Of a stretch of DNA of 48,802 nucleotides, positions 1 through 48,802 are shown one piece after another (positions within the stretch are counted from its first letter, which is position 1; every line of letters begins with the position of its first letter). The notes under the pieces were generated by a model. That model worked only from the letters and a program-made list of their open reading frames with translations, ran no database searches and was not told the origin of the DNA. The DNA is from a virus (Duplodnaviria; Heunggongvirae; Uroviricota; Caudoviricetes): the IMG/VR virus record IMGVR_UViG_2718218136_000008, positions 1 to 48,802 of that record; one strand, given 5' to 3'. The position numbers were made by a program, and so were the translations under genes.

Positions 1-165
1 AAGAAATAGGGCTTCCACCTGGGAAGCCCTTTCTTTTTATAGTTCGGCTGTATGTAGGGTACAGCACGATGAATCTGTTAGAGGCGCAATAGTGACAGAT
101 TTGATTATCAATTCCTATTTTGTTCTAAGGATAAAACCTTAGGTTGTGATCATCCGCACAATCCC

Positions 166-408
166 TTAGTAACGCCAGCGGTCATAACGCTGATATTTCG
201 GCACTTTTGGTGCTTTAATCGCCTTAATAACCCACACCACCGCAATCGCCAGTAGTAACCACGGCAGCAACTTAATCATCAATGCCAGCATACCGCCGAG
301 GAACATAATGGCCGTCGCCACAACCAGCGCGGCGATAATGCCCAGCAACGAAACGCCGGTGACCATCAGCATGACAAAAAAGCCAATCACAAAAAGTAGT
401 TCCAGCAT
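166..408 (-). CDS. pspG: phage shock protein G, small inner-membrane protein
   Basis: 80-aa hydrophobic ORF from ATG at 406..408 (MLELLFVIGFF...KYQRYDRWRY) within the longer 166..618 frame; size, sequence and position next to dusA match recalled E. coli PspG. Confidence 0.75.
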   Translation of the reverse strand: MLELLFVIGFFVMLMVTGVSLLGIIAALVVATAIMFLGGMLALMIKLLPWLLLAIAVVWVIKAIKAPKVPKYQRYDRWRY

Positions 409-541
409 GATGCTCTCCCAAATATGAAATCTCTTGCTGGCATTACAAGAATCATGCCAAAAATAATCTATTGATTTAACAGCAAAACGCCCCGCGACGG
501 TGCGCAGGGCGTGGTGAATTTGACTACTTTTTGGTGAAAAG

Positions 542-1579
542 TTAACGCTTATCCGCCACCAGTTTGAGCGCGTGTTCCAGCACATTAATGTCTGCACCCG
601 CTTTATGGGCATTTTCACTTAAATAACGCCGCCACTGCCGCGCGCCAGGAATACCCTGGAACAAGCCCAACATATGCCGGGTAATATGGCCGAGATACGT
701 CCCCTGGCTGAGTTCACGCTCAATGTACGGATACATGGCGCGCACTACCGCCACCGGATCGGCATCGGTATCCGAGGAACCAAAGATCTCCCGGTCTACT
801 GCCGCCAGAATACCCGGATTCTGATACGCCTCGCGCCCGACCATCACGCCATCCATATGTTGCAGGTGTGCTTTGGCCTCTTCCAGCGACTTGATACCAC
901 CGTTAATCGACATTGTCAGATGCGGAAAGTCACGCTTCAGTTGATACACACGCGGATAATCGAGCGGCGGGATTTCACGGTTTTCTTTCGGGCTTAACCC
1001 CGAAAGCCAGGCTTTACGTGCGTGGATGATAAACATCTCACACTCGCCTTTGCCGGAAACAGTGTTGATGAAATCGCAGAGAAATTCATAGCTGTCCTGG
1101 TCATCGATGCCAATACGCGTTTTCACCGTCACTGGAATCGACACCACATCGCGCATCGCTTTCACACAGTCGGCAACCAGCTGCGCATTACCCATCAGAC
1201 ACGCACCAAACATGCCGTTCTGCACCCGGTCAGACGGGCAGCCGACATTCAGGTTGATCTCATCATATCCACGCGCTTCTGCCAGCTTCGCACACTGTGC
1301 CAGCGCCGCCGGATCGCTACCGCCGAGTTGCAACGCTACCGGATGTTCTTCTTCACTGTACGCCAGGTAATCACCTTTACCGTGAATAATCGCCCCTGTG
1401 GTCACCATTTCGGTATACAGCAACGTATTGCGGGAAAGCAGACGCAAGAAATAGCGGCAATGTCTGTCCGTCCAGTCGAGCATAGGAGCAATGCTAAACC
1501 GAGAACTCCAGTAAGCGCCAGTTTTTTCAGGCATCACGCTGGTTTGATTAGTTTTCTGTGTTTCAGGATTATCGTGCAT
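542..1579 (-). CDS. dusA: tRNA-dihydrouridine synthase A; first ~32 codons are supplied by the prophage
   Basis: 345-aa ORF with Dus-family sequence ([14 protein letters not shown]...NVGCPS...); attL core lies inside its 5' end. Confidence 0.9.
1476..1483. other. attL core TCGAGCAT (prophage/chromosome junction inside dusA)
   Basis: Identical 8-mer recurs at 47589..47596; flanks on both sides encode homologous but non-identical DusA N-termini. Confidence 0.6.
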
Positions 1580-1611
1580 TTTTGAACATTTCAGGCTATT
1601 TTTCTCGCGTT

Positions 1612-1647
1612 AGGTTCCCGCACAGGTTCCCACGCTTTATGGGAACC
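1612..1647. promoter_or_regulatory. GGTTCCC repeats (two direct, one inverted) upstream of int; possible arm-type or operator sites
   Basis: AGGTTCCC at 1612..1619 and 1624..1631, GGGAACC at 1641..1647, just upstream of the int start. Confidence 0.3.
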
Positions 1648-1667
1648 CGAAATAACGAGGTCGTGTA

Positions 1668-2765
1668 ATGGCGTACTATAACATAGAGAAACGACTAAAA
1701 TCCGATGGCACACCACGCTATCGCTGTAATGTGATTATCAAAGAAAAAGGTGTTATCACTTACAGGGAAAGCAAAACATTCCCTAAACATGCTCATGCCA
1801 AAACATGGGGCGCACAGAAAGTGATGGAATTAGATCTATATGGCATTCCATCATCAAATGCTGTTGACGGACTTACAGTCCGTGACTTACTACACAAATA
1901 TTTAAATGACCCAAATGCCGGAGGTAAAGCAGGCCGTACTAAAAGATATGTGCTGGAACTGCTTATGGATAGTGACATCTCCGCGATCAAACTATCTGAA
2001 CTGACAGAAAATGACGTAATTGAACATTGCAGGCTAAGAAACAACGCTGGTGCAGGCCCAGCAACAGTCAGCCACGATGTTAGTTATCTTGGCAGTGTTC
2101 TGGATGCGGCAAAACCTGTATACGGAATCAATTACACATCAAACCCGGCGAAAAGCGCTCGTCCATATCTACTTAAACTCGGTTTGATTGGTAAATCAAA
2201 CCGTCGTAATCGTAGACCAGCATCTGATGAACTGAACATGCTCATTGAAGGCCTTCAACAACGATCTACTCATAAATGCTCAAAAATTCCGTTCGTTGAT
2301 ATCCTCAAATTTTCTGTGTGGTCCTGTATGCGAATCGGAGAAGTATGCCGGTTACGATGGGAAGATCTCGACCAGGAACAAAAATCTATACTAGTAAGAG
2401 ACAGGAAAGATCCACGTAAAAAGGAAGGCAACCATATGAAAGTTGCCTTGCTTGGGGAAGCCTGGGATATCGTCCAGCGACAACCCAAAAAATCAGAATT
2501 CATTTTTCCATATAACAGCACTTCTGTTACCGCAGGATTTCAGAGGGTAAGAAGCAAATTAGGTATTAAAGATCTGAGATACCATGATTTGCGTAGAGAA
2601 GGGGCAAGTCGCTTATTTGAGGCTGGTTTTAGTATTGAGGAAGTCGCTCAGGTTACAGGGCATCGTTCATTAAACGTGCTATGGCAGGTATATACCGAAC
2701 TGTATCCGAAATCTTTACATAATCGTTTTGAAGAACTCCAAAGGAGCAGAAATAAGACCTCTTGA
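1668..2765 (+). CDS. int: tyrosine-type integrase (dusA-targeting)
   Basis: 365-aa ORF with C-terminal tyrosine recombinase region (RYHDLRREGASR...HRSLNVLWQVY); GAGG RBS; adjacent to att site. Confidence 0.9.
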   Translation: MAYYNIEKRLKSDGTPRYRCNVIIKEKGVITYRESKTFPKHAHAKTWGAQKVMELDLYGIPSSNAVDGLTVRDLLHKYLNDPNAGGKAGRTKRYVLELLMDSDISAIKLSELTENDVIEHCRLRNNAGAGPATVSHDVSYLGSVLDAAKPVYGINYTSNPAKSARPYLLKLGLIGKSNRRNRRPASDELNMLIEGLQQRSTHKCSKIPFVDILKFSVWSCMRIGEVCRLRWEDLDQEQKSILVRDRKDPRKKEGNHMKVALLGEAWDIVQRQPKKSEFIFPYNSTSVTAGFQRVRSKLGIKDLRYHDLRREGASRLFEAGFSIEEVAQVTGHRSLNVLWQVYTELYPKSLHNRFEELQRSRNKTS

Positions 2766-2793
2766 CACTGTTTATCCATACAGTTAAAAATAA

Positions 2794-2813
2794 TACTGTA
2801 TACAAATACAGTG
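2794..2813. promoter_or_regulatory. LexA (SOS) box overlapping the dinI-like promoter
   Basis: TACTGTATACAAATACAGTG fits CTGT-N8-ACAG; TTGACA at 2762..2767 upstream. Confidence 0.5.
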
Positions 2814-2825
2814 TAGGGGACTTTT

Positions 2826-3074
2826 ATGCGTATTGAAATCTGCATAGCCAAAGAAAAAATGACTAAAATGCCAACCGGTGCTGTGGATGCGTTAAAGGAA
2901 GAATTAACCCGACGCATCAGTAAACGTTATGACGATGTAGAAGTGATCGTAAAAGCCACCAGCAACGATGGCCTTTCTGTTACGCGCACCGCTGATAAAG
3001 ATTCAGCTAAAACTTTTGTTCAGGAGACTCTGAAAGATACCTGGGAGTCTGCTGACGAGTGGTTTGTTCATTAA
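2826..3074 (+). CDS. dinI: DinI-family DNA-damage-inducible protein
   Basis: 82-aa [13 protein letters not shown]...[16 protein letters not shown], resembles DinI (~81 aa) especially at the C-terminus; LexA box upstream; GGGGA RBS. Confidence 0.8.
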
Positions 3075-3105
3075 GTTCATCATCTCTGGACACCATTCAC
3101 TTGTA

Positions 3106-3135
3106 TTGACTTTAAGATCATTAAATTGTAATAAT
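3106..3135 (+). promoter_or_regulatory. sigma70-like promoter for the leader/SLATT-like/RT operon
   Basis: TTGACT (3106..3111), 18-bp spacer, AATAAT (3130..3135); predicted start just before GGGGCAGG at 3146. Confidence 0.4.
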
Positions 3136-3142
3136 TCAAAGG

Positions 3143-3296
3143 GATGGGGCAGGTTTTTCCTCTTGCGCATGCAAGGGCGGCTCTGATAATGAACAGTAAT
3201 ATTTTACTGTTGAGCTTATGCTCACTGATCCTGCCGGGCAGGATGTTCAACGGTTCCAATATATCCTGCCCCTTCCGCTTTTAAAAAGGATCTTTT
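3143..3296 (+). ncRNA. structured 5' leader / candidate non-coding RNA of the RT module
   Basis: GGGGCAGG (3146..3153) is the inverted repeat of CCTGCCCC (3265..3272); hairpins at 3164..3177, 3192..3211 (8-bp stem), 3211..3222; palindrome ATCCTGCC-G-GGCAGGAT at 3228..3244; no ORF. Confidence 0.3.
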
Positions 3297-3848
3297 ATGC
3301 ATGACAATATTTGGTTTACATATAAAGCACGTATCCAAGCGCACCATCGACTAGAATGGCTTGAAAAACACTCTCAATTTATCCTCGTTTGGTATGCTAT
3401 ATTGAGTGCGGTACTTTCAATTGTAACGTTGCGATTTCCAAAGGTTCTAGGAGATAATACAGATGTCGTTGCGGCGATACTTTCAGTGGCTCTACTGGGT
3501 ATTTCTCTGATCGTATCTAACCTAGATTTTCGTGGTCGAGCAATAGCCATGAGAAGGAATTATATTGCACTACAGCGACTCTATTTTGACATTACCACCA
3601 GTCAACAGTTATCTCTTGAACAGAAAGAAAAATATTTTAATTTGCTCAATGAGGTTGAGAATCACCGTGACATAGATGATAAAATTTCAAGGGTAACTCA
3701 AGTTGGACTTAAGACGAGGATCCCCACACAAAAAGAAAAAATAATTGTTATTTTATGGATATTACTTCGAATATTTATTACTGCCGCACTTTATATACTC
3801 CCATTAATATATCTTTGGATTGACTATGACTGCAAGCAGAATTTTTAA
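3297..3848 (+). CDS. small membrane protein, SLATT-like (N-terminal helix, two TM helices, helical region, C-terminal hydrophobic helix)
   Basis: 183-aa ORF, AAGGA RBS; hydrophobic segments FILVWYAILSAVLSIVTL, VVAAILSVALLGISLIVSNL, IIVILWILLRIFITAALYILPLIYLWI; 3' end overlaps the RT gene by 23 nt; low GC. Confidence 0.6.
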   Translation: MHDNIWFTYKARIQAHHRLEWLEKHSQFILVWYAILSAVLSIVTLRFPKVLGDNTDVVAAILSVALLGISLIVSNLDFRGRAIAMRRNYIALQRLYFDITTSQQLSLEQKEKYFNLLNEVENHRDIDDKISRVTQVGLKTRIPTQKEKIIVILWILLRIFITAALYILPLIYLWIDYDCKQNF

Positions 3849-5196
3849 AAAGTCATTCTCGAAAAAAAATCTTCTAAAAGTATACTCTGAAAAAATCAAA
3901 GAATCAGGAGCGATTGGCATAGATCGGATTCGCCCATCAAAACTTGATTTGACAATAAAAAATGAGATCACTTTCATTTTTGAAAAGGTTAATTCTGGCA
4001 ATTACAAATTTACAGCATATAAAGAAAAATTAATATCTAAAGGCGCTAACTCTACACCCAGACAGATTTCCATACCAACTGCTAGGGACAGAATTACTCT
4101 TAGAGCTCTCTGTGAATGCCTTACGGAAATATATCCTAAGTCCAGATTAAAACTACCACATACAGTAATTGACTCATTGAAAGAAGCATTAAACAACAGT
4201 CTATATGCTGAATATGCAAAAATAGATCTTAAAAGTTTCTATCCTTCAATTGAACATAAATTGATAATTAATGCAATAAAAAATAAAATTAGAAAAAAAG
4301 AAATTAGACAGTTAATAACATCATCATTAATCGTGCCTACTGTAAGTGGAACCACAGGAAGCAAAGGTATCCCTAATAATACCAGAGGAGTACCTCAGGG
4401 ATTAGCGATATCAAACATTTTAGCTGAAATATCACTATCTAATTTCGATGATGAAATCAATAAAATGCATGACATATGGTACATGCGATACGTTGATGAC
4501 ATTCTTATTTTAACACCAAAATATCAAGCAACAAAAATAGCTTCTCATATCATTGATAAGCTTCAATCATTAAATTTAAACCCACATCCATTAAATGAAG
4601 AGAACTCAAAATCCAAAGTAGGCAGCTTGGATGAAAGTTTCAACTTTTTGGGCTACCACATAAAAAATCGAGAATTATTGATAAAACATGAGAGCATTCT
4701 TAGATTTGAGTCATCCTTAGCAAAAATTTTTACTGCATATAGACACGCTCTACTACAAGCTAAAAATAAGCGCGATAAAGAACGAGCTGTTGCATATTGT
4801 CAGTGGAAACTAAATCTTAGAATTACGGGATGTGTGTTTGAAGGTAAACGATTGGGATGGGTATCGTACTTCTCACAAATAACGTCAACAGCTCAACTTC
4901 GAGCTGTTAATCATACGATCAATAATCTTATCCGCCGATTCGGCCTTTCATCAGAAATAAAACCAAAGTCTTTGATTAAAACTTTCTATGAACTCCGCAG
5001 GGGTAGAGCGGAGACTTTTAAATACATACCTAACTTTGACAATCTACATATATCTCAGAAACGAGAAATTGTTTCTATGTGGATAGGGAAAGAGAATGAA
5101 AAAAAACTTAGCAATAGTGAAATAGAGAGAAAATTTAAATTTAAAATTGCGAAATCAGTAAAAGAGCTTGAAGAGGACATTTCAGGGATATCATAG
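3826..5196 (+). CDS. reverse transcriptase (retron/UG-DRT-like prokaryotic RT)
   Basis: 456 aa from ATG 3826; RT motifs RQISIPTARDRITLRAL, DLKSFYPSI, GVPQGLAISNILAEISL, YMRYVDDILIL (YVDD), FNFLGYHI; ~180-aa C-terminal extension; low GC. Confidence 0.85.
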   Translation: MTASRIFKKSFSKKNLLKVYSEKIKESGAIGIDRIRPSKLDLTIKNEITFIFEKVNSGNYKFTAYKEKLISKGANSTPRQISIPTARDRITLRALCECLTEIYPKSRLKLPHTVIDSLKEALNNSLYAEYAKIDLKSFYPSIEHKLIINAIKNKIRKKEIRQLITSSLIVPTVSGTTGSKGIPNNTRGVPQGLAISNILAEISLSNFDDEINKMHDIWYMRYVDDILILTPKYQATKIASHIIDKLQSLNLNPHPLNEENSKSKVGSLDESFNFLGYHIKNRELLIKHESILRFESSLAKIFTAYRHALLQAKNKRDKERAVAYCQWKLNLRITGCVFEGKRLGWVSYFSQITSTAQLRAVNHTINNLIRRFGLSSEIKPKSLIKTFYELRRGRAETFKYIPNFDNLHISQKREIVSMWIGKENEKKLSNSEIERKFKFKIAKSVKELEEDISGIS

Positions 5197-5249
5197 ATAT
5201 GTAATCCATTAAATCCTTTATATATAAAGCAATAAACACACTATTTAAA

Positions 5250-5294
5250 TTCACAAATCAGCCGCAGTATCCTGCCATGACAAGTTGCTGCGGC
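5250..5294 (-). terminator. hairpin downstream of tfa (late-operon terminator candidate)
   Basis: GCCGCAG/CTGCGGC stem (5261..5267 / 5288..5294) with 20-nt loop, followed on the minus strand by a U-rich tract. Confidence 0.3.
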
Positions 5295-5308
5295 ATATCA
5301 CAAAACGA

Positions 5309-5893
5309 TTACTCCATAACAGGGACCGCAGGCCACTCAATATCAGGTGCAGTTGATGTATCAACACGGTTCAGCAACACCCGATACTTCTTCCAGGCTT
5401 CCAGCAACGAGTTTTCTTCCTCCGTTGCGATCTCCAGATCTACAGCATCCTGAAGTGGCGCTATATGCTCACTGGCTACCTGCATCAGGCTGTTTTTTGT
5501 TTCTTCCGCCTCCCGGATCCGGAACAGTTTTTCTGCTTCCGTATCCTTCACCCAGGCTGTGCCGTTCCACTTCTGAAACTCCCCTTCCGGGGATAACCAG
5601 GTAACATTTTCCGGTAACGGACCGAGTTCAGAAATAAATAACGCGTCCCCTGACGCTACGTCATAAACCGTTTTACCCCGATGGTCTTCAACGAGATGCC
5701 ACGATGCCTCATCACTGTTGAAAACAGCCACAAAGCCAGCCGGAATATCTGGCGGTGCAATATAGGTACTGTTTGCTGGCAGACCTGTATGAGGCGGAAT
5801 ATATGCGTCACCTTCACCAATAAATTCATTAGTTCCGGTCAGCAGATTATAAATTTTTATGGTCCGTGGTTGTTCACTCATTCTGAATGCCAT
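5309..5893 (-). CDS. tfa: tail fiber assembly protein
   Basis: 194-aa [21 protein letters not shown]..., closely matches recalled lambda Tfa; TAATG overlap with stf stop. Confidence 0.9.
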
Positions 5894-8800
5894 TATGCAA
5901 GCCTCACAATATAGTTAAATGCGATGTTTTTGACGGTGTTTTCCGCGTTACCCGCAGCGTTAACGGTGATGGTATGTCCATGTGAACCAATCGCAACGGA
6001 GTGCGTATGAGCACCAATACCGACAGTATGCGCGTGTGCACCTGCAGATGCTGCTGTGCCGGACAGTGAGTGGCTATGATTACCATCTGTACTGGTATTC
6101 GCTAACCACCCCGTAGACATACCTACTGAGCCTTGTACACCCCAGGTATTTTGACCTGAGCTTGTATAACCATATTGATAAGTATCTTTAAAAACACTGG
6201 GGTTAAATCGACGGCCATCTCTATGGCTGTGATTACCAGCTGCATTCGTGCTGCCACTTAAACTATGGGTATGCGCACCAGTGTTATTCGTGGATTTAGT
6301 GCCGTAATCAAACGACGATGTGGTTTTCGTCCCCAAATCAGTACTGGATGCGCTGGCGCTGTGGGTATGCGATTTTATGCCGTCCTGTTCCTGAGACAAT
6401 ACGGCACGACCACTGGCGGGCTTGCCCTTAATCGTCCAGCCACGCATATCAGGGATCACGCCTGACGGATAAGCGGCTGCAAGTTTCGGGTAGGCAGATT
6501 TGTCAAAAGTCTGCCCCTGCATCAGGGCATAACCAGACGGAACGGTATCTGATGGCCACGGGATTGGTGCGCCGACTGGGTAGCTTTCTGGTGGAAGATT
6601 TTTCGAGGTATAAACTTCTGCCCAGTCTTCCTCAAAACCATAACCGTCTCTTGAAGAACGGTAGAACAGACCACCATTTCTGTAATGCGCCTTCATCTGC
6701 AAGGTCCGGCAACTTCCGACTCCGGTATAGAAGTTAACCAGAATATAGCTGTCGCCAGAGCGGGTGACATTATAAGCGCCTGATTCGGCATTCCAGGGAA
6801 CGCCACCATCCGCATCGGCATATGTATCCGTTGCCCTTCTGGCAAAAGCAGCCACATGCGCGGCGGTTAAAGTAATATCTTTGGAACCATCAAACTCAAC
6901 ACCAGAAACCCGTCTTGGCGTTTGCAGCTTTGTTGCTGTTAATGCATTACCGTTCAGACTTGCGGACAGTTTGGTTCCAATAACCAGTTCGCCGGTTGCG
7001 TTATCAATAGCAAACGGTCTTAATGTATTCCATCCACCATAAACATCACCTTGATTGGTAAGCAGCAGGTAAGTTTTAGCGCCATCATTACGCCATAATG
7101 CCCCATACTCCCCACCTATCATTCGAATCTGATTACCACCACGCGCTACAATTTCGTCTGTGGCAAAAAGTTTTTTGCACGACAAGTTATCGTTAACGAT
7201 TAACGAATGAGACTCATAAAAACCACGCCCACTCTTAAAATCAAGGATAACGTCCGCCGCGATACATTCAGTCGCTGGATTTGTTGCCCCAAACTTATAG
7301 GTCGTATCATTAACAACGAGATCAGCACCAGGTGCGGATATTGACAGGCCATCTTCGATAAACGCAAAAACAGGGAAAGCAGCGCCATCAACATAGAACA
7401 CAGAGCGCAAATCATCGCCCTTATTACTCATCATTATTGAGTGGATGGCTCGTTCATTGTTTTGATATTGCCAGAACATTCCATAAGCATAACGCCCCCT
7501 GTCAGTCCAGCCACCAGGCATAACAAATCCGTTAAACTCGCAGTTATTCATCGGATCGCCTGCGGTTCGCGTTGCCGTGGTGATAATGACCCTTGATGCC
7601 AGTTCGCTTACTGAGCCAGCAGAACGCATAACAACAACAGGGTAATATTTTCCAGATGTTGCACCTGCAGGAGCGTTAACCCGCACATAACGCATACCAC
7701 GCTTATCAGCAAAGTCTGTTTTACTGACCGCGTTAATGTTGTTCAGGAAGCGTCCCTTATCGGGTATATCAGCGCCGTTCTGGTCTTTCTGCAGACGTTT
7801 CTCTGCATTGTCATAGGCTGATTTTACTGCCTTTGGCGTTGCCGCCAGCGTTTCAGACGTACTGTTGGTCGCACTGCTGAGCTGTACTATCCCCTTTTTC
7901 GTCGTACTTGCATCCTCAAGCGCCACGGCGGATGCAATATCCTCTGCCCGTTTTGCCGCTGTCTCGGCGCGCGTTGCCGCGGATTCCGCCGTACTTTTGC
8001 TCTGTGCTGCCGCCGTCGCACTGCCAGCTGCCTCTGTCGCCTTCGTGGATGCTGTCGTGGCGCTGCCCTTCGCTGCGGACGCTTGTCTGGTCGCCTCATC
8101 TTTTGAAGCAGACGCCGATGATGCCGATGACGCCGCCGAACTGGCGGACGATGCGGCAGCCGTTTTTGAGGATTCTGCGCTGGTTTCCGACGCTTTCGCG
8201 TTCGTCTCGGATGTCTTCGCTGCGGAAGCAGACCTTGCTGCTGCGCTGGCCTGTTCAGTGGCTTCGCCAGCCTTCGTTGTGGCTGTTGAAGCAGACGATG
8301 CGGCACTTTCTGCCGATTTTCCGGCGGCGGTGGCACTGGCTGAGGCCTGCCCGGCACTTGTTGACGCGGCACTGGCAGACGACGCAGCCGCTGTTTTTGA
8401 GCCTGCCGCAGCCGAGGCGCTCTGTCCCGCTGCCGTTTCAGAAGACCTGGCGTTTGTCTCAGACGTCTTTGCCGCCTTCGCGGAATTGCCTGCCGCCGTT
8501 GCCGAGGAAGCGGCACTACTGGCGCTTGATGATGCGTTCGTTTCTGATGATTTCGCTGCCTCTTTTGAGGCCGCCGCATCCCGGGCTGAGGTGGCTGCTT
8601 CTGACGCCTTCGTGGTCGCGGCGGATGCAGAAGTGGCTGCTGATTGTTGTGACGCTGCCGCATTCGTTTCTGACGTTTTCGCCGCACCGGCACTGGTAGC
8701 TGCCGCGCTTTTTGAGGACTCTGCAGCAGCAGCACTTTTCGATGCTTCACTGGCCTTTGTTGATGCCGTTCCTGCGCTGGAAGATGCTGACTGAGCCGAC

Positions 8801-9297
8801 GACGCGGCCTGTCCGGCTGACGTGCTGGCTGCGCGTGCTGAGCCTGCAGCATCAGTCGCATGGGTTGCCGCCTCACGGGCTGATGTGCTGGCATCGCTGG
8901 CTGACTTCTTCGCGGCTGCCGTGTTCTGTGCCACCGCGGACGCGTTACGCGCCACCTCTTCCACCATCAGTTCAAAACGGCGCAGTGCCTCAGGACGGGC
9001 ATCATCCTCCGTCATGGCACCGAGAAAATCATTCAGCGTACCGGGTCGGGAATCTTCATACACGGTGATGGTCCCGGCATGTGACGGCGGGAATCCTTCC
9101 ACCAACAGAATAACGCTGTACTGACCGTACTCAACGTCCATGCTGTAACGCCCGGCTTCATCCGGATTTTCTGAGGCCAGCGTGTTCACCACCACCGTGG
9201 TGCTGTTACGTTTTGCTTTCAGCTGGATTGTGCAGTTCTGTACCGGTTTTCCTGTGCCGTCTTTCAGTACACCTGAAATCTTTACTGCCATATTCAC
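5893..9297 (-). CDS. stf: side tail fiber protein with long Ala/Ser/Thr-rich repeat region
   Basis: 1134-aa ORF; low-complexity fibre repeats; His-rich C-terminal receptor-binding region; followed by tfa. Confidence 0.85.
7865..8900. repeat. low-complexity coding repeats within stf
   Basis: Degenerate GC-rich repeats encoding A/S/T-rich protein; generate long spurious ORFs in other frames. Confidence 0.5.
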
Positions 9298-9301
9298 CCC
9301 A

Positions 9302-9329
9302 CAAAAAAGCCCGCCTGAACCGGCGGGCT
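9302..9329 (-). terminator. intrinsic terminator downstream of lom
   Basis: AGCCCGCC/GGCGGGCT stem followed on the minus strand by a T6 tract (A-run 9303..9308). Confidence 0.5.
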
Positions 9330-9355
9330 GTCATAACACTGTGTTACCTGGCTAA

Positions 9356-9955
9356 TCAGAATTTATAACCGACACCCACGATGAAACCGTCAGTGCGCCA
9401 GTCGCCACTGCCGGAGCCTTCATAAGCAATATCAATGGCCACGGATTCGGTCGGGTTAAACTGCACGCCAGCTCCCCACGCCAGAGACGTGTTGCTGTGG
9501 CGACCGTCATCACTTCCGGTCAGCACATCGTGCGTTTTCCCCTTGTTGTCAGTTACGCGGAGATAATCCCCGGAGAAAGTCGACACACGGCTGTAAGCCA
9601 CACCCGCCATCGCATACGCGCTGAACCATTCATTCACGCGCACAGACGGCCCCGCCATTACGCTGAACCAGCGGTTACGAACGGAATCTTCATGCCAGCG
9701 GGTATCGCTGTAACGGGTCAGCTGGCGATTCTTGTCTCCTGCATAGCTGAATGACGTCACCAGCCCCAGTGTGTCCGTAAACTCATAACGGTATTTCACG
9801 TTAATCCCGTTCAGATCATCACTGCCGGGGACGTTCGTCGAGGCATGAAGATACCCCGCGCTCAGCGTGGACTGATGTTCAGACGCCCATGCAGGCGCAC
9901 CGGATACGGCCAGACAAATGGCTGCGGACAAAATTGCTGCACAAACTTTACGCAT
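9356..9955 (-). CDS. lom: outer-membrane protein Lom (Ail/Lom family)
   Basis: 199-aa ORF with signal peptide and beta-barrel-like alternating pattern ending ...GVGYKF; sits between J and stf as in lambda. Confidence 0.85.
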   Translation of the reverse strand: MRKVCAAILSAAICLAVSGAPAWASEHQSTLSAGYLHASTNVPGSDDLNGINVKYRYEFTDTLGLVTSFSYAGDKNRQLTRYSDTRWHEDSVRNRWFSVMAGPSVRVNEWFSAYAMAGVAYSRVSTFSGDYLRVTDNKGKTHDVLTGSDDGRHSNTSLAWGAGVQFNPTESVAIDIAYEGSGSGDWRTDGFIVGVGYKF

Positions 9956-9979
9956 AATTACCTCTCGCTTTTCTGCAAT

Positions 9980-10003
9980 AAAAAAGGCGTCATTCCTGAC
10001 GCC
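9980..10003 (-). terminator. hairpin plus T-tract downstream of J
   Basis: GGCGTCA/TGACGCC stem (9986..10003) followed on the minus strand by T6. Confidence 0.4.
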
Positions 10004-10025
10004 CTTTATTGGGGTTATAAATATT

Positions 10026-13000
10026 TCAACGAATACTGATGCCGGAAGCGGCTTTTTTGGTCACAATCACCGTACAGTCGGTGATATTGCCTGCCCCCTG
10101 ATTGCCTTTCTGGAAAATCTTAAACTCCAGAGTGACGCTTCCCCTGCCACTCGGCATATCAATAACTGCACTGTAACTACCGGGAATGGCCCCTTTAGTT
10201 TCTCTGGATGCGATTAATACGCCGTTTTTGCGAACTTCAAAACCATAACCCGTGTATCGCGTGCCTCCTGGGTTATTTCCGCTCCCCGGATCGTCATACG
10301 CTATACCGTTAAAAATAATGGGCGGAATAATAATCTGGCGGTCAAAGTTATGATCATCGCTGATGGTGACTGTAACCGTACCGTTTGGTGTTTCCGTGTT
10401 ACCCCACGTACCGACTTTTTTCGGGAAGGCTTTTGATACAGCTTTAACGAAATCTCCTCTGACCTGGGTCGCCTCCAGCATGCCCTTAATCGTACAGTTC
10501 TGGTTAATCGTGACATTGTTGAGCGTTCCTGAGTTCGCATTCACACTGCCACTGATATCCGCATTTTTCGCCGTCAGTCTCCCGTCTGATGTCAGGGAAA
10601 ATGCCGGAGGATTACCGCCGCTGGTAATGGTGGGGGCCGTAAGGCGTTTCAGGAACACTTCATTCATGAATATCTGATCGCCCTGACCAACAAACATCGG
10701 CTTTGTGTTGCCATTCGCAGGATTAATCATCGCAATCCTGTCTGCTGCCAGCAGCACCTGACTCTGCATGCCGTCAGGGGTGTTCTCAATACCGGCACCG
10801 ATACCCGCAATATAAAGGCGTCCGTCCTGCATCTGCTGCAGCTTCACTGCCCACATGCTGTTCAGGTTATTATTTGTATCAACCTGAACCTTCTGTATCT
10901 GCTGGATCGCTGCACTCTGGTCTTCCAGTTTCTTATTGACGGTCTGTGTTATTTCATTGCTGACATCCGTTATGGACGTCCTGATTTCAGTCAGGTCAGG
11001 CGCAAGCTGACCGTTATCAATCTGCGTCCACAGCTCCTGAGCCAGATGGGTTTTCCCTATCTCGCCTTTGAAAAAATCCAGATAGCCTGATGCATCATCA
11101 CTCGGCTGACCGACAGCCTCCACGAATGCCGATTTGCCAACGGTGTTCACACTGCGAACGTAAAAATAATAATCATGGCCCGGTTTGATATTGATACTGG
11201 CGGCTATCCAGTACAGTGCCGTACCAAGATAACGCGCGCTGGTTTCAACCTGCCTGATATCCGCAATCCGTTTTTCCGAGAACCAGAACTCAAACTGTAC
11301 CGTCGGGTCATAAACCGCAAGATGCGGCGTGGCGGTTATCTGAAAATAGCCCGGCGTCAGCTCAATCCGCGACGGCGCTGCCGGTGCGGCAATCCGGAAC
11401 GATACCGACGCCGGATCGCCCTGCTGCCCCCACGCATTTACTGCCCGGACTGTCAGCCTGTAGTTCCCCAGCGCCAGTTGTGTGAAGCGGTAAGTGGTTT
11501 CCGTCGTCCGGGCCGTGCTGACCAGCCGCTCACGGCCGTCATCCGCTGCCACGGTCAGGCGAAGCAGGAAGCTCACGCCCTTCACCACCTTCGGCGTGTC
11601 CCAGCGGGCCAGCACCTGGTATTCCCCGCTGTCTGCGGTGACTTCTGCGGTCAGGTGCTGCACCGCTGGCGGCGTGACACCATTCACCGTGCCGCTCTGG
11701 TCGCCGTCAAAGTGCGCCCCGTTATCCACGATGGCTTCTTTTTCCGGTACATGCTGCACGGCGGTGATGGCATACGTGCCGTCGTCGTTCTCACGGATAC
11801 TCACGCAGCGGAACAGGCGCTGGCGCAGCGTCGGCAGCTTCAGCCCCCACACGCTGTATTCAGCAACGCCGTCAGGAACACGGCTCACTTTCACCTTCAC
11901 GCCGTCGGTGACGGACTGGACCTCCACGCTCACCGGATTACCCTGCCCGTCAACCAGGCTTATCAGCGTGGTGCCGGAGGATGGCAGCGTGATTTCACGG
12001 TCGAGCGTCAGCGTCCGGGTCTGGCTGTTTACCGCCAGCACGCGCCCGCCGATGCTGATACCGGCATAGTCATCATCACAGATTTCAATGACATCGCCCG
12101 GCACATGGCGAAGCCCTTCTGCGCCCACGCTGAAGTCCACGGTCTGCGTTTCCAGCAGTTCTGTTTTAATCAGCCACAGCCCGGCGCGATGTGCCTGCCC
12201 CCGGCTGGTACAGCCAAAGGCATCCATCTTCGTGACGTTACGACCGTAACGGGCAATGGCCTGCGTGTCCTCCACAAGCTCTGTCGCCGTCTCCCAGCCG
12301 TTATTCGGGTCAATCCAGTTCACCTCAACGGCATTATGGCGGTCCTTCAGGGCGCTGAAGCTGTAGCGGAACGGCGCGCCATCATCCGGCATCACCACAT
12401 TACTGCGGTTATAGGTCCACACCTTATCTGATGGTCGGTCCTGCACGAACGTCAGCGTCTGCCCGTTCCATACCGGCATACAGCGCATCGCCGAGCAGAA
12501 ATCACTGAGCACATCCCACGCCTTGCGCTGTGTGGTCAGGTACGCATTACAGGTGATGCGCGGCTCCGTGCCGCCAAAGCCGTCCGGCACTGACTGGTCG
12601 CAGTACTGGCCGATGACATACAGCGCCCATTTATCCACATCCGCCGCACCAAGACGTTTCCCCATGCCGTAGCGCGGATGGGTCAGCATATCCCACAGAC
12701 ACCAGGCCATGTTGTTGCTGTATGCCGGTTTAAACGTTCCGTCCCAGATACCGCTGTATTGCCGCGTCTGCGGGTTATAGTTCGACGGCACCTGCAGAAT
12801 GCGCCCGCGCAGATGATAATTACGGCTCACCTGCTGGCTGCCGAACTGCTCCGAATCCACCTGCACGCCGACCAGTGCCGTGTTCGGGTAGCCCTGTTTC
12901 ACATCGATGATTTCGGTGTATGACGACCAGAGCGTTTTGTTCTGCAGCTGGTCTGTGGTGCTGTCCCGCGTCATCCTGCGCATCCGTATATTGAACGGGC

Positions 13001-13523
13001 GCAGCGGCAGGTTACCCACCACCACCGAGGCCAGATACTGCGAGGTGGTTTTGCCCTTAATGGTGATGTCTTTTTCCGTCACCCAGCCACCATTACGCTG
13101 GATCTGAACCAGCAGGCGGACTTCCGACGGATTCCGGTCCCCCTTTGAGGTGGTTTCCACCAGTGCCTGCACGCCGAAGGTAAAGCGCAGACGGTCGATG
13201 TTTGCAGACGTAATGGTGCGGGTGATCGGCGTGTCATATTTCACTTCCGTACCCAGCACCGTCTCGGAGCCGGAGGATTCAAACCCCTCCGGCGGTGTCT
13301 GCTCCTGCTCACCTGCCCGGAACACCACCGTGACACCGGAGATGTTGGTATTCCCCTCAGTGTCCAGCACCGGCGTACTGTTCAGCAGCACGCTTTTTAA
13401 TCCATCCACCGGACCTTCAACCGGCCCTTCGCTGATGGCATCGATCACACTCAGCAGCTGCGTGGACTTCAGGTTGTCCTTCGCTTCGCGCGGGGTATGC
13501 CCCTTACTGCTGCCTTTACCCAT
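10026..13523 (-). CDS. J: host-specificity / central tail fibre protein J
   Basis: 1165-aa ORF in lambda J position and size. Confidence 0.9.
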
Positions 13524-13583
13524 TCCTCACGCTCCATAAATGACAAAACCGCCCGCAGGCGGTTTCACATAAAAAATTTTGCA

Positions 13584-14231
13584 TCAGCGACCAATCACCA
13601 CAACCTGACCACCGTCCCCTTCGTCTGCCGTGCTGATCTCCTGAGAAACCACGCGAGACCCCACGCGCATTTCACCGTACAGAACAGGCAGAACATTGCC
13701 CTGGGCAACCATGTTATCCAGTGAGGAGAAATAGGTGTTCTGTTTGCCGTTATCTGTACTGGCTGCCGTGGGCGTCCTGGCTTTCGGTGCCAGCATCTGC
13801 GCCACTCCGCCCAGGATCATACTGGCCCCTGCCGCATACATGCCCGATACAGCCGCGGCCCCCAGCCAGCCCACAGGGTTCCACCATGCCACCGCAATCA
13901 GCGCCGCCCCAAGCACCACCTGAAACACACCGCCACTTTTAGCTCCCGCCAGACGCGGCACGATGTGGATCACGGCACCATTTGCCAGCGGCTCATTAAG
14001 ACGGGCAGATAATTCATTTTCGCCTGCATCACGCCCGGCAATGCGCACCTGATACCAGCCCTCATTCAGTTTCTGACGAAACGCCGGGATCTGCATGGCC
14101 AGCGCCCGGATGGCTTCGGACCCCGTTTTCACTCGAAGGTCGATGCGGCGGCCAAATCGTTGTAAATCCCCGTAAAGGCAGATGCGTGCCATGCCCGGTG
14201 ACGCCAGAGGGAGTGTGTGCGTCGCTGCCAT
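13584..14231 (-). CDS. I: tail assembly protein I
   Basis: 215-aa ORF in lambda I position, overlapping the K 3' end. Confidence 0.8.
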   Translation of the reverse strand: MAATHTLPLASPGMARICLYGDLQRFGRRIDLRVKTGSEAIRALAMQIPAFRQKLNEGWYQVRIAGRDAGENELSARLNEPLANGAVIHIVPRLAGAKSGGVFQVVLGAALIAVAWWNPVGWLGAAAVSGMYAAGASMILGGVAQMLAPKARTPTAASTDNGKQNTYFSSLDNMVAQGNVLPVLYGEMRVGSRVVSQEISTADEGDGGQVVVIGR

Positions 14232-14872
14232 TTGTCGGTATACCTCTCTCGTTTGCTCAGTTGTTCAGGAATATGGTGCAGCAGCTCGCCGTCACCACAG
14301 TAAATGGCGGCATGATTCGGCACCGATGAACCAAAACAGCACAGCAGCACATCGCCCGGCTGCGCCGCTGACAACGGCACCTGATACAGCCCTGTAGCCT
14401 CCAGATTATCCAGATAGAGATTCTGACCGTGACGCCACCAGTCATCCCCGCGATGAAAATCCGGCATCTCAATCCCCGCCAGATGGTAAGCATCCCGGAA
14501 CAGCGTGTAACAGTCCGTCACCCCGTGCTCAAAGCGCCGCCCGGTAAGATGTGGCACACAGCGGAACTTGTGAATCGCCCCCCGGCAGACCAGCCACCAC
14601 GGCAAATCACTCTGCACCTGCAGCCGCCGGTCGGCCTCACTCAGCCAGGGCAGACCACCGGGGTGGCTGTGGACCAGCGCCACAATCTCACCCTGCATCT
14701 CTGCCCGCAGCCAGTCCTCCGGCGACATCCGGAAATACTCCTCCGGCTCACCGGAGATATTCACGCAGGGAAAATATCTTTCCCCCTCCGGTGTTCTCAC
14801 CACGAAGCCGCACGACTCCGCTGGCGCACATCGCCGGGCGTGCGCCAGAATCGCTGATTCTGTCTCTGTCAT
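14129..14872 (-). CDS. K: tail assembly protein K (JAB/MPN plus NlpC/P60-like)
   Basis: 247-aa ORF MTETESAILAHARRCAPAESCGFVV...HSHP...; lambda K-like. Confidence 0.85.
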   Translation of the reverse strand: MTETESAILAHARRCAPAESCGFVVRTPEGERYFPCVNISGEPEEYFRMSPEDWLRAEMQGEIVALVHSHPGGLPWLSEADRRLQVQSDLPWWLVCRGAIHKFRCVPHLTGRRFEHGVTDCYTLFRDAYHLAGIEMPDFHRGDDWWRHGQNLYLDNLEATGLYQVPLSAAQPGDVLLCCFGSSVPNHAAIYCGDGELLHHIPEQLSKRERYTDKWQRRTHSLWRHRAWHASAFTGIYNDLAAASTFE

Positions 14873-14877
14873 GGGAT

Positions 14878-15576
14878 TTACTGCGAAAGTTTGTTAATGG
14901 AAAGGAAGCCGCCAAAGTTGCCGACGTTATTGCGAAACTTACAACCACTCAGGCATTTGCTGCATTTATCCTTCGTGATATCGGACGTCGGCTGGTCATA
15001 TTCATCCGCGACAGCCGGACCGTGATAACCGCACTCATCACCGCGATAGGTCCAGGTGCAGGTATTAGCCAGCATGATGCGCCCCGGAAAAACAGCACCG
15101 TCCGTTTCCGTCGGCGTGGACAGTACAAAAGAGGCACTGACCGCGCTCAGTTCGCTGCACTGCTCGATGCGCCAGCGGCTGATCACCTCCTGCTCCGGAT
15201 CGGCGTCACTGTTTCCGTTGACGAAGTTCACCGCATCCAGAAAACGGGCGTAAACCTTACGCCTGACCACCGTTCCGCCGACCAGACTCTGCAGGTCTTC
15301 CGCCATCCCGGTGACCATTCCGTGCAGGTTAGAAACCGTCAGTGTCGGACGGGCAGCACTGCCCTTGCCGTTCAGTTCAAATCCCGTCCCCTGAATGGGG
15401 TATGCCTGATACTGCCGCCCCTGCCAGGTAACCGGCTCACCTTTTTCGTTCTGCTCATTACAGAAAAAATAACGTTCACCACCGACCTCTGTCAGATCGA
15501 TTTCCCAGAGCACCGCCTGGGCTGACTGAGTGAGGCGTGTCGTCTCATGATGTGTTTCCTGTGGAATATCCTGCAT
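14878..15576 (-). CDS. L: tail tip protein L
   Basis: 232-aa ORF, same size and position as lambda L. Confidence 0.9.
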   Translation of the reverse strand: MQDIPQETHHETTRLTQSAQAVLWEIDLTEVGGERYFFCNEQNEKGEPVTWQGRQYQAYPIQGTGFELNGKGSAARPTLTVSNLHGMVTGMAEDLQSLVGGTVVRRKVYARFLDAVNFVNGNSDADPEQEVISRWRIEQCSELSAVSASFVLSTPTETDGAVFPGRIMLANTCTWTYRGDECGYHGPAVADEYDQPTSDITKDKCSKCLSGCKFRNNVGNFGGFLSINKLSQ

Positions 15577-15585
15577 CAGAGCCTC

Positions 15586-15915
15586 CTATGCCACGACCTG
15601 TTCAAAATCTGCCGTTATGGTTACCCACAACGCCCCCACGCTTGCCGACCATTTACGACAAACCACCCTGATCGGCTTCCAGTCATAAGGTGGCGTCCAC
15701 TGAAATGCGCGGACGCCACCGTGCCGTTCCAGAAAGGATTTTAAAGATGGGTGTTCACATTTACGAACACGTATCGTCACGCTGTAAGTCGACAACTGGT
15801 TATTCAGTCCCGCCGCACGACGCTGTTCATAACCATCGCCCAGCTTCACTGTCACCACTTTCGGCTCTGATACCACATTCATATCCGGGCGCACTTTCCA
15901 GTGAAACGTCTCCAT
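15586..15915 (-). CDS. M: tail tip protein M
   Basis: 109-aa ORF, same size and position as lambda M. Confidence 0.85.
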   Translation of the reverse strand: METFHWKVRPDMNVVSEPKVVTVKLGDGYEQRRAAGLNNQLSTYSVTIRVRKCEHPSLKSFLERHGGVRAFQWTPPYDWKPIRVVCRKWSASVGALWVTITADFEQVVA

Positions 15916-18900
15916 TACCGATATGCTCCACTTAACCGACCACCATCACGGGCCTGCTGTTGCATAAAGTCCGCTGCCGCTTTTTTCCCAAGGTCATAAA
16001 CCACCTTCAGGGCAGCAGGACCTATCTGCCCGTTCGTGCCATCGTTATTGATCTCGATGTTGTACTGCGGGGCAAACATCGCCATACCTGAACCACCAAT
16101 ATCCGCCACAACCCCCAGCTTACCGTCAGCACCACGACGCAGTGGCAGAATGGCTTCAGGTCCAGCTTCCCCCATCACACCCGCGCCTTTTGCAAAAGCA
16201 AAAAACGTCGGACGGTTAACCACCGTGCCACTGTAGCGACTCAAATCAGCCGACTGATAAACACCGCCATCAGCATTGGCTACAAAATCAAAAGGCAGCG
16301 CGGAAGCAATGCCTTTTACCGCTTTCATTAAAGCTATCTGAGCCATGATTCTGGACATATCTGACAGCACAGAAGAGGTGAAGGATTTGAAATTGAGTTT
16401 GCCTGTAGTACAGAATGTCGCCAGCCAGTCACTCATGCTACTGAACGCAGACGTGAACAACTGTTCCACTGTCCCGGCTGTGTTATCCGCATTCTCAGTG
16501 ACATTCTGGAGTGCACGCAGGACTCCGTTTTTCCAATTACCCTGAGCAATTTCAAGCCGTTGCCAGTAACGGCGATTCTCATTCAGTTGTCGGTTCAGAC
16601 TCTCCGTCAGCGCCTGCTCGGCCTTTCTGTAGTCATCCGTGTTATATGTCCCTTTCTGCTCACTATCCCGCCTCAACTGCTCCAGCTGTTGCTGGTATTT
16701 CTGGCGAAGACTCAGTTGTACCTGATATCGCTGCCGCTGCTGATCACCCATACCCACCGTGGCGATATCCAGGTCATGTTGCTGACGCTGAGCGCGCTCT
16801 TCTTCAGCCAGTTGACTGGTCAGCTGAATTGTTTTTTTCTTCAGATCGTTGAGTGCCGTCTGTTTCTGAAGCTCCTGCTGTTTTACATCCAGCAGCGTCA
16901 GTGCCTGAATCAGTTCATCTTTACGGGCCAGCACACTCTTTTCATCTGCCGTCAGTTTTTTCCCGTCCAGATCGCTGATGCGCTGCTGCAGAGCCAGAAG
17001 CTGTTTATGCGCTTCTGTCATCTTTTCAGTGGCAATGCCTGCTGACTGTCTTGCAGCAGCAATCTGTCCTTCCACCTGTGCCTGTTGCTGACTGTACTGC
17101 AGCAATAACCGGGTGGCCTCATCATTACGGGTTTCGCGTGTTTTTTTCTTACCGGATGCCAGGGCTTTCTCGTAACGTTCATTTTCACGTTGTATCGCCG
17201 CATCCCTGACAGCCTGATCGGCGTACTGCATGGCATTAATACGCGCAATTTCACGCTGATGTCGTGCAGCTTCCGTTTCATTCATCCGGTTCAGTGCAGC
17301 ATTTTCAGCATTACGGCGTTTCTGTTGCTCCTGATAATTCCGCTCTGCCTGCTCTTTTGCATCCTGCAAATCCTTCTGGCGTTTTTTCTCCTGAAGATCG
17401 TTAAGACGCTGCTGATCGTATTCAACCTGAGAAGATGATGCCGTCCAGGGGAGTCTTTTCGCCCGCGACACTTTCTCCTGCAAAGTGGCAATCTGCGCAT
17501 CCAGCGAATCTTCACGACCAATATTCATGGCCGCATCCCAGAACTGCTTCCACCAGTCAGACAAAGTTTGCAGCGTACTGCCCAGCGCATTGAGGTTATT
17601 ATCAATATCCGCAGTACGCCGACCGGTTTCCTCTGCCAGTGCAGACATGGCTATCCGTGCCGCATCACTGGACCGCCCCTGCTCTCCAAGGACGCGTATC
17701 TGCTCAAGCTGAGTGGCAGTAAGAAAATGCAGCTCATTGTCCAGAGACTTCGCGGCATTTACAGGATCATCCTTCAGCCGCTTAAACTGATTTATGGTAT
17801 CGCTGACCGACTGGCCAACCGATCGCTCCATCTGTGCGGCAGCTCTCGCCACCATACCGATATCGTTTCCACGAAATGCACCACTCCCCACCACCTGAGC
17901 CAGCGCACCGGCTGCAGCATGTTGCGTGATACCATTCCCGGAAATAGCACGACTGAGCGTCCACAGCTGCCCGGCAGTGACTCCGGCATAATGCCCCGTC
18001 AGCGACAGCTGGCGGTTAAATTCTTCCCCCTCCTTCTGACCGTCATACCAGGCTTTACCCAGGCCATAGACAGCCGCGGCAATACCGCCAATAACCCCGC
18101 CAAGCATCATGCCTTTCGGTGACATCAATGTGTCTATCCACCCGGCACGGTTAGCCAGCGTTATTCCGGATCCCCTCAGCGCACCTAAATTTCCGCGGGC
18201 CAGTTCACCTATCAGAACGCCTATCTCCTGACGGGCCGCTGCACTTTTCAGCCCCAGCGAATGCGTGGCTTTTCCTGCCTGCTCCATTTTGCGGATATAC
18301 ACTTCTGCAGCACTGCTTACCCCCAGCTGGGCAGCCTTGGCACGAAGCAACTCAGAAGAAGAAAGATTCTGGCGGGTTGCCTGCTCTTTAAGCTGACGGA
18401 TAAACGCCACTTTCTGTCGGGTAGCCTCTTCCTCAGCCTGTGTAAGAACACGGGTTTTCGCCGTAACCTCAGAAATCAGCGCCAGATAATCCTGCTGACC
18501 AATCCCGCCACTGTTTCTGGCCTGTCGGATCTGCTGCTGAATACGCTGTAATTCCTGCAGACCCGCACTGGCCTGTTTCACACTGTCAATCTGACGATAA
18601 AACGCAGCAGCCGCTTTATCCTGAGCCTCCGCCAGAGCCATGGCCTGCGCCTGTTCCTCGCGCATTTTCTGGCTCAGCGCCTCCATACGCTGGCGGGTTT
18701 TCTCCACCTCGCGGGCCATGCGTTCATGAGCCTGTGCGTTCTTCTCCACCGTCTGCGCATGGACGGATGCGGCTGTTGCAGCCGAAGACGCCGCCTGCGT
18801 TGTCTGCCGGGCGGCCTGAGTCTGACGCTCCATAAAACGCTGCATACGGGCAGAAGACCGTTCTGCATCGCTGGCTGCACCATTCAGAAGGTTTTTGATA

Positions 18901-18971
18901 CGGGGGATTTCATTTTTAAACTCTGCCGCATCAATCCCCAAATCAATGACCAGGTTGGCTATCTGGTCCAT
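15915..18971 (-). CDS. H: tail tape-measure protein H
   Basis: ~1018 aa from ATG 18971 (MDQIANLVIDLGIDAAEF...), coiled-coil rich; C-terminus resembles lambda H. Confidence 0.9.
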   Translation of the reverse strand: MDQIANLVIDLGIDAAEFKNEIPRIKNLLNGAASDAERSSARMQRFMERQTQAARQTTQAASSAATAASVHAQTVEKNAQAHERMAREVEKTRQRMEALSQKMREEQAQAMALAEAQDKAAAAFYRQIDSVKQASAGLQELQRIQQQIRQARNSGGIGQQDYLALISEVTAKTRVLTQAEEEATRQKVAFIRQLKEQATRQNLSSSELLRAKAAQLGVSSAAEVYIRKMEQAGKATHSLGLKSAAARQEIGVLIGELARGNLGALRGSGITLANRAGWIDTLMSPKGMMLGGVIGGIAAAVYGLGKAWYDGQKEGEEFNRQLSLTGHYAGVTAGQLWTLSRAISGNGITQHAAAGALAQVVGSGAFRGNDIGMVARAAAQMERSVGQSVSDTINQFKRLKDDPVNAAKSLDNELHFLTATQLEQIRVLGEQGRSSDAARIAMSALAEETGRRTADIDNNLNALGSTLQTLSDWWKQFWDAAMNIGREDSLDAQIATLQEKVSRAKRLPWTASSSQVEYDQQRLNDLQEKKRQKDLQDAKEQAERNYQEQQKRRNAENAALNRMNETEAARHQREIARINAMQYADQAVRDAAIQRENERYEKALASGKKKTRETRNDEATRLLLQYSQQQAQVEGQIAAARQSAGIATEKMTEAHKQLLALQQRISDLDGKKLTADEKSVLARKDELIQALTLLDVKQQELQKQTALNDLKKKTIQLTSQLAEEERAQRQQHDLDIATVGMGDQQRQRYQVQLSLRQKYQQQLEQLRRDSEQKGTYNTDDYRKAEQALTESLNRQLNENRRYWQRLEIAQGNWKNGVLRALQNVTENADNTAGTVEQLFTSAFSSMSDWLATFCTTGKLNFKSFTSSVLSDMSRIMAQIALMKAVKGIASALPFDFVANADGGVYQSADLSRYSGTVVNRPTFFAFAKGAGVMGEAGPEAILPLRRGADGKLGVVADIGGSGMAMFAPQYNIEINNDGTNGQIGPAALKVVYDLGKKAAADFMQQQARDGGRLSGAYR

Positions 18972-19305
18972 AACGCACACCTCCGGAAATACCTTCCCCA
19001 AGATGCATCAGTTCTTCGTCCGTTCGCTCCGGTATCCCGTTCTCTTCCGGTAAAAGGCTGAAATCAGCCACCGCAGCATCACTGCTGCCGGACACCATTC
19101 TCACGATCAATGCCTTCAGCGAGGCAAACTGCGCATCCATCCACACATCACTGAAGCTCTGCATCCGGAAATAATCGCCCCACTCACCAAGCTCAGTGGC
19201 CGACATTTCCGACAGCATCCGCCGCCAGTCTGCCCGCCGGAACTCCCGGGCAAGCCGCATGACAAACTGCATTTCCCGCGTCAGGACTTTTCCGGCGTCA
19301 GCGCC
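18943..19305 (-). CDS. T: T portion of the G-T tail assembly chaperone, reached by -1 frameshift from G
   Basis: -1 frame relative to G is open from 19305 to 18943; overlaps G 3' end; slippery-like GGAAAAG near 19288..19294. Confidence 0.6.
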   Translation of the reverse strand, partial: GADAGKVLTREMQFVMRLAREFRRADWRRMLSEMSATELGEWGDYFRMQSFSDVWMDAQFASLKALIVRMVSGSSDAAVADFSLLPEENGIPERTDEELMHLGEGISGGVRYGPDSQPGH

Positions 19306-19670
19306 TCATGCTCATCATCCCCGGCATTATCAATGGCCCCCATACCGCTCAGCGACAGAACCATCTCCGCCCCCGCACCCAGGGCATCATACGACCATGT
19401 TGTAATAACGGATGCGCAAAGCGTCTCTACATCCTTAGACTGATCCGCATTCCACAGTGAGCGGGAAACCAGCCAGGCATTGATATCCATCCCCATCCGC
19501 AGAAAAGCAATCTGTCGTTCAGCCTCCGGCAGTTCTCCCTCACCGGCATCAAACTTTGCCGTTCGCTGCTGAACAAACGCCAGATATTCAATTCTCTGCA
19601 ACCCGGACAGCTCACTGAGCACCACGGACTGTTTTTCATAATTAAACGTGCCCTGTTTCAGAAACATCAT
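19281..19670 (-). CDS. G: tail assembly chaperone G
   Basis: ORF from ATG 19670 (MMFLKQGTF...), GGAG RBS; lambda G-like. Confidence 0.8.
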   Translation of the reverse strand: MMFLKQGTFNYEKQSVVLSELSGLQRIEYLAFVQQRTAKFDAGEGELPEAERQIAFLRMGMDINAWLVSRSLWNADQSKDVETLCASVITTWSYDALGAGAEMVLSLSGMGAIDNAGDDEHEALTPEKS

Positions 19671-19682
19671 GTTCTCCACCTG

Positions 19683-19707
19683 CAAAAAAGCCCCGGATAA
19701 CCGGGGC
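19683..19707 (-). terminator. hairpin plus T-tract between V and G (attenuator/terminator candidate)
   Basis: GCCCCGG-ATAA-CCGGGGC followed on the minus strand by T6. Confidence 0.35.
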
Positions 19708-19727
19708 AAATGATGAGTATCGTCCTG

Positions 19728-20471
19728 TTAACCTGCGGCGCTGACAGTCACCGCAGCCACAGCCACAAAATTCCCGTCAGCGGTCATGCCCACAATGCTG
19801 ACACTGCCCTGCTTCACGCCTTTCACCGTGGCCACAAGCCCGTTCAGGGTCACCGTGGCAGTCTGTGGATCTGACGAATGCACACTGATCGCTTTGTCAC
19901 TGGCTCCGTCAGGTTTTACTGTAAAGGTCAGCGTGGTGGTTGCTCCCACTTTTACACTGGCAGATGCCGGTGCCACCGTCAGCCCGGTAACGCTCACTGT
20001 TTCAGTGCCTTCCTCTGCCAGATACGGACGCCCCACACCGCTGATTTTCACAGTGCGGGTCATCACGTCTTTTGAGGCAATGGTTTTACCCAGTGAACTC
20101 AGCCAGCCACGGAAAACATCAACAGTACCGTTGGGATATTTGATACGAAACGCGCAGACTTCACCGGAGTCGAACAACTGAACCAGTTTTTTCTGCCCGC
20201 TGTCACCCGGACGCCAGGCCAGCGTCGCCGAAGTATCACCGACTGATTTCTGCCCCTGGGTTGTCGTTTTCCAGTCTGCATCTTCATCATCGAGATAAGT
20301 ATCATCTTCTGCATCAGCGGTCATTTCGCCAGGTTGCAGATCCTTCACCATCGCAAGACGCAGCCAGTCAGTGTCCGACAAAGGGTTCGCAAATGCGTCG
20401 CCGTTGCCGGTATACATCCAGAACGTCGTCCCCGCACCTTTCGTCTTTGCCAGTGGATTTGGTGTGGTCAT
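19728..20471 (-). CDS. V: major tail protein V with C-terminal Ig-like domain
   Basis: 247 aa from ATG 20471 (MTTPNPLAKTKGAGTTFW...), strongly resembles recalled lambda V; AGGAGG RBS. Confidence 0.9.
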   Translation of the reverse strand: MTTPNPLAKTKGAGTTFWMYTGNGDAFANPLSDTDWLRLAMVKDLQPGEMTADAEDDTYLDDEDADWKTTTQGQKSVGDTSATLAWRPGDSGQKKLVQLFDSGEVCAFRIKYPNGTVDVFRGWLSSLGKTIASKDVMTRTVKISGVGRPYLAEEGTETVSVTGLTVAPASASVKVGATTTLTFTVKPDGASDKAISVHSSDPQTATVTLNGLVATVKGVKQGSVSIVGMTADGNFVAVAAVTVSAAG

Positions 20472-20481
20472 TGCCACCTCC

Positions 20482-20895
20482 TTAATTCGTGTACGTGATC
20501 TGGTACGTGATTTCCGCCATCGCCCAGGTGGCCATCTCATTATCACGTTGATAGTTAAAACCGAGTGGGATCAGGGTGTCGATGAGTCCGGAAAGTGCCG
20601 GTACATCATTCAGGGCCGGGAAAATGGTGCTCTCCATCCACATATCCAGCTCTGAATCCGGTGCCTGTGCCCGGATGAAGACAGCAATATGCAGAACAGC
20701 CTGCCAGTCATCTTCATCCGTCATTTTTCCGGTGTACTGAGCATCACTCAGCCACACCGCCACGGCAGGCAGTTCCTGCGCATCAACAAATGCCGGAAGC
20801 CCGTCAAAAAACGTGGCGCTGTCTCCACACTGTTCCCGAAGGCGTGCCAGTACGACCTGGCGGATTTGTGTATGTCGGTTCATCGGGTCAGCCAT
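20482..20895 (-). CDS. U: tail terminator protein U
   Basis: 137-aa ORF, lambda U-like (…ATFFDG…PAVAVWL…ELHI…). Confidence 0.85.
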   Translation of the reverse strand: MADPMNRHTQIRQVVLARLREQCGDSATFFDGLPAFVDAQELPAVAVWLSDAQYTGKMTDEDDWQAVLHIAVFIRAQAPDSELDMWMESTIFPALNDVPALSGLIDTLIPLGFNYQRDNEMATWAMAEITYQITYTN

Positions 20896-21458
20896 AACCT
20901 CAGTTGTTGTTTCAGTGCATACCCCAGCTGTTTCGGCATTTCCGCAGCAATGATGCGGTCGCGGGCATCTTCAAATGCCTGTGTCAGCGGTCCGGACAGC
21001 GGGATTTTCACCACATCAATGGGGTAACGATTTTTGCCATCAATACGCCGCATCACATGCCAGCGACCATTCGCCAGTTGCTGAATAAACGCATCCCGGA
21101 AAAGATATTTACCCACCTTCAGCACACTGCCACGGTACTGCAGTTTTCCACCACGCCGGGCCAGTCTGACCCGGGCTGTCCCCAGCTTAATGGCGGGCAG
21201 ATTGCCCCGGTTAACGCGGATCCTGGCCGTCATTTTTCCTGACGGACTGGCTTTAAACACCCGGACACGCTGACGTACCAGTTTCAGGGGGATCCCTTTC
21301 ACCTGGTTATCTCCCGCAACGGTATTCCCGGCAACCTGCCGGGTGGCAACCGAGACCGCTTTCTGTGCCACACGGTTTATCGCCCATGCGCTGGCCTGTG
21401 GCACCATACGGGTATCAAGGCTGTTCAGATTGCGGATGGCATTCTCAAGCCCCTTCAT
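20880..21458 (-). CDS. Z: tail completion protein Z
   Basis: 192-aa ORF MKGLENAIRNLNSLD..., near-colinear with recalled lambda Z. Confidence 0.85.
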   Translation of the reverse strand: MKGLENAIRNLNSLDTRMVPQASAWAINRVAQKAVSVATRQVAGNTVAGDNQVKGIPLKLVRQRVRVFKASPSGKMTARIRVNRGNLPAIKLGTARVRLARRGGKLQYRGSVLKVGKYLFRDAFIQQLANGRWHVMRRIDGKNRYPIDVVKIPLSGPLTQAFEDARDRIIAAEMPKQLGYALKQQLRLWLTR

Positions 21459-21469
21459 CCCACACCTCT

Positions 21470-21745
21470 TTACTCAATAAAGATCATTGGCTTACCGTTA
21501 AAGCGTTCATGCCGTGTGACCGTCCATTGTTGTCCGTCATAAACAACGCGATCCCCGCGCCGTGGGCGGTATCCCGAAGAAAACACCACCAGAGAGACCG
21601 CAGGTCCGGACAGAGCATTCAGCTCTGCCAGTGTTTCTCCCAGGATCACAGCCATATCGACATCATTAATCGAGGCTGTCTTTCCCATCTTTCTGACCGT
21701 GATCGCATCCATACGCGCTGCCAACCGGGAAAAGGGATCAGACAT
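21470..21745 (-). CDS. head-tail attachment protein (FII-like)
   Basis: 91-aa ORF MSDPFSRLAARMDAITVRKMG...RRGD..., pattern resembles lambda FII N-terminus. Confidence 0.6.
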   Translation of the reverse strand: MSDPFSRLAARMDAITVRKMGKTASINDVDMAVILGETLAELNALSGPAVSLVVFSSGYRPRRGDRVVYDGQQWTVTRHERFNGKPMIFIE

Positions 21746-22061
21746 TGAGTTTTACCGGCACTTCTTCTGCACTGGTTCCGGCATCTGCCCAGACAACCCC
21801 GACCAGCGGATCAGAGCCGCTGTTAGTCAGCTGAACTTTTCCGGACTTCAGATAAACCTTCTTACCCGTTTTCATGTCATCCGTTTTCAGCTTAGGCAGC
21901 ATAAACACACCTTCGGTCATGCCGTCGCCTGTTTCACCCTGTGGAATATCGGTCAGCGCCACCGCAAAAACATCGCCCACCTGCACCAGATCTCCGCTGC
22001 TGATGGCTGCACTGGCAACAATCGCCACCGTTTTTCCTTCTTCTACAAAATTCTTTGCCAT
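21738..22061 (-). CDS. putative head decoration/cement protein (DUF2190-like)
   Basis: 107 aa from ATG 22061 (MAKNFVEEGKTV...), GGAGA RBS, immediately downstream of the capsid gene. Confidence 0.5.
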   Translation of the reverse strand: MAKNFVEEGKTVAIVASAAISSGDLVQVGDVFAVALTDIPQGETGDGMTEGVFMLPKLKTDDMKTGKKVYLKSGKVQLTNSGSDPLVGVVWADAGTSAEEVPVKLNV

Positions 22062-22147
22062 AACTGTCTCCGCACAGCCCCGTTCAGGGGCTGATTTCAG
22101 GTACAAAAAAAGCCCTTACGGGCCATCAGAGTTGTTGTCTGCGACGT

Positions 22148-24106
22148 TTACGCCGTACATTTCACCAGACCGCGGTGATCAACTGGCGCGACACCGGCGT
22201 CAATACGCACTTTCGTTGTCACGCCATCCACACTGAAGCCCTCCATCTGATCAATATATGGCGTATCCACACCGTTGAGATAAGCCACTTCAATCGTATC
22301 GGAGCCTTTGGACGCAGCCAGGTAGAAAGTGGTCTGGCTGTTATCATCAAGACGAGGCTCTGCAATAACGGTCGCAAAATCTTTCACCGGGTTAATAATA
22401 CCGGCGTTAATGTCAGCCCCCTTGACACTTGAGGAGCGAATGACCTGGTTAGCAACAGACTCCATCGCCGTCGGTACCAGTACGAACGCAGGACGAATAT
22501 TCAGATGACGCTCCCCCTCTTTCTGAACGCGCATCAACTGGCGGGCTTTATCCAGCGATGCCACGTCCATTGCAGCGCTCTCCAGTACGTTTGCATGTTT
22601 CGCTTTATCGAACAGACTTACATTATCTGTGGAGATTTTCGGGTTAGACGTCAGAATGGCATAAACCAGATCGGCAATAGTGGATTTCGCCGCACGGCCC
22701 AGTTTCATCGGGACATCGGTCAGCATATTCAGATCATCATTGATAATGGCCTGACGGGTGATACTGAACAGCTCGCCATAGGTCGCCAGTGCAATAGTGG
22801 CCTGTTTATCTCCGGTGGTGACGTATTTATATTCCGCCCCTTCACGCACCTTACGCAGAGCACTGAAGCCCCCCATACCCACACGATGGGCAATTTTAAA
22901 ATCAGACAACTGACCTTTCCGCGTCCACTGTTCATAGGTTTCAGGGGCATCTTCCCAGCCCTGCAGAATGGCTTTGTTCGCAACATCCAGCAGAATATTA
23001 CCGAAGTCAGACGTACTGTGTGTGAACGCCGCACCGACCATCTGCATCGGGTTATAACTGGAAACACCAATACCCCGTTCAGTCAGTGACATACGGGCAT
23101 ATTCACGCAGAGTCATCCCGTTGTAGACATTATCACGTTCGGTTTTTTCAAATCCGGCACGCGCCATCAGCGCCTGGCGGATCCCGTCCCCCACAAAATT
23201 ACCGTTACCGGCATAAATATGAGCCGGGGTATTTTTATTGGATGGCGTGGACTCGCGCCCCATCTCGTTCAACAGCTTTTCGCGGGCCTGCTCCAGCGAA
23301 CATTCAGGATCGGCAAGGCACTGAGCCTGCAGCGTCTGATAACGCCCGCCAAACATGGCAAACAGATCATTAATACCGTTTACACGCGCTTTTTGCTCTG
23401 CCAGTACCTGCGCACGGATACTGTTTTCATCCAGCACGGGTGCTGCTGCCTGCACTGGCGTCCGGGAGGCTGCAGGTTCATTATCCTGTACGCGTGGAGC
23501 ACTGTTACGTGGCGGAGTAATCATGTTTCGAATGGATTCCGGCATCTTTTTAAATTCCTCTGTACGTTTTGACTGAATACATGCCATTGCCTTAACGGCT
23601 GGCGTCACCTGATCAGCAAATCCCTGTGCCAGACATTCGGCACCGGACATCCAGGTCTCATCCGCCAGCATGGCAGCAATTTCATCGGTGGTTTTCCCGG
23701 TTTTCTGTGCATAAGCGGGTAACAGAACCGCCTCAACTTTATCGAGCAGGTCGGCATAGGTGCGCATGTCCTCCGCATCACCGCCCGTAAAGCCAAATGG
23801 TTTATGAATCATCATGAAGGTGTTTTCCGGCATAATGACCGGGTTTCCCACCATCGCAATGACCGACGCCATTGACGCCGCCACACCGTCGACATAAACG
23901 GTAATGGACGCACCATGTGTTTTCAGTGCATTAAAAATGGCGATGCCTTCAAAGACATCGCCACCCGGTGAATTGATATGGAGATTAATGTGGGTGATAT
24001 CGCCCAGTGCATTCAGATCACTGATAAACTGCTTCGCCGTAACACCCCAGAAACCAATCTCGTCATAAATATAAATATCCGCATCACTCTGGTGACCAGC
24101 CTGCAT
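22148..24106 (-). CDS. prohead protease (ClpP/S49-like) fused to HK97-fold major capsid protein
   Basis: Protease-like N-terminal region (INSPGGDVFEG...) and capsid-like C-terminal region; start assigned to ATG 24106 just after portal stop; the 739-aa frame would overlap portal. Confidence 0.75.
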   Translation of the reverse strand: MQAGHQSDADIYIYDEIGFWGVTAKQFISDLNALGDITHINLHINSPGGDVFEGIAIFNALKTHGASITVYVDGVAASMASVIAMVGNPVIMPENTFMMIHKPFGFTGGDAEDMRTYADLLDKVEAVLLPAYAQKTGKTTDEIAAMLADETWMSGAECLAQGFADQVTPAVKAMACIQSKRTEEFKKMPESIRNMITPPRNSAPRVQDNEPAASRTPVQAAAPVLDENSIRAQVLAEQKARVNGINDLFAMFGGRYQTLQAQCLADPECSLEQAREKLLNEMGRESTPSNKNTPAHIYAGNGNFVGDGIRQALMARAGFEKTERDNVYNGMTLREYARMSLTERGIGVSSYNPMQMVGAAFTHSTSDFGNILLDVANKAILQGWEDAPETYEQWTRKGQLSDFKIAHRVGMGGFSALRKVREGAEYKYVTTGDKQATIALATYGELFSITRQAIINDDLNMLTDVPMKLGRAAKSTIADLVYAILTSNPKISTDNVSLFDKAKHANVLESAAMDVASLDKARQLMRVQKEGERHLNIRPAFVLVPTAMESVANQVIRSSSVKGADINAGIINPVKDFATVIAEPRLDDNSQTTFYLAASKGSDTIEVAYLNGVDTPYIDQMEGFSVDGVTTKVRIDAGVAPVDHRGLVKCTA

Positions 24107-24119
24107 CCTGAACCAGGAA

Positions 24120-25628
24120 TTATTCTTCGGACTGGTTGTTGGTGTGCTGCGGCTCCTGTCGTTTCGTTGCGGCACTGCTGCCTCCTTTATCACTGGCCGG
24201 ATCGGTATCAAATACCAGATCCAGCTTGCGGTTTTCATCAATTTCGGCCTTGCGCCGACGTTTGACATCATCCGGATTACGACCACCAGCACGTACCCAG
24301 TCTGATTCTGTCGCCGCTCCACCACGAATCTGGATTTTCCAGGCCTCAGCCTCCTTAACAGGGTCAATCCACGGCATCACCGGTCCGGAATACACCGCGG
24401 TATACAGTGAAGAACGGTCAAGATCGCGGGGTAGCCTGATAACACCGGATGCCACAGCCTGTTTCAGCCAGGCACGGTACATCGGGCGGGTGACGGCACC
24501 AATAAACCAGTCCTGCAGGATCAGGTAGCCATCAGTGGATTCAACCAGCTCCTGACGCTGGGCGCTGTAAGTGCCGTTATAGTTGCGCGCTGTACTGGAA
24601 AAACTCAGACGACTGCCAGCCGCCACGGCACGCAACTGACCATTACGAAAAGTTTCAAGGTTAGGATTGGGACGATCCGACTTCACCATTCCGATTTCTT
24701 CGCCGGGTTTCAGATCGTCGTAAATAATGCCTGGCTGAATGGTAAGCTCGCGTTCATTCTCCTTGCTGTCATTACCATCCGTTTCATAGCTCTGTCCGTC
24801 GCCTTTCCGGATGTACATCCCCAGAGCAGCGGCGATCCTTGCTGCAGTCAGCTCAGAATCTTCATACTCTTTCAGGGCGCTGAGGCGGATCAGCACACCG
24901 GACAATAAAGACGTCCCGCGCATCTGGTGCAGACGGCGAACAAATTTAAGATGCAGCATTCGCTCTGCATCCACTTCTTTGGTTTCCATCTGCCGTCCGG
25001 ATACAGGACGACTTTTATACACCAGATATTTTTCGGGACGCCCCCAGTCATCAACAAACACGCCCTGATTCAGCCTGTTGCTCTCATCACTGGTCATGGG
25101 AATAAAGTCCGGCTCGAGCGCCTCCAGCCAGAAATGAACACCGGCAGAAGGCGTCAGGCTGTTTATGCGCCCGGAAACCATCTGGGCAAACACCTCACCA
25201 TCGCGCAGCCAGGTACGCAGCATCAGACGTTCCAGCATCGGACGGGTAAACTGCCCGGTGACTTCCGGACTGACAGACCATTCACTCCATCGGGTACGTA
25301 TCTCCGCTGCCAGGTCACGGGCAATGGCACCATTGCGTAATACCGGATGTGGCTCGACAATAATCCCGTTTTTCCCCACCACCCGTTCTTCCAGCTTGTC
25401 AAATACACCAATGACCAGATCGTGGTTGTTATCAAGGTAACGGGCCTGCTCACGTAACGACACGGCCCCGTACTGGCTTAACTGGTCGGCAGTTCGGTTC
25501 TCCCGTCGGGCTTTGTGTGTCCGCGTCGTTTTTACGGCCTCATAAGCCTGGATCACCGCTCGGGAACGCAGCCTTGCCGCTTTCCATCCTGGTGAAAAAA
25601 CGCCAATCACATCATCAAGAATTGCCAT
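24120..25628 (-). CDS. portal protein
   Basis: 502 aa from ATG 25628 (MAILDDVIG...), lambda B-like; start overlaps W stop (TGATG). Confidence 0.85.
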   Translation of the reverse strand: MAILDDVIGVFSPGWKAARLRSRAVIQAYEAVKTTRTHKARRENRTADQLSQYGAVSLREQARYLDNNHDLVIGVFDKLEERVVGKNGIIVEPHPVLRNGAIARDLAAEIRTRWSEWSVSPEVTGQFTRPMLERLMLRTWLRDGEVFAQMVSGRINSLTPSAGVHFWLEALEPDFIPMTSDESNRLNQGVFVDDWGRPEKYLVYKSRPVSGRQMETKEVDAERMLHLKFVRRLHQMRGTSLLSGVLIRLSALKEYEDSELTAARIAAALGMYIRKGDGQSYETDGNDSKENERELTIQPGIIYDDLKPGEEIGMVKSDRPNPNLETFRNGQLRAVAAGSRLSFSSTARNYNGTYSAQRQELVESTDGYLILQDWFIGAVTRPMYRAWLKQAVASGVIRLPRDLDRSSLYTAVYSGPVMPWIDPVKEAEAWKIQIRGGAATESDWVRAGGRNPDDVKRRRKAEIDENRKLDLVFDTDPASDKGGSSAATKRQEPQHTNNQSEE

Positions 25629-25846
25629 CAGAACCTCGCCAGCCGGTACCCGGGATGCCCCCGTCGTCGTGTAATCAGAGCCGCAAGGCGGCGCTCCCAC
25701 TCCTGCCGCCCCTGCCGGATCTCAGATAAGTTTTCCATGGTCATCTGCTGACCATTAAAAGTGACGGATTTTCCGTCCAGCACTGCCATTTCAGCTTCCG
25801 TATAACGCTGAATCATGGCTTCAATATCATTCTGATTCATAACCAT
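25628..25846 (-). CDS. W: head-tail joining protein W-like
   Basis: 72-aa ORF between terminase large subunit and portal, lambda W-like size and C-terminus (…RRRGHPGYRLARF). Confidence 0.65.
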   Translation of the reverse strand: MVMNQNDIEAMIQRYTEAEMAVLDGKSVTFNGQQMTMENLSEIRQGRQEWERRLAALITRRRGHPGYRLARF

Positions 25847-27939
25847 CCTCCGGAAGTCAGCCAGGGGTTAACATCGTCAGTTACTGTTTTCTTCCGTTTT
25901 TGTTTTTTAACAGGCGTGGATACCGGTTCCGGTGTGGGTGACGGTTCGGTACTGTCCGGGACACACTCCAGCCAGGTTTCCCGGCTCGCCCACTCCGGTG
26001 CATCCGGCCAGCGGATCTTTTCGTATCCATGCAGAATGACCAGAGCCTCGGCATACACCATCAGGTCAAAAGCTTCGTTGGCACCGCGACCCGGCTTACT
26101 CCATTTCCCGTCACTGCTCCGCTCTTCATACGTCAGTTCGTCGTAAAACCAGCTCCCCAGCCAGTCAGGGAAATGCACATAGCCGGGACCTGGCGAGTCA
26201 CGCCATAACGCGTTATTCACCCGGTCTTTCAGGGCATCCGTCTGAAGAAGCCAGAGCGGTACATCACCTGCGGCCTGCGCCCGTCGGCCCGTTCGTCCGG
26301 TGTTATCAGGGAATGTACGGGTGATCAGTTTTGCGCGCCGGATGCTGTCGCCCTTAAACAGGTAAATACGTTTACCAAGGCCATCACGACGGCAACGACG
26401 CCAGAATTTATAGGCATTATCAGTGACCCCGTCTTCACCGCCGGAGTCCACCGCCATTGCCATCAGTCGCATTTGTTGAGAAGGATCGGAGGCCAGCGGC
26501 CAGCTTTTATGAAAAACATCCGTCAGCAGGACATCCCAGTCTTCCGGATAGCTGGCCGGATCAATTCGCTGGCTCTCCCCGTCGCTGTCACCGCGCAATG
26601 ACTGCGTGATGTTGTAACGATCAATAATCCAGCGTTCGCCACGGCTGCCATAGCCCGTTACCTGAACCACAAAACGGCGATGACGTCCCGCCTGCACATC
26701 CACTGTCGCCACAAGGAAATTAACGCCATCCGGAACACTGCGGGAAGGAACTGGCTCTGCCCGCTGCTCAAGCAATTCACTTTTTCGTTGCTCCATGCTG
26801 GCGCGGGGAAGATAAGGTAATCCCCAGTCGGTATTGATAACCGTCTTGAGTGTCTCTTCACTTCCGGTTGTCTCGTATTCCTGTTCTGCAGTAAGCAGTT
26901 TGTAAACGAGTTGCGAGAGTGTCTGATAAGCAGCTGCCGGCCCCTCCATCCAGAATGACGCAATACGTGAACGCCGGGGATCACCATAACGACTGCCATC
27001 CGCATTGATGGATTCACCATCCCGTAACCAGACCCCACGTCCGTTCAGCTCGCGTTTTTGTTCAGGCAAAATCCGTCCTGAACAGGAAGGACACTGAATA
27101 TAAGCCGCCTCACTTGCCAGCACAGGATCGGCAATATCACGGAAACCAGCAACCACATCGCCGCAGGGCTGAAAATACTCACCACAGTGTGGACAGGGCC
27201 AGTACCAGCGACGGCGATCGCCACGGTTATAGAGCGACAGGATCCCCGTGGTTGGTGGAGCCTCATGCGGTGAAGTCCGTCGCCATTTCACATCCTTCAC
27301 ATCCCTGCCGGGGGAACTCTCCACCAGCGTCATACCACTGGACATAAATGTGGTGGTACGTTTTGAGGCAAGAGAGAAGGCATCCCCCTCACCATCAATA
27401 TCTTCCGGAAAACGGTCATAATCCGTCAGCGCCACGCATTTATAATCTGATGAAGACATGATATTGACTGACGGCCAGCCGATTTTCAGGTAGTTGCCAG
27501 CAAGGAATGTTCTGTCATAAACGTTGTTGTCATTTTTGTTCGGACTCAGGCGACTGACCACTTCCGGGCTGACGCGAAACGTTCTGGCGAGTCGTTTTTT
27601 GGAGTGTTCGCGGGCTTTTTCCTCCGTCATCTGAATGATCAGCATATCAGCAGGATCGCAAATCACGTTGTAAATCACCCAGCCGTCAATCAGGCCGATA
27701 GTCTTGCCGGTTCGTGCCGGGCCAACAAATATCACTGCGTCGTATTCACGCGAGGCCAGGCAGTTCATAGGCTCAATAACATACGGTGCCACCAGCGGAT
27801 CCCACGGGACTGAGTTCCCTGCCCCCATGGGCACCCGCATATACTGAGCAACGGCATCAGCAACCCGCATTCGTCTCGGTGCGCGAAGGATATAACCTGA
27901 ATCGGTTCGTGCTGCCTTTGCGGTTTCCTGATTCAGCAT
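25837..27939 (-). CDS. terminase large subunit (lambda A-like)
   Basis: 700-aa ORF with Walker A-like GPARTGKT, zinc-finger-like CPHCG…CPSC, C-terminal nuclease region. Confidence 0.9.
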   Translation of the reverse strand: MLNQETAKAARTDSGYILRAPRRMRVADAVAQYMRVPMGAGNSVPWDPLVAPYVIEPMNCLASREYDAVIFVGPARTGKTIGLIDGWVIYNVICDPADMLIIQMTEEKAREHSKKRLARTFRVSPEVVSRLSPNKNDNNVYDRTFLAGNYLKIGWPSVNIMSSSDYKCVALTDYDRFPEDIDGEGDAFSLASKRTTTFMSSGMTLVESSPGRDVKDVKWRRTSPHEAPPTTGILSLYNRGDRRRWYWPCPHCGEYFQPCGDVVAGFRDIADPVLASEAAYIQCPSCSGRILPEQKRELNGRGVWLRDGESINADGSRYGDPRRSRIASFWMEGPAAAYQTLSQLVYKLLTAEQEYETTGSEETLKTVINTDWGLPYLPRASMEQRKSELLEQRAEPVPSRSVPDGVNFLVATVDVQAGRHRRFVVQVTGYGSRGERWIIDRYNITQSLRGDSDGESQRIDPASYPEDWDVLLTDVFHKSWPLASDPSQQMRLMAMAVDSGGEDGVTDNAYKFWRRCRRDGLGKRIYLFKGDSIRRAKLITRTFPDNTGRTGRRAQAAGDVPLWLLQTDALKDRVNNALWRDSPGPGYVHFPDWLGSWFYDELTYEERSSDGKWSKPGRGANEAFDLMVYAEALVILHGYEKIRWPDAPEWASRETWLECVPDSTEPSPTPEPVSTPVKKQKRKKTVTDDVNPWLTSGGWL

Positions 27940-28430
27940 TACTCCTCCTGCTGTAATTCCTCCTCATCATCCGCACCTGCTTCGGTCACCCGCAGGGCTA
28001 TCTGATCGCGCAGATCATCAATAATGGACTGAACACGGCTCACAGCGGCAGGCTGCAGGCCGCAGTCACGTTCCAGAATATCCGGTAATGTCTCCAGCAC
28101 CTGCACGACCGCTTTTGCCCAGATGGCAAACTCCCGTCTGACATCACTGGCCGGAATGAGTTGTGCCGTTTCCTGTTCGAACTTAAGACGCTCACGTTCA
28201 GACTGATACCAGGCTTTGCGTTCATGTGGATCCATTTCGCCCTCAGCAACCGGCGGTGGTAACCCCATAAATTCAGTCAGAATATCGGTCAACCGGTATA
28301 GCTTGAGTTTGTCATGTCCACCAGCGGGACGAATGTTTTTCAGTCTTGCCACGACAGTCTGGCGGTGCAGACCAGATAAAGCCGCCAGTTGATTAATATT
28401 CAGCACCAGGTTTTTCAACTCATGATCCAT
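27939..28430 (-). CDS. terminase small subunit (Nu1-like)
   Basis: 163-aa ORF with N-terminal HTH-like region (INQLAALSGLHRQTV), acidic C-terminus, directly upstream of the large subunit. Confidence 0.7.
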   Translation of the reverse strand: MDHELKNLVLNINQLAALSGLHRQTVVARLKNIRPAGGHDKLKLYRLTDILTEFMGLPPPVAEGEMDPHERKAWYQSERERLKFEQETAQLIPASDVRREFAIWAKAVVQVLETLPDILERDCGLQPAAVSRVQSIIDDLRDQIALRVTEAGADDEEELQQEE

Positions 28431-28594
28431 ATATCCTCCGGAGAGCTTTAAACATGCATCGTGCGAACAACTTTAAGAAAACGCGTTCGATGTCGAACAA
28501 AAAACACTCAATTCGACATACAAAAAACAAACAACCATTAATAATCAATAAGATGCAAAGATGATGGTGGCCGATAAAAATGCAAAAACTAGCC

Positions 28595-28625
28595 TTTTTC
28601 CGCGACGCTCCCGCCCCGTGGCAGG
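28595..28625 (-). other. candidate cos site (cosN-like)
   Basis: Minus-strand reading ACGGGGCGGGAGCGTCGCGG resembles lambda cosN ACGGGGCGGCGACCTCGCGG; palindromic GTTCGA-TG-TCGAAC element at ~28485..28498 between it and Nu1. Confidence 0.35.
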
Positions 28626-29012
28626 CCACTCCACCGGGAGGACCCGTCAGCCTGACAGACATGACGAACGTCTGATACAGCGCCTTGCATGAATGGCATC
28701 GGGATAATCCAGAAAGGAATAGCATCGTGCCCACAAGAATCTGTGTGAGTATCCTGTTTCTTCCACCCCCGCACAGGACTGGCGAGCATGAGGGACAAAC
28801 CCGCGAACCATAAACGCGGTAAAAACCCGGTGTGCATCGTTTTTGATTATTCCCGCACACTCTCGCAGAAGGAGTTCCCCGTCGGGCTACGGTCTCTGTT
28901 AATACGGGAATACGGCGACGATACAGCGCATGATGTGTCAGGCTTGAATACCTTTATCCGTTAAAAGGGATATCAGTTAAGTTATCCCGTGTAGGGTATA
29001 AGCCATTATCAA

Positions 29013-29038
29013 AGCCACTCTGTAGGGAGTGGCTTTTG
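29013..29038 (+). terminator. intrinsic terminator (plus strand)
   Basis: AGCCACTC/GAGTGGCT stem with 6-nt loop followed by TTTT. Confidence 0.4.
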
Positions 29039-29245
29039 TAATGGCAATAAAAAGCCCCGCGAATGCGAGGCTAAATCCAGGTATTTTTAATGACTGGCTC
29101 TTATTTCAACGCAGCCCCTTACCGCGCGCCAGATGCTCAACTTCAAGCATCAGCAATGAGATGTTTAATCTGGATTCACTCCAGAAGTGATCACCACCCT
29201 GTCTACAGAGCCAAATGTGAAGGATGATGAGTAAAATTATCGCTA

Positions 29246-29713
29246 TCATCGAAGGCATTGCGTCCTGATATATTCCTGAAGCGTTCTCAGTGCTGTCTGG
29301 TCTCTGATGATTCCGTCCCGGATACCGAGAACGTTTCGTCCAGCAACTGGAGAGAGTTCGACGGTGGCATCATTGCCCATGCCGGAGGCGCTGGAGGTTT
29401 CGGCTGAGGATGGCACAGAGCATTTTCCTTTGACGAGCACCCGACCACCATTATCAAGCTTGCGCCGAAGAGCATCATTTTCAGCTTTCGCATCAGCCAA
29501 CTCCTTCGTGTATTTAGCATCGAGTACATCAGCAGCACGCTGGCGTTGCTGCATGTCAGTAATGGTGGCGGTCGCCTGCTTCAGCTCACTGACTTTTTTA
29601 TCACGCTGTTCTTTGTAGGCGATGGCGTTATCACGGTAATGATTGACCGCCCACGACAGGCAGACGATGATGCAGATAACCAGAGCATAAATAATCGCGG
29701 CGACTCTGCTCAC
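29246..29713 (-). CDS. Rz: i-spanin Rz
   Basis: ~155 aa from GTG 29713 ([31 protein letters not shown]...), resembles lambda Rz; N-terminal TM, coiled-coil. Confidence 0.85.
29287..29493 (-). CDS. Rz1: o-spanin Rz1 (lipoprotein embedded in Rz in another frame)
   Basis: Embedded ORF from ATG 29493: [21 protein letters not shown]... with lipobox and Pro-rich segment. Confidence 0.6.
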
Positions 29714-30243
29714 TGATCTATCCCCCAACAGGCTAATGCGCTTTCCTGGTCACGACGAATAACCTGTCCATAGCAGTTATTTGAACGTATGCGGCAATCG
29801 CGCCCACCATCTTTTATCCACCAGCGAATCGCCTCGCATGCACCTTTACGATCACCAGCATTCAGCCGCTTATAAAACGTCGACGGAAAACACTTACCGG
29901 GGCCAATGTTATAGGGACAAAATGACGCGATACCCGCTTTTTGTGGCTCGGTCAGTGGTACTTTAATATTGCGCTCCACCCATGCCAGCGCCTTATCACG
30001 CTCAATGGCGTTGACCTGGTCGCATTTTTCCTTCGACAGTTTCATACCGGGAAAAACGGGTTTTCCATCCACCATCGTGGCACCCCGACAGATGGTCCAG
30101 ATGCCGGACCCATCGCGGTATGCCGTTGTGTGGTTACCTTCTTTTTCATCCAGAAACTGGTCGAGAATATCAGGCGCGGGCGCACCGACGGCAATCAGTG
30201 CCAGAACGGCAGCCGACAGGCCGTATCTGATTTTTGCGTTCAT
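29710..30243 (-). CDS. SAR endolysin (T4-lysozyme-like)
   Basis: 177-aa ORF with N-terminal signal-anchor-release helix and E...D...T catalytic-like spacing; pairs with pinholin. Confidence 0.85.
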
Positions 30244-30306
30244 GGATATTTATCAGGATTTATCGGTTTCTGCCCACGGACAGGTTTATCTGTTCCGGTC
30301 AGTGAC

Positions 30307-30657
30307 TTAAGGTTGTGATTCCGGAGGAGTCTTCAGAGAACCAGTAATTCTTCCTGGTAGCTTTCCTTTGTAGGTTATCCAAACATTCTGCGCATCTAAA
30401 ATTACGGGGCGCTTTTCCGGCGACTGCTCATCCCCTTCACATAACCCGGCAGCAACATCCAGGAAGACCTGTCTGATGCTCCTTCTGGCTGCTGCCTCAT
30501 AAAACTCCAGCGCGGCACCTTCAACACGGTCCAGCGAGATGTCCAGGTCAAAAATTTCACCGTCAAAGCGTTTTTTGTCCCGTAACGCTAAAGTTACCGT
30601 AACTTTATTCTCAAAATTGCGGATCCCTTTCACAATCAGTTCATAGTTTTGAGTCAT
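30307..30657 (-). CDS. hypothetical lysis-cassette protein (possibly DUF1327-like)
   Basis: 116-aa ORF between holin and endolysin; no recognisable motif. Confidence 0.5.
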   Translation of the reverse strand: MTQNYELIVKGIRNFENKVTVTLALRDKKRFDGEIFDLDISLDRVEGAALEFYEAAARRSIRQVFLDVAAGLCEGDEQSPEKRPVILDAQNVWITYKGKLPGRITGSLKTPPESQP

Positions 30658-30661
30658 TGAA

Positions 30662-30877
30662 TTACTCTCCCCGTGCAGCCTTACGCTTGTCTTCTTTAAT
30701 CTTGAAATAAAGGTTTGTCAGATACGTCAGCAAGCCAAATACCAGACTACCCAGCACACCTATTGCCGCCCACTGTGAGGGCGTGACTTTATCGAGCAAC
30801 TGTAAAAACCAGTACCCGGCACTACCTGCTGAGGTGCCATAGGCGACACCCGTTGTTAACTTATCCATGGATTTCAT
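30662..30877 (-). CDS. pinholin (phage 21 S21-like), dual-start motif MKSM
   Basis: 71 aa from ATG 30877 ([29 protein letters not shown]...[11 protein letters not shown]), near-identical to recalled S21. Confidence 0.8.
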
Positions 30878-30944
30878 AACCCCACCTCGCAGATGCGGGT
30901 GCTGTGTAATGGAAATAAAAAGGCCACCTGACGTGGCCACCAGA

Positions 30945-31997
30945 TTATTTCCCCACCAGCTCGTTTATCTCTTTCACTGTCTGATTAAACCGCTCTGACT
31001 CAAGCTCAACACCTAAGGCCCGACGCCCCAGCGCCATTGCTGCTTTTATTGTGGAACCGGATCCCATAAAAAAATCAGCAACCAGATCACCTGGTCGACT
31101 ACTGGCATTGATTATTTGCCTGAGCATATCCGCCGGTTTCTCACACGGATGTTTCCCCGGGTAGAACTGAACGGGTTTATGCATCCAGACATCGGTATAA
31201 GGCACGGAGACTGATACGGAGAAATAGCGCCGGAGAGATTTAAACTCATCCAGCAATTCAGAATATTTGCGATTCAGTGAATCATAAGATGCCACCAGCT
31301 GGTGGTGTGGTTGTTCCAGTTGTTGTTCCTGAAACTTCTCTGCCGCTATACGGGAAAACAGTGCCTGTAACTTCCGATAGTCAGCCTCATTCGGCAACTG
31401 CCACTGACTGGCACCAAACCAGTGGGAAACCATATTTTTCTTACCTGTGGCTTCGGCAATTTGTTTTGCCGTTATACCCAGTTCGGCACGAGCATCCCTG
31501 AAATACGATATCAGCGGTGCCATTATGTGCTGTTTGAGTTCCCTTTCTTTTGCCGCATAGCCGTCACTTTTGCCGCGATATGGCCCCTGGTAATGTTCAG
31601 CAAACAGAACGCGCTCTGTGGCAGGAAAATATGCGCGCAGACTTTCTTTATTACACCCATTCCAACGTCCGGACGGCTTCGCCCAGATGATATGGTTAAG
31701 CACGTTGAAACGTTCACGCATCATGATCTCAATATCAGATGCCAGGCGATGCCCACAGAACAGGTAAAGGCTTCCGGCAGGTTTTAACACCCGCCAGAAC
31801 TGGGCCAGACAGTGGTCCAGCCACTTAAGGTAATCTTCGTCCCCTTTCCACTGATTGTCCCAGCCGTTGGGTTTCACCTTGAAGTACGGCGGATCGGTAA
31901 CAATCAGGTCAATGGAATCATCAGGCAGGGACTGAATAAAATGCAGGCAATCAGCGTTGATTAAATCAACACTGTTTATTTTTACAGTATTTTTCAT
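30945..31997 (-). CDS. DNA N6-adenine/N4-cytosine methyltransferase (DPPY motif), orphan
   Basis: 350-aa ORF with IVTDPPYF catalytic motif and C-terminal AdoMet-binding FFMGSGST; no adjacent restriction gene. Confidence 0.85.
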
Positions 31998-32147
31998 GGA
32001 TCAGTAAGCGTAACTCTGGTAGGCTCACTCTGCTTTTGCGCTAAAGCAGTGGGCCGTGGTTCGCTTGTGACCAGTAAGCATGAGCGAATGGCTGGCAGGT
32101 GCTACCAACACCCACCAGCCGCCCATTTTCACAGCAGGAAACCGCCA

Positions 32148-32375
32148 TTACTGGCAGCGTCTGAATTTATTCCCGTATCCGCCGTTATCCTTCGCCAGAC
32201 CCGCCAGAACTAACTGAGTCAGTATTAACTGGCACCGGGCTTCGCTTACTCCGGTAGTTCTCGTCATCATGCGTGGCGTTACCCACTTGTCAGCAGGTAA
32301 GAAATGAAGGACTGCGGCGGCGGTTTCTGTCATATCTTGCTGTTTTAGCATGTCTTTTTCCCTTCTGGTTAACAT
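32148..32375 (-). CDS. hypothetical protein
   Basis: 75-aa ORF between the MTase and the lipoprotein gene; unrecognised. Confidence 0.35.
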   Translation of the reverse strand: MLTRREKDMLKQQDMTETAAAVLHFLPADKWVTPRMMTRTTGVSEARCQLILTQLVLAGLAKDNGGYGNKFRRCQ

Positions 32376-32473
32376 GACATACCAATAACTCTTGTCTAAA
32401 AAGCCAGCAAGATAAAAGGTCAGTATTCACGACCACCAGCGTGTTTACTGTACTGCACCAAGTTTACAGGTAC

Positions 32474-32497
32474 AAAAAAACCGCTCAGCGGCGGGTT
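32474..32497 (-). terminator. intrinsic terminator (possible tR'-like late terminator)
   Basis: Minus-strand CCGCCGCTGAGCGG hairpin followed by T7; promoter-like TTGGAG-N17-TACAAT upstream on the minus strand (~32545..32575). Confidence 0.5.
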
Positions 32498-32621
32498 TAA
32501 GTTGTGTGGCGAAGTAACCACTCTTAACAGCATATTTGATTTTTTACGATTGTAAACGGTTGATTATTCATCTCCAATAAAAATAATTGTGTAGGTATGC
32601 CCTTAACAATGGATAAGAAAC

Positions 32622-33067
32622 ATGAATAAAATGACTGTACTATTACTTAGCGCAACTATCATTTCAGGTTGTACTTCTTCCGTACCATTGATAAAAAAAC
32701 TCAATCAGGAAAACCTGAGGGGGTTTATCAAAATACGACAAAAGATAAAGTCAAAGATGCCCTTGTGAATTACTGCAATAGTAGAGGGTTGATAATTTAC
32801 AACGCTGATAACAGCAGTGTTATATGTGGTAAAGAACTGGAAGGCGGGTCTGCTGTTTTTGGACAAATGTTAATCGGCAATGCCTATTCAACAACCCCGG
32901 TATCAAAAGTCAGATTTACTATCGCTCAAGTTAATAACGATACAAAAGTGTGGGCCGATATGTGGATGGAAACTCAAATGGCAATGGGGCAAGTACAACA
33001 AATGGCTATAACAGACAACGCAAGCAAAAACACTATCCAACAACGTCTTGATGAATTAAAACCTTAA
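32622..33067 (+). pseudogene. lipoprotein gene interrupted by a frameshift at an A7 run
   Basis: ATG 32622 frame encodes lipobox signal MNKMTVLLLSATIISGC... and stops at ~32767; 132-aa mature-part ORF continues from 32669 in another frame; frames meet at AAAAAAA 32693..32699, one extra A restores a ~149-aa lipoprotein. Confidence 0.5.
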
Positions 33068-33151
33068 GTAAATTAATTAAATAAAATGGGGAGAATAAAT
33101 CGACTCCCCACACATTAAACTGATTCAATTACCCCCTCAATAAGAGGTCTT

Positions 33152-33517
33152 CTAACGATCCATCTCTAGCTCAATTTCTAACATCATTAACATGCCATCA
33201 ACTACACCTTCAGCCTTTTGCAATAAACGCCCAACCCAGCAATCAGAACGCCCATGTTTACGGGCAAGCGCCATAAACGTCATACCACCTACATAATAAT
33301 CCACTAATAAATCGTGCAAATCGCTGTTGTTCTTTTTCAGGCGAGCCATGCACCCACAAATGATCATCGCATCATCGTCACAACATTGCGGGCGGGATTT
33401 TACTTTTGAAGGGATTAGTCCTTTAAATCCTGCAGCAATAGACGACCAGGTGACATCCTCGTGATTATTTGCCACCCATGCCCCCCAACGTTCAAGAACC
33501 ATTTGAATATCACGCAT
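33152..33517 (-). CDS. late-gene antiterminator Q (QuuD-like)
   Basis: 121 aa from ATG 33517 ([14 protein letters not shown]...[16 protein letters not shown]...), matches recalled E. coli prophage Q. Confidence 0.8.
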
Positions 33518-33534
33518 CAACGTTCTCCACAAAA

Positions 33535-34530
33535 TCAGGCCAGCACGCCAATTGCCAGCGCACGATCGATAAAACGAAATATCAGCTCCAGCTGGGAGCC
33601 ATACTTCTCTTCAAATGCCACGGTATCCGCATGCAGCTCGTCGTGATGCTTTCTGCACAAAGGCAACACAAAGAGGTCATGCGCTTTTGTACCCATTCCC
33701 CCCTGACCGTGGCCTATCAGGTGGTGGGGATCATCAGCAGACTTTCCACAACATGCACACGGCTGTGTCTTAACCCAGCGCGTGTACTTTTCGTTAACCC
33801 AGCGGCGACGTTTGGGGCGTAACATAAAAGACTCCGGCGACTCCGGATCCACTTTCAGCGCCAGCACCTTTTTCGCTTTATCCTGGATGATGCTGGTGGC
33901 AGGAACCGAAGGCACAAGGTCACTTTCCCGGGTGACAGATGGCACAACAGGCTTCGGTAATCTCAGTGCCTTACGGGCTGCGCTTTCCGGTAAGGCATCC
34001 GCCAGATCATTACGAACCAGCCACCAGCACAGTTCCGGCATTGTCACAACGTGACTGTCATCAAAACCGAGATCCCGACGCACGACAGACAACACCCAGC
34101 GGGCACAGTTATCCGTTGCCATTGATTCCAGCCGTTCCGTGAACTGGTCACGCAGCTGGTTATCGCAGTGCCAGCACAGACGAATTGCTCCCGGAGCGTG
34201 CCGCATTGTGGTCATGTTCTCGCTGTGCCAGTCAGAATGAGGCCACTGACAGCCCTTTTCACGAAGTAACCAGCTTTCAAGACATTCCACGCCACCAGCA
34301 CGACGGATCACTGCCTCATTGCGGAACACGGTCCGAACGGCAGGATCATCCGCCAGCGGTTGTGATGCCGCCGGAACGGCACCACTGGCGAAAGATGAAT
34401 AACGTTCCGGCTCTGGCTCCAGCAGGACACGCCCCTGCATAAACAGGGGCATCAGCTCTGAACCTGGCCTGAACAATACGATCCCCATACGCGGGGCAAT
34501 TTCAGGGGTCAGTAGTGCTCTCACGGTCAC
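33535..34530 (-). CDS. prophage protein with C-terminal Cys/His nuclease-like motif (DUF968-like)
   Basis: 331-aa ORF; C-terminal [18 protein letters not shown]...CRKHHDELH cluster. Confidence 0.6.
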
Positions 34531-34531
34531 C

Positions 34532-35341
34532 TCAATGAACGGTATCGAGTAGCTTTAACAGCTCAGGGAATCGGGATTCGAAGAAATGCGGCTGCGTCTC
34601 GCGCGGATTTGCGGGACTGGTGATGTTCTTGCCGAACATGCAGCCTTTCGCCGTCAGCGACCAGAATTTTTTGATGTTGTTAATCGCGGTACGGCTGTAT
34701 CGTTCACGTTGTTCAACGATCCCCAGCTTCGCCATCTGGTGATATGCCTGATTAGCTGTCAGGCGGATACCATACTGCTTCAGCAGTGCACTCAGTGACA
34801 GTGTCGGGCGGCTTGAGCCATCAGGCGCGTCAGCAGGAGCATCAATGGCATAGCGCGGTGCCAGATTCGGTAAGCCAACAGCCTCCTGGAGTTTCTGACA
34901 GGCACCAAGCACTGAAGAGTTAGACAGATTTAACTCCCGGCGCATAAAGTCCAGCAGGATCACGCCAGCCTGCATCTTGTCAGCAGCCTGTCCGGATAAC
35001 TTTTCCGGCGCGCTGGTTACCATATCGAAAGTACGGATCACCTTCAGATGGAATGACGGGCTGATCCACATTGCATAGGCATACACCAGTTCCTTACAGA
35101 CATACGTTCCCCGTTCATTTCCCCCATGAATCACACTCACCGGGTCAACACCCAAATTCTGGGTGTTGGTTAATTCATGAACAAGCTCAACAGTTTGTTG
35201 GCTGGAAAGAAACTTTCCTGGCTCCTTGGTTCTGGCATTTGCACCAGATGCTACTGCTGCGCGATGCAGATCGTTCAGGCTGTAACGCCCATAAGCATCA
35301 CGACGAACTTCAATACCATCAATGACCATCAGATTATTCAT
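34532..35341 (-). CDS. KilA-N domain protein (antirepressor-like)
   Basis: 269-aa ORF; N-terminal MNNLMVIDGIEVRRDAYGRYSLNDLHRAA typical of KilA-N. Confidence 0.65.
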   Translation of the reverse strand: MNNLMVIDGIEVRRDAYGRYSLNDLHRAAVASGANARTKEPGKFLSSQQTVELVHELTNTQNLGVDPVSVIHGGNERGTYVCKELVYAYAMWISPSFHLKVIRTFDMVTSAPEKLSGQAADKMQAGVILLDFMRRELNLSNSSVLGACQKLQEAVGLPNLAPRYAIDAPADAPDGSSRPTLSLSALLKQYGIRLTANQAYHQMAKLGIVEQRERYSRTAINNIKKFWSLTAKGCMFGKNITSPANPRETQPHFFESRFPELLKLLDTVH

Positions 35342-35360
35342 ACTTCGTTTCTCCTCTTAA

Positions 35361-35749
35361 TCAGGCAGCTGCACCCGCCGTTTTCTCGTACTTACTGATA
35401 GTGATCTCGACCTTCCCTTCCGGGATAACCGGTCCCCACTCCACCAGCATTCTTTTCACCTGACTGTCGTCTTCCCACCCCCCGCGTGGGTCAGGGCGTC
35501 AAACAGCGCCTTGTTATAGTTGTCCAGATCGCGGATCCTGTTATCCGGAGGAAACAACACGATCTCCACTGAAGCAGGTGCCGACGTTGGTTTCGGCAGA
35601 CGACGTAACTGCTCAACTATTGCTGCGCACGCCGCGCTCTGGAATTTTCGCCCCGCCGCGCTTATCAGGCTCTTACCAGCAAACGCCCCTTTGTTGGGGT
35701 GTCGCCAGTACGTGTTCACGCTGGGCGGAAAAGGCAGGATCAGCTTCAT
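35361..35749 (-). pseudogene. rusA: Holliday-junction resolvase RusA with frameshift at a G6/C6 run
   Basis: N-terminal 97-aa ORF (…RDLDNYNKALFDALTHAG) stops early; adjacent frame continues WEDDSQVKRMLVEWGPVIPEGKVEITISKYEKTAGAAA; frames meet at CCCCCC 35478..35483. Confidence 0.6.
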
Positions 35750-36072
35750 ACTTTCAGGCTCCTCTCATGTAACCAGTGGGTTGCACGCAGCCTTGCGTTT
35801 TCCTCACCGGCAAGCAGTGAGCGGATAATCCCGACCGCCTCGCTGTCGTCGTCCTTCACCGCGGTATGAAGCTTTATCCCCCGGGCCACGCCACGCTTTA
35901 TCGTGATGACGCCTTTTTTCTCCAGTGCGCGAAGATGCTCCACCGCTGCATTCACCGAACGGTATCCCAGCATGGTTGCCACCTCCTGATTGGTTGGCGG
36001 GAAGCCACGTTCTTTCTGGTAAGAAATCAGCATATCCAGCACCTGCTGCTGGCATTGAGTTAACGTCGTCAT
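35746..36072 (-). CDS. winged-helix DNA-binding protein (LexA N-terminal-domain-like)
   Basis: ~108 aa from ATG 36072 (MTTLTQCQQQVLDMLISYQKERGFPPTNQEVATMLGYRSVNAAVEHLRALEKKGVI); TAATG coupling with upstream gene. Confidence 0.55.
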   Translation of the reverse strand: MTTLTQCQQQVLDMLISYQKERGFPPTNQEVATMLGYRSVNAAVEHLRALEKKGVITIKRGVARGIKLHTAVKDDDSEAVGIIRSLLAGEENARLRATHWLHERSLKV

Positions 36073-36560
36073 TACGCCCCCACGTAATTCCCTGACAGAT
36101 ACCACTCATCACTCGATACAGCGCGCTTGCTGCTTTTCCGTAAACACTGCTCACGACGCGCCAGAAAATTGTTTCGTTCTGGCTGGGAATGGCTTTCACG
36201 GAATGCCGCCATCCACACCGTTGCAGCACGACGGTATAAGCCCCTGGACTCCAGTTCTTCAGCCTGGCGGGTCAGGCACAAAATCTCCCGCGGGTCGTTA
36301 GTGCCGACATAGAAATTGCGCACAGGTCTGGTTTCACGAACTGGTTGCGGTTCCGCCTCCTGCGCTCTCTCAGTCAGGCGCGGGAAATGTCTGCGTGTAT
36401 CCCCTTCACAACGGTGAGCCACACGACCACTCTGACGTAACTTGCTTGCTGACTGCAGAACGCGCTGCCGTGAGTAACCTGCAAAAGCATCCGCAATGTC
36501 TCCGGAAGTACACCCCGGATGGGCTTCAATGAATTTCTGAACGTCATTCAAAAGACTCAT
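36072..36560 (-). CDS. PerC-like regulatory protein
   Basis: ~162 aa; C-terminal EELESRGLYRRAATVWMAAF recalls PerC-family motif. Confidence 0.4.
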   Translation of the reverse strand: MSLLNDVQKFIEAHPGCTSGDIADAFAGYSRQRVLQSASKLRQSGRVAHRCEGDTRRHFPRLTERAQEAEPQPVRETRPVRNFYVGTNDPREILCLTRQAEELESRGLYRRAATVWMAAFRESHSQPERNNFLARREQCLRKSSKRAVSSDEWYLSGNYVGA

Positions 36561-36562
36561 AA

Positions 36563-37555
36563 TCACCCCCTGAATCCTGCCGGGATCTGGCTGTAGTCCA
36601 CGTTGTCGTAACTGGCTTTGAAGTACGGGTCTTCGCGTTTTTCGGTGTACGTGCTGACGGACGGCGATAAGCGCAGGGAAAGCTCATCCCATTTTTCCCG
36701 CAGCTTCGACGGGCTGAGCACGTTACGGCACCAGAACGGATCGCGACTGACGCGGCTGTACATCTCGCAGATTTGTTTATGAGTACGACCATCCTGCACA
36801 CACATCAGGCGAATTTCGTTTGCCCAGGCTGTCCAGTTCGGTTCTTTGGGACGAACCACCTCGCCGTCACATTCGGCGGCATGCTCGTACAGGGCGATGA
36901 TTTTTTTCCAGAGCCACTGTGCGCAGGTCAAATCATCCTGCGTTCCCCACTGGCGCTTTTTAGGGCTGAATACAACCGCATCAGGATGGCGAGTTAAAAA
37001 CTCCTGTTCAGCCGTCTGCGTGTCCGGTTGCGAAGCGTCCGGACGAGAAGAGGTTTTATTCTCTGTAGTAATCTCTGTTGTATTCTCTGTAAGATCATTG
37101 GGCCATTTTGACCCGATGACAGCGTGTCGTTTTGAACCAATGGATCGTGTCATTTTGCGCCCATCCATCAGGTCACTTTGACCCGATGGAGAAGTGCATT
37201 TTGACCTGATGGATTCGTTCACTTTGACCTCTTCTAAAAGCTCACTTTCATAGTTGATCGTGTAGAAGTTGGTCATGTCACGCTTCGATTTATTGAGTTG
37301 CTCGCGACGCAAAACCCCAAGTGATTTCAGGCTTGCAAATGTGCGTTTCAGAGTGGACTCTGACCAGAACGGAAACTGCTCCAGCCACTGTTCTGTCGTG
37401 TTATAAACCCAGCGAATTCCGCCATGCTCAGTGCCTGAATTCGTTTCATTCAGCCAGTAATGAAGCTGCTGCAACACAATTGCCTCATTCAGACCAATAC
37501 GGCATGCAAGATCACGATTTATCACAATGGGCTGGGATGTCATTAACAGGCTCAT
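36563..37555 (-). CDS. replication initiator (lambda O-like) with origin iterons inside the gene
   Basis: 330-aa ORF; N-terminal HTH-like region; internal ~23-bp iterons and AT-rich repeats; position after cII-like gene. Confidence 0.7.
   Translation of the reverse strand: MSLLMTSQPIVINRDLACRIGLNEAIVLQQLHYWLNETNSGTEHGGIRWVYNTTEQWLEQFPFWSESTLKRTFASLKSLGVLRREQLNKSKRDMTNFYTINYESELLEEVKVNESIRSKCTSPSGQSDLMDGRKMTRSIGSKRHAVIGSKWPNDLTENTTEITTENKTSSRPDASQPDTQTAEQEFLTRHPDAVVFSPKKRQWGTQDDLTCAQWLWKKIIALYEHAAECDGEVVRPKEPNWTAWANEIRLMCVQDGRTHKQICEMYSRVSRDPFWCRNVLSPSKLREKWDELSLRLSPSVSTYTEKREDPYFKASYDNVDYSQIPAGFRG
37104..37235. repeat. replication-origin iterons: six ~23-bp direct repeats (CAYTTTGACCYGATGG-like)
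   Basis: Repeat starts at 37104, 37128, 37151, 37174, 37197, 37220; flanked at 37045..37095 by AT-rich TCTCTGT repeats. Confidence 0.65.
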
Positions 37556-37724
37556 GACCGACCTCTATTTCCCTGAATTTACGACGAAACTGTTCGAGCG
37601 GACTGAAGCATTCATGTTCATAGCCTTCACGGAGGTAGATAACCCGTTGTGTTTCCGGCTCCCAACGAATGACTCTGACGGGCACTCCGTAGTGATCTTT
37701 GAACCAGCGGTTAACTTGTCGCAA
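37512..37724 (-). CDS. hypothetical small protein
   Basis: 70-aa ORF; overlaps the alternative 37565..37903 frame and the O-like start; only one is likely fully real. Confidence 0.3.
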
Positions 37725-37903
37725 AGGACTGTCTCCTTCTGCCGGTTGAAATCACCCACAGCCCACTCTGCAAAGCTGTGGGTTACAATTTCCCTGTCAC
37801 CTGGTACATTCACTGCATAGCAATACTCCACCTTCGCTTTTCCACCCGGTACAGGAAGCGCAATCAGTTGCGAGCGACGGTAGTGTGTTGTTAAACTGTT
37901 CAT
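37565..37903 (-). CDS. hypothetical protein (N-terminal half plausible, C-terminal half low complexity)
   Basis: 112-aa ORF directly after the cII-like gene. Confidence 0.3.
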
Positions 37904-38541
37904 GCGTTAGTTTCTCCACAACCAGAAGCAATCGACGCCACGACGCCCGGAGCTGCACACTCGCGGGCGTTACTCTTTTCCGGCGCACAAAAAACACGAA
38001 ATAACAGTGTTAAATGCTCCTGCCACTTCGCCATTACTTGGTAGCTGTTCTCTTCGATTTGCTCACGCTCAGCTTGGTCAATAACTCCATCAGCAGTTGC
38101 CTTGCGTAAGTACTGGGAATGCTTGCCAATCCATTCTATTGACTCCATCAGCCGCTGATTAATGTCACCATTGTCAATGTCATCAATGACCACCAGCGGC
38201 ACAAACACCCCATTACTACGACGGGCTATTGCATCCGTTACATGCCTGGTACCACTGGCATCCTGTAAAACCATGGCCCACTCAAGTGGAAAAATTTGAT
38301 CCCCACCGCTACGCAGTCTGTTATGCAATTGATCTTTTGCTGGGGTGATATCATCAGATTTATACAAACCAAGAATTTCTGCTGCTTCCTCATAGCCATG
38401 AGGTAAATCAGCAATCGTTCTTCGTATTGCTGCCACCAGCCATGCTGGTTGCTTATCAACTTTCCATTCAGGTTCTTTACCCACGTTTAAGCCCTCATAT
38501 CTGTGGTTTCTGTAAATCGATTTATCCATTAGATTTTTCAT
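37900..38541 (-). CDS. CII-like regulatory protein (possibly phage 186 CII/CP76 family)
   Basis: ~213 aa from ATG 38541; segment [23 protein letters not shown] resembles recalled CII-family pattern; immediately after cro. Confidence 0.5.
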
Positions 38542-38722
38542 AAAGCTCAGGTTTAAATGGCAACCGTCCGCAAGTTCTATATGCAGCCTCTGCTGCACGT
38601 CCTTTTGGAATTAACTGGCCAGGACGGTTTCGCCACTGATAAACGGCTTCAGTTGTTATGCCGAAAAAAGCAGCAACTTTCTCAATGCTGCCGAAGTAGC
38701 TTTCGATATCGTCAGTCGTCAT
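38522..38722 (-). CDS. cro: Cro-like HTH repressor
   Basis: 66-aa ORF with HTH (KVAAFFGITTEAVYQWRNR), divergent from cI across an operator region. Confidence 0.75.
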   Translation of the reverse strand: MTTDDIESYFGSIEKVAAFFGITTEAVYQWRNRPGQLIPKGRAAEAAYRTCGRLPFKPELYEKSNG

Positions 38723-38819
38723 ATGCCCTCCAAACTAAGTTTTATTAGATGTTAATTATCAATCTATCTTAGGTCAATAAAAACTAAGATTACTTAGTAA
38801 TTAAAGAAATGGTGCTCCT
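38723..38819. promoter_or_regulatory. cI-cro intergenic operator/promoter region (OR-like)
   Basis: Perfect palindrome CTAAG-ATTA-CTTAG (38784..38797) and related CTAAG-N5-TTAG (38735..38748). Confidence 0.5.
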
Positions 38820-39446
38820 ATGGAAACGGTTGGTCAGCGTATAAAAGCTCTGAGAAGAGTTACCAGAACGTCCCAGAAAGAATTGGGTAAATTTTGTGGA
38901 GTAAGTGACGTTGCTGTGGGGTACTGGGAGAAAGACATCAATGTCCCTGGTGGGGAAGCACTTTCAAAATTAGCGAAGTTCTTCAATACGTCAATAGATT
39001 ACATTCTTTATGGTGCGGAGTTTGAAGGCAAACTCGTCACAAACATGCGCAGAGTTCCTGTAATCTCGTGGGTTCAGGCTGGGCAGTTTACTGAGTGCAG
39101 GACAGCAGAAGTGTTTAGTGAAGTAGACAAGTGGGTAGATACATCATTAAAGATTGGTGATAACTCATTTGCATTGGAGGTTAAAGGCGACTCCATGACT
39201 AACCCTAACGGCCTCCCAACAATACCAGAAGGCGCAACAGTGATTGTAGATCCTGATGCAGAACCCCGGCATGGAAAAATAGTCATCGCTAGACTTGATG
39301 GAACAAACGAAGCCACAGTAAAAAAATTAGTTATCGATGGCCCTCAAAAGTTTTTAGTGCCATTAAATCCCCGGTACCCCAACATCCCGATCAATGGTAA
39401 TTGCCTCATCATTGGTGTAGTCAAAGGAGTTCAATACGAACTCTAG
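38820..39446 (+). CDS. cI: CI-type repressor (HTH plus S24 LexA-like autopeptidase)
   Basis: 208-aa ORF; N-terminal HTH (QKELGKFCGVSDVAVGYWEKD), C-terminal GDSM…K peptidase motif. Confidence 0.9.
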   Translation: METVGQRIKALRRVTRTSQKELGKFCGVSDVAVGYWEKDINVPGGEALSKLAKFFNTSIDYILYGAEFEGKLVTNMRRVPVISWVQAGQFTECRTAEVFSEVDKWVDTSLKIGDNSFALEVKGDSMTNPNGLPTIPEGATVIVDPDAEPRHGKIVIARLDGTNEATVKKLVIDGPQKFLVPLNPRYPNIPINGNCLIIGVVKGVQYEL

Positions 39447-39469
39447 CCCCCCTTTTCTCTAACCAAAAC

Positions 39470-39530
39470 ACCGAACTAAGAAAAGTTTGGTGTTTTCTCT
39501 TGCCATCAAAACTAAGTTAAGTTAGATTTT
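39470..39530. promoter_or_regulatory. candidate OL-like operator region downstream of cI
   Basis: CTAAG half-sites at 39476..39480 and 39512..39525 (CTAA-GTTAAG-TTAG); inverted repeat AAAACACCGAACT/AGTTTGGTGTTTT. Confidence 0.3.
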
Positions 39531-39680
39531 ATATCAAAGATAACGAACAGGCAGGACGCCCACGAAGTAGCCGCCTGGGGCATATGAAGTCCAGGATGAT
39601 TCGTTAGCAACAAAAAAAGCGCCCTATAGGACGCTTCGCTCTTTAACAATCCTGGTATCCCCGTAACAAAAGAGGGTTCT

Positions 39681-39974
39681 ATGGTCATATTCTGTGCTTA
39701 CGTTCATCCTAATGGATTTTTTATCAGCACCAACCAACAAGACGAATTCTGGATTCTACTTAGTAAGCAGATCGGATGGGGACGATTCTGTCTAATCCGA
39801 CCAGAATCAGAATTTACAGAGAATGGAGGGCTTTTTGAATTACGTGAAATACGTCCGGCAGATGGTCAAGCCCCTGACCAAGTAATCGAATCGTCAGCTG
39901 TTTTATGGCGTCGGCAGGAAGCGTTCGAAGCTGAGAAAGTAATTTCTTCTTATCTTCAGTCGTGGCAGAAGTAG
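39681..39974 (+). CDS. hypothetical protein (uncertain; overlaps convergent 167-aa ORF)
   Basis: 97-aa ORF with AGAGGG RBS; no arginine-rich N-like motif. Confidence 0.25.
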   Translation: MVIFCAYVHPNGFFISTNQQDEFWILLSKQIGWGRFCLIRPESEFTENGGLFELREIRPADGQAPDQVIESSAVLWRRQEAFEAEKVISSYLQSWQK

Positions 39975-40317
39975 AACTATTGATGATACGTTCAAGTTCA
40001 CAGAGAGTCTCATCATGCAATCTTATTGTCATAATCCCAAGAATAGCTTTAAGACCTCCATCATCACGAATGAAATCAATTCCATCTTTAGTAATTCTTA
40101 ATTCAGGAATATTTATATTTATGCCATCCAAGTAATAATCAAGAGCATTCTTAATCAAGCCATGTTCTTCGAGATAAATTAAGTTCGAAATTAGGACATT
40201 ATCATCTCCAAATGCGTCACGAACAGACTGCAACGCATCATCAGAAATTTCATAAGGATGAGCATCATACAGTATTTGTAACAACTGCCTTTGTGCACTT
40301 CTATCAAATTTGTCCAT
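39814..40317 (-). CDS. hypothetical low-GC accessory protein in the immunity region
   Basis: 167-aa ORF; low GC relative to flanks; opposite orientation to cI and early-left genes; no recognised motif. Confidence 0.45.
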   Translation of the reverse strand: MDKFDRSAQRQLLQILYDAHPYEISDDALQSVRDAFGDDNVLISNLIYLEEHGLIKNALDYYLDGININIPELRITKDGIDFIRDDGGLKAILGIMTIRLHDETLCELERIINSSTSATTEDKKKLLSQLRTLPADAIKQLTIRLLGQGLDHLPDVFHVIQKALHSL

Positions 40318-40595
40318 CTTAAATAATCACCATGTTATTGGGGGTATCAAGATTAACCGAATCCTTGTTGTTGGGGAATAACCAGGTCCACCTCGCCTGA
40401 TGTGGCTAAAAGCAGGCACATAACAGCTAAGTATTTTCAACCAGAGAGAATCCTTAGCGTTGTGGTGAATGCGGCTCAGCGCACGCGGGTTAAGGTTGAG
40501 GCTGACAGTCGACCTTCTGTGGATACCCACCCGCCTGGTGTGCAACCTTCGCCAGGCACCGGGAGGCACCCGGCACCACAACAGCCACTGCTTTG

Positions 40596-40641
40596 GCGGT
40601 ACCAGTTTGTACACTTGCTTCCGGCTGGTACCGCTCTTTTT
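40596..40641 (+). terminator. intrinsic terminator upstream of the yfdP-like gene
   Basis: Perfect 10-bp inverted repeat GCGGTACCAG/CTGGTACCGC with 19-nt loop followed by TCTTTTT. Confidence 0.5.
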
Positions 40642-40730
40642 ACAAAACAGAGAAGAGCATCACCGGACGACGGGCTCATAACCCAATCCATCCGGGCGGC
40701 TGCCACCGCAGGTGTTCTTCTCTGTTTTGT
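40642..40730. repeat. 15-bp perfect inverted repeat with 59-nt GC-rich loop
   Basis: ACAAAACAGAGAAGA (40642..40656) and TCTTCTCTGTTTTGT (40716..40730). Confidence 0.5.
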
Positions 40731-40778
40731 GGAGAAACCAACCGACCTTGCAGGGTCGATATGATGAGGAGCAGCAAA

Positions 40779-41141
40779 ATGGCTAGCGAACGCAGTACTG
40801 ATGTGCAGGCATTTATCGGGGAGCTGGACGGCGGCGTATTTGAAACCAAAATCGGCGCAGTTCTCAGTGAAGTCGCTTCCGGTGTGATGAACACGAAAAC
40901 CAAAGGTAAGGTCTCGCTCAACCTGGAAATCGAACCGTTTGATGAGAACCGTGTGAAAATCAAACACAAACTCTCATATGTTCGCCCGACTAACCGCGGG
41001 AAAATTTCCGAAGAAGACACCACCGAAACGCCGATGTATGTCAATCGCGGTGGTCGCCTGACTATTCTGCAGGAAGACCAGGGACAATTACTGACTCTTG
41101 CCGGTGAACCTGACGGAAAACTCCGCGCAGCAGGTCGTTAA
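40779..41141 (+). CDS. yfdP: YfdP-like prophage protein
   Basis: 120 aa from ATG 40779 (MASERSTDVQAF...), GAGGAG RBS; size and order match recalled KpLE1 yfdP-T cluster. Confidence 0.7.
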   Translation: MASERSTDVQAFIGELDGGVFETKIGAVLSEVASGVMNTKTKGKVSLNLEIEPFDENRVKIKHKLSYVRPTNRGKISEEDTTETPMYVNRGGRLTILQEDQGQLLTLAGEPDGKLRAAGR

Positions 41142-41207
41142 TATCGTTTTTAATAAACTAATTATTCATCTTATCACTGAATATCTTTAATATAGTGAGG
41201 ACTTATT

Positions 41208-42032
41208 ATGTCTCAGAACTTAGACGCAACCGCAATTAATCAAATCCATGCCCTTATTTCTGCTCAGGGTGTTAATGAAATTATCAGTAAGATTGGTGCC
41301 GATGCTGTGGCATTGCCTGAGAATTTCCGCATTCATGATCTGGAAAAATTTAATTTAAATCGCTTCCGTTTCCGTGGTGCACTTTCCACTGCCAGCATCG
41401 ATGACTTTACCCGTTATTCTAAAGATCTTGCAGATGAAGGCACCCGCTGCTTTATCGATGCCGATAATATGCGAGCCGTCAGTGTGCTTAACCTGGGTAC
41501 TATTGGTGAACCAGGTCACGCAGATAACACCGCCACACTCAAACTGAAAAAGACAGCACCGTTCTCTGCTCTGTTGTCTGTTAATGGCGAGCGTAACTCC
41601 CAGAAGTCACTGGCAGAATGGATTGAAGACTGGGCCGACTACCTTGTGGGCTTTGATGCTAATGGTGACGCTATTCAGGCAACAAAAGCGGCTGCGGCGG
41701 TCCGTAAAATCACGATTGAAGCAAACCAGACCGCTGATTTTGAAGATAATGACTTCAGCGGCAAACGCTCCCTGATGGAGTCTGTCGAAGCGAAGACCAA
41801 AGACATTATGCCAGTAGCATTTGAGTTTAAATGCGTTCCGTTTGAAGGTCTGAAAGAACGTCCATTTAAATTACGCCTCAGCATTATCACTGGCGATCGT
41901 CCTGTACTGGTTCTGCGCATTATTCAGCTGGAAGCAGTGCAGGAAGAAATGGCTAACGAATTTCGTGATCTGCTTGTTGAGAAATTCAAAGACAGCAAAG
42001 TAGAAACCTTTATTGGTACTTTCACCGCCTGA
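41208..42032 (+). CDS. yfdQ: YfdQ-like prophage protein (DUF2303-like)
   Basis: 274-aa ORF, same length and order as recalled yfdQ. Confidence 0.75.
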
Positions 42033-42160
42033 TTTCATTACTGCAAATGCCCCTGCGGGGGCATTTATGGAAACGTAATTAACTCAATAATCGCCGGATG
42101 GTGAGGGCTTCCTTTTACCAGAATTCAGCGCGGTGCAGCGCATATAACGTGGAGAACAAA

Positions 42161-42697
42161 ATGTCATTTATTAAAACTTTTTCCGGGAAGCATTTTTATT
42201 ATGACAGGATAAATAAAGACGACATCGTTATTAACGATATCGCGGTTTCTCTTTCAAATATCTGTCGCTTTGCAGGACATCTTTCACATTTCTACAGCGT
42301 CGCCCAACATGCGGTGCTTTGCAGCCAGCTGGTACCGCAGGAATTTGCTTTTGAAGCATTAATGCATGATGCAACAGAAGCGTATTGCCAGGACATCCCC
42401 GCGCCACTGAAACGCCTTCTTCCTGACTATAAACGGATGGAAGAAAAAATAGACGCCGTAATCCGTGAGAAATACGGGTTACCCCCGGTTATGAGCACGC
42501 CCGTGAAATATGCCGATCTCATCATGCTGGCAACCGAACGCCGCGATCTCGGGCTTGATGATGGCTCTTTCTGGCCTGTACTGGAAGGTATCCCGGCAAC
42601 AGAGATGTTCAAAGTTATTCCACTGTCGCCAGGCCATGCCTATGGGATGTTTATGGAACGTTTTAACGAGTTATCGGAGTTACGCAAATGCGCATGA
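42161..42697 (+). CDS. yfdR: HD-domain phosphohydrolase (YfdR-like)
   Basis: 178 aa from ATG 42161 (MSFIKTF...); HD-like motif HFYSVAQHAV...MHDATEAY. Confidence 0.75.
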   Translation: MSFIKTFSGKHFYYDRINKDDIVINDIAVSLSNICRFAGHLSHFYSVAQHAVLCSQLVPQEFAFEALMHDATEAYCQDIPAPLKRLLPDYKRMEEKIDAVIREKYGLPPVMSTPVKYADLIMLATERRDLGLDDGSFWPVLEGIPATEMFKVIPLSPGHAYGMFMERFNELSELRKCA

Positions 42698-43050
42698 ATG
42701 TTTTCGAAATGGAAGGGTTTCTTCGCGGGAAATGTGTACCACGAGATCTGAAAGTGAATGAAACAAATGCTGAGTACCTGGTGCGTAAATTTGATGCGCT
42801 TGAAGCTAAATGTGCAGCACTGGAAAACAAAGTAATACCAGTGTCAGCTGAACTGCCGCCAGCGAATGAAAGTATTCTGTTATTTGATGCTAATGGAGAA
42901 GGCTGGCTGATTGGCTGGCGTTCTCTCTGGTATACATGGGGGCAAAAAGAAACCGGAGAATGGCAGTGGACATTTCAGGTCGGGGACCTTGAAAACGTCA
43001 ATATCACTCACTGGGCAGTAATGCCAAAAGCACCGGAGGCTGGAGCATAA
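42688..43050 (+). CDS. yfdS: YfdS-like prophage protein
   Basis: 120-aa ORF, same length and order as recalled yfdS. Confidence 0.7.
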   Translation: MRMNVFEMEGFLRGKCVPRDLKVNETNAEYLVRKFDALEAKCAALENKVIPVSAELPPANESILLFDANGEGWLIGWRSLWYTWGQKETGEWQWTFQVGDLENVNITHWAVMPKAPEAGA

Positions 43051-43652
43051 TGACCACATTTACCGATAAAGAACTGATTAAAGAAATCAAAGAACGAATC
43101 AGCAGCATGGACGTGCGAGACAATGTTGAGCGCCGTGCTTATGAAATTGCTCTGGCATCGCTGGAAGAGGATCCGGTGGCATGGCTGCATTCAGACAATG
43201 GCTTAGGTATTCCGGCAATAACTAGGAGTAAAAACATTGCTGACAGTTGGTTATCAAAGGGCTGGTATGTTCAGCCGCTATATATAGCCAAGCCAGTGCC
43301 GGTGGTGCCAGATGCTCGTCCATCTTTAAATAATGGCATAGTCGGTTTTGATGAAGGCTGGAACGCCTGCCGAGCTGCCATGCTCTATGGTGCCGTACCT
43401 GCAAGCCAGGCTTACAAGTTGCCACAAACGCAGTTTAAACAGGTTGCTGACCTCTACGAAATGCAATTTGATGACGGTCGCACTTGTACCTTTCACACTG
43501 ATGCGCAAAAGGCTGTGCAATGGCTTCAGGCGTGCGACGGAAACAGGGTTCAGGAATACGTTAAGCTGGAACGATTGCAGAACGCACTGTCTGGCAACTC
43601 TCCGGTAACTCCGGATGGTTGGGTTATGGTGCCGAAGAGACTAACAGCCGAG

Positions 43653-43657
43653 AACGG
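43653..43657. repeat. IS2 target-site duplication AACGG (left copy)
   Basis: Same 5-mer directly flanks the other IS2 end at 44989..44993. Confidence 0.7.
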
Positions 43658-43668
43658 TGGATTTGCCC

Positions 43669-44574
43669 CTATATTTCCAGACACCTGTTATCACTTAACC
43701 CATTACTGGCTTGCTGCCGTAGATATTCCCGTGGCGAGCGATAACCCAGTGCACTATGCGGATGCCATTCGTTATAATGCTCGAATGCCTCTGCAAGGTT
43801 CTTTGCTGCCGTTAACCCGTCTGGTTTGGGCATGACACTGATGTAGTCACGCTTTATCGTTTTCACGAAGCTCTCTGCTATGCCGTTACTCTCCGGACTC
43901 CGCACCGCCGTGTTCTTCGGTTCAAGCCCCAACATCCGGGCAAACTGCCGTGTTTCATTAGCCCGGTAGCATGAACCATTATCCGTCAGCCACTCTACTG
44001 GAGACGCCGGAAGCTCGTTGCCGAAACGGCGTTCCACCGCTCCCAGCATGACGTCCTGTACTGTTTCACTGTTGAAGCCGCCCGTAGTGACCGCCCAGTG
44101 CAGTGCCTCACGGTCACAGCAGTCCAGCGCGAACGTGACTCGCAGTTTTTCTCCGTTATCACAGCGGAACTCGAACCCGTCAGAGCACCATCGCTGATTA
44201 CTTTCTTTCACAGCCACTCTGCCGGTATGTGCCCGTTTCGATGGCGGTACAGCGGGTTTTCGCTCAAGCAACAGCGCATTCTGGCGCATGATCCGGTAAA
44301 TACGTTTGGCATTGATCGCAGGCATACCATCAAGTTCGGCCTGTCTGCGAAGCAGCGCCCATACCCGACGATAACCATATGTGGGCAGCTCTCCGATAAC
44401 ATGGTGTATACGGAGAAGCACATCCGTATCATCTGAGTGACGGCTGCGGCGACCATCTTTCCAGTCATCGGTTCGTCTGAGAATGACGTGCAACTGCGCA
44501 CGCGACACCCGGAGACAACGGCTGACTAAGCTTACTCCCCATCCCCGGGCAATAAGGGCGCGTGCGCTATCCAC
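43669..44574 (-). CDS. insD: IS2 transposase InsD (orfB)
   Basis: 301-aa ORF matching recalled IS2 InsD (…DDE integrase region). Confidence 0.9.
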
Positions 44575-44897
44575 TTTTTTGCACGCCCGTATTCAACGGC
44601 TTCTTTAAGGAGTTCATTTTCCATCGTTTTTTTGCCGAGCAGGCGCTGGAGTTCTTTAATCTGCTTCATGGCGGCAGCAAGTTCAGAGGCAGGAACGACC
44701 TGTTCTCCTGCGGCCACAGCAGTAAGACTTCCCTCCTGGTATTGCTTGCGCCAGAGAAATAACTGGCTGGCTGCCACACCGTGTTGCCGGGCAACAAGGG
44801 AGACTGTCATTCCCGGTTCAAAACTCTGCTGAACAATAGCGATCTTTTCCTGTGTAGTACGCCGTCTGCGTTTCTCCGGTCCTAAGACATCAATCAT
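44532..44897 (-). CDS. insC: IS2 InsC (orfA), HTH
   Basis: 121 aa from ATG 44897 ([26 protein letters not shown]...). Confidence 0.85.
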
Positions 44898-44988
44898 CTG
44901 CTCTCCAATGACTAGTCTAAAAACTAGTATTAAGACTATCACTTAAATAAGTGATATTGGTTGTCTGGAGATTCAGGGGGCCAGTCTA

Positions 44989-44993
44989 AACGG
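44989..44993. repeat. IS2 target-site duplication AACGG (right copy)
   Basis: Direct repeat of 43653..43657. Confidence 0.7.
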
Positions 44994-45194
44994 CGCTAAG
45001 GGGGCGCTATCCGGTGAATTTTCAGAAACTACGTTTATAAGCTGCCTGGAATGCTTTGGCGATGATGATTGCGATACCTGTGACGGGAGCGGACGTATTG
45101 AAATTAAAGTGCCAGTCACGTGGTCGACCATAAAATCTATCTGGGATAAAGGTATCGAGTATTTTGCAGCAAAACCATCACAAGAGGTGAAGTG

Positions 45195-45767
45195 ATGAAC
45201 AACTTAATGATCGACCTTGAGACGATGGGGAAAAATAAGGATGCACCGATCGTTTCCATTGGCGCGGTGTTCTTCACTCCAGAAACCGGAGACATCGGAC
45301 AAGAATTCTATACGGTTGTTAGCCTGGACAGTGCTATGAAGCTAGGAGCTACACCTGACGGCGATACCATCCTGTGGTGGTTGAAACAAAGCCCTGAAGC
45401 ACGAGCTGCAATCTGTATTGATGATACTTTGTCGATCAGCGATGCTCTCTCAGAACTAAATCATTTCATTAACCGGCACGCAGACAATACGAAATATTTA
45501 AAAGTCTGGGGTAACGGAGCCACCTTCGACAACGTAATTTTACGTGGAGCTTATGAGCGAGCAGGACAAATCTGCCCGTGGGCATACTGGAATGACCACG
45601 ATGTACGCACGATCGTTACGCTTGGGCGTTCCATCGGATTCGACCCCAAAATGGACATGCCTTTCGATGGCGAACGGCACAACGCCCTGGCTGATGCCCG
45701 TCATCAGGCAAAATATGTTTCCGCTATCTGGCAGAAATTAATTCCTGCCACCAGCACAGAATTATGA
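45195..45767 (+). CDS. DnaQ-like 3'-5' exonuclease (DEDD family)
   Basis: 190 aa from ATG 45195; motifs MIDLETMG, WGNGATFD, HNALADA. Confidence 0.8.
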   Translation: MNNLMIDLETMGKNKDAPIVSIGAVFFTPETGDIGQEFYTVVSLDSAMKLGATPDGDTILWWLKQSPEARAAICIDDTLSISDALSELNHFINRHADNTKYLKVWGNGATFDNVILRGAYERAGQICPWAYWNDHDVRTIVTLGRSIGFDPKMDMPFDGERHNALADARHQAKYVSAIWQKLIPATSTEL

Positions 45768-45776
45768 TTTTCCCGG

Positions 45777-46085
45777 GTGCAGCCGGTTTTGATGGAGAAA
45801 ATTATGAACACCTTGTTTTTACTGATGGCTGAATTCAATACCCCTAACATTGAACTCTCAGCAGTTAGCCAAAAGTACTTTGGCATGAGTCCAGCCACGG
45901 CAGAAGCAAAAGCAAACGCTTGTAAGTTGCCCGTTCCAACATATCGCATCGGCACATCACAAAAAGCAAAACGTTGCATCAATATTCAGGATCTTGCGGA
46001 ATACATAGACAAAAGACGAGAAGAAGGACGTATCGAGTGGGAACAGGTCAGAACAGGCAAACAGAAGGGCAAAGAACATCACTAA
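45777..46085 (+). CDS. excisionase/PrtN-like DNA-binding protein
   Basis: 102-aa ORF; segment LPVPTYRIGTSQKAKRCINIQDLAEYI resembles excisionase-like wHTH; near the att-distal end. Confidence 0.45.
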   Translation: MQPVLMEKIMNTLFLLMAEFNTPNIELSAVSQKYFGMSPATAEAKANACKLPVPTYRIGTSQKAKRCINIQDLAEYIDKRREEGRIEWEQVRTGKQKGKEHH

Positions 46086-46087
46086 AG

Positions 46088-46114
46088 AAAAAACCCGCCT
46101 AAAGGCGGGTTTTC
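46088..46114. terminator. bidirectional intrinsic terminator
   Basis: AACCCGCC-TAAA-GGCGGGTT flanked by A6 upstream and T4 downstream (T6 on the minus strand). Confidence 0.55.
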
Positions 46115-46132
46115 AAAAAGCACCAGCTATGA

Positions 46133-46306
46133 TCATGCTGCTTTGCGACGACGAAGCTTACCCTGCTGCTCTTTACCAGAGACAGTAGCGTGAGTGAACG
46201 CATTAGGAGCAGCCTTCATCAGAACTTCAACAGCAGCACCCATACCTGCGAATGCTTTCATTGTGTCGAACTTAACCTGTGGCTTGGTTGCTTTTTGATC
46301 TTCCAT
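46133..46306 (-). CDS. small hypothetical protein (57 aa), third gene of the attR-proximal operon
   Basis: ATG 46306 with GGAG RBS; MEDQKATKPQVKFDTMKAFAGMGAAVEVLMKAAPNAFTHATVSGKEQQGKLRRRKAA; followed by the terminator; below the ORF-track size cut-off. Confidence 0.3.
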   Translation of the reverse strand: MEDQKATKPQVKFDTMKAFAGMGAAVEVLMKAAPNAFTHATVSGKEQQGKLRRRKAA

Positions 46307-46345
46307 AGAAAACTCCAGAAGCTATACCGAAAAAATTCCTGTTGT

Positions 46346-46765
46346 TTACTCATCATCAATAGATGATACGCAATATTTATTTTTAAATTTAAGGTTCTTT
46401 GGCGTAACTTCATCAGATATATCAAAACCGTCCAGAATTCTATTGAATGTAGCTTCTGGCATATCATCATGAACGGAAATCTCACCCGATCGCTGCTTTC
46501 TAACCATGTTATCCACTCGCCAAATTATAGCTTCAGCGTAAACAACATAACTTGGATGCTTGATAAAGCGATGATCACCAGAATTCAAGACGCAAGACGG
46601 ATCGTGGGGGACACCATCCTTGATACTAGAAATATTAACAACTAAAACACAATAACAATCGTTAACGGGGTAATAAACAGGATCATTACAAATCACATGA
46701 AGATGATTGCATGGCCCAGTTGGGGCAAGCACAGTTCCTTTCCTGTATGGCTGATAATCCGTCAT
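46346..46765 (-). CDS. hypothetical protein, candidate toxin/effector partner of the Panacea-like gene
   Basis: 139-aa ORF; start overlaps upstream gene stop (ATGA); no recognised motif; low GC. Confidence 0.5.
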   Translation of the reverse strand: MTDYQPYRKGTVLAPTGPCNHLHVICNDPVYYPVNDCYCVLVVNISSIKDGVPHDPSCVLNSGDHRFIKHPSYVVYAEAIIWRVDNMVRKQRSGEISVHDDMPEATFNRILDGFDISDEVTPKNLKFKNKYCVSSIDDE

Positions 46766-47334
46766 GATAATTGCAAAGAAAATTCCTTAAGTTTCTGAGA
46801 TTCTTCCATTTTGCCAATTATACGATTAGCCTCATCCTCGCTTTTACCCTCACTGATCAGCATTTCTTTCAGGTCTATAGGCTTACGAGAATTGCCAGGA
46901 TTGTGCCACTCTGGACAAACGCTTTCTAAATGCGTCATGTTTGCGAGATCAAATCGGTTCATATGCCCATACAGAGAATAGATTTCATCTAAAATCCGGA
47001 TATCTGCACGGCTCAACTCATCAAAGACCTCGTCTGCATCCATTTCCCTCGGATCTGAACGCAACAACACATCATGCCCGTTCGTCTCTATCAAGTTGTA
47101 CCAGTAGTCACCAATGCCTTCAGCCTTACCACGAATCAAGTTCAGCGTATTCGACATGACTGGACCAAATTTCATAGAGTAAAGGCTATCTTCGCCGATC
47201 ATCCTGCCATGCTTCAAAATCGACTTGCGGTTAGACAGATAGAGCAGCTTCATCAATTTCAGATATGCCATGCGCCCACCTCGCTTAAGAAGTAGGTATG
47301 CAGCCATTTGAGCTACTTTTTCTTCGCAAAACAT
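46762..47334 (-). CDS. Panacea-domain (DUF4065)-like protein, candidate antitoxin
   Basis: 190-aa ORF with KLMKLLYLSNR...FGPV pattern recalled for Panacea/SocA-like proteins; GAGG RBS; low GC. Confidence 0.5.
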   Translation of the reverse strand: MFCEEKVAQMAAYLLLKRGGRMAYLKLMKLLYLSNRKSILKHGRMIGEDSLYSMKFGPVMSNTLNLIRGKAEGIGDYWYNLIETNGHDVLLRSDPREMDADEVFDELSRADIRILDEIYSLYGHMNRFDLANMTHLESVCPEWHNPGNSRKPIDLKEMLISEGKSEDEANRIIGKMEESQKLKEFSLQLS

Positions 47335-47588
47335 ATAAGAAACCTCAAAGATAGTGAACTTTGTAATTATTCTCGATACTTCATGGGTTGCTTCATCACC
47401 AACATGAGCTTCTTATGGTGTGCCCACTTAGGCCTAAGCAACTAGTTACCTTGTTTGTCAAGTTTATAGCTGGCTTTAATCATGGTCAATTGAAGTGATG
47501 AGCAAATGATGCTTTCTAAGAATAACAGGTTCCCAATAGGCTCCCACAAAGTGTATAACTAGTTGTTTTTCAAAAACGGTACATCCTA

Positions 47589-47596
47589 TCGAGCAT
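47589..47596. other. attR core TCGAGCAT
   Basis: Identical to 1476..1483. Confidence 0.6.
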
Positions 47597-47692
47597 TGGT
47601 GCAACGCTAAACCGACCACTCCAGTGAACGTCAGTTTTTTCAGGCATTGCGCTGGTTTGGTTGATTTTTTGCATTTCAGAATTACCGTGCAT
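47589..47692 (-). pseudogene. dusA: displaced native 5' end of dusA
   Basis: Minus-strand reading from ATG 47692 encodes MHGNSEMQKINQTSAMPEKTDVHWSGRFSVAPMLD then diverges at the core. Confidence 0.65.
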
Positions 47693-47989
47693 TTTCAAAT
47701 GTAGAGATTATTTTATCGATATATCATTGGGTTATGTTATTCAGCATCACTGTTCAGGAGGCTCAATAGCGGGGTACTATACCATAACAACAGGAAGCGC
47801 CTGTCTCATTGCAAAAGAAAATTGAGATCAAATCAAGGCATGAAGCTCTCACGAAGTGATGGAAATAATCTTATTAGCCGTTAGCCTTGTTAAGGACAAT
47901 GATAAACAATCCAGGTTCGACGATAAATAAAAAATCACACATTAAACTCCGGTGATATCTCTTCCTGCTAATGGCACTGATAGAAGAAA

Positions 47990-48020
47990 AAAGAACCCAA
48001 TAAGTATTAGGTTCTTTTAT
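47990..48020 (-). terminator. hairpin plus T-tract downstream of the yjbM-like gene
   Basis: AGAACC…GGTTCT stem followed on the minus strand by T6. Confidence 0.35.
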
Positions 48021-48055
48021 GTAATGCCTTCCATACCATCGAAGAACTTCACATA

Positions 48056-48802
48056 TTATTTCGCCGATTTAACCCCGAATAAATCATAAATTAAATTAGA
48101 AGTATCTGTAAGTATTTTAATCTTTTCCTTTGAGTTTGGGTCAAACGACTTAGCAAAGTCAATTAATTTCGGTGCAGCATCTCGCATTTTGCTTAAAATA
48201 TCAGGTTCGAGCTTTCCTTCATTCACCAGAAGTGACATTTTATCCAGATAGTCATCAAATTTCATCCCCCCCCGGTCCGCCAGATGCTTCATCTCTCCCA
48301 GGTACTTCTTCATATCACGTTGAGATAATTCTTCAAACTGAGCTGTCAGATAGTTCTCATTATATTCATTAATATTCACTTTTTCTGCTCCGGCTAAATC
48401 TGTGTAGGCACTAGAATATGAAAGTGAAATTAACAGCGAAGCAAATAATTTTAAGCTGTTGTCATCATGTTCCTGGCAGGCATTAACAAACGTTAAAAAA
48501 CCAGAACCTATTGCTTGAAAATGTATATTCGCTAAAGGTTCATTATCCTTAGATTCCTCATAAAATAGCTGAACCGTGGAGGGAAGGCCATTCTTAGTTT
48601 CTACATCAAAAGTACATCGTTCAATGGGAGTCGCATCTTTATTATCCCCAGGATTACATATACTATTAATCGCGAAATGAAAAATAGCCCGGTCAACAAC
48701 TGATGCAATAAAGTCACGATCGTTTAAATCCTCATCAGTGCAATCGTCAATATACTTATTGACCCACACTTTGAGATTAGTTATTTGCTCAATTAAAAAC
48801 AC
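48056..48802 (-). CDS. yjbM: YjbM-like chromosomal protein (5' end beyond window)
   Basis: 248-aa ORF open to the window edge; located where yjbM neighbours dusA in E. coli. Confidence 0.6.
   Translation of the reverse strand: MFLIEQITNLKVWVNKYIDDCTDEDLNDRDFIASVVDRAIFHFAINSICNPGDNKDATPIERCTFDVETKNGLPSTVQLFYEESKDNEPLANIHFQAIGSGFLTFVNACQEHDDNSLKLFASLLISLSYSSAYTDLAGAEKVNINEYNENYLTAQFEELSQRDMKKYLGEMKHLADRGGMKFDDYLDKMSLLVNEGKLEPDILSKMRDAAPKLIDFAKSFDPNSKEKIKILTDTSNLIYDLFGVKSAK

Follow-up and report, generated by a model that had tools for sequence, protein, structure and literature searches.

DusA-associated integrases (DAIs) and the replacement of the dusA 5' end by their elements were defined by Farrugia et al. 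(2015, NAR, PMC4482086), E. coli lysogens included; Table S1 of that paper contains E. coli phage lysogens of 28-47 kb. In these elements int lies beside and divergent from dusA, insertion occurs in a conserved 5' coding stretch, the 5' end of the gene is replaced and the native end is found at the far junction. The integrases are tyrosine recombinases with an RHRH-Y active site and are related to Rci. IMEVchUSA3 and other SGI1-like dusA-specific elements share this target and likewise exchange the 5' end of dusA in E. coli (Durand et al., 2021, PLoS Genet, PMC8409611). For such an element in E. coli it was demonstrated that a promoter and a new N-terminus are supplied, and that the PrtN-like RdfN drives excision. 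The new N-terminus described there is of identical length and 61% identical over 35 residues, as against 24 of 34 residues here. ICE SXT at the 5' end of prfC differs from the element studied here in integrase, target gene and element type.

The DNA analysed in this study is a stretch of 48,802 nucleotides (the window). It contains a complete, lambda-like, mEp460-like lambdoid prophage that interrupts the beginning of dusA, a tRNA-modification gene of E. coli. We consider it highly probable that this apparently intact 46.1-kb prophage was inserted site-specifically by its own tyrosine integrase at the dusA 5' end, within the conserved stretch that codes for APMLDWT. Compared with the DAI elements of Farrugia et al. 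(2015), nothing essential differs: the position of int, the insertion site, the replaced 5' end, the displaced native end and the type of integrase are the same, and the att of A. baumannii spans these S-V-A-P-M-x-D-W-T codons too. Like IMEVchUSA3, the prophage encodes a PrtN-like candidate RDF across attP from int; however, IMEVchUSA3 is a plasmid-mobilised island under AcaCD control, whereas the prophage is lambdoid, self-sufficient and equipped with a CI/Cro switch. With mEp460 (NC_019716) and its relatives PhiR40_1, Lys8385Vzw and phiSTEC1575-Stx2k it has the same int-dinI module and large parts of the early region in common. Compared with the mEp460 genome it is mosaic, and its SLATT plus UG17 reverse transcriptase cassette and its Panacea-domain pair lack annotated counterparts at the matching positions of mEp460.

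Junctions of the prophage with dusA

An earlier note on this DNA had reported the same 8-bp core at both ends of the element, and both copies of TCGAGCAT were found (Table 1); core to core the element measures 46,113 bp (~46.1 kb). The 8-mer by itself is not rare, with three copies in the window against 1.7 expected, and the third copy, at 43777, is unrelated. The significance of the core comes from its position at the head of a 104-bp ungapped imperfect direct repeat (1476-1579 versus 47589-47692; 86/104 bases or 82.7% identical), which spans the first 34 codons of dusA. Base-by-base comparison of attL, attR and attB limits the shared stretch to exactly 8 bp, with differing flanking bases on either side. 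Farrugia et al. (2015) describe semi-conserved att repeats of 21-28 bp. Phage YeP1 attP carries the identical core, and in Morganella phage IME1369_02 the corresponding sequence is TCCAGCAT.

Table 1. Features of the dusA-integrated prophage and its junctions (positions in the window)
Feature	Position	Strand	Details and evidence
Resident chimeric dusA, 345 aa	542-1579	-	ORF list; Pfam Dus, E 8e-105
attL core TCGAGCAT, crossover region	1476-1483		Encodes DusA M33-L34-D35 on the minus strand
Phage-borne mimic of dusA 5' end, codons 1-32	1484-1579	-	Codon table; same segment in mEp460
Candidate P' arm-type sites	1613-1647		GGTTCCC at 1613 and 1625 (direct, 12 bp apart); inverted GGGAACC at 1641-1647
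int, DAI-family tyrosine integrase, 365 aa	1668-2765	+	PF00589, E 8e-21
Candidate extended -10 of chimeric dusA, TGTTATAGT	1675-1683	-	96 nt upstream of ATG; overlaps int codons 3-6
Lambdoid prophage body	5309-45767		PGAP annotation of E. coli CDF6 prophage; Pfam; mosaic matches to PhiR40_1 and mEp460 phages
Cro (in body)	38522-38722	-	Pfam
CI-type S24 repressor (in body)	38820-39446	+	Pfam
PrtN-family protein, candidate RDF RdfN (excisionase)	45777-46085	+	PF11112, E 4e-23
Candidate P arm-type sites	47528-47545	+	GGTTCCC at 47528-47534, GGCTCCC at 47539-47545, 11 bp apart; 44-61 bp inside attR core
attR core TCGAGCAT	47589-47596		Match of empty-site genomes to the window starts exactly at 47589
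Stranded native dusA 5' fragment, codons 1-32	47597-47692	-	100% identical to empty-site allele
Native dusA upstream region, facing into prophage end	47693-47900	-	Extended -10-like match TGGTATAGT at 47776-47784

The core encodes residues 33-35 of DusA, and therefore codons 1-32 are phage-derived, as the earlier note had proposed; comparison with the empty site and the codon table bear this out. The resident gene consists of host DNA (542-1475), the shared core and phage DNA. The phage mimic differs from the native copy in 18 of 96 bases, which affect ten codons non-synonymously and four synonymously. Resident and stranded N-terminal peptides read exactly as the note had quoted them, the stranded one being MHGNSEMQKINQTSAMPEKTDVHWSGRFSVAPML, and agree in 24 of 34 residues. 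Read through the core into phage DNA, the stranded fragment forms a 40-codon ORF ending in ...APMLDRMYRF*; RefSeq genomes annotate it as a partial tRNA-dihydrouridine synthase pseudogene. The span of 1476-47692 first given for the prophage correctly placed its integration at dusA and has to be shortened, since 47597-47692 is host DNA, namely the stranded native start.

Both parental sites exist in nature. Joining window positions 1-1483 to 47597-48802 yields 2,689 bp that match the empty dusA locus of E. coli TH9F11 at 100.000% identity; this locus is the uninterrupted allele with exactly these junctions that the note had suggested looking for. The attP rebuilt from the two prophage ends aligns without gaps over 1,351 bp to that of the virion-derived phage mEp460 (97.6% identity); the reciprocal site at the proposed core thus occurs naturally in a packaged phage. 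In the virion genome of mEp460, a segment identical to 1484-1579 directly adjoins the P arm.

Next to int, the phage attP has a diverged dusA start, made up of ~88 bp of upstream sequence and codons 1-32. In the proposed mechanism, because attP carries this copy, a crossover within the core would fuse phage codons 1-32 to host codons 33-345 and keep dusA open, and the native promoter and start would end up 46 kb away at attR. Excision would need Int and the PrtN-like RdfN and would restore the native gene. The note had further stated that host tRNA modification now depends on the prophage. This holds only insofar as the 5' end and, presumably, the promoter are phage DNA. The swapped residues are mostly N-terminal extension: alignment with the solved T. 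thermophilus enzyme begins only at residue 24-26, beyond most of them, and the beta-1 strand RFS[I/V]AP is conserved.

Gene content and integrase

Gene content was established partly via the E. coli CDF6 prophage, which is 99% identical in the left half and related in the right half. Together with Pfam, its annotation yields a complete lambdoid module set for integration, immunity, replication, antitermination, lysis, packaging, head and tail. The body genes encode tail fibre, J, tape measure, capsid/protease, portal, terminase, lysis proteins, a Q-like antiterminator, replication proteins and an exonuclease; Pfam matches comprise S24 repressor, Cro, a CII-like protein, terminase and capsid. 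The RdfN candidate is encoded at the element end opposite int, and its mEp460 homologue is annotated as excisionase.

Int carries the catalytic residues R222, H306, R309, H332 and Y342 (RHRH-Y). In alignments of 20 and 60 sequences, R222, H332 and Y342 are invariant and H306 and R309 at least 90% conserved. Its closest characterised relative is the shufflon recombinase Rci, a trait of the DAI family. The mEp460 record cites cd00796 INT_Rci, and tblastn against plasmids matched ~2,300 mostly conjugative plasmids with ~26% identity over residues 69/75-365, among them R64 (NC_005014) and a record annotated rci. Because Rci matches only residues 75-365, it lacks the extra N-terminal domain predicted for Int. 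In the AlphaFold model, residues 1-58 form this N-terminal three-strand/helix domain, 71-171 the core-binding domain and 186-364 the catalytic domain. The N-domain is modelled as strands 2-10, 16-26 and 29-38 and helix 41-58 (beta-beta-beta-alpha; pLDDT ~84-95), followed by a linker of lower confidence. The predicted likeness of this domain to the arm domain of lambda Int relies mainly on secondary-structure topology, since full-length lambda Int chains align to the model in Foldseek with a high rmsd (13-17 Å over 358-370 columns, 16-19% identity); Pfam returned no arm-domain match in Int.

Attribution of the element to the dusA-targeting integrases, as made in the note, is correct in the light of Farrugia et al. 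(2015). The start codons of dusA (1579) and int (1668) are divergent and separated by an 88-bp spacer. Among 80 species-representative loci, int lies beside and divergent from dusA in 54, with a gap of ~88 bp in the enterobacterial ones, and the integrase adjoins dusA in 733 of 5,426 complete E. coli genomes.

Candidate arm-type sites and promoters

Lambda attP has a two-plus-three distribution of arm sites across the core. All four GGTTCCC copies of the window are located at the two element ends, three of them forming the cluster between dusA and int to which the note had drawn attention. In attP, two repeats (GGTTCCC and GGCTCCC) stand left of the core in the P arm and three right of it in the P' arm, and their sequence is unrelated to that of the core. 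The stretch resembling mEp460 attP and other E. coli dusA elements starts at ~47526-47528. The same layout is found in mEp460, in YeP1 with the repeat word GCACCCC and in Morganella phage IME1369_02 with GGACACC. The direct repeat is present in 69 of 80 loci, compared with a mean of 3.2 after shuffling, although the loci are related and the shuffle control therefore overstates their independence. These repeats are likely arm-type sites bound by the N-terminal domain of Int, and two P and three P' sites would make attP ~255 bp long with a lambda-like layout. Like lambda, the system would then combine a three-domain integrase, arm repeats distinct from the core on both sides and a separate small RDF. 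Unlike lambda, it has an inverted third P' copy, a PrtN-like instead of an Xis-like RDF, a target inside a coding sequence and a replacement gene start. The repeats and int are physically linked, and their co-variation could reflect co-inheritance instead of recognition. An arm-type repeat layout was not found in the title, abstract or examined sections of Farrugia et al. (2015).

On the dusA strand, a consensus scan of 1580-1700 detected no -35/-10 pair. The minus strand has TGnTATAGT at just two places, 1675-1683 and 47776-47784, the latter upstream of the native dusA start, and the former may serve as the extended -10 of the chimeric gene. By analogy with the lacZ fusion data of Durand et al. 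(2021), chimeric dusA is presumably transcribed from phage DNA. No terminator was predicted between the stranded native dusA promoter at attR and the Panacea-domain cargo genes that it faces. As a joint proposal we tentatively put forward the following, which is possible but somewhat doubtful as a whole. The five GGTTCCC-type repeats would be arm sites for a lambda-like N-domain of the DAIs. Because three of them fill the 88-bp spacer in which the divergent int and chimeric dusA promoters have to lie as well, occupancy by integrase or intasome could couple dusA expression to the recombination state of the prophage. The stranded dusA promoter could give the Panacea-domain genes lysogen-specific expression.

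Alternative readings and meaning

Two dusA 5' copies might also arise by local duplication or homologous recombination, and a 104-bp repeat is long enough that RecA-type exchange is conceivable. However, the copies share only 82.7% of their bases, the switch from host to phage sequence is abrupt at the 8-bp core, the phage-type copy belongs to a free phage genome and homologous integrases use the same site across genera, all of which makes an origin other than integrase-mediated site-specific recombination extremely improbable. A prophage inserted in this way could have become a fixed defective remnant unable to excise, with a permanent 5' replacement and att repeats that are relics. Many E. 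coli prophages are cryptic, sequence gives no proof of activity, and the early region is a mosaic when compared with known phages, of which the best match spans only 70% of 25001-47692. On the other hand, Int, RdfN, repressor, Cro, terminase, portal, capsid, tail and lysis genes are all full-length ORFs, both cores and all five arm repeats are intact, and Int shows 98-99.5% identity to its counterparts in deposited E. coli phage genomes (mEp460, Lys8385Vzw, phiSTEC1575-Stx2k and others). We judge a remnant to be quite improbable, and the prophage is presumably competent for excision.

The GGTTCCC repeats, in turn, could be operators through which the PrtN-like RdfN or a phage repressor controls the promoters of the divergent genes int and dusA. 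Direct plus inverted copies are typical of operators too, and the spacer filled by the three P' copies is where both promoters must sit. However, four independent elements have copies across the core as well, at a distance of ~50-60 bp from it and remote from any int promoter; the predicted N-terminal beta-sheet/helix domain of Int is absent from its Rci relatives; and the distribution across the core is that of lambda attP. Operators are thus a rather unlikely explanation, and we favour arm-type sites.

The principle, the integrase family, the excision factor and promoter replacement are already published, and the arrangement is well documented and common. This locus is a clean worked example of it: the phage carries a decoy gene start, so that insertion spares a conserved housekeeping gene. 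The practical value lies in annotation, as exact att boundaries are provided for a prophage type present in ~13.5% of complete E. coli genomes; the stranded fragment is already labelled a partial dusA by RefSeq pipelines. The sole incremental insight is the likely lambda-style arm-site architecture of DAI integrases, with a repeat word differing between elements, which could help to delimit attP and to predict integrase specificity.

Junctions and content of the prophage

The prophage is integrated in dusA: the observation is confirmed and its first interpretation supported, for a phenomenon that is already known and common. As proposed in the earlier note, the 8-bp core TCGAGCAT occurs at both ends, where it heads an ungapped 104-bp direct repeat (86 of 104 bases identical). 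Translated from the minus strand, the two copies share 24 of 34 residues, and the resident and stranded peptides quoted before match these translations exactly. An additional, unrelated copy of the core sequence has flanks without similarity to the att sites. The octamer alone was rejected as evidence; since it is not over-represented in the window, the att evidence consists of the 104-bp repeat and the reciprocal attB and attP.

Escherichia coli genomes with an unoccupied dusA align to the right flank starting exactly at 47589. The earlier note made its junctions depend on the existence of an empty-site allele, and E. coli TH9F11 carries one: its core-anchored attB consists of the left half of attL and the right half of attR, and window positions 1-1483 joined to 47597-48802 give 2,689 bp with 100.000% identity to this genome. 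The reciprocal product of recombination at the proposed core is found in phage mEp460, whose virion-derived genome has a P-arm, TCGAGCAT, a dusA-like 5' end and GGTTCCC repeats ahead of int; positions 47527-47596 joined to 1484-2765 match it at 97.6% without gaps. Because the bases directly beside the core differ between attL and attR, the exchange must fall within the 8 bp. In mEp460 and the present prophage, the attP core forms a perfect 6-bp inverted repeat (TCCTAT-CGAGC-ATAGGA), which is weaker in attB. The junctions of the span first given, 1476-47692, hold, its right limit does not: 47597-47692 is host DNA and the element proper comprises 46,113 bp. This stranded fragment is already in RefSeq as a partial tRNA-dihydrouridine synthase. 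A tRNA scan of the window found none, so the att site is not of the tRNA type. A tandem or composite element was rejected, as neither a second att-like repeat nor a second integrase was seen.

The left half of the prophage is 99% identical to the same-site prophage of E. coli CDF6, in which PGAP annotation covers the lambdoid genes in full: tail fibre, J, tape measure, capsid-protease fusion, portal, terminase, lysis genes, antiterminator, replication genes and repressor. PhiR40_1- and mEp460-type phages both contribute to the right half, which is mosaic. Besides the regulators listed in the table, a CII-like protein, terminase and capsid have Pfam matches within the window. Deposited E. coli phage genomes, among them those of mEp460, Lys8385Vzw and an Stx2k phage, encode an integrase with 98-99.5% identity to the one here.

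Several neighbouring features were observed. The int-dinI module is common to mEp460. Between dinI and the tail-fibre genes lies a two-gene cassette with overlapping ORFs for a 183-aa effector-like protein of the SLATT_5 two-TM type (RT-associated SLATT model, E 1.5e-56) and for a reverse transcriptase with an end-to-end match to the PADLOC model RT_UG17 (E 1e-158). The cassette is probably anti-phage defence cargo, and probably a recent acquisition since its GC content is 33.7% vs 50.2% for the prophage. The attR end encodes a 190-aa protein with a Panacea/SocA domain (PF13274) and, next to it, a 139-aa ORF for which a family search gave no match; they are a candidate PanA antitoxin/toxin pair. 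Because the pair shares the orientation of the stranded native dusA promoter and no terminator-like site is predicted from 47588 to 47334, read-through from this host promoter into the Panacea genes is conceivable when the prophage is integrated.

Features of the integrated prophage and its junctions (window positions)
Feature	Position	Strand	Remarks
dusA	542-1579	minus	345-aa ORF; Pfam Dus, E 8e-105; pspG downstream
Core TCGAGCAT	1476-1483; 47589-47596		attL; attR
Third TCGAGCAT	43777
104-bp repeat	1476-1579; 47589-47692
GGTTCCC, dusA-int spacer	1613, 1625, 1641		first two direct, 12 bp apart; 1641 inverted
int, tyrosine integrase	1668-2765	plus	365 aa; start 88 bp upstream of dusA
TGnTATAGT, phage copy	1675-1683	minus	96 nt upstream of chimeric ATG; overlaps int codons 3-6
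CTGT-N8-ACAG LexA-box matches	2768-2783; 2796-2811		ahead of DinI-like gene
DinI-like gene	2826-3074		directly 3' of int
Two-gene cassette	3297-5196	plus
Tail-fibre assembly gene	5309-5893
Rfam IS009 (RF02111)	5352-5550	minus	224.6 bits, full model; within tail-fibre assembly gene
P22-type Cro	38522-38722		Pfam
S24/HTH CI-type repressor	38820-39446		Pfam
PrtN-family protein	45777-46085		Pfam
Panacea protein, 139-aa ORF	46346-47334	minus	GC 41%
GGTTCCC	47528		GGCTCCC 11 bp further; pair 44-61 bp from attR core
TGnTATAGT, native copy	47776-47784	minus	84 nt upstream of native ATG

Chimeric DusA and its candidate promoter

The core codes for M33-L34-D35 of DusA, and therefore it is codons 1-32 that differ between the repeat copies. 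Everything upstream of codon 33 of the resident gene is phage DNA, as the earlier note had concluded. The differing codons comprise 10 non-synonymous and 4 synonymous ones, a high ratio that fits weak constraint in this region. As the solved Thermus thermophilus enzyme can be aligned to DusA from residue 24-26 only, the majority of the substitutions fall in the enterobacterial N-terminal extension; in the first barrel strand, RFS[I/V]AP, the sole change is V to I. The chimeric DusA probably retains function, in line with the argument of Farrugia et al. (PMC4482086).

The DNA upstream of codon 33 being phage, any promoter of the resident dusA must be phage-derived. A consensus scan for sigma-70 -35/-10 pairs gave none for the chimeric gene, so the promoter claim leans on a TGnTATAGT match and on the literature. 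On the minus strand this pattern has two occurrences in the 48.8 kb window and no others, one upstream of each dusA start, which suggests, for a pattern picked post hoc, that the phage copy imitates the native extended -10. The int codons beneath it belong to a conserved MAYY start. With a dusA'-lacZ fusion in E. coli, Durand et al. 2021 (PMC8409611) found that a dusA-specific element replaces the promoter and also the N-terminus, whose length stays identical, expression being somewhat lower; its excision factor is the PrtN-like RdfN.

Membership and spread of the integrase family

Farrugia et al. 2015 (PMC4482086) defined the dusA-associated integrases as relatives of Rci, tyrosine recombinases that carry the RHRH-Y residues. 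These enzymes insert islands or prophages in the dusA 5' end and swap in island sequence while the original end stays at the far junction; excision restores wild-type dusA. The Acinetobacter baumannii att sequences span the same S-V-A-P-M-x-D-W-T codons, and E. coli phage lysogens are in the supplement. Each defining feature of dusA-specific elements was checked and found here, including the Rci relationship (IncI-type plasmids such as R64 have matches of about 26% identity to residues 75-365), which bears out the earlier attribution to dusA-targeting integrases.

Among 5,426 complete E. coli genomes, 733 have int adjoining dusA. So do 54 of 80 species-representative loci, which range from Enterobacterales to Vibrio, Shewanella and Colwellia. 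The other 26 relatives lie away from dusA, some explained by short flanks alone. They include copies in Xenorhabdus (loci L029, L034-L037, L039, L040), Serratia (L030/L031) and Raoultella (L053/L055). In the Xenorhabdus copies the direct repeats persist, and about 90 nt from int lies a decayed mimic of the dusA start (MHEN..., now interrupted by stop codons). These copies adjoin other genes, among them, judged by eye from N-terminal sequences, upp-like and DEAD-box-helicase-like ORFs. Several genomes with a copy away from dusA also carry a dusA-adjacent one. The distribution suggests secondary or retargeted sites, used once dusA is occupied.

Repeats around the core as candidate arm-type sites

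The GGTTCCC cluster reported between dusA and int is present. GGTTCCC is not enriched in the window (4 found vs 5.35 expected), and the overall count was rejected as evidence; informative is its location only, all four copies sitting at the element ends, with two repeat sites left of the attP core and three right. This layout recurs, with its spacing, in phage YeP1 under the word GCACCCC and in the Morganella phage IME1369_02 under GGACACC; across the 80 loci the word varies (GTACACC, GGTATCCC, CTGCCCC and others) and the layout persists. A G+C-rich 7-mer direct repeat with 11-13 bp spacing lies upstream of int in 69 of these loci vs a shuffle mean of 3.2 (maximum 9), and an inverted copy in addition in 32 (shuffle mean 0.11), the loci being related and hence not independent samples. 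In 4/4 elements examined, P-arm repeats are spaced by 11 bp and P'-arm repeats by 12 bp (window 47528/47539 and 1613/1625; loci L084, 2249-2266; L085, 1248-1266 and 1446-1478; L087, both ends).

We consider it fairly probable that these repeats are arm-type integrase sites within an attP of about 255 bp; the chief alternative would make them operators for RdfN or a repressor. In the AlphaFold model of the integrase (mean pLDDT 86), a three-strand-plus-helix N-terminal domain (residues 1-58) is joined by a linker to a helical core-binding domain, after which comes the catalytic domain. The integrase can be aligned with full-length lambda Int chains over about 360 columns, whereas the Rci match begins only at residue ~75. 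Pfam and NCBIfam gave no arm-binding family at the N-terminus, only a sub-threshold Int_N match (residues 72-165), so the putative arm-binding domain is called from the predicted structure. Residues of this domain appear to co-vary with the repeat word (VITYRES with GGTTCCC, KYIYREN with GCACCCC, KHLHRET with GTACACC), which was set aside as proof of recognition because int and repeats are physically linked. A full-text literature search for dusA, arm-type and integrase returned, as judged from abstracts, nothing on dusA integrases. The putative arm-site architecture would be a modest addition to the known biology of dusA elements.

Follow-up and report, generated by a model that had tools for sequence, protein, structure and literature searches.

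The segment at positions 3106–5196 of the window (the whole stretch of 48,802 nucleotides that was analysed) very probably represents a complete DRT10 anti-phage system of the UG17-A type, a moron of a lambdoid prophage that is inserted at dusA in E. coli. The UG17 group had been defined by 2022, the name DRT10 dates from 2025, and the system has been described in two preprints (PMC12632851; 10.64898/2026.04.29.721553). The combination of a UG17 reverse transcriptase (RT), a SLATT protein and a non-coding RNA (ncRNA) is an experimentally shown defence system, including a 98%-identical E. coli homologue, and defence, ncRNA binding, tandem repeats, priming by Ser456 and the genetics of the A-B-A' template have been demonstrated for DRT10 homologues (PMC12632851). 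The module is real but not new, because it is a near-identical allele of a laboratory-tested system; the locus is thus an already known system, and its natural template variant is the sole increment. A sequence-only reading of this DNA had proposed that an RT acts with a SLATT membrane effector and with a structured RNA as a DRT/Abi-type anti-phage module, which agrees with the full-length UG17 RT, the RT-associated SLATT_5 protein and the defence shown in the 98%-identical homologue. Its further suggestion of a possibly unclassified variant does not hold, as the profile matches place the module in UG17/DRT10 (RT_UG17, 1.1e-158; RTasSLATT, 1.5e-56).

The promoter, RNA, SLATT_5 and RT genes form a low-GC block between the int/dinI genes and the tail-fibre genes of the prophage at dusA (Table 1). 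Its GC content is 0.29–0.37 over positions 3600–5200, compared with 0.45–0.63 in the flanks, and both the low-GC block in the variable region between int and tfa and the nearby SOS-controlled dinI homologue are as the sequence-only reading had described them. In E. coli, four prophage loci, which lie at three different integration sites, have dinI alongside the module. The gene was considered as a fourth component and rejected, because it accompanies only the copies in E. coli lambdoid prophages and none of the loci of other genera. No terminator was found between the LexA-controlled dinI and the ncRNA promoter. The record NZ_CP015085.1 matches window positions 3075–5300 exactly, the distal end of its prophage not being colinear with the window. 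Among deposited phage genomes there was no DNA match and a single weak protein match (25% identity), and the module could not be linked to an isolated phage.

Table 1. Features of the DRT10 locus and its neighbours (window coordinates).
Feature	Position	Strand	Basis or remark
Tyrosine integrase gene	1668–2765		Neighbour gene
LexA boxes (n = 2)	2768–2783, 2796–2811		Exact CTGT-N8-ACAG consensus, ahead of dinI
DinI-family gene	2826–3074	+	Context, outside DRT10
Putative promoter of the DRT10 ncRNA, probably also of the SLATT-RT mRNA	3106–3135	+	Consensus scan
DRT10 ncRNA	3142–3278	+	137 nt; numbering as in Eco3DRT10 ncRNA
SL1 basal stem	3142–3153 paired with 3265–3276	+	
SL2	3160–3177	+	
SL3	3192–3211	+	
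SL4	3212–3223	+	
SL5, template boundary element	3228–3244	+	
Template loop	3245–3264	+	
Predicted template, A-B = CAAC-GGUUC	3248–3256	+	ncRNA 107–115; positional homology to Eco3DRT10
Realignment segment A', CAAU	3257–3260	+	ncRNA 116–119; same as Eco3 A'
SLATT_5 membrane protein, presumed pore-forming effector	3297–3848	+	183 aa; profile matches
UG17 (DRT10) RT	3826–5196 (from ATG)	+	456 aa; profile match and homology
Tail-fibre assembly gene	5309–5893	−	Neighbour gene

Profile comparison of the RT, which the sequence-only reading had recommended, gave a full-length match to PADLOC RT_UG17 (527 bits; profile positions 1–429 of 429), with Drt3a as the runner-up at 130 bits; Pfam RVT_1 also matches. 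The ATG start is the choice of both RefSeq and Tang et al., an upstream TTG giving an alternative form of 458 aa (3820–5196). In the ATG form, the gene overlaps the 3' end of the SLATT gene by 23 nt (3826–3848) and encodes an intact YVDD motif (codons 4489–4500), so that the size, motif and overlap read earlier from the letters are all present. Residues Y222, V223, D224, D225, and S456 are invariant in an alignment of 18 homologues with 59–83% identity. The last codon (TCA, 5191–5193) encodes Ser456, which is predicted to be the protein-priming residue by analogy with Eco3DRT10, in which S456 primes (PMC12632851). The RT is identical to that of Eco3DRT10 (OKX54664.1) at 391 of the 399 available residues (98%), and to that of the E1648 allele at 448 of 458. 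The alternative that the locus is what is left of a group II intron or of some other mobile retroelement, with a maturase-type RT and no defence role, has next to no likelihood: group_II_RT_mat is the second-best NCBIfam match (4.5e-42) and one GenBank record reads "Maturase-related protein", but the score of 144 bits falls below the curated cutoff of 300, and neither an intron RNA nor any other Rfam family was matched in positions 2600–5500 at E up to 1. Across relatives, moreover, the RT is paired with a SLATT gene and an ncRNA, and a genome has no more than two copies, each in the ncRNA-SLATT-RT arrangement, which is not the pattern of a dispersed mobile intron. The intron reading was rejected on the sub-cutoff profile score and the absence of a matching RNA family.

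The 183-aa protein, described earlier as having a SLATT-like topology and proposed for comparison with SLATT models, matches PADLOC RTasSLATT and exceeds the curated cutoffs of both Pfam SLATT_5 (1.3e-28; 100 bits against 29.5) and NCBIfam SLATT_5 (136 bits against 60). Three hydrophobic segments are centred at about residues 36, 66, and 160. A search with tblastn located a SLATT homologue directly upstream of the RT in loci L005–L030 and in the majority of more distant ones.

Upstream of these genes, the strong promoter suggested by the sequence-only reading corresponds to a promoter-like site with TTGACT, an 18-nt spacer, and the extended −10 element TGtAATAAT (10 of 12 consensus matches, with the TG upstream), from which transcription is predicted to start at about position 3142. 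The site is without variation in four E. coli alleles, and a similar extended −10 element (TGTAGAAT, TGTAAGAT) ends 6–8 nt before ncRNA position 1 in most relatives from other genera. SLATT and RT may be transcribed through the ncRNA from this common promoter; such co-transcription is suggested only by the lack of space for a further promoter.

Between this promoter and the SLATT gene lies an RNA with a minimum free energy (MFE) of −57.2 kcal/mol (z, −4.6 to −4.8), and none of 200 shuffled sequences was as stable. Its ends were taken from the published 137-nt RIP-seq species, with C107, U110, C116, A117, and U119 as anchors, and it aligns without gaps to the ncRNA of the E1648 allele, which has the Eco3 template, with agreeing residue numbering. 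Covariation was assessed by a structure-blind MAFFT alignment of 27 sequences followed by RNAalifold, which recovered five helices; compensatory changes affect 17 of the 34 pairs. In this alignment, 97.9% of the cells were paired, compared with 48–57% with slid partners, and none of 500 shuffles reached the observed covariation score. Matches to the covariance model were found upstream of SLATT in all loci whose RT is at least 50% identical. Pairs between the template loop and positions 38–44, present in the single-sequence MFE structure, were left out of the model because they are absent from the RNAalifold consensus. The structured leader of about 150 nt noticed earlier is therefore present, but as the 137-nt DRT10 ncRNA: by analogy with Eco3DRT10, it is a discrete RT-binding RNA that would carry the reverse-transcription template, more than a simple 5' UTR.

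The fold of this RNA also bears on whether the locus could be a retron, in which the RT uses an msr/msd RNA to make msDNA, and infection frees an effector with two transmembrane segments. The logic of RT, small membrane protein, and structured RNA is superficially the same, several database records name homologues "retron-type reverse transcriptase", and Rousset et al. at first labelled a related RT-SLATT locus a putative retron. The RNA here, however, consists of five local hairpins within one basal stem and a short A-B-A' template, without the a1/a2 repeats of msr/msd, and no Rfam retron msr family was matched at E up to 1. The RT scores 58.4 bits with NCBIfam retron_St85_RT against a cutoff of 235, no retron RT model is among the best 25 PADLOC matches listed, of which RT_UG17 reaches 527 bits, and NAIKN and ITG replace the retron signatures NAxxH and VTG, which the sequence-only reading had rightly failed to see. 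In addition, close homologues yield protein-primed tandem repeats and not branched msDNA (PMC12632851). The retron candidate is refuted by the RT profile below cutoff and the missing motifs and msr/msd, and its probability is negligible.

The pattern CAA(C)-GGUUC-CAA(U) at positions 3248–3260 lies just after SL5, in the same position as A-B-A' of Eco3DRT10, with CAACGGUUC|CAAU here and CAAUGAUUC|CAAU in Eco3, a difference of two substitutions (U110C and A112G). The Eco3DRT10 template CAAUGAUUC is found verbatim in the E1648 allele (exactly CAATGATTCCAAT), both proteins of which are 98% identical to those of the window allele; the two E. coli template alleles differ only by U110C and A112G, which retain an imperfect palindrome in the repeat unit (AAUGAUU to AACGGUU). 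Across the 27 loops, an A-B-A' repeat with an A of at least 4 nt is present in 25, against a mean of 6 and a maximum of 14 after shuffling, the repeat almost always starts with a conserved (U)CAA just 3' of SL5, and the relatives keep the (U)CAA...(U)CAA register. The same template as in the window allele also occurs in Xenorhabdus. From the two template substitutions, therefore, the cDNA unit is predicted to be 5'-GAACCGTTG-3', giving a protein-primed (GAACCGTTG)n instead of (GAATCATTG)n. The substitutions reduce the A/A' identity from 4 to 3 nt, and the cDNA 3' end GTTG would re-pair with A' by three Watson–Crick pairs and one dG:rU wobble. In Eco3DRT10, C116G and A117U in A' abolish both repeat synthesis and defence, while the fourth-base change U110A in A is tolerated (PMC12632851).

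The same substitutions create a perfect 4-nt register (GUUC-AACG-GUUC), to be set against the canonical 3 identical nt and wobble, so the product could be imprecise. A DRT10 with this variant template might accordingly behave unlike Eco3DRT10, with imprecise or 8-nt (CGTTGAAC)n repeats made via GUUC...GUUC, or with reduced activity. A cryptic re-annealing site makes Eco1DRT10 imprecise (Tang et al., PMC12632851), and imperfect junctions were seen by Sanchez-Nieto et al. (10.64898/2026.04.29.721553). We nevertheless consider such behaviour unlikely. Eco3 has a UUC...UUC 8-nt alternative register and yet makes precise 9-nt repeats, which indicates that the SL5-defined boundary dominates; (U)CAA is the register conserved across relatives, and the U110A change is tolerated. 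Furthermore, this is the majority allele (154 of 188 genomes), which, together with its occurrence in Xenorhabdus, argues for a functional template.

With the canonical 9-nt register, the system would operate as follows, the first six steps having been shown in close homologues and being carried over here on the basis of the 98%-identical Eco3DRT10. A constitutive promoter would produce the 137-nt ncRNA, with transcription running on into SLATT and RT, two genes coupled in translation, and the RT would bind the ncRNA. The hydroxyl group of the C-terminal serine of the RT itself would prime DNA synthesis, and the 9-nt template CAACGGUUC, a few nucleotides 3' of SL5, would be copied as far as the SL5 boundary. 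The nascent 3' end GTTG would then unpair and re-pair with the downstream CAAU, and repeated cycles would lead to long single-stranded tandem repeats, predicted as (GAACCGTTG)n, attached covalently to the RT. The remaining steps are unsettled working models from the literature, derived partly from other DRT10 homologues: the repeat DNA may be held down by host ExoI (SbcB), a phage factor, an SSB-like protein for instance, may upset this balance during infection, and the SLATT protein may then permeabilise the membrane, resulting in abortive infection. The two preprints differ as to whether the cDNA goes up or down on infection and whether a second strand is made (PMC12632851; 10.64898/2026.04.29.721553).

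Among the known systems, Eco3DRT10 (E. coli 703491, RT OKX54664.1; Tang et al. 2025, PMC12632851) shares with the window the order of ncRNA, SLATT, and RT, the SLATT/RT overlap, A' CAAU, SL1–SL5, the C-terminal Ser456, and YVDD, and differs in its 4-nt A/A' match, which here is 3 nt plus a G:U wobble; the Eco3-template allele E1648 differs from the window by ~2% of amino acids in both proteins. The UG17-A DRT10 of Escherichia sp. E3659 (Sanchez-Nieto et al. 2026, 10.64898/2026.04.29.721553) also has the ncRNA-SLATT-RT order with overlapping genes, a ~143-nt ncRNA with the basal stem SL1, and tandem repeats made on a template with short direct repeats on either side, whereas its template (ACUUAUUACU), its 7-nt AGTAATA repeat, and its ncRNA sequence are different. 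It was in E3659 DRT10, not in the Eco3-like lineage, that SbcB dependence and an SSB-like trigger were demonstrated, and ncRNAs are reported to be subtype-specific in UG17 (10.64898/2026.04.29.721553). The H120 RT-SLATT locus (Rousset et al. 2021), toxic under sbcB repression, is likewise a prophage-borne UG17 RT with SLATT in E. coli, but in the opposite order, RT then SLATT, and belongs to UG17-B according to Sanchez-Nieto et al. (10.64898/2026.04.29.721553). DRT9 (UG28) and DRT2 (UG2) are also class 2 UG RTs, which copy an upstream structured ncRNA repeatedly as template. Like DRT10, DRT9 is protein-primed, and the ncRNAs of the two have similar folds, although DRT9 makes poly-dA from a poly-U template with tyrosine priming, and DRT2 differs in producing a concatemeric gene by rolling-circle copying; the PADLOC scores of the window RT are 69 bits for Drt9 and 85 for Drt2, against 527 for RT_UG17. 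Telomerase (TERT and telomerase RNA) has the same mode of action as DRT10, with a short template, an alignment segment 3' of it, a structured template boundary element on the 5' side, and processive addition of repeats, whereas DRT10 is protein-primed and not chromosome-end-primed, has 456 aa without the accessory TERT domains, and serves in defence.

The module was found in 197 of 5426 complete E. coli genomes (~3.6%), always on the chromosome and in no more than two copies per genome. The template allele of the window is the commoner one, with 154 complete E. coli genomes against 34 with the Eco3 template. The commonest E. coli allele, including that of ST131-type strains, therefore has a template unlike the one studied, and the repeat DNA in most natural carriers is probably GAACCGTTG, not GAATCATTG. 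If SLATT activation, ExoI sensitivity, or the evasion of phage counter-measures depends on the sequence of the repeat DNA or on its pairing with itself, the E. coli prophages would carry functionally distinct DRT10 "repeat alleles". The absence of a terminator between dinI and the ncRNA promoter means that SOS induction could read from dinI into the module, tying its dosage to DNA damage or prophage induction. The joint reading, in which the template polymorphism is selected and not neutral and, separately, SOS transcription reads through from dinI into the module, is nonetheless highly doubtful. The module moves as a dinI-linked moron of lambdoid prophages with several integration sites. DRT10 itself is of note as a bacterial RT of compact size whose products are telomerase-like tandem repeats; an ancestry common with TERT has been proposed. 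These points have already been argued in the literature for a 98%-identical system, to which this locus adds modestly; it opens no new question, and its use lies in annotation and in the choice of alleles to test.

The RT of the module matched the PADLOC RT_UG17 profile from end to end (1.1e-158; 527 bits; profile positions 1–429 of 429), with Drt3a as the second-best PADLOC model at 130 bits, and the membrane protein matched the RT-associated SLATT profile of PADLOC (1.5e-56) and exceeded the curated SLATT_5 cutoffs in both Pfam and NCBIfam. Exactly this UG17–SLATT architecture has been characterised as the defence system DRT10 in two preprints, one by Tang et al. 2025 (PMC12632851) and the other by Sanchez-Nieto et al. 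2026 (10.64898/2026.04.29.721553). The sequence-only reading was thus correct in recognising a DRT-type defence module with a SLATT-like membrane protein; the module is, rather than the unclassified variant considered there, the known system DRT10, as an allele 98% identical to Eco3DRT10 (Eco3), which has been dissected experimentally. It is not a retron, as also considered there: the retron profile scored far below its cutoff (58 against 235), as did the group II intron profile (144 against 300). An Rfam search found no family covering the module region.

The ORF list bore out the described gene pair, in which the RT gene (ATG form) overlaps the upstream SLATT gene by 23 nt and encodes an intact YVDD catalytic motif. 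The proposed promoter and structured leader correspond to a promoter-like site and to a promoter-to-SLATT RNA folding at −57 kcal/mol (z ~ −4.7), with 0 of 200 shuffled sequences as stable. GC content is 0.29–0.37 over the SLATT and RT genes versus 0.45–0.63 in both flanks, and the module lies among genes for a tyrosine integrase, a DinI-family protein and tail-fibre assembly, in agreement with the reported low GC and placement between int and tfa beside dinI. The Eco3 RT studied by Tang et al. (OKX54664.1; PMC12632851) is annotated with two extra N-terminal residues, as in the TTG form of the window RT, and the two are identical at 391 of 399 residues over the portion compared. The priming serine of Eco3 is its last residue (S458 in the record, S456 once corrected); the window RT likewise terminates in serine, and this serine and YVDD are invariant in 18 homologues of 59–83% identity.

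Features of the module and of the surrounding prophage (window numbering)
Feature	Position	Strand	Details
LexA boxes	2768–2783 and 2796–2811		exact CTGT-N8-ACAG, tandem, overlapping the dinI promoter
DinI-family gene	2826–3074
Promoter-like site	3106–3135		TTGACT, 18-nt spacer, TG-n-AATAAT; 10/12 consensus matches
DRT10 ncRNA	3142–3278		137 nt; gap-free placement by published numbering
Near-invariant stretch	3177–3191		GGCGGYUCURAUAA, single-stranded between SL2 and SL3
Near-invariant stretch	3240–3250		GGGAUGUUCAA, single-stranded, at/after 3' side of SL5
A–B template	3248–3256		CAACGGUUC
Template differences from Eco3	3251 and 3253		U110C and A112G
A' realignment site	3257–3260		CAAU
SLATT gene	3297–3848	+	183-aa ORF
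RT gene	3826 (ATG) or 3820 (TTG) to 5196		456 or 458 aa
C-terminal serine codon of RT	5191–5193
Rfam IS009 match	5352–5500	−	168 bits (gathering score, 117); within tail-fibre assembly gene
Tail-fibre gene	5893–9297	−	1134 aa; long Ala/Ser/Thr-rich low-complexity region, raising GC to ~0.62
Spurious long ORFs, other frames	7865–8894		due to the low-complexity region
IS3-type transposase	43669–44574	−	rve, rve_3, HTH_21; near distal prophage end
Rv2179c-like 3'-5' exoribonuclease	45192–45767	+	Pfam 3e-75; near distal prophage end
139-aa ORF	46346–46765	−	no match in Pfam or PADLOC
SocA/Panacea-domain protein	46762–47334	−	Pfam 1.8e-18; 4-nt overlap with 139-aa ORF

The intergenic region was aligned across four E. 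coli alleles, among which strain E1648 has the exact published Eco3 template and realignment site, CAATGATTC-CAAT, and the ncRNA was anchored on the numbering of Tang et al. (template C107–C115; U110; C116, A117 and U119 in A'; PMC12632851), placing its position 1 at 7 nt past the −10 element. A covariance model made from the E. coli ncRNA alleles gave a full-length, same-strand match just upstream of SLATT in every fetched locus with an RT at least 50% identical, including those of Xenorhabdus, Photorhabdus, Buttiauxella, many Pseudomonas, Stenotrophomonas and Bordetella. No match was found in the fetched alphaproteobacterial loci (RT identity, 31–34%), which agrees with the reported subtype specificity of DRT10 ncRNAs. 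The RNAalifold consensus of 27 ncRNAs, from a structure-blind MAFFT alignment, comprises four hairpins within a basal stem; 17 of its 34 pairs show compensatory changes (11.0 on average in shuffles, none of 500 reaching 17), the covariation score was attained by 0 of 500 shuffles, and 97.9% of cells form a standard pair (48–57% with partners slid). In most relatives the extended −10 element ends 6–8 nt ahead of the first basal-stem nucleotide, and the SLATT ribosome-binding site lies ~14–38 nt 3' of the ncRNA; from these spacings, the ncRNA start is probably a primary transcription start and SLATT–RT is probably transcribed through the ncRNA. Two single-stranded stretches almost invariant across genera are candidate RT-contact or template-boundary elements.

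The loop after SL5 opens with the second of these stretches, GGGAUGUUCAA, and is variable beyond it. In 25 of the 27 relatives (shuffled mean, 6; maximum, 14) this loop contains a direct repeat, 4 nt or longer, at a spacing of 5–14 nt. The repeat, nearly always beginning at the conserved (U)CAA, is the A–B–A' hallmark that Tang et al. found necessary and sufficient for repeat addition (PMC12632851). Relative to E1648, the window template is changed at two positions; Eco3 has CAAUGAUUC as A–B, followed in both by CAAU. These changes turn AAUGAUU into AACGGUU and keep a 3+3 imperfect palindrome around G111 of the repeat unit, which may be chance. According to Tang et al. (PMC12632851), fourth-base changes in A are tolerated and copied into the product, and most B positions are free to vary. 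With C110, the cDNA end GTTG would re-pair with CAAU through three Watson–Crick pairs and one dG:rU wobble, and the predicted product is therefore protein-primed, single-stranded (GAACCGTTG)n. The window loop also contains a perfect 4-nt repeat, GUUC-AACG-GUUC, that could set an 8-nt register; this is less likely, because the analogous UUC register of Eco3 does not keep it from making precise 9-nt repeats, and because it is the CAA register that relatives conserve.

The 50-nt probes used across the template were designed to share with the other allele no exact word of 28 nt, the length that megablast requires. Among complete genomes, 154 were found to carry the window allele and 34 the Eco3 allele, making the former the majority form; their sum, 188, is also the count of genomes in which the module is near full length. 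A further single mismatch in 72 of the 154 is presumably the SL5-loop G-to-A change known from strain p11A. An identical template occurs in one Xenorhabdus locus, and CAACGG may be ancestral, since many relatives have it.

The module is present in 197 of 5426 complete E. coli genomes, chromosomal in every case, and was not found in the deposited phage genomes searched. The 2.2-kb block is 100% identical in E. coli O25b:H4 (NZ_CP015085.1) and two more genomes; NZ_CP015085.1 matches the window exactly over 3075–5300 and is not colinear near the distal prophage end. In all four loci examined, the module follows dinI within a lambdoid prophage, and three integration sites are represented: dusA, prfC and yecD. 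In strains A1_181, E1648 and p11A, the dinI–ncRNA–SLATT–RT block occupies the int-proximal prophage end at three different chromosomal sites (dusA, prfC, yecD/aspS) and the adjoining tail-fibre genes vary from locus to locus; a macro-domain protein is encoded next to tfa in one of them, and p11A has a SLATT protein 89% identical to that of the window and a frameshifted dinI. Being absent from all non-E. coli loci compared, dinI is ruled out as a DRT10 component and is E. coli prophage backbone. Its suggested SOS control is supported by two exact LexA-box matches preceding it (three CTGT-N8-ACAG matches in the full 48.8-kb window versus 0.7 expected), and SOS-driven read-through into the module would be possible, as no terminator-like site was found between dinI and the ncRNA promoter. 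Elsewhere in the prophage, the IS009 match probably reflects a candidate sRNA family defined on prophage tfa sequence, and the two overlapping genes at the far end are a candidate PanA-type antitoxin–toxin pair.

The mechanism downstream of DNA synthesis is a working model drawn from the literature. Defence needs RT, SLATT and ncRNA (PMC12632851; 10.64898/2026.04.29.721553). Tang et al. observed single-stranded cDNA that is constitutive and drops on infection, and proposed that it holds SLATT in check (PMC12632851); Sanchez-Nieto et al. reported DNA accumulating on infection, a second strand removed by SbcB, lethality when SbcB is absent, and triggering by an SSB-like phage factor (10.64898/2026.04.29.721553). 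In strain H120, a related RT–SLATT prophage locus with a different gene order renders sbcB essential. In the core common to these accounts, repeat-DNA synthesis by RT–ncRNA would be constitutive, the state of the repeat DNA would be modulated by host ExoI and phage ssDNA-binding factors, and SLATT would sense this state and abort the infection at the membrane. The sole new element of the window module is its natural, population-dominant template variant, which should write a different 9-nt repeat.

Follow-up and report, generated by a model that had tools for sequence, protein, structure and literature searches.

What is encoded by the stretch that separates the dinI-like gene (2826-3074) from the gene at 3297-3848 in the window, i.e. 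in the entire 48,802 nucleotides of viral DNA analysed here? A preliminary description had seen in it a highly structured leader with nested repeats, and had put it forward as a candidate RT template or regulatory RNA, either in the form of a retron or, alternatively, as a set of protein operators. The analysis presented here leaves us in little doubt that the region is the ncRNA of a DRT10 (UG17-A, Eco_3-type) anti-phage defence system, encoded together with a SLATT protein and a UG17 RT. The idea of a template for the adjacent RT, transcribed from its own promoter, was right in kind, but its retron form was not. The element is already known, and a 98 %-identical system from E. coli has been characterised experimentally.

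Downstream genes and identity with Eco_3_DRT10

DRT10 systems consist of a SLATT gene and a UG17 RT, and both key papers on them are preprints (Tang et al., 10.1101/2025.10.16.682844; Sanchez-Nieto et al., 10.64898/2026.04.29.721553). In the window both genes are found on the plus strand. The one at 3297-3848 encodes a two-transmembrane SLATT_5 effector of 183 aa (Pfam SLATT_5, 1.3e-28; PADLOC RTasSLATT, 1.5e-56), and it lies directly upstream of the UG17 RT gene at 3826-5196, with which it overlaps by 23 nt, the arrangement of the UG17-A architecture. The mechanically called RT reading frame opens with a TTG at 3820 and comprises 458 aa; starting from the ATG at 3826, the protein has 456 aa. 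Its match to the PADLOC model RT_UG17 (1.1e-158, 526.6 bits) aligns residues 3-458 with profile positions 1-429 of 429, and all other models remain at or below 130 bits. The YVDD motif (residues 222-225) and the C-terminus ...SGIS with S456 are both invariant in an alignment of 14 sequences. Note that several database entries call homologous RTs 'retron-type'.

An exact-sequence look-up identified the window RT as ANK04665.1 of an O25b:H4 strain, and the protein is listed in the UG17 table of Tang et al. (10.1101/2025.10.16.682844). By the same procedure, the RT of the E. coli IHE3034 locus proved identical to OKX54664.1. OKX54664 is the RT of Eco_3_DRT10, whose database record begins two codons early, so that S458 becomes S456 (Tang et al., 10.1101/2025.10.16.682844), and the TTG/ATG pair in the window reproduces this two-residue start correction. 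The window RT differs from OKX54664.1 in 10 of 456 residues (97.8 % identical), with YVDD and S456 kept, and the SLATT protein differs from that of the Eco_3-type locus in IHE3034 in 4 of 183. The intergenic regions of window and IHE3034 are 98.2 % identical, with four differences in 222 bases. One of these, at 3141, is outside the RNA, another, at 3166, turns a C-G pair of stem-loop SL2 into U-G and keeps the pair, and the remaining two fall into the template.

In Eco_3_DRT10, the RT binds an ncRNA of 137 nt that lies upstream of SLATT, as evidenced by RIP-seq, and that folds into a large basal stem and four smaller stem-loops; defence against phage requires the ncRNA, SLATT and an active RT, and scrambling any of the stem-loops reduces it (Tang et al., 10.1101/2025.10.16.682844). 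A second UG17-A system has a 143-nt RNA and a 7-nt repeat, and in the UG17-A model the pairing of SL1 is required for accumulation of the ncRNA (Sanchez-Nieto et al., 10.64898/2026.04.29.721553). RT-dependent, protein-linked tandem-repeat cDNA was shown for Eco_3, Eco_1, Eco_2, six other homologues and E3659 (10.1101/2025.10.16.682844; 10.64898/2026.04.29.721553).

Putative promoter and predicted extent of the RNA

The promoter TTGACT-N18-AATAAT of the preliminary description is present. It is a promoter-like site of the sigma-70 type that extends over 3106-3135 on the plus strand, with the -35 element TTGACT at 3106-3111, a spacer of 18 nt, the -10 element AATAAT at 3130-3135 and a TG at 3127-3128, and it matches 10 of 12 consensus positions. 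In 24 of the 29 homologous loci aligned below, a TAnnnT hexamer ends 4-8 nt ahead of the first paired base of helix 1, and the other five carry related hexamers at a -10-like position (AATAAT, CATACT, TATAAA). As judged from these sequences, a -10-like element at a fixed distance ahead of SL1 is conserved in essentially all 29 loci.

The boundaries of the ncRNA, of the template segment A-B and of the segment A' were placed in the window by homology transfer of the published numbering. If the RNA is taken to begin at 3142, all landmarks of the paper coincide with the expected bases: the U tract that includes U15 corresponds to 3154-3158 and U61-U64, the 'drop-off after U64' of the paper, to 3202-3205, while U110, C116, A117, U119 and the length of 137 nt agree with the same 5' end. 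The loop from SL5 to the 3' arm of SL1 has 20 nt, in agreement with the 'twenty substitutions' of the paper. We therefore place the ncRNA, as defined by RIP-seq for Eco_3_DRT10, at 3142-3278 on the plus strand (137 nt), with A-B at 3248-3256 and A' at 3257-3260. Its 3' end precedes the SLATT start codon by 18 nt. The U-tract following SL1 is short, with four U after a GC dinucleotide, and in other genera it is not kept; a pattern scan for Rho-independent terminators returned none on the plus strand, and many homologues have no U-run after SL1. When the plus strand was scanned from 3136 to 3296, no further promoter-like site was found.

Mechanically called reading frames do exist in the region, one of them with 46 aa at 3144-3284, and a small protein was considered as a possible product. 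Neither the start codon nor the frame of these ORFs is conserved: most homologous loci have GAAGG or a similar sequence where the 46-aa frame has its ATG, indels in the hairpin loops break the frame, and the substitutions are compensatory at the level of RNA. The small protein was rejected, and the earlier statement that the region holds no ORF is true in substance.

A conserved RNA fold with five helices

Folding bore out the description of the region as highly structured. The 137 nt of 3142-3278 have a minimum free energy (MFE) of -57.2 kcal/mol, as compared to -38.9 +/- 4.0 kcal/mol for dinucleotide shuffles (z = -4.58), and none of 200 shuffles was as stable. The flanking inverted repeat noted before, GGGGCAGG at 3146-3153 and CCTGCCCC at 3265-3272, is contained in a longer repeat of 12 nt that is 92 % complementary and forms the basal stem SL1. 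The 5' arm of this stem, GGAUGGGGCAGG (3142-3153, including GGGGCAGG), pairs with the 3' arm CCUGCCCCUUCC (3265-3276), after which GCUUUU follows. In the structural model, SL1 closes a multi-branched core with the four hairpins SL2 to SL5, all on the plus strand. Three of these are the enclosed hairpins of the preliminary description, namely SL2 (UCCUCUUGC ... GCAAGGG-CG, about 3158-3180), a conserved paired helix, SL3 (AACAGUAA-UAUU-UUACUGUU, 3192-3211), obtained by inverted-repeat search, and SL4 (GAGC-UUAU-GCUC, 3212-3223), obtained from the MFE fold. The fourth, SL5 (AUCCUGCC-G-GGCAGGAU, 3228-3244), is the palindrome ATCCTGCC-G-GGCAGGAT that had been recognised at this position, and it lies directly 5' of the template loop. 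SL2 and SL3 are separated by a nearly invariant single-stranded junction, (C)UCUGAUAAUG (3181-3191, plus strand; alignment columns 45-55), which might be a site of contact with the RT.

For comparative analysis, 44 loci with relatives of the RT were gathered, one genome per species, and their SLATT genes were then located. The alignment comprised the upstream regions of 29 loci, i.e. the window, two alleles from E. coli, and 26 other species with RTs of 50-83 % identity, the genera including Xenorhabdus, Photorhabdus, Buttiauxella, Pseudomonas, Stutzerimonas, Stenotrophomonas and Bordetella. Run on these loci without a prior structure, RNAalifold returned the same five helices with 35 pairs, 18 of them compensatory. 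Standard pairs make up 97.2 % of cells, a share that falls to 51-55 % if the 3' partners are slid by 1-3 columns, and the covariation score of 0.345 (0.10-0.13 when slid) was reached by none of 500 column shuffles. In SL1, 9 of 11 aligned pairs change on both sides, with 95.7 % of cells paired, and SL2 has 9 pairs, 3 of them compensatory, with 96.4 % of cells paired. All cells are paired in SL3 (6 aligned pairs, 3 compensatory) and in SL5 (5 aligned pairs), and of the 4 aligned pairs in SL4 two are compensatory, with AU and GC each found in 11 sequences at the column pair 84-94. Hardly any variation is seen across the 29 loci in the single-stranded segments (C)UCUGAUAAU and GAUGUUCAA. The covariance analysis that had been suggested for homologous loci thus finds the five helices, with compensatory changes, from Escherichia to Bordetella. 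As for the repeats, their pairing is kept but the CCTGCC words are not; nested CCTGCC/GGCAGG words are present in the window as noted, but the use of the same words in SL1 and SL5 is lineage-specific, being limited to Escherichia and Xenorhabdus.

A covariance model, R1, built from the alignment gave a single match in the 48.8-kb window, at 3138-3288 on the plus strand. When applied to 17 distant UG17 loci (24-37 % RT identity, mostly alphaproteobacterial) it gave no matches, which agrees with the published statement that such models work within subtypes only (Sanchez-Nieto et al., 10.64898/2026.04.29.721553). Those distant UG17 loci that were folded also show a structured RNA upstream of SLATT.

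Several other pairings were considered and rejected. The shared CCTGCC/GGCAGG words permit an alternative helix around the template, 3236-3244 with 3263-3271, but it is not conserved: its share of paired cells (55 %) equals that of shuffles, and a single pair is compensatory. A 5-bp MFE contact of the junction (G38 G39, C42 U43 G44) with the template (C110-G112, C115-C116) does not appear in the RNAalifold structure, and by inspection of the alignment a change of G44 to A is matched by its partner in only 2 of 9 loci. A fold of almost equal stability is obtained for the opposite strand (z = -4.9), as is to be expected of inverted repeats in general, but the orientation of the promoter speaks against that strand, and the U-G pairs of SL2 at alignment columns 21-44 and 24-40 are invariant and thereby fix the plus strand.

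Template loop and predicted repeat synthesis

The 20-nt template loop GUUCAACGGUUCCAAUAUAU (3245-3264, plus strand) is unpaired in the MFE and consensus structures. The motif GUUCAA hardly varies, and most of the 29 loci have a second (U)CAA at 9-11 nt further downstream. In Eco_3, the RT produces kilobase-long single-stranded (GAATCATTG)n from the loop segment CAAUGAUUC at positions 107-115, a cDNA seen in vivo and in vitro, where RNA plus RT suffice, and after every round the DNA pairs anew with CAAU (116-119) further downstream in an 'A-B-A'' pattern (Tang et al., 10.1101/2025.10.16.682844). The same pattern is seen in the window with CAA-CGGUUC-CAA at 3248-3259, 3 nt past SL5. The IHE3034 locus, the RT of which is exactly that of Eco_3, has CAATGATTC at the template site, and its CAATGATTCCAAT aligned exactly with CAACGGTTCCAAT of the window. 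The predicted template A-B of the window, CAA(C)-GGUUC or CAACGGUUC (3248-3256, plus strand), occupies positions 107-115 in the same register as the mapped template of Eco_3. It reads C107 A108 A109 C110 G111 G112 U113 U114 C115 and is followed by C116 A117 A118 U119, the predicted realignment segment A' CAAU (3257-3260, plus strand), which is identical to that of Eco_3.

By analogy with the 98 %-identical Eco_3 system, transcription from the promoter at 3106-3135 would start at about 3142 and yield an RNA of ~137 nt, to which the RT, encoded 550 nt downstream, would bind. The enzyme would prime itself at its C-terminal S456 and copy the 9 nt of CAACGGUUC; for Eco_3, priming from the C-terminal serine S456 and loss of function in S456A were reported (Tang et al., 10.1101/2025.10.16.682844). 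SL5 would serve as a boundary, the nascent DNA would detach, and its 3' end would re-pair with the downstream CAA(U) at 3257-3260, upon which the template would be recopied in a telomerase-like repeat addition. In Eco_3, the scramble of SL5 alone abolished the repeat products, and SL5 was proposed as the 5' template boundary; C116G and A117U abolished repeat synthesis and defence (Tang et al., 10.1101/2025.10.16.682844). Copying from 115 to 107 is predicted to give 5'-GAACCGTTG-3', and the product would be a long single-stranded (GAACCGTTG)n attached covalently to the RT. The repeat DNA is thought to control the SLATT membrane effector, leading to abortive infection, and its level would depend on the host exonuclease SbcB and on phage factors. 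Activation is modulated by SbcB and by an SSB-like protein of the phage (Sanchez-Nieto et al., 10.64898/2026.04.29.721553), and the two preprints are at variance over an increase or a decrease of cDNA upon infection (10.1101/2025.10.16.682844; 10.64898/2026.04.29.721553).

The homology of A and A' changes from four Watson-Crick pairs in the studied allele to three plus one G-U in the window, where the 3' GTTG of the cDNA would face CAAU. In Eco_3, changes of the fourth base in A are tolerated, a homology of three bases is enough, and B is freely variable (Tang et al., 10.1101/2025.10.16.682844). As Eco_3 tolerates such changes, the window allele should be active and make (GAACCGTTG)n. A112G also creates a GUUC...GUUC of period 8 (3245-3248 / 3253-3256) that is absent from the studied allele, and with GUUC-AACG-GUUC as a competing candidate the exact repeat unit is a prediction. 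A different register is possible if the RT could read up to SL5. From the weaker A-A' pairing and the competing GUUC repeat, a change of register or a lower precision in the commoner allele of the window, for example to (CGTTGAAC)n or mixed junctions, is conceivable, but we consider it rather unlikely. If true, it would be a natural test of boundary setting by SL5 and of diversifying selection on the repeat sequence.

Alternative readings of the region

Read as a retron msr-msd RNA, the region would have the flanking repeat as its a1/a2 pair, and ~127 nt would be copied from a 2'-5' branch into msDNA. This would explain why an inverted repeat with hairpins inside it precedes an effector gene and an RT gene, and it accords with the 'retron-type' label of homologous RTs. 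The RT of the window however is a UG17 enzyme, ahead of any other PADLOC model by about 400 bits, and the cDNA of the near-identical Eco_3 is a 9-nt tandem repeat with a protein-protected 5' end, insensitive to RNase and dependent on S456, from which and not from a 2'-5' branch on the RNA it is primed, with no reads mapping across the ncRNA as those of an msd would (Tang et al., 10.1101/2025.10.16.682844). Scanned with Rfam 15 at E <= 10, the interval 2700-5400 gave only a chance match to MEG8_1 (E = 1.7) and, at 3075-3296, no family, retron msr included, the coverage of retrons in Rfam being incomplete, and at the gathering threshold a scan of the whole window gave nothing at the ncRNA region. 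The 12-nt flanking inverted repeat behaves as the basal stem of a compact multi-branch RNA in which a long msd hairpin is absent, and in place of an msd of ~127 nt only a 9-nt segment of the loop is copied in the 98 %-identical system. With RT family, Rfam scan and published product chemistry against it, we give the retron reading practically no credence. The chance is likewise negligible that the CCTGCC/GGCAGG half-sites are DNA operators for a repressor controlling the module. Four copies of the hexamer, in both orientations, do lie within 130 bp just downstream of the promoter, but across genera the words change to GGGGTGGG/CCCACCCC, GAGGCAGG/CCTGCCTC and others with complementarity always kept, and SL5 shrinks to CCC/GGG in other genera. 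Words that vary while their pairing is kept are the signature of an RNA structure and not of a DNA-binding site. G-U pairs are moreover tolerated, which is sensible only for RNA, and the conserved module is without a regulator gene.

It is also very improbable that the RNA is only a cis-acting leader, an attenuator or translational regulator of a toxic SLATT-RT operon without template function. Its position is suggestive, with the RNA ending 18 nt before the SLATT start codon and GCUUUU following SL1, and in the absence of another promoter-like site on the plus strand in 3136-3296 the mRNA for SLATT and RT must traverse the structure, so that an attenuating side-effect is plausible. Yet the U-tract is short and missing in many homologues, and the conservation of five helices and their junctions goes beyond the needs of an attenuator. 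The RT of Eco_3 binds the RNA, and the two together are sufficient for cDNA synthesis in vitro. The ncRNA of the UG17-A model acts in trans and accumulates independently of SLATT and RT (Sanchez-Nieto et al., 10.64898/2026.04.29.721553). We retain the assignment of the region as a DRT10 ncRNA.

Prophage location and natural alleles

Upstream of the structured RNA region lie dusA (542-1579, minus strand) and a gene for a tyrosine integrase (1668-2765), and the remainder of the window is a lambdoid prophage with genes for tail fibre, J, tape measure, portal, large terminase and a CI-like repressor. The edges of the prophage are a 117-nt direct repeat of the dusA 5' end, at 1466-1582 and 47579-47695. 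As a lambdoid prophage bounded by dusA repeats surrounds the RNA-SLATT-RT cassette, the latter is prophage cargo beside the attachment site, carried at the integrase end of a dusA-integrated element. The cassette occurs in prophages at dusA (window, AR434) and beside prfC (IHE3034, MS6192), i.e. at no fewer than two integration sites, and in these lambdoid prophages it forms cargo between dinI and the tail-fibre genes. In the INPHARED collection of sequenced phages the cassette was not found, and matches were restricted to the dinI and tail-fibre flanks. In phage 2H10 a DNA invertase occupies the slot of the cassette.

Among 5,426 complete E. coli genomes, 187 contain the 222-nt region with 95-100 % identity, always on the chromosome, and none of these 187 has an annotated feature under the RNA gene. 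Alleles were typed in 189 copies with a 48-nt probe across SL5, template and the 3' arm of SL1. The largest group, with 81 copies, is identical to the window across the probe and has the template CAACGGUUC. Strains whose locus is identical to that of the window include E. coli AR434 (NZ_CP029122.1) and O25b:H4 (NZ_CP015085.1). The MS6192 type, with 74 copies and one change in the SL5 loop, has the template CAACGGUUC as read from the MS6192 locus only, and the Eco_3 / IHE3034 type with CAAUGAUUC accounts for 34. There are thus at least three natural alleles, and the studied template is a minority form.

DRT10 ncRNAs direct a compact bacterial RT in the telomerase-like synthesis of repeats, and they were used to argue for a bacterial origin of telomerase. 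This telomerase-like story is already published, and for this E. coli lineage. The only new point is that the window carries a natural template allele commoner than the one studied; the residual novelty lies in this variant, together with the notes on genomic context, and it is of use for annotation and for choosing natural template variants for testing.

Comparison with known systems

The closest relative, Eco_3_DRT10, shares the gene order of ncRNA, SLATT and RT, the 137-nt frame, the five stem-loops, the 20-nt template loop and the A' segment CAAU. It differs in template positions 110 (U, but C in the window) and 112 (A, but G in the window), and the Eco_3-type copy in IHE3034 adjoins prfC, whereas the window allele resides in a prophage at dusA. 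The ncRNA of the UG17-A system from Escherichia sp. E3659 likewise belongs to a tripartite ncRNA-SLATT-RT module, in which a basal SL1 encloses further stem-loops, a short repeat flanks the template in its loop, and the cDNA consists of tandem repeats. It is however of another lineage, with 143 nt, the template ACUUAUUACU and a 7-nt AGTAATA repeat, and nothing in the window corresponds to its published probe sequence.

In DRT9 (UG28), too, the gene for a UG-class RT is preceded by a structured ncRNA, the template sits in a loop that a long stem closes, and the repetitive DNA is protein-primed; the predicted ncRNA structures of DRT9 and DRT10 are similar (Tang et al., 10.1101/2025.10.16.682844). 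In DRT9 a conserved poly-U template directs poly-dA synthesis with priming from tyrosine, while DRT10 has a variable 9-mer template with A-B-A' repeat and is primed from serine. Retron msr-msd RNAs resemble the element in their flanking inverted repeat and internal hairpins beside an RT and an effector gene, but they differ in RT clade, branched msDNA and priming, and DRT10 copies 9 nt only. Telomerase RNA is not a member of this group but works alike, in that a short internal template is recopied, an alignment segment matching the template start resets the product, and a boundary helix is located 5' of the template. The DRT10 ncRNA, by contrast, is bacterial, has 137 nt and is without sequence homology to telomerase RNA; its DNA product starts from the enzyme itself instead of a chromosome end, and the function is antiviral.

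Location of the DRT10 cassette within the prophage

A direct repeat of 117 nt (81 % identity) that duplicates the 5' end of dusA is found at 1466-1582 and at 47579-47695. The two copies are the attL and attR sites of a lambdoid prophage of ~46 kb that occupies most of the window and carries, at its left end, the integrase and the DRT10 cassette of ncRNA, SLATT_5 gene and UG17 reverse transcriptase (RT) gene. Here, as in L002 and L003, two of the UG17 RT loci collected for comparison, the stretch from 3075 to ~5286, which separates dinI from the tail-fibre-assembly gene, has the character of a cargo slot. This DRT10 cassette recurs there in prophages at dusA and in prophages adjoining prfC, in phage 2H10 the slot is occupied by a DNA invertase in place of the cassette, and homology to sequenced phages resumes at ~5286 of the window. 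Note that the tail-fibre-assembly gene (5309-5893) contains a full-length match to the Rfam family IS009 (5352-5550, minus strand; 224.6 bits versus a gathering score of 117). Further into the prophage, a 29-nt direct repeat (22095-22123 and 32464-32492, 79 % identical) includes an A-run followed by a short GC-rich hairpin (GGTACAAAAAAAGCCCTTACGGGC), and its copies look like two related minus-strand terminators.

Possible upstream SOS control

Two LexA-type boxes of the form CTGT-N8-ACAG (2768-2783 and 2796-2811) overlap the promoter of the dinI-like gene (TTGACA at 2762). As no terminator-like site was found from the dinI stop codon (3074) up to the ncRNA promoter (3106), transcription induced by the SOS response could conceivably run on into the DRT10 cassette. 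Among the loci compared, linkage of the cassette to dinI was seen in those from E. coli only. A third LexA-like box (CTGTTTATTTTTACAG, 31972-31987) lies at the start of a minus-strand gene (30945-31997) for a phage DNA methyltransferase.

Comparison with other UG17 loci and with the studied allele

UG17 loci that are more remote (RT identity of 24-37 %, most of them alphaproteobacterial) carry a different structured RNA at the equivalent place (loci L032-L036, L038-L040, L042 and L044-L046). It sits about 100-240 nt upstream of the SLATT genes and combines a basal stem, e.g. GGTGGGCGG ... GCGCCCACC, with several inner hairpins; the covariance model derived from the gammaproteobacterial clade gives no hit to it.

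Far closer is the studied allele, the Eco_3_DRT10 ncRNA of Tang et al., from which the 222-nt intergenic region of the window is separated by four substitutions, two of them within the 9-nt template (3248-3256). Relative to this allele, that of the window has gained a second direct repeat, GUUC...GUUC with a period of 8 (3245-3248 and 3253-3256, within the stretch 3245-3260), which overlaps the CAA...CAA repeat with its period of 9.

What the first reader, a model, noticed from the sequence alone, without database searches (positions are those of the whole stretch)
32622..33067. Lipoprotein gene between Q and the lysis genes split by a frameshift at an A7 tract
A lipobox signal peptide (MNKMTVLLLSATIISGC) is encoded from ATG 32622, but the frame stops ~48 codons in; the rest of a ~130-aa protein continues in another frame, which the ORF track can only start at a non-ATG codon. 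The frames meet at AAAAAAA (32693..32699), and one extra A gives a ~149-aa lipoprotein. This could be slipped-strand phase variation, decay, or a homopolymer error.
Basis: seen in the sequence. Interest (0 to 1): 0.4.

Follow-up and report, generated by a model that had tools for sequence, protein, structure and literature searches.

The report
One-base deletion in prophage lipoprotein gene
A small prophage lipoprotein gene that is intact in almost every other E. coli copy is broken here by the loss of one A from a run of eight, which is an ordinary mutation or sequencing error and not a programmed switch.

Summary
ATG 32622 opens a lipoprotein signal peptide (lipobox ISGC, Cys17). That frame stops at 32768, and the rest of the protein runs in the -1 frame to 33067. 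The frames meet at A7 (32693-32699), and one extra A restores a 148-aa protein.

The restored protein matches PHROG 3152 end to end. Full-length homologues from several Enterobacterales genera are continuous across the junction.

The lesion is neither conserved nor programmed. Among 184 complete E. coli genomes with the locus, exact matches give 128 AAAGAAAA (a synonymous interruption), 31 A8, 1 A7 and 0 A9. A further 57 viral and metagenome contigs give 46 AAAGAAAA, 11 A8 and no A7.

A7 recurs on at least 5 haplotypes. Eight of the ten extra A7 loci come from assemblies with other homopolymer contractions, so those calls look like artefacts. Three others (FCI1, L013, L014) look clean.

The window has a second 1-nt deletion in rusA. 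Otherwise it has no coding-sequence frameshifts against its closest relatives.

Verdict: an ordinary A8-to-A7 contraction. I put artefact slightly ahead of genuine slippage mutation, and only reads can decide. Phase variation and programmed frameshifting are unlikely. Low interest.

The parts
32560..32587 (+). Promoter-like site TTGATT-16-AATAAT upstream of the lipoprotein gene
   Evidence: Consensus scan, 9 of 12 matches. Function not tested.
32622..32672 (+). Signal peptide and lipobox (MNKMTVLLLSATIISGC), with the lipidated Cys17 codon at 32670-32672
   Evidence: Translation. The regex [LVI][ASTVI][GAS]C matches ISGC. Cys17 is invariant in 21 homologues.
32622..32768 (+). Zero-frame ORF as it stands: 48 aa, ending at TGA 32766-32768. 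Only residues 1-26 are authentic.
32693..32699 (+). A7 tract, the site of the 1-nt contraction relative to A8 or AAAGAAAA in other copies. In the zero frame it is phased as A_AAA_AAA.
   Evidence: censuses.
32699..33067 (+). The remaining 122 codons of the lipoprotein plus the stop codon, in the -1 frame. The mechanical ORF is 32669-33067, 132 aa from TTG.
   Evidence: PHROG 3152 matches positions 1-148 of 148. Homologue alignment.
32697..32726 (+). RNA hairpin overlapping the 3' end of the tract. The inner stem UCAGG/CCUGA begins 5 nt after the heptamer.
   Evidence: Fold of 32693-32760: dG -14.8 kcal/mol, z -4.4. The hairpin sequence is also present in the in-frame alleles aligned, so it is not specific to A7.
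33088..33109 (.). GC-rich hairpin GGGGAG...CTCCCC between the convergent lipoprotein and Q genes. It is terminator-like on the - strand.
   Evidence: and the sequence.
33152..33517 (-). Antiterminator Q gene (PF06530 family), convergent with the lipoprotein gene
   Evidence: Annotation of identical or near-identical loci.
35478..35483 (-). Second 1-nt deletion in the window, inside rusA. CCCAC[A]CCCCC becomes a C6 run, and the ORF is cut to 97 aa (35456-35749) instead of 129 aa.
   Evidence: The truncated product is not on record elsewhere.

Best explanation
The locus is an AT-rich moron gene sitting between Q and the late genes of a dusA-integrated lambdoid prophage, on the opposite strand. 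When intact it encodes a 148-aa lipoprotein of the PHROG 3152 family. From the established rules for bacterial lipoproteins, I infer Sec export, lipidation and cleavage at Cys17, and Lol sorting to the outer membrane because residue +2 is Thr rather than Asp. The protein has a small alpha+beta fold and its function is unknown.

In this window the run that reads A8 in the most closely related alleles is one base short. As written, translation from ATG 32622 gives a 48-aa product and the conserved body of the protein is not made. The contraction is not programmed.

I consider a homopolymer under-call in the source assembly slightly more likely than a genuine mutation. In either case the biological gene is the ordinary intact lipoprotein gene or a fresh null allele of it.

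Shown: the indel, its position, the family, and the allele frequencies. Inferred: the cause of the indel and the protein's location.
For: Only 1 of 184 complete E. coli genomes with the locus has A7. Exact matches give 31 A8, 128 AAAGAAAA and 0 A9. Among 47 IMG/VR and 10 metagenome contigs there is no A7.

The exact truncated product is on 23-28 contigs, against at least 1000 for the intact allele.

The ten A7 loci fetched sit, together with the window, on at least 5 haplotypes. Phage PhiR40_1 (A8) has 0 SNPs against two of them over the 2.3 kb compared.

Seven of the ten also have C6 to C5 at window position 33698, and one has A7 to A5 at 32474. All five complete chromosomes among them carry one to five further T or C homopolymer contractions within about 10 kb.

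The window has a second single-base deletion in a C-rich run, in rusA, 2.8 kb away.

Long-read assemblies are known to fragment genes through homopolymer errors (abstracts of PMC12007338 and PMC8011154, listed).
Against: The window is not generally under-called. Across 48.8 kb, only the A-tract and rusA deletions disrupt coding sequence, and the left 24 kb has no frame-breaking indel against a 99.1% relative.

Three other A7 loci look clean. FCI1 has no 'frameshifted' flags in two 50-kb samples. L013 and L014 have no other homopolymer contraction against good references over about 8 kb. So genuine A7 mutants probably exist.

Both lesions in the window hit genes that are dispensable for the phage, which fits real neutral decay.

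The source assembly and its sequencing technology are unknown.
Confidence: 0.5

Rival explanations
1. This is a genuine replication-slippage mutation (A8 to A7) in this prophage copy. The gene is a fresh null or hypomorphic allele, a pseudogene in the making. Low-level -1 ribosomal slippage on A_AAA_AAA, or insertion of an extra A during transcription, could still yield a little protein identical to wild type.
For: Clean A7 instances occur on different haplotypes: FCI1, L013 and L014. The window has no general excess of homopolymer contractions. A runs are hypermutable and under-represented in E. coli coding sequence (PMC4066793; PMC1088944). The tract is phased A_AAA_AAA in the zero frame, and a -1 slip gives exactly the 148-aa wild-type sequence. 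A_AAA_AAA is shift-prone in E. coli, though much less so than A_AAA_AAG (PMC5009743). A C-AAA-AAA site rescued 1-nt deletions translationally (PMC1851650).
Against: Most public A7 calls co-occur with other homopolymer contractions. The second nearby single-base deletion, in rusA, raises suspicion about sequence quality. There are no read data.
Confidence: 0.4
2. The tract is a slipped-strand phase-variation switch. It toggles A8 (ON) and A7 or A9 (OFF) to vary expression of a surface lipoprotein, and is maintained as a contingency locus.
For: A homopolymer sits early in the coding region of a predicted envelope protein. A7 arose independently on several haplotypes. Some A7 calls look real.
Against: The tract is not conserved. 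128 of 184 complete genomes and 46 of 57 viral or metagenome contigs carry the synonymous interruption AAAGAAAA, which cannot slip. No A9 was found. OFF alleles make up at most about 1-3% of A8 carriers, and most of those are attributable to assembly error. Distant homologues are not all Lys-Lys at this position.
Confidence: 0.05
3. This is programmed recoding. The A7 arrangement is the functional form, and the full-length lipoprotein is made by programmed -1 ribosomal frameshifting or transcriptional slippage, alongside a short zero-frame product.
For: The heptamer is a perfect X_XXY_YYZ motif (A_AAA_AAA) in the zero frame. A hairpin lies just downstream.
Against: The two-frame arrangement is present in 1 of 184 genomes and 0 of 57 contigs. 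The heptamer is broken by a G in most alleles. The hairpin sequence is also present in the in-frame alleles aligned. Its outer helix overlaps the tract and its inner stem has only 5 bp.
Confidence: 0.02

Closest known systems
Intact prophage lipoprotein WP_001038608.1 / WP_001033965.1 (PHROG 3152, function unknown), including the copies in phages PhiR40_1 and PhiR55_1
   Same: Identical sequence apart from the missing A. Same position between Q and the DNA methyltransferase and lysis genes, on the opposite strand.
   Different: Those copies read A8 or AAAGAAAA and are annotated as one 447-nt CDS. Here, and in FCI1 (WP_236927826.1), only the 132-aa fragment can be called.
Gene-fragmenting homopolymer errors in long-read bacterial assemblies (Kastor, PMC12007338; Homopolish, PMC8011154)
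   Same: A single-base contraction of a homopolymer splits a conserved gene. The same A7 call co-occurs with other contracted runs in several public assemblies.
   Different: The window itself shows only two such lesions in 48.8 kb, so the attribution is not proven here.
Slipped-strand phase-variable (contingency) genes of Neisseria, Haemophilus, Helicobacter and Campylobacter (from general knowledge)
   Same: A homopolymer lies in the 5' coding region of an envelope protein, and a length change switches the reading frame.
   Different: The tract is short, is interrupted in most alleles, and shows no A9. OFF alleles are rare and mostly artefactual.
-1 frameshift sites of the A_AAA_AAG / A_AAA_AAA type (E. 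coli dnaX, IS elements, pDEST17 C-AAA-AAA)
   Same: Same heptamer class and phase. A -1 slip would restore the protein.
   Different: Neither the heptamer nor the two-ORF layout is conserved, and there is no convincing stimulator.
Lambdoid prophage morons that encode envelope proteins (for example bor and lom of lambda, and the cor/llp exclusion lipoproteins; from general knowledge)
   Same: A small AT-rich gene (37.7% GC against 50%) inserted between conserved phage genes, with promoter-like and terminator-like sites of its own and transcribed against the late genes.
   Different: No sequence or family relationship was detected, and the function is untested.

Membership tests
Bacterial lipoprotein (Lgt/LspA substrate) | N-terminal signal peptide with a basic n-region, a hydrophobic h-region, and a lipobox [LVI][ASTVI][GAS]C | tested here: met
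   MNK / MTVLLLSATI / ISGC. The regex matches. Cys17 is invariant in 21 homologues. Pfam LPAM_1 matches only weakly (E 0.22, below its cut-off).
Bacterial lipoprotein (Lgt/LspA substrate) | Actual lipidation and membrane localisation | not testable with these tools
   This needs palmitate labelling, globomycin sensitivity or cell fractionation.
PHROG 3152 (phage protein family of unknown function) | Full-length match to the family HMM | tested here: met
   E 1.3e-104, protein 1-148 against profile 1-148 of 148.
Programmed -1 ribosomal frameshift site | Slippery heptamer X_XXY_YYZ in the zero frame | tested here: met
   A_AAA_AAA at 32693-32699, in phase with ATG 32622.
Programmed -1 ribosomal frameshift site | Conservation of the two-frame arrangement and of the heptamer among homologues | tested here: not met
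   A7 occurs in 1 of 184 genomes and 0 of 57 contigs. The heptamer is interrupted by a G in 128 of 184 genomes and 46 of 57 contigs.
Programmed -1 ribosomal frameshift site | Downstream stimulatory structure at the appropriate spacing | tested here: inconclusive
   There is a hairpin with dG -14.8 kcal/mol and z -4.4. Its inner 5-bp stem lies 5 nt downstream, but its outer stem overlaps the tract, and the same sequence is present in the in-frame alleles aligned.
Slipped-strand phase-variable gene | Tract-length polymorphism in both directions among or within strains | tested here: not met
   Only A7 is seen, never A9. Eight of the ten extra A7 loci are in assemblies with other contracted homopolymers. 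Within-strain heterogeneity cannot be tested here.
Slipped-strand phase-variable gene | The repeat tract is maintained across alleles | tested here: not met
   The commonest allele is AAAGAAAA, a synonymous Lys AAG.
Lambdoid moron | A discrete insert between conserved phage genes, with deviant base composition and its own transcription signals | tested here: met
   GC is 0.377 (gene) and 0.33-0.38 (flanks), against 0.50 for the prophage. There is a promoter-like site at 32560-32587 and a hairpin at 33088-33109. The gene is on the opposite strand to its neighbours. The activity of these signals was not tested.

The most novel reading that the evidence does not exclude
In the minority of alleles with an uninterrupted A8 tract, the tract could act as a low-frequency ON/OFF switch for a prophage-encoded outer-membrane lipoprotein. 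The OFF (A7) state would then be leaky, because A_AAA_AAA permits -1 slippage that regenerates exactly the wild-type protein.
Probability: 0.05. Interest if true: 0.35.

Novelty: already known. Interest (0 to 1): 0.08.

Why it matters
It matters little biologically. The practical points concern annotation hygiene. The 132-aa 'hypothetical protein' WP_236927826.1 is a frameshift fragment of a 148-aa lipoprotein. Several 'complete' public chromosomes carry systematic homopolymer contractions in this prophage. The lipoprotein family itself (PHROG 3152) has a KA1 / BamC-N / Flpp3-like fold and is carried by about 3% of complete E. coli genomes, yet it remains functionally uncharacterised. That open question is the only modestly interesting one here.

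Tried and rejected
1. I first assumed the window was E. coli FCI1, because the 571-bp query matched it at 100%. Direct comparison showed only about 98% identity elsewhere and a different rusA state. The window is in none of the searchable collections.

2. Pfam, NCBIfam and PADLOC gave no family for the protein.

4. I considered a clonal origin for all A7 alleles. This is rejected, because they sit on at least 5 haplotypes.

5. I looked for the truncated RusA product elsewhere, to trace the source assembly or find a shared lineage. There was no record.

6. I considered the TTG-started 132-aa ORF as a real alternative product. I rejected it because it lacks the signal peptide, its first 10 residues are out-of-frame sequence, and no properly spaced Shine-Dalgarno motif is visible (sequence).

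Full report
**Observation.**
- ATG 32622 opens MNKMTVLLLSATIISGC, with the lipobox I-S-G-C and the Cys17 codon at 32670-32672.
- This frame runs into TGA at 32766-32768 after 48 codons.
- A 132-aa ORF, 32669-33067, lies in the -1 frame and has only a TTG start.
- An A7 run lies at 32693-32699.
- Adding one A gives a continuous 148-aa protein (not 149).
- In the zero frame the run is phased A_AAA_AAA. A -1 slip would therefore give exactly the same 148-aa sequence.
- One correction to the title: the gene is on the + strand. It is convergent with Q (33152-33517, -) and antisense to the methyltransferase, holin and lysozyme genes downstream of Q.

**The two parts are one gene.**
- The restored protein matches PHROG 3152 (unknown function) over positions 1-148 of 148, E 1.3e-104.
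- Full-length homologues of 143-154 aa, at 49-72% identity, occur in Salmonella, Jejubacter, Citrobacter, Xenorhabdus, Enterobacter and Phytobacter (a partial copy is recorded from Morganella).
- In the alignment of 21 sequences, the junction residues K25-K26-T27 lie inside the most conserved N-terminal motif, K-x-T-x-S-G-K-P-E-G. K25, T27, S29, G30, K31 and E33 are invariant, as is Cys17.
- DNA alignment with intact copies puts the single missing base inside the A run.

**Provenance.**
- The window is a dusA-integrated lambdoid prophage in an E. coli chromosome.
- It is not strain FCI1, although FCI1 shares the identical 571 bp including A7. Elsewhere the two are about 98% identical.
- The window is not in the 5,426 complete RefSeq E. 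coli genomes. The best matches are 99.1% over 1-24,000 and about 98% at 80% coverage over the right half.
- The truncated RusA product of the window is not on record in the large gene-position collection.
- The source assembly and its sequencing technology are therefore unknown.

**Allele census.** The locus is present in 184 of 5,426 complete E. coli genomes.

| Collection | AAAGAAAA | A8 | A7 | A9 |
|---|---|---|---|---|
| 184 complete E. coli genomes (exact 87-89-mer matches) | 128 | 31 | 1 (FCI1) | 0 |
| 47 IMG/VR viral contigs | 36 | 11 | 0 | 0 |
| 10 metagenome contigs | 10 | 0 | 0 | 0 |

- In the first row, the other 24 genomes include one junk assembly (SCU-306, where all neighbouring genes are frameshifted). 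The rest carry an extra SNP in the 88-mer.
- AAAGAAAA is ATA-AAG-AAA-ACT, a synonymous Lys codon.
- The two cultured phages with this gene, PhiR40_1 and PhiR55_1, span the A8-length 572 bp; PhiR40_1 was read directly and is A8.
- The homopolymer is thus absent from most alleles, and the broken form is very rare.

**Who else has A7?**
- The exact 132-aa fragment (WP_236927826.1) was called on 23-28 contigs, against at least 1000 for the intact allele. All ten loci fetched read A7.
- Together with the window, they sit on at least five haplotypes. Phage PhiR40_1 (A8) has 0 SNPs against two of them over the 2.3 kb compared, so the contraction is recurrent and not clonal.
- Seven of the ten also carry C6 to C5 at window position 33698 (DUF968 gene), and one carries A7 to A5 at 32474.
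- All five complete chromosomes among them (CP164793, CP165564, CP164294, CP163931, CP163655) show one to five further contractions (T8 to T7, T7 to T6, T6 to T5, C6 to C5 or C5 to C4) within about 10 kb of their closest good references. This is the signature of homopolymer under-calling.
- Three A7 loci look clean. FCI1 has no 'frameshifted' flags in two 50-kb samples. L013 and L014 have no other homopolymer contraction against good references over about 8 kb.
- Genuine A7 mutants therefore probably exist as well.

**Quality of the window itself.**
- Against its closest relatives, the only single-base indels inside coding sequence are the A-tract deletion and a deletion in rusA at about 35481. 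The rusA change turns CCCAC[A]CCCCC into C6 and cuts the ORF to 97 aa instead of 129 aa.
- The remaining indels are intergenic or are compensated within a divergent patch of the tape-measure gene.
- The left 24 kb has no frame-breaking indel against a 99.1% relative.
- Two lesions in 48.8 kb fit a lightly erroneous long-read assembly. They fit early neutral decay of two dispensable prophage genes equally well.

**What the gene is.**
- GC content is 37.7% for the gene and 33-38% for its flanks, against 50% for the prophage.
- There is a promoter-like site at 32560-32587 and a GC hairpin at 33088-33109 shared with the end of Q. This is the usual anatomy of a lambdoid moron.
- AlphaFold2 with 21 sequences gives a confident model: mean pLDDT 84.9, pTM 0.75, an alpha+beta fold with the order beta-alpha-beta-beta-alpha-beta-beta-beta-alpha.
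- From the established rules for E. coli lipoproteins, I infer processing at Cys17 and outer-membrane sorting, because residue +2 is Thr.

**Mechanistic readings.**
- Programmed -1 frameshifting has one supporting feature, the perfectly phased A_AAA_AAA. There is also a hairpin of dG -14.8 kcal/mol and z -4.4 beginning inside the tract. However, the hairpin sequence is also present in the in-frame alleles aligned, and neither the heptamer nor the two-frame layout is conserved. I reject this reading.
- Phase variation is disfavoured by the interrupted majority allele, the absence of A9, and the rarity and mostly artefactual nature of A7.
- What remains is a non-programmed A8 to A7 contraction, either a base-calling artefact or a real replication-slippage mutation.
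- If the contraction is real, the allele may be leaky. A_AAA_AAA is shift-prone in E. coli, though far less so than A_AAA_AAG (PMC5009743). A C-AAA-AAA site rescued 1-nt deletions translationally (PMC1851650). A runs of 8-9 support transcriptional slippage (PMC1088944). This is inference and was not tested here.

**Verdict.** My probabilities are about 0.5 for artefact, 0.4 for genuine mutation, 0.05 for phase variation and 0.02 for programmed recoding. The finding is ordinary and already covered by existing annotation of the intact gene, so interest is low.

Noticed in passing
window 3297-3848 (+) and 3820-5196 (+): A SLATT-domain protein followed by a reverse transcriptase lies next to the prophage integrase (1668-2765) and dusA. 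PADLOC matches are RTasSLATT (E 1.5e-56) and RT_UG17 (E 1.1e-158), so this is a DRT-class anti-phage defence pair carried by the prophage.
   Followed up: partly
window 35456-35750 (-), lesion at 35478-35483: rusA is frameshifted by a 1-nt deletion relative to all relatives examined. The ORF is 97 aa instead of 129 aa, and the truncated product is not on record in any public contig.
   Followed up: yes
window 32697-32726 (+): A stable RNA hairpin (dG -14.8 kcal/mol, z -4.4) overlaps the 3' end of the A tract. On the - strand the same hairpin followed by T7 was flagged as terminator-like. Its sequence is also present in the in-frame alleles aligned, and its role is unknown.
   Followed up: partly
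window 32468-32576 (-): There are promoter-like sites (TTTACA-16-TATGCT at 32556-32529; TGGAGA-16-TACAAT at 32576-32549), followed by a strong terminator GCCGCTGAGCGG plus T7 (32492-32468). These could be the Q-dependent late promoter and its terminator. If so, the lipoprotein moron sits between Q and the late promoter rather than inside the late transcript. Not tested.
   Followed up: no
L008-L012 (CP164793, CP165564, CP164294, CP163931, CP163655): These 'complete' GenBank E. coli chromosomes carry two to six homopolymer contractions, counting A7 (A8 to A7, C6 to C5, T8 to T7, T7 to T6, T6 to T5, C5 to C4), within about 10 kb of this prophage. This breaks DUF968, Dam and other genes, and indicates systematic under-calling.
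   Followed up: yes
proteins P0010 (154 aa) and P0012 (151 aa), from a 4.97-Mb E. coli contig: These variants of the lipoprotein have the N-terminus replaced (MNMMISYQELVRTF-LSATIISGC), which puts charged residues into the signal peptide. This is another way the gene is altered in some strains.
   Followed up: no
window 16278-17570 (-), tape-measure gene: A divergent patch with several compensating small indels relative to the 99.1% relative CDF6. It looks like mosaic recombination rather than error.
   Followed up: no

Follow-up and report, generated by a model that had tools for sequence, protein, structure and literature searches.

Does a run of short direct repeats in the middle of an O-like gene (37104-37235) act as a replication origin, as the repeats in lambda O do, or does it have another role? 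Here, we address this question by computational analysis of a 48,802-nt stretch of viral DNA, referred to as the window, on which all positions are numbered. With a rough probability of 0.85, we read the repeats as the replication origin of a lambda-like (SfII/mEp460-type) E. coli prophage, located inside its own O-like initiator gene. The support for this reading is computational, and everything that could be tested in this way agrees with a lambda-type origin within the initiator gene. Such an arrangement is already known from lambda, and the main finding introduces no new principle. The exception is the part that had been described as AT-rich, which consists of 12-bp repeats whose DNA sequence is conserved among many phages from distant bacteria. 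The searchable literature yielded no experiments on origin activity or protein-iteron binding for members of this N-domain family, and nothing informative on the replication of oriJ/Rac and SfV.

The initiator gene and its domains

The gene is encoded on the minus strand, a correction to the layout of the original prediction; in coding direction, the iterons come first and are followed by a block of 12-mers. Its main parts are as follows.

36563-37555, minus strand: O-like replication initiator gene (330 aa) containing the proposed origin; full-length match to PHROG 391
37235-37555, minus strand: N-terminal domain (aa 1-107), predicted winged helix from an AlphaFold2 model
36674-37009, minus strand: C-terminal domain homologous to the lambda O C-domain, from BLASTP and tblastn

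Residues 1-330 match positions 1-298 of the 298-position profile PHROG 391 ('replication initiation O-like', E 3.6e-101), and the C-domain shares homology with the C-terminal domain of lambda O (BLASTP E 9e-27, 33% identity over 148 aa; lambda O tblastn match at 37009-36674, about aa 183-294, E 2e-22). Its closest counterpart in phage mEp460_4F5 is 98.6% identical. The repeats lie between the coding parts of the N-domain (which ends near aa 107) and the C-domain, the location of a lambda-type origin. The likeness to the lambda ori that had been proposed extends to position, spacing and a block of low duplex stability, but not to the N-terminal DNA-binding domain, which is not of the lambda O type: Phage_rep_O (PF04492) has no match in the N-domain, and the N-terminal half gives no BLASTP match to lambda O.

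The N-domain is widespread, with conserved counterparts of 45-82% identity in 80 genomes of different phyla. Its AlphaFold2 model (pLDDT 81.6) has the topology H-H-beta-beta-H-H-wing and becomes disordered past residue 110, predicting a winged helix that is a putative iteron-binding domain. Scans of the initiator against Pfam (E <= 0.01) and NCBIfam gave no family, and at E <= 10 Pfam returned just Slx4 and Cdc6_C, both under their cut-offs. A PDB sequence search with the initiator protein gave nothing, while a 38-sequence profile gave sub-threshold winged-helix regulators only. Foldseek comparison of the N-domain with the PDB resulted in weak winged-helix matches (E about 0.01, TM about 0.45) that pick out no specific family. 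Among the best of these are RepA_N plasmid initiators (4pql, 5kbj and 4pt7; E 0.011-0.046, TM 0.38-0.51), which have a winged-helix N-domain but match no better than generic winged-helix regulators and share no sequence similarity with the present protein. RepA_N plasmid initiators bind iterons located in their own gene. With regard to the DnaD-like phage initiators, PHROG 6493 ('DnaD-like helicase loader') matches aa 2-170 of the initiator at E 3e-35, and 3 of 38 family members have a sub-threshold match to Pfam DnaD_N (best E 0.021). In Firmicutes, relatives of the N-domain carry DnaD-like annotations, and the gene that follows is either that of an IstB-like loader or a small one of G39P size.

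Iterons, 12-mers and module exchange

Six repeat units and one inverted partial copy are found at nt 321-452 of the 993-nt gene. In coding direction, with unit sequences given on the coding (minus) strand, they are:

37220-37235: iteron unit 6, half copy, first in coding direction, AGAAGAGGTCAAAGTG
37197-37212: iteron unit 5, full copy, 0 mismatches, CCATCAGGTCAAAATG
37174-37189: iteron unit 4, full copy, 0 mismatches, CCATCGGGTCAAAGTG
37163-37175: inverted partial copy between units 3 and 4, ATCCATCAGGTCA; 13 nt, 100% complementary to 37202-37214
37151-37166: iteron unit 3, half copy, GGATGGGCGCAAAATG
37128-37143: iteron unit 2, full copy, 3 mismatches, CCATTGGTTCAAAACG
37104-37119: iteron unit 1, full copy, 1 mismatch, nearest to the 12-mers, TCATCGGGTCAAAATG

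Direct reading bears out the six predicted starts (37104, 37128, 37151, 37174, 37197 and 37220), which on the plus strand are spaced by 24, 23, 23, 23 and 23 bp. The array thereby has the composition of a lambda-type origin, with at least four direct repeats of ~16-20 bp about two helical turns apart. Against the consensus CAYTTTGACCYGATGG, the units from 37104 to 37220 have 1, 3, 5, 0, 0 and 4 mismatches, and hence there are four good copies (37104, 37128, 37174 and 37197) and two half copies (37151 and 37220). The unit number and ~23-bp spacing of the original prediction are retained, whereas its consensus is matched well by four units and only in half by the other two. What remains of the consensus in the half copies is the CAYTTTG(A/C)(C/G)C part (the GGTCAAARTG half in coding direction, in which the unit reads CCATYGGKTCAAARYG). 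Enterobacterial relatives keep the six-unit layout, and their units 3 and 6 likewise have the GGTCAAARTG half; at the position of unit 3, relatives have GGAAGAGGTCAAAATG. The units are symmetric at their ends only (CAT...ATG), without clear lambda-like dyad symmetry. Together, unit 4 and the inverted partial copy form a near-palindrome, for which a hairpin is predicted in the single strand.

Repeat finding recovered 23-bp families, but Tandem Repeats Finder scored just 2.5 best copies of the six units. Because the array is too degenerate for this program, a mismatch pattern search and a chain test of our own were used instead. With up to 3 mismatches, the pattern has 8 matches in the window (1.5 expected; 0 of 100 shuffles reached 8), 5 of which fall inside these 110 bp, namely the four direct copies and one inverted copy (37165-37180). 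The other three, at 5669, 8964 and 26058, each stand alone, and this pattern search found no second comparable repeat cluster in the window. The chain test, which asks for at least 3 repeats spaced 21-25 bp between +250 and +600 nt, found a repeat chain at the same gene position in 45 of 76 distant relatives vs 1 of 289 control regions. In the arrays of these relatives, flanks are clade-specific while a CAAAATG-like core recurs.

Directly after the last iteron in coding direction lies the second repeat element:

37055-37090: three tandem 12-mers, ACAGAGAATACA, ACAGAGATTACT and ACAGAGAATAAA on the coding strand, encoding the peptide TENTTEITTENK

This 36-bp block (nt 466-501 of the gene; Tandem Repeats Finder period 12, 2.7 copies) is what had been described as an AT-rich TCTCTGT repeat. 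The repeat is real, consisting of three 12-bp units, but is a specific conserved 12-mer and not a generic AT tract. GC content is 31% in the surrounding 48 bp vs a window mean of 50%, and these 48 bp form the least stable duplex of that length in the gene, within the top 1.75% of the window; by these values, the stretch is just moderately AT-rich. We presume that the block is an unwinding or loading element. Across 43 loci, the consensus is ACAGAGAnTACw, with third codon positions 97-100% invariant: Glu is GAG in 112 of 112 cases and Thr is ACA or ACT in 214 of 215. Free variation is confined to positions 8 and 12, and loci have 2 to 4 units. Genomes from Enterobacteria to Staphylococcus, the Bacillus group and Tissierellia have retained the unit, always directly after the last iteron, and it occurs in at least 120 viral contigs within initiator-like ORFs. 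It is also present in initiator genes with N-domains outside the family profile and differing C-domains. Literature searches for a prior description of the 12-mer or the initiator family gave only primers and unrelated papers.

We tentatively propose that the ACAGAGAnTACw tandem 12-mers (2-4 copies) are a sequence-specific origin element and not a generic easily melted tract, a reading that we consider possible though doubtful. If true, the 12-mer would be a site common to the origins of a very large class of temperate phages. Both the Rep proteins of plasmids and the O protein of lambda bind a single strand of the AT-rich region in their origins. By analogy, the 12-mer could be a site for strand-specific binding of the initiator after melting; alternatively, it could be a helicase-loading or priming site.

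The sequence on the far side of the block introduces a different explanation, as the gene is a mosaic:

37049/37050: mosaic junction, directly after the 12-mers in coding direction

Past this junction, the sequence hardly differs from that of SfII-type O genes, whereas upstream of it the two are unrelated. The O-like genes of SfII and SfIV are 97-99% identical to the present gene at the DNA level in the C-terminal half and differ from it in the N-terminal half; these phages have another N-domain and repeats of their own with a 15-bp period (GATTTTGACGGGTCA), and no ACAGAGA 12-mers. Sequence comparison indicates that the N-domain, iterons and 12-mers are exchanged together, as a single module, relative to the C-domain, similar to what is seen in lambda/phi80/82 hybrids. 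The 12-mer block might therefore mainly be a recombination 'linker' for the exchange of origin-specificity and C-terminal modules, and not a working part of the origin. The adjoining junction fits this explanation, as do the sharing of 12-mers among initiator genes with different N- and C-domains and the 100% identity of the block to that of HannyBb and ev081, whose whole genes are only ~78% identical. Conservation of the unit across such distant bacteria, with free variation at two positions only, speaks against it; together with the varying number of units, it suggests that each unit is under selection, as opposed to having been exchanged recently. That the block consistently follows the last iteron and coincides with the least stable duplex of the gene is likewise at odds with a linker role. 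We regard a predominantly recombinational role as improbable, and note that recombination and origin roles of the 12-mers are compatible.

Constraint on the DNA and the role of the repeats

As originally predicted, the coding frame is kept across the repeats, giving the peptide ...SIRSKCTSPSGQSDLMDGRKMTRSIGSKRHAVIGSKW.... As 23 is not divisible by 3, the repeats run through all three reading frames. Among 13 relatives, synonymous-codon identity is 0.8-0.98 across 37237-37050 vs 0.4-0.6 in the N-domain, whereas at the amino-acid level, relatives are less alike in the origin region than in the N-domain. The three-frame period, the synonymous-codon identity and the repeat chains in relatives together show that selection in the repeat region acts on the DNA and not on the peptide.

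This constraint shows that the DNA has a function, without telling which one. The repeats might thus be binding sites of the initiator or another regulator that serve control (autoregulation, handcuffing to limit copy number, or a roadblock to replication or transcription, as at oriR of SPP1), with replication initiating elsewhere. Plasmid iterons and oriR, the second G38P site of SPP1, are known in such control roles; for the latter, G38P bound at oriR is described to stall forks (PMC3485210). The surroundings of the array argue for an origin instead, as it adjoins the least stable duplex of the gene in the exact arrangement of lambda. The N-domain/iteron module moreover travels with varied helicase or loader partners, and the only matches elsewhere in the window are the three single sites. 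Initiation elsewhere, with the array limited to control, is in our estimate very improbable. We consider it extremely improbable that the repeats merely reflect a repetitive, flexible peptide linker between the two domains, with no role for the DNA: the encoded peptide is of low complexity (SIRSK, SIGSK, VIGSK; TENT, TEIT, TENK) and the AlphaFold model shows disorder beyond residue 110, but this explanation is rejected by the frame argument and the codon statistics, as identical residues share codons in 80-98% of cases despite the lower amino-acid identity, and the Glu and Thr codons of the 12-mers are almost fixed.

Helicase partner and comparison with known origins

For the lambda-type origin, the following mechanism can be proposed. 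Rightward early transcription from the immunity region would lead to expression of the initiator, whose N-terminal winged-helix domain would bind the iterons at 37104-37235 (four full and two half sites with the core GGTCAAAATG). Binding would result in a nucleoprotein complex comparable to the lambda O-some, and the strain it imposes may open the adjacent low-stability 12-mers (37055-37090). Subsequently, the lambda-O-like C-domain would recruit the host helicase DnaB.

At the last of these steps, the locus departs from lambda, in which the C-terminal domain of O binds P. The gene downstream of the present initiator is PerC-like and not P, and with lambda P, another P homolog, a DnaB helicase and three IstB-like loaders as queries, tblastn detected no P, DnaC-like or DnaB-like gene in the window. 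This suggests that the helicase would be obtained via host factors or by direct contact with the C-domain. In relatives, the N-domain gene is followed by lambda P (L007), IstB/DnaC-like loaders (L018, L032 and L047) or a DnaB helicase (L055). Both enterobacterial loci with P downstream have the iteron type found here, and L007 has iterons of the GGTCAAAATG type. A lambda-O-like C-domain was expected in L007, a relative from Izhakiella, but BLASTP found none there. Phages of the SfII/SfIV/mEp460 type have the same downstream genes as here (PerC-like, LexA-DNA-binding-like, RusA and KilA-N), also without P. Since SfII, SfIV and mEp460 are viable with a lambda-O-like C-domain and without P, DnaB recruitment becomes a testable question.

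In lambda and Stx phages, iterons and an AT-rich tract in the middle of O form the origin (PMC7466680). Lambda shares with the present locus the mid-gene position between a DNA-binding N-domain and a C-domain, the homologous C-terminal domain, and the place of the gene after cro and cII-like genes. Annotated iterons of lambda O start 348 nt into the gene with a spacing of 20/24/23 bp, compared to 321 nt and 23-24 bp here, and both loci have a low-stability tract, purine-rich on the coding strand, after the iterons in transcription direction. The AT tract of lambda is more extreme than the 31% GC block described here. Lambda has four iterons with a strong internal dyad of ATCCCTCAAAACGAGGGA, whereas the six units here have another sequence and lack that dyad; the N-domain of lambda O is unrelated at the sequence level. 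Two departures from lambda stand out: the absence of a P, DnaC-like or DnaB-like gene, and the specific unit ACAGAGAnTACw in place of an AT-rich tract. Since it can be mutated, this unit offers a concrete way to ask which features other than AT-richness determine where a phage origin opens or is loaded.

Stx phages offer a parallel in unit number. Their O proteins bind efficiently to 4 of 6 iterons, while the other two are still needed for replication (PMC7466680). Phages 933W and P27 likewise have six units, and here too four look like full sites. The O proteins and iterons of Stx phages are close variants of those of lambda and come with P; the present locus has another N-domain/iteron family and no P. 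Clade-specific iterons inside the initiator coding region, as found here, also occur in gene 18 of P22 and phage L, as part of interchangeable replication modules (bioRxiv 10.1101/2020.10.05.325894). There, the initiator is paired with its own DnaB-type helicase (gene 12), as in relative L055 and unlike in the window. In Firmicute phages such as SPP1, the origin (oriL) is located within the gene of the replisome organizer G38P, with genes for a helicase loader or helicase next to it downstream (PMC5737612, PMC6316719).

Most of the N-domain/origin segment is present (at least 80% identity) in 1763 of 5426 complete E. coli genomes, and 43.7-kb circular extrachromosomal records in E. coli contain the initiator gene/origin module. 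RefSeq mostly labels the gene 'hypothetical protein', and its N-domain has no Pfam or NCBIfam model; the present assignment can therefore be of use for annotation. With respect to other signals, two DnaA boxes are found in the window (12631 and 23706), none of them near the origin. Scanning 36400-39000 for promoters and terminators gave nothing inside the origin, and the one promoter-like site in this range, 38749-38777 on the minus strand, lies upstream of the cro-like gene.

Iterons and 12-mers inside the initiator gene

The O-like initiator gene carries what we read, with a probability of about 0.85, as a lambda-type replication origin lying inside the gene for its own initiator; from the elements below we infer initiator binding, duplex opening, recruitment of the helicase and origin activity.

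36563-37555, minus strand: O-like initiator ORF, 330 codons
37055-37090: three 12-mers, reading ACAGAGAATACA, ACAGAGATTACT and ACAGAGAATAAA on the coding strand, directly after the last iteron in the coding direction

The original prediction placed six ~23-bp iterons, together with AT-rich TCTCTGT repeats, in this gene, with unit starts at 37104, 37128, 37151, 37174, 37197 and 37220. Direct reading of the plus strand returns the same positions, at a spacing of 24, 23, 23, 23 and 23 bp. Mismatches to the proposed consensus CAYTTTGACCYGATGG number 1, 3, 5, 0, 0 and 4 in plus-strand order, resulting in four good and two half copies, the latter keeping only the coding-strand part GGTCAAARTG or GCGCAAAATG. 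The repeats thus stand, as four full and two half units, whereas the AT-richness is only moderate. Close relatives retain the same arrangement of six units, two of them half units. A search of the 48.8-kb window with the consensus pattern (up to three mismatches allowed) gave eight matches, five of them inside the 110 bp of the array, against an expectation of ~1.5 for the entire window; eight matches were reached in 0 of 100 shuffles. One of the five is inverted (37165-37180), and a repeat search recovered 23-bp families as well as a perfect 13-nt inverted pair (37163-37175 / 37202-37214); Tandem Repeats Finder scored only the best 2.5 copies. The inverted arms (37163-37214) read ATCCATCAGGTCA and TGACCTGATGGAT. 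The first arm and unit 4 form a near-palindrome, CCATCGGGTCA-AAG-TGACCTGATGG, and its TCCATC...GATGGA dyad is partly retained among relatives.

The 48 bp around the 12-mers have a GC content of 31% (window mean 50%) and form the least stable 48-bp duplex of the gene, within the top 1.75% of the window. They are 100% identical in phages HannyBb and mEp460_ev081, with the genes overall ~78% identical. The 12-mer consensus is ACAGAGAnTACw, in which the third codon positions (3, 6 and 9) are invariant at 97–100%. Codons were counted in 43 of 80 relatives that had been identified through the N-terminal domain (N-domain) only. Here, the Glu codons of the encoded motif (T/S/P)(E/D)x(T/S) are GAG in 112 of 112 cases (background 48%), and its Thr is encoded by ACA or ACT in 214 of 215 (background 55%). 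As 23 bp is not divisible by three, the iterons are read in all three frames, giving VK, RSK, GQS, RKM, GSK and GSK around the core. In a codon alignment of 13 enterobacterial relatives, the fraction of identical codons at identical residues is 0.4–0.6 in the N-domain and 0.8–0.98 from 37237 to 37050, where amino-acid identity is lower despite the higher codon identity. Reading frames, codon identity and 12-mer codons all say that the constraint on the repeat region acts on DNA. A peptide-repeat reading was rejected on the frames of the 23-bp period, codon identity and 12-mer codon use.

Phage initiator genes from Enterobacteria to Firmicutes (relative loci L005-L084 and L086-L205) carry ACAGAGAnTACw right behind the iterons in 2–4 tandem copies, with conservation of the DNA itself. 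When viral contigs were scanned for two adjacent units, at least 120 contained them. Among the matches listed, the motif lies in the T-E-x-T frame of an ORF, mostly initiator-sized, in every contig, at 0 to ~220 codons from the open-frame start, the small offsets stemming from ORFs cut by the contig end. The profile of the initiator's N-domain fits 72 of the 120 contigs listed; the other 48 comprise some truncated ORFs and, for the rest, N-terminal regions below the profile threshold. A Pfam scan of eight non-matching 12-mer initiators gave no family for any of their N-domains and a Phg_2220_C C-domain in one, and a further non-matching ORF (L178) has a C-terminus that is lambda-O-like by eye. 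Text searches of the open-access literature returned no description of the 12-mer sequence or of the initiator family, and the ACAGAGAnTACw unit may be the new part of the finding.

A mobile specificity module

The initiator occupies the place of lambda O, following a divergent cI-like repressor, a cro-like and a cII-like gene, and aligns from end to end with PHROG 391 ('replication initiation O-like'; E 3.6e-101); Pfam and NCBIfam scans gave no family for it, its N-domain included. Its C-terminal part (~residues 147–294) shares homology with the lambda O C-terminal domain (BLASTP E 9e-27, 33% identity; tblastn E 2e-22), and its first 107 residues show no resemblance to lambda O. An AlphaFold2 model from a 58-sequence alignment folds this N-domain as a confident winged helix (pLDDT 81.6). 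Foldseek against the PDB returned only weak winged-helix matches (E ~0.01, TM ~0.45), among them N-domains of RepA_N plasmid initiators (4pql, 5kbj, 4pt7), whose scores do not exceed those of ordinary regulators. At its C-terminus the protein reads IPAGFRG, with IPPGFRG in HannyBb and ev081, IPEGFRG in Citrobacter and IPSGFRG in E. albertii, and no similar IPxGFRG-type ending in P0016; this peptide could dock a host factor.

A genome scan found 80 loci with the N-domain (82–45% identity), from Citrobacter, Pantoea, Xenorhabdus and Pseudomonas to the Bacillus group, Staphylococcus and Lactobacillus. A repeat chain (at least three 11-mers with up to two mismatches, 21–25 bp apart, in a segment 250–600 nt into the gene) is present in 45 of 76 usable loci versus 1 of 289 control segments of the same loci. 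A CAAAATG-like core returns in many of the clade repeats; array position and period are kept while the sequence varies by clade, the pattern expected of binding sites for the N-domain.

Repeats of the array by clade
Enterobacteria: GGTCAAAATGA
Pantoea: GGGCAATTTGC
Pseudomonas luteola: ATGAGGGCAAT
Limosilactobacillus: GATCGGATCAA
Psychrobacter: AACGACAAATT

Most of the 611-bp N-domain/origin segment is found, with at least 80% identity, in 1763 of 5426 complete E. coli genomes, where the initiator is annotated as 'hypothetical protein' (the usual RefSeq name) or 'phage replication protein O', and a protein homology search with the N-domain profile returned 1789 protein clusters. The segment is also carried by isolated phages of Klebsiella, Erwinia, Pseudomonas, Staphylococcus, Bacillus and Listeria, annotated there as replication initiation or DnaD-like proteins, and by circular extrachromosomal E. 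coli records of 43.7 kb. Two of the latter, the 'plasmid' records NZ_CP081704.1 and NZ_CP081794.1 (L206), are circular phage genomes. The L206 initiator has the same length (993 bp) and neighbours and is 98.7% identical over the compared protein part, and plasmid replicon typing of L206 assigned no type. Assemblies may here have caught phage DNA that was replicating or had been excised.

Phages SfII, SfIV and many others are 97–99% identical to the window at the DNA level, but only in the C-terminal half of the gene. SfII/SfIV-type N-terminal halves are unrelated to the window's and contain repeats of their own that recur every 15 bp, and the mosaic junction lies at ~37050, immediately past the 12-mers. 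The N-domain, iterons and 12-mers thus move as one specificity module, the same modular behaviour as in the classical lambda/phi80/82 hybrids. The SfII array (3024-3146 of its locus, L002) lies at the equivalent position, is GATTTTGACGGGTCA-like, encodes DPSKSDASKSDPSKFDASKS and lacks ACAGAGA 12-mers. The junction adjoining the 12-mers would also suit a recombination linker, a role that may coexist with a working one; the unit-by-unit conservation of the 12-mers across phyla and their fixed place after the last iteron favour the working role.

A known kind of origin and its proposed operation

In lambda, the first of four annotated iterons lies 348 nt into O, the spacing is 20, 24 and 23 bp, and an A-rich tract comes next; in the window, the iterons take up nt 321–452 of the gene, with the 12-mers at nt 466–501. 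Both share the order of elements relative to transcription and purines on the coding strand. SPP1 reportedly pairs its origin oriL with a binding protein, G38P. In Stx phages, four of six iterons are bound well and all six are needed (PMC7466680), which the four full and two half sites of the window parallel. This kind of origin is well known from lambda and Stx phages (PMC7466680) and from P22 and phage L (bioRxiv 10.1101/2020.10.05.325894). The window's origin is of this known kind with a different specificity domain, and no prior annotation or test of it was found in the open-access literature. The finding itself is ordinary in kind; two features deserve follow-up, namely the lack of any helicase-delivery gene and the cross-phylum conservation of the ACAGAGAnTACw unit.

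A reading of the repeats as a control site rather than an origin is disfavoured by the lambda-like adjacency of the array to the least stable duplex and by the finding of no second comparable repeat cluster. Anatomy, DNA constraint, array conservation and C-domain homology support the lambda-type origin originally proposed, and from these we infer origin activity. Early rightward transcription would supply the initiator; the sole promoter-like site found (38749-38777, minus strand) lies upstream of the cro-like gene. The N-domain would then occupy the iterons, chiefly the four full sites, and the resulting complex would open the adjoining 12-mer block, upon which the lambda-O-like C-domain would bring in DnaB, presumably via host factors or direct contact.

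Partner genes and neighbourhood

Among relatives, the initiator is followed by lambda P in Izhakiella (L007; Pfam E 1e-56), whose iterons are of the same GGTCAAAATG type as the window's, by IstB/DnaC-like loaders in three loci (L018, L032, L047) and by a DnaB-type helicase in another (L055). Coupling to differing helicase-delivery systems is expected for an origin-binding initiator. No P, IstB-like or DnaB-like gene was found anywhere in the window, nor any P, DnaC/IstB-like or DnaB-like gene in the inspected regions of the viable phages SfII and mEp460_4F5. In the scanned enterobacterial and Pantoea loci (L020, L008), the gene after the initiator is small and PerC-like or DUF977.

Directly downstream of the window's initiator lies a small gene (36072-36566, minus strand) with a C-terminal half that matches PerC (Pfam E 7.6e-10) and a weak N-terminal match to a MarR-type regulator (PHROG 1687). 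PerC-family genes lie at the same place in SfII and in the 43.7-kb circular E. coli record, the sole Pantoea locus scanned (L020) matches PerC, and comparable small genes lie after the initiator in further Enterobacteria and Pantoea loci. This linkage points to a function connected with replication or early regulation. Between their PerC-like and LexA-like genes, SfII and mEp460_4F5 have a dam methylase gene that the window lacks.

Upstream, two minus-strand ORFs in different frames share 160 nt, both with family support: a 70-aa DUF4222 protein (37512-37724; Pfam E 1.5e-18), which overlaps the initiator start by 44 nt, and a 112-aa protein (37565-37903) matching PHROG 1170 over its full length and PHROG 20047 over its first 63 residues. 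Either the long ORF is over-called, or this is a true overlap or a frameshift. The RusA protein (35456-35749, minus strand) is identical to SfII RusA over its first 90 residues and then diverges, ending at 97 aa versus 129. This truncation is probably a frameshift, so that the prophage may carry a defective rusA.

Follow-up and report, generated by a model that had tools for sequence, protein, structure and literature searches.

The unit of interest in the prophage locus reported here is a pair of convergent genes that share coding sequence on opposite strands, not a single ORF. On the evidence of their conservation, both the minus-strand ORF (gene A) and the plus-strand ORF (gene B) are full length, and we hold with high confidence that both are real genes. 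Comparison of homologous loci shows that the two are under purifying selection and that the overlap is conserved, being kept at ~160 nt across several orders of Proteobacteria. The pair sits in an SfV/CPS-53-like E. coli prophage, in a slot directly after PL/OL. Our best explanation, drawn by analogy with other prophage systems, is that A may be a defence or exclusion protein of the lysogen and B its lytic self-immunity partner; taken as a whole, this is an explanation that we would stop just short of backing.

The locus and its composition

The window, i.e., the whole 48,802-nt stretch of DNA that was analysed, had been described in a first-pass annotation as carrying a low-GC accessory gene in its immunity region, overlapped by a convergent ORF. 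Recomputation returned exactly the coordinates, sizes and strands given there for both ORFs, and the overlap, put at ~160 nt, amounts to 161 nt in common between A and B. The gene was said to lie between the cI 3′ operator-like region and the early-left genes and to be opposite in orientation to cI, and this is what we found: the OL copies are followed by A and then by yfdP/yfdQ/yfdR, and A opposes cI, PL and yfdPQR. Its GC content is indeed low, at 37.7%; the left and right flanks have 43.5% and 53.9%, and the window as a whole has 49.9%, with just 6% of the 504-nt windows along it being as low. What does not hold is the statement that at most one of the two ORFs is full length, which is contradicted by the conservation of B in 93 of 102 loci, by its coding periodicity and by synonymous suppression in A.

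38820–39446, plus strand: cI, LexA-like, with HTH_3 and Peptidase_S24 domains
39670–40333: exchangeable cassette, 664 bp, with joints where similarity to Kati breaks (blastn against locus L001)
39681–39974, plus strand: gene B, 97 aa, first ORF downstream of the putative PL, AGAGGG 4 nt before the ATG, unannotated in RefSeq
39814–40317, minus strand: gene A, 167 aa, acidic (pI 5.0), RefSeq WP_000357060.1
39814–39974, opposite strands: A/B coding overlap, 161 nt, 3′-3′, B codons 45–97 opposite A codons 115–167
after the cassette, plus strand: early-left genes yfdP/yfdQ/yfdR

Evidence that gene B codes for a protein

Conservation of B was assessed in 102 loci, all retrieved through A. A homologue of B occupies the same convergent, overlapping position in 89 of them by tblastn and in 93 by HMM, and B is not detectable in the other nine. 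A homologues for which no B could be detected also lack a homologous ORF on the antisense strand, so that the sequence of A alone does not keep the B frame open. The geometry is also conserved, with the B start 133–139 nt after the A stop in 71 of the 89 loci and an overlap of 152–218 nt. Within the overlap, B codon positions 1, 2 and 3 lie opposite A positions 1, 3 and 2, and the fraction of synonymous differences in A falls from 0.57 outside to 0.16 inside, the drop beginning at about codon 118–121; it is lower inside in all 32 non-sharing pairs (Wilcoxon p = 8e-7).

Synonymous suppression by itself cannot tell constraint on an RNA from constraint on a protein, and it has to be weighed together with the reading, in line with the first-pass annotation, that only A codes for a protein, in which case conservation of the opposite strand would combine an RNA element (an antisense RNA, a 3′ UTR or a terminator) with constraint on the A C-terminus. 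It is true that A and not B is annotated by RefSeq PGAP and by almost every gene caller, and the A 3′ UTR folds modestly better than shuffled sequences (z = −2.1). However, the 44 B codons outside A change mainly at third positions (0.33/0.24/0.56 at positions 1/2/3, i.e., a 3>1>2 periodicity), the B frame is the sole frame that stays open in the spacer between A stop and B start in 51 of 52 distinct sequences, the B start codon is conserved with Shine-Dalgarno motifs enriched upstream of it, and the amino acid motifs FW, GWGRF and VLW are retained at 30 to 50% identity. An alignment of 33 database sequences also yields a compact and confident AlphaFold (AF2) model of B, with five β-strands and a C-terminal helix (pLDDT 83). 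We therefore regard protein coding by A alone as very improbable. A structured RNA in the A 3′ UTR was rejected separately, given a z of just −2.1 and no Rfam family there.

The B model has no match to a known fold, and nothing above threshold was returned for B from Pfam, NCBIfam or PADLOC; PHROGs is without a family for it. B is nearly missing from protein databases, and the pair is widespread and almost never annotated as two genes. B escapes standard gene-calling software as well as PHROGs, Pfam and RefSeq, because ~53 of its codons overlap another gene.

Gene A encodes a member of a large phage family with a predicted winged helix

A matches phrog_3983 over its full length (profile E 2.6e-59, residues 1–165 on positions 1–164 of 165), a family of >1,100 clusters, each of ~165 aa, to which PHROGs assigns no function; together with the RefSeq annotation, this match places the A ORF far beyond chance. 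The first pass had also allowed that homologues might reveal a degraded remnant; they are uniformly ~165 aa, and a remnant is not borne out. Its remark that A has no recognisable motif stands in so far as A scores below threshold for every Pfam, NCBIfam and PADLOC family, and fails in so far as the structural model contains an N-terminal winged helix and 37 of 131 relatives match Pfam DUF2513 weakly (E ≤ 0.01; YjcQ in 6 of 131; best value 4.5e-6). For A itself, Pfam reports neither DUF2513 nor YjcQ at E ≤ 0.1. Taken together, the relatives' matches point to a distant relationship of A to DUF2513/YjcQ in the N-domain only.

In the model, approximately residues 1–88 form a winged helix of the DUF2513/YjcQ/PadR type, followed by a helical C-terminal part. 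All of its structural neighbors are wHTH DNA-binding proteins, and the predicted fold is that of PadR/MarR-type regulators. The N-domain has a PadR-like pattern, Y-L-x-x-H-G-L-I ... T-x-x-G-x-D-F-L, and the motif G-x-D-F-x-x-D-D-G-G-L is invariant. The DUF2513, YjcQ and PadR proteins thus have the wHTH fold in common with the N-terminal 88 residues of A, but no counterpart of its DDGGL motif or of its C-terminal helical domain. Neither A nor its relatives match a PadR or MarR family in Pfam; a search of the PDB by sequence gave no match for A alone and, for the A family profile, a PadR chain at E 0.68 at best. The wHTH domain is acidic (net charge −10 in A, median −5 over the family), no conserved basic residues were found in the recognition helix or wing of the family, and A accordingly has neither the PadR/MarR sequence signature nor the basic DNA-contacting helix and wing. 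We found nothing relevant in the literature on WP_000357060, DUF2513 or YjcQ.

Putative control signals around the pair

38734 and 38783: OR-type operators in the cro–cI intergenic region, ACTAAG-N4-CTTAGT type
39475–39490, plus strand: OL-type operator ACTAAGAAAAGTTTGG, also of the ACTAAG-N4-CTTAGT type, linked to the cro–cI operators by repeat families D1–D4 and I1
39511–39526, plus strand: OL-type operator ACTAAGTTAAGTTAGA, likewise of the ACTAAG-N4-CTTAGT type and from the same repeat families (D1–D4 and I1), overlapping the PL-like promoter
39500–39528, plus strand: PL-like promoter TTGCCA-17-TAGATT (consensus scan), overlapping the OL copies
39616–39637, minus strand: intrinsic-terminator-like hairpin and U-run, GAAGCGTCCTATAGGGCGCTTT TTTTGTTG, in the left flank common to Kati and SfIV
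39644–39667, plus strand: imperfect inverted repeat, left arm TAACAATCCTGGTATCCCCGTAAC, immediately before the B ribosome-binding site
40337–40355: imperfect inverted repeat, right arm TAATCTTGATACCCCCAAT, overlapped by the A promoter-like site
40350–40323, minus strand: A promoter-like site TTGATA-16-GATTAT (consensus match), ending 5 nt before the ATG

The site TTGCCA-17-TAGATT would be PL, and transcription from it would enter gene B directly. On the other strand, the hairpin at 39637–39616 is likely the end of the gene A transcript; such a terminator lies beyond the B start codon, and an A mRNA ending there would run antisense to the entire length of B. A may have an active promoter of its own, from which its mRNA would be leaderless: T(T/G)GATA-16-GA(T/G)TA(T/A) precedes A at the same position in two Salmonella loci (L008 and L010), a Mangrovibacter locus (L012) has a variant of it, and the −35 element lies within a flank common to phages with other minus-strand cargo. 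Please note that promoter-like sites in the consensus scan are not commoner than expected, 5 being found compared with 5.8 in shuffled sequence. Of 68 distinct upstream regions, 29 have a terminator-like hairpin on the strand of B, 16–27 nt before its ATG, and B there would need read-through.

The inverted-repeat motif occurs nowhere else in the window. The relatives' version of its left arm is TAATCTGGATATCCCCAAC with a GGATATCC palindrome, and a motif of the GGATATCC type stands upstream of both genes in the same Salmonella and Mangrovibacter loci. It is a candidate operator or recombination joint. As a part of the A/B cargo it was ruled out, since a degenerate form is found in Kati and SfIV beside unrelated cargo, which assigns the motif to the slot and not to A.

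The cassette is mobile and keeps its orientation

In blastn, similarity to Kati stops at 39669 and restarts at 40334. The whole stretch is present in 75 of 5,426 complete E. coli genomes, and its flanks in 2,814; E. coli AR_0085 and 1517k have a 100% identical locus. Other cargo occupies the same point in the close relatives Kati/SfIV, PhiR49_1, SfV, SfII and mEp460_4F5, from which A is absent; together with the low GC, this agrees with the earlier description of an accessory gene in a lambdoid slot of the exclusion or defence type. A has the features of a moron, i.e., absence from relatives, deviant composition and a putative promoter and terminator of its own, the last two being signals at the level of consensus. 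The Kati/SfIV cassette itself was considered as an analogous obligate pair and ruled out: its plus-strand ORF (YdfC family) occurs in many phages without the 144-aa minus-strand gene, so the two are not obligately linked.

When all neighbors within 3.5 kb of A were clustered in 47 representative loci, no conserved partner other than B was found. The commonest neighbors are cI-type repressors (15 of the 47) and genes of the endolysin or lysis-terminase junction, and the clusters recovered (cI-type repressor, endolysin, Rz, HNH/terminase) are markers of the slot. For example, A homologues follow cI in AbIPP1, lie between Rz and terminase in PhiR49_2, and in GF-2 come after an Mnt/Arc-like gene, opposite arc-ant. 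On the B side, the adjacent gene has the direction of B in 29 of the 33 representative loci having B; both neighbors run with B, hence antisense to A, in 20 of 34 such loci. In about a quarter of B-bearing loci the neighbors are not all co-directional with B, and this, like the nine loci with no detectable B, counts against the explanation that we prefer. A is antisense to the lytic operon, and B is co-directional with it and embedded there. The distribution across loci shows that the cassette is mobile and that the A/B orientation rule holds.

A possible partition of A and B between lysogeny and lysis

In the explanation that we prefer, A would most likely be transcribed in the lysogen from its own promoter, against the early-left operon, and its transcript would probably cross the whole of gene B up to the terminator. 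B, as the first ORF after the putative PL, would be made only once cI repression is lifted; in other phages it would be made when the antiterminated lytic operon reads through. As transcription of the two units would be head-on and would yield complementary RNAs, each gene should be held down by expression of the other, with A then a lysogeny-phase product and B a lytic-phase product. We consider such antagonistic, life-cycle-partitioned expression reasonably probable. A would then act on superinfecting phages, and B would neutralise A by binding, aided by antisense and transcriptional interference; with A neutralised, the prophage would be able to finish its own lytic cycle. This function of defence plus self-immunity is suggested because the same layout is found in Tab/anti-Tab, Tai/Ati, TERi and Tha/Ith, and we put it forward tentatively, as rather doubtful taken by itself. 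We infer the promoters, the phase-specific expression, the A–B binding and the anti-phage activity with its target. Both A and B are acidic proteins, and a tight complex between them is not obviously favored; a winged helix, moreover, belongs to a DNA-binding regulator more often than to an effector. Both points count against this explanation.

It is also conceivable, if rather unlikely, that the long coding overlap is itself the device, i.e., a self-contained, portable lysogeny/lytic toggle that would work in any phage operon. Two proteins encoded on opposite strands of the same ~160 bp would be inseparable by recombination, and an A mRNA covering all of B, together with convergent transcription, would form the toggle.

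Two other readings change what A and B do. The pair may be a regulatory switch that tunes lysis-lysogeny or host physiology and has no part in defence, with A as a lysogen-made winged-helix repressor of the PadR/MarR type, acting on phage or host promoters and perhaps at the GGATATCC-containing repeats, and B as an early lytic anti-regulator. The exclusively wHTH structural neighbors of A fit this, as do the weak sequence links to PadR, DUF2513 and YjcQ, the palindromic motif that in four diverged loci precedes each of the two start codons by 20–45 nt, the cI-type repressor adjoining about one third of representative loci, and the position in GF-2. However, the acidic domain with no conserved basic residues in helix or wing is not what such a repressor would have, the repeat belongs to the slot, and the pair is found also at lysis-terminase junctions, distant from switch regions; we think this reading unlikely. 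Still less probable, in our judgment, is a toxin-antitoxin or abortive-infection module in which the roles are exchanged, B being a growth-inhibiting effector and A its antidote, both as protein and as antisense transcript, so that an infecting phage shutting off A would release B. Such a module would be in keeping with two small, mobile genes that abound in prophages, with convergent 3′-overlapping units of the kind typical of prophage type I systems (txpA/RatA, bsrG/SR4), with a DNA-binding-type N-domain and helical C-domain in A as in many type II antitoxins, and with terminators just upstream of B that would silence it.

Significance

Whatever its function, B is, on this evidence, a conserved protein-coding gene missed by gene callers, PHROGs, Pfam and RefSeq, and A/B is a clear-cut example of coding on both strands, strongly supported by comparison of loci. 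Cases of dual-strand coding in bacteria are rare and disputed. Other single-gene morons annotated as hypothetical proteins may conceal partners in the same way. If the preferred explanation is true, the pair would be a very widespread new family in a class of prophage defence systems recognised only of late, those that bring their own counter-defence on the opposite strand, and prophages of clinical E. coli, Salmonella, Klebsiella, Pseudomonas and Acinetobacter would already contain members. If the overlap is the device, B would be among the most widely conserved antisense-overlapping coding genes known in bacteria or phages, lying opposite >1,000 A clusters in gamma- and beta-proteobacterial prophages, systematically missed by annotation pipelines and adopting a previously unseen small fold. 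The pair is directly testable, as single-base mutations can stop one gene and be silent in the other.

Comparison with known systems

Type I toxin-antitoxin loci of prophages, such as txpA/RatA and bsrG/SR4, consist of convergent units with a 3′ overlap of ~75–125 nt and antisense control, in which the toxin, a short hydrophobic peptide, is paired with a non-coding RNA. Despite the convergent 3′ overlap, A/B has neither a small hydrophobic toxin nor a non-coding antisense RNA; each strand codes for a conserved soluble protein, 97 aa for B and 167 aa for A. Nor is it a co-directional bicistronic operon with a toxin of known fold, as in type II systems. GiPD474 (an ATPase) and HepS (HEPN) were considered and are unrelated proteins. 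In searches against PADLOC models, prophage systems included, neither A nor B gave a match, and hhalign of A with Tab and TaiEcA and of B with anti-Tab and AtiEcA gave probabilities of 0.1–0.3% (0.1–0.2% for Tab and anti-Tab), i.e., no detectable homology, which counts against the preferred explanation. The likeness described below is one of layout.

Prophage-encoded protection genes that adjoin the repressor or the immunity region, with expression in the lysogen, are represented by BstA/aba (PMC8585504), lambda RexAB and exclusion genes of the P22 SieA/SieB type, whose orientation relative to cI differs from that of A. BstA requires a cognate self-immunity determinant, which is a DNA element inside the gene and not a protein (PMC8585504). 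Closer in arrangement is TERi of the Listeria phage phi10403S (bioRxiv 10.1101/2025.02.27.640495), where the defence gene is placed within the early lytic module but reads against it, overlapping an ORF of the other strand, unrelated cargo alternates behind a conserved promoter, and self-immunity genes (anti-TerI1,2) are located in the early operon. The alternating cargo is the behavior of the slot in the window; TERi differs in its Gram-positive host, in the 65 aa of TerI and in deriving self-immunity from flanking genes and not from the overlapping ORF.

The layout proposed for A/B, an antisense defence gene inside a lytic operon that carries the counter-defence gene, is seen in Tai/Ati of phi80 and related elements, a non-contiguous operon in which Q expression lowers Tai (PMC11364771), and reportedly in Tha/Ith of S. 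aureus prophages, likewise a non-contiguous operon (PMC11087260). In PhiR49_2 the A/B pair even occupies the lysis-to-cos slot that carries tai/ati in phi80, with the difference that tai/ati are divergent with a 20-nt 5′ overlap and A/B convergent. The nearest likeness in gene arrangement is the experimentally characterised pair Tab/anti-Tab of the Pseudomonas phage JBD26, with atab at 13377–13628 (plus strand) and tab at 13582–13833 (minus strand), convergent with a 3′ overlap of 47 nt compared with ~160 nt in A/B. Tab and anti-Tab are 83 aa each, whereas A has 167 aa with a predicted winged helix. In JBD26 the tab gene has a promoter of its own, atab belongs to the late operon, the anti-Tab protein binds Tab, and the pair is dispensable for the phage (PMC10884400). 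As with A/B, these are two small convergent genes with a 3′ overlap, set into a lytic operon; in JBD26 the counter-defence gene runs with the operon and the defence gene against it. The layout of A/B, with A as the candidate defence gene under a putative promoter and B as the candidate counter-defence gene, matches this arrangement.

A convergent gene pair in the immunity region

The window is a lambdoid E. coli prophage that resembles SfV and CPS-53 and has integrated next to a fragment of dusA. The first-pass annotation had placed two convergent open reading frames, here genes A and B, after an operator-like region 3' of cI; both were recovered at those positions and share 161 nt. The operator-like region is real, since ACTAAG-N4-CTTAGT copies recur 3' of cI, and together with a promoter-like site they make up what is, by its sequence pattern, the expected OL/PL.

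Features of the immunity region
38522-38722, minus strand: cro
38820-39446, plus strand: cI, LexA-like repressor (HTH_3 and Peptidase_S24)
between cro and cI, and again after cI at 39475 and 39511: ACTAAG-N4-CTTAGT operator copies
39500-39528, plus strand, rightward: promoter-like TTGCCA-17-TAGATT, overlapped by the operator copies at 39475 and 39511
39681-39974, plus strand: gene B, 97 aa
39814-40317, minus strand: gene A, 167 aa
downstream of OL/PL, plus strand: yfdP, yfdQ, yfdR

The low GC content ascribed to A was borne out (37.7%, against 43.5% in the left flank, 53.9% in the right flank and 49.9% in the window); only 6% of same-length windows are equally AT-rich. A cI-terminator-like hairpin lies at 39465-39496 (plus strand, AAAACACCGAACT...AGTTTGGTGTTTT), and its loop and 3' arm hold the OL-type operator copy at 39475-39490, so that repressor-binding and termination signals share sequence.

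Both overlapping frames are protein-coding

The 97-aa B protein was compared by tblastn with about 119 loci fetched for encoding A homologues, and every locus in the B analyses was thus retrieved via A. Nearly all of these loci carry a B homologue, placed convergently with A just as in the window, and its identity of 30-76% persists where the A proteins share only about 40%. The homologous B frame is open in 89 of 102 loci (93 with an HMM); its products are 96-118 aa long, it starts 133-139 nt after the A stop in 71 loci, and it overlaps A by 152-218 nt. In the first 44 codons of B, which lie outside A, pairwise nucleotide differences at codon positions 1/2/3 are 0.33/0.24/0.56, which is a protein-coding signature; inside the overlap the differences are flat (0.19/0.21/0.18). 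The spacer outside A is consistently stop-free in the B frame only: this frame is open in 51 of 52 distinct sequences, and any other frame that is open at all is so in 2-8. The start codon is ATG in 77 of 89 loci, and a core Shine-Dalgarno sequence precedes B in 25 of 49 distinct upstream regions, against a background of 6%.

The overlap also leaves its mark on A. Among A-gene pairs 60-97% identical, the fraction of same-amino-acid codons that use a different codon is 0.57 over codons 1-112 and 0.16 over codons 115-166; in 8-codon bins it drops from 0.43-0.63 to 0.08-0.24 from about codon 118-121, where B ends. The drop is seen in 32 of 32 pairs sharing no locus (Wilcoxon p = 8e-7, uncorrected for the tree; the pairs are not fully phylogenetically independent). 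B positions 1/2/3 lie opposite A positions 1/3/2, so a silent third-position change in one gene alters the second position of the other. Where an A homologue lacks a detectable B, no antisense ORF homologous to B is present, so the sequence of A alone does not hold the frame open. The earlier view that at most one of the two frames is full length is therefore refuted by the coding signatures of B, its conserved position and the synonymous suppression in A.

No Pfam or PHROG family matched B, and a search of 5.8 billion proteins gave 7 hits by sequence and 45 by profile; B is nearly absent from the databases because gene callers evidently discard the overlapping ORF. For nine A homologues from the most divergent part of the family, which tend to share the orientation of the genes around them, B was not detected opposite the 3' end (loci L105, L106, L107, L109, L110, L113, L118, L119 and L086; hosts include Lysobacter, Janthinobacterium, Alicycliphilus, Moraxella and Snodgrassella). 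These may represent a B-less subfamily, or B may have diverged beyond detection.

Gene A is a standalone family

A (RefSeq WP_000357060.1, hypothetical protein) is matched over its full length by phrog_3983 (E 2.6e-59); no Pfam, NCBIfam or PADLOC model scored above threshold. When 1.8 billion representative proteins were searched with a profile, 1,135 clusters at 50% identity were recovered, and nearly all those listed are 155-175 aa long and match end to end. Relatives this uniform mark A as a standalone family of one architecture rather than a degraded remnant, the outcome that the first-pass annotation had named as telling against its proposal. The winged-helix domain is acidic, which is unusual for such a domain (net charge -10; family median -5), the median whole-protein pI of the family is 5.6, and the best-conserved residues (R6, Q9, N45, Y48, H52, T76, G79, D81, D86, G87, G88) do not form a basic set.

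An exchangeable cassette in a variable slot

Similarity to phage Kati ends at 39669 and returns at 40334, so the window holds a 664-bp cassette whose limits lie 11 nt before the B ATG and 16 nt beyond the A ATG. A survey of 5,426 complete E. coli genomes found the flanks in 2,814 and the whole cassette in 75. In related phages the same joints enclose different genes, none of which matches a known defence family.

Alternative cargo at the same joints
Kati and SfIV: 144-aa ORF (minus) plus YdfC-like ORF (plus)
PhiR49_1: 242-aa ORF (minus)
SfII: 63-aa ORF
SfV: orf33 (plus)
mEp460_4F5: HTH_17 protein (plus)

In the Kati and SfIV cassette (848-1502 in the Kati locus), the 68-aa YdfC-family ORF is itself convergent with the 144-aa ORF, with a 29-nt overlap. 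Obligate linkage of these two was rejected, the YdfC-like gene being present in many phages that lack the 144-aa gene.

An imperfect inverted repeat (consensus TAATCTGGATATCCCCAAC, containing the palindrome GGATATCC) brackets the cassette at 39644-39667 (plus) and 40337-40355 (minus), 20-45 nt upstream of the A and B start codons, and a further CCCCAACAAC copy lies at 40367-40379. The arms also occur in two Salmonella loci (L008, L010), Mangrovibacter (L012), Kati (L001) and SfIV (L014); because the last two hold other cargo, the repeat belongs to the slot, where it may mark the point of recombination or act as a shared regulatory site. A structured GC-rich element (40441-40643, plus), divergent from the promoter-like site of A, occupies part of the conserved right flank. 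It matches the full Rfam model of STnc100, a gammaproteobacterial sRNA, at E 2.5e-6, and its 36 bits fall short of the gathering score of 47. A hairpin and U-run close the element just upstream of yfdP; it could be an sRNA or a leader/terminator element of the early-left operon.

Predicted transcription

Promoters and terminators are consensus-level pattern matches. A promoter-like site (TTGATA-16-GATTAT, 40350-40323, minus) ends 5 nt before the A ATG, so the predicted A leader is very short or absent; the arrangement recurs in Salmonella loci of a different prophage background and, as a variant, in Mangrovibacter. The sole minus-strand terminator match after A (39637-39616) lies beyond the B start, so that the predicted A mRNA would be antisense to B over its full length.

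Downstream of PL on the plus strand, B comes first among the ORFs. In 29 of 33 representative loci having B, the neighbour on its side is co-directional with it, and in 20 of 34 both neighbours are. Of 68 distinct upstream regions, 29 have a hairpin and T-run on B's strand 16-27 nt before its ATG; these leave no room for a promoter, so that B would be reached by read-through only, as in antiterminated lytic transcription. Across 47 representative loci no further gene is conserved beside the pair; the commonest neighbours are cI-type repressors (15 of 47) and endolysin or lysis-terminase junction genes.

Possible functions of the pair

The function that we favour, tentatively and by analogy, is that A would be made in the lysogen as a defence or exclusion protein and B in the lytic phase as its self-immunity partner; convergent transcription would strengthen the lysogeny/lytic switch. 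The fold of A and the palindromic repeats would also suit a regulator and anti-regulator pair; we consider this unlikely, as the domain is acidic and the pair is also found at non-immunity locations. Somewhat less probable still is a toxin-antitoxin-like module in which B is the effector, for B is placed as a bulk-expressed lytic-operon gene and its fold has no known match.

That the overlap reflects constraint on RNA only is very improbable given the coding signatures of B.

Possible defence and toxin-antitoxin loci elsewhere in the window

The lowest-GC stretch of the window (3297-5196, plus, about 30%) encodes a 183-aa SLATT_5 two-transmembrane effector-type protein overlapping the start of a 458-aa reverse transcriptase (RVT_1), next to the integrase (1668-2765) and the dusA fragment (542-1579); this end of the prophage appears to carry defence cargo of the retron or DRT type. 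Near the other end, a SocA/Panacea-domain antitoxin-like protein (46762-47334, minus) is followed directly, with a 4-nt overlap, by a 139-aa ORF (46346-46765), and the two may form a PanA-type toxin-antitoxin pair.

Comparison with known systems

No paper naming A or the A/B pair was found in the literature searched, whose coverage is thin for subscription journals, and profile comparisons of A and B with Tab, anti-Tab, TaiEcA and AtiEcA gave no sign of homology. The layout is nevertheless that of a recently characterised class of defence/counter-defence pairs; the resemblance is architectural, and by sequence A/B belongs to no characterised family. For Tab, the counter-defence gene atab belongs to the late operon and encodes a protein that binds Tab (PMC10884400). 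According to the deposited annotation of JBD26 (13377-13833), anti-Tab gp30 (plus) and Tab gp31 (minus) are, like A and B, convergent, and their 3' ends overlap by 47 nt, which strengthens the architectural parallel; the section of the Tab paper covered makes no mention of the overlap. Tai/Ati of phi80 is described as a 'non-contiguous operon', with Tai reduced by late transcription (PMC11364771); tai and ati are divergent, unlike A and B. The Listeria TERi system has its defence gene antisense to the early lytic module, in overlap with an ORF; its self-immunity genes form part of the operon, and alternating cargo stands behind a conserved promoter (bioRxiv 10.1101/2025.02.27.640495). Two features of A/B are unusual: B is almost wholly missing from annotation, and the coding overlap is long and deeply conserved.
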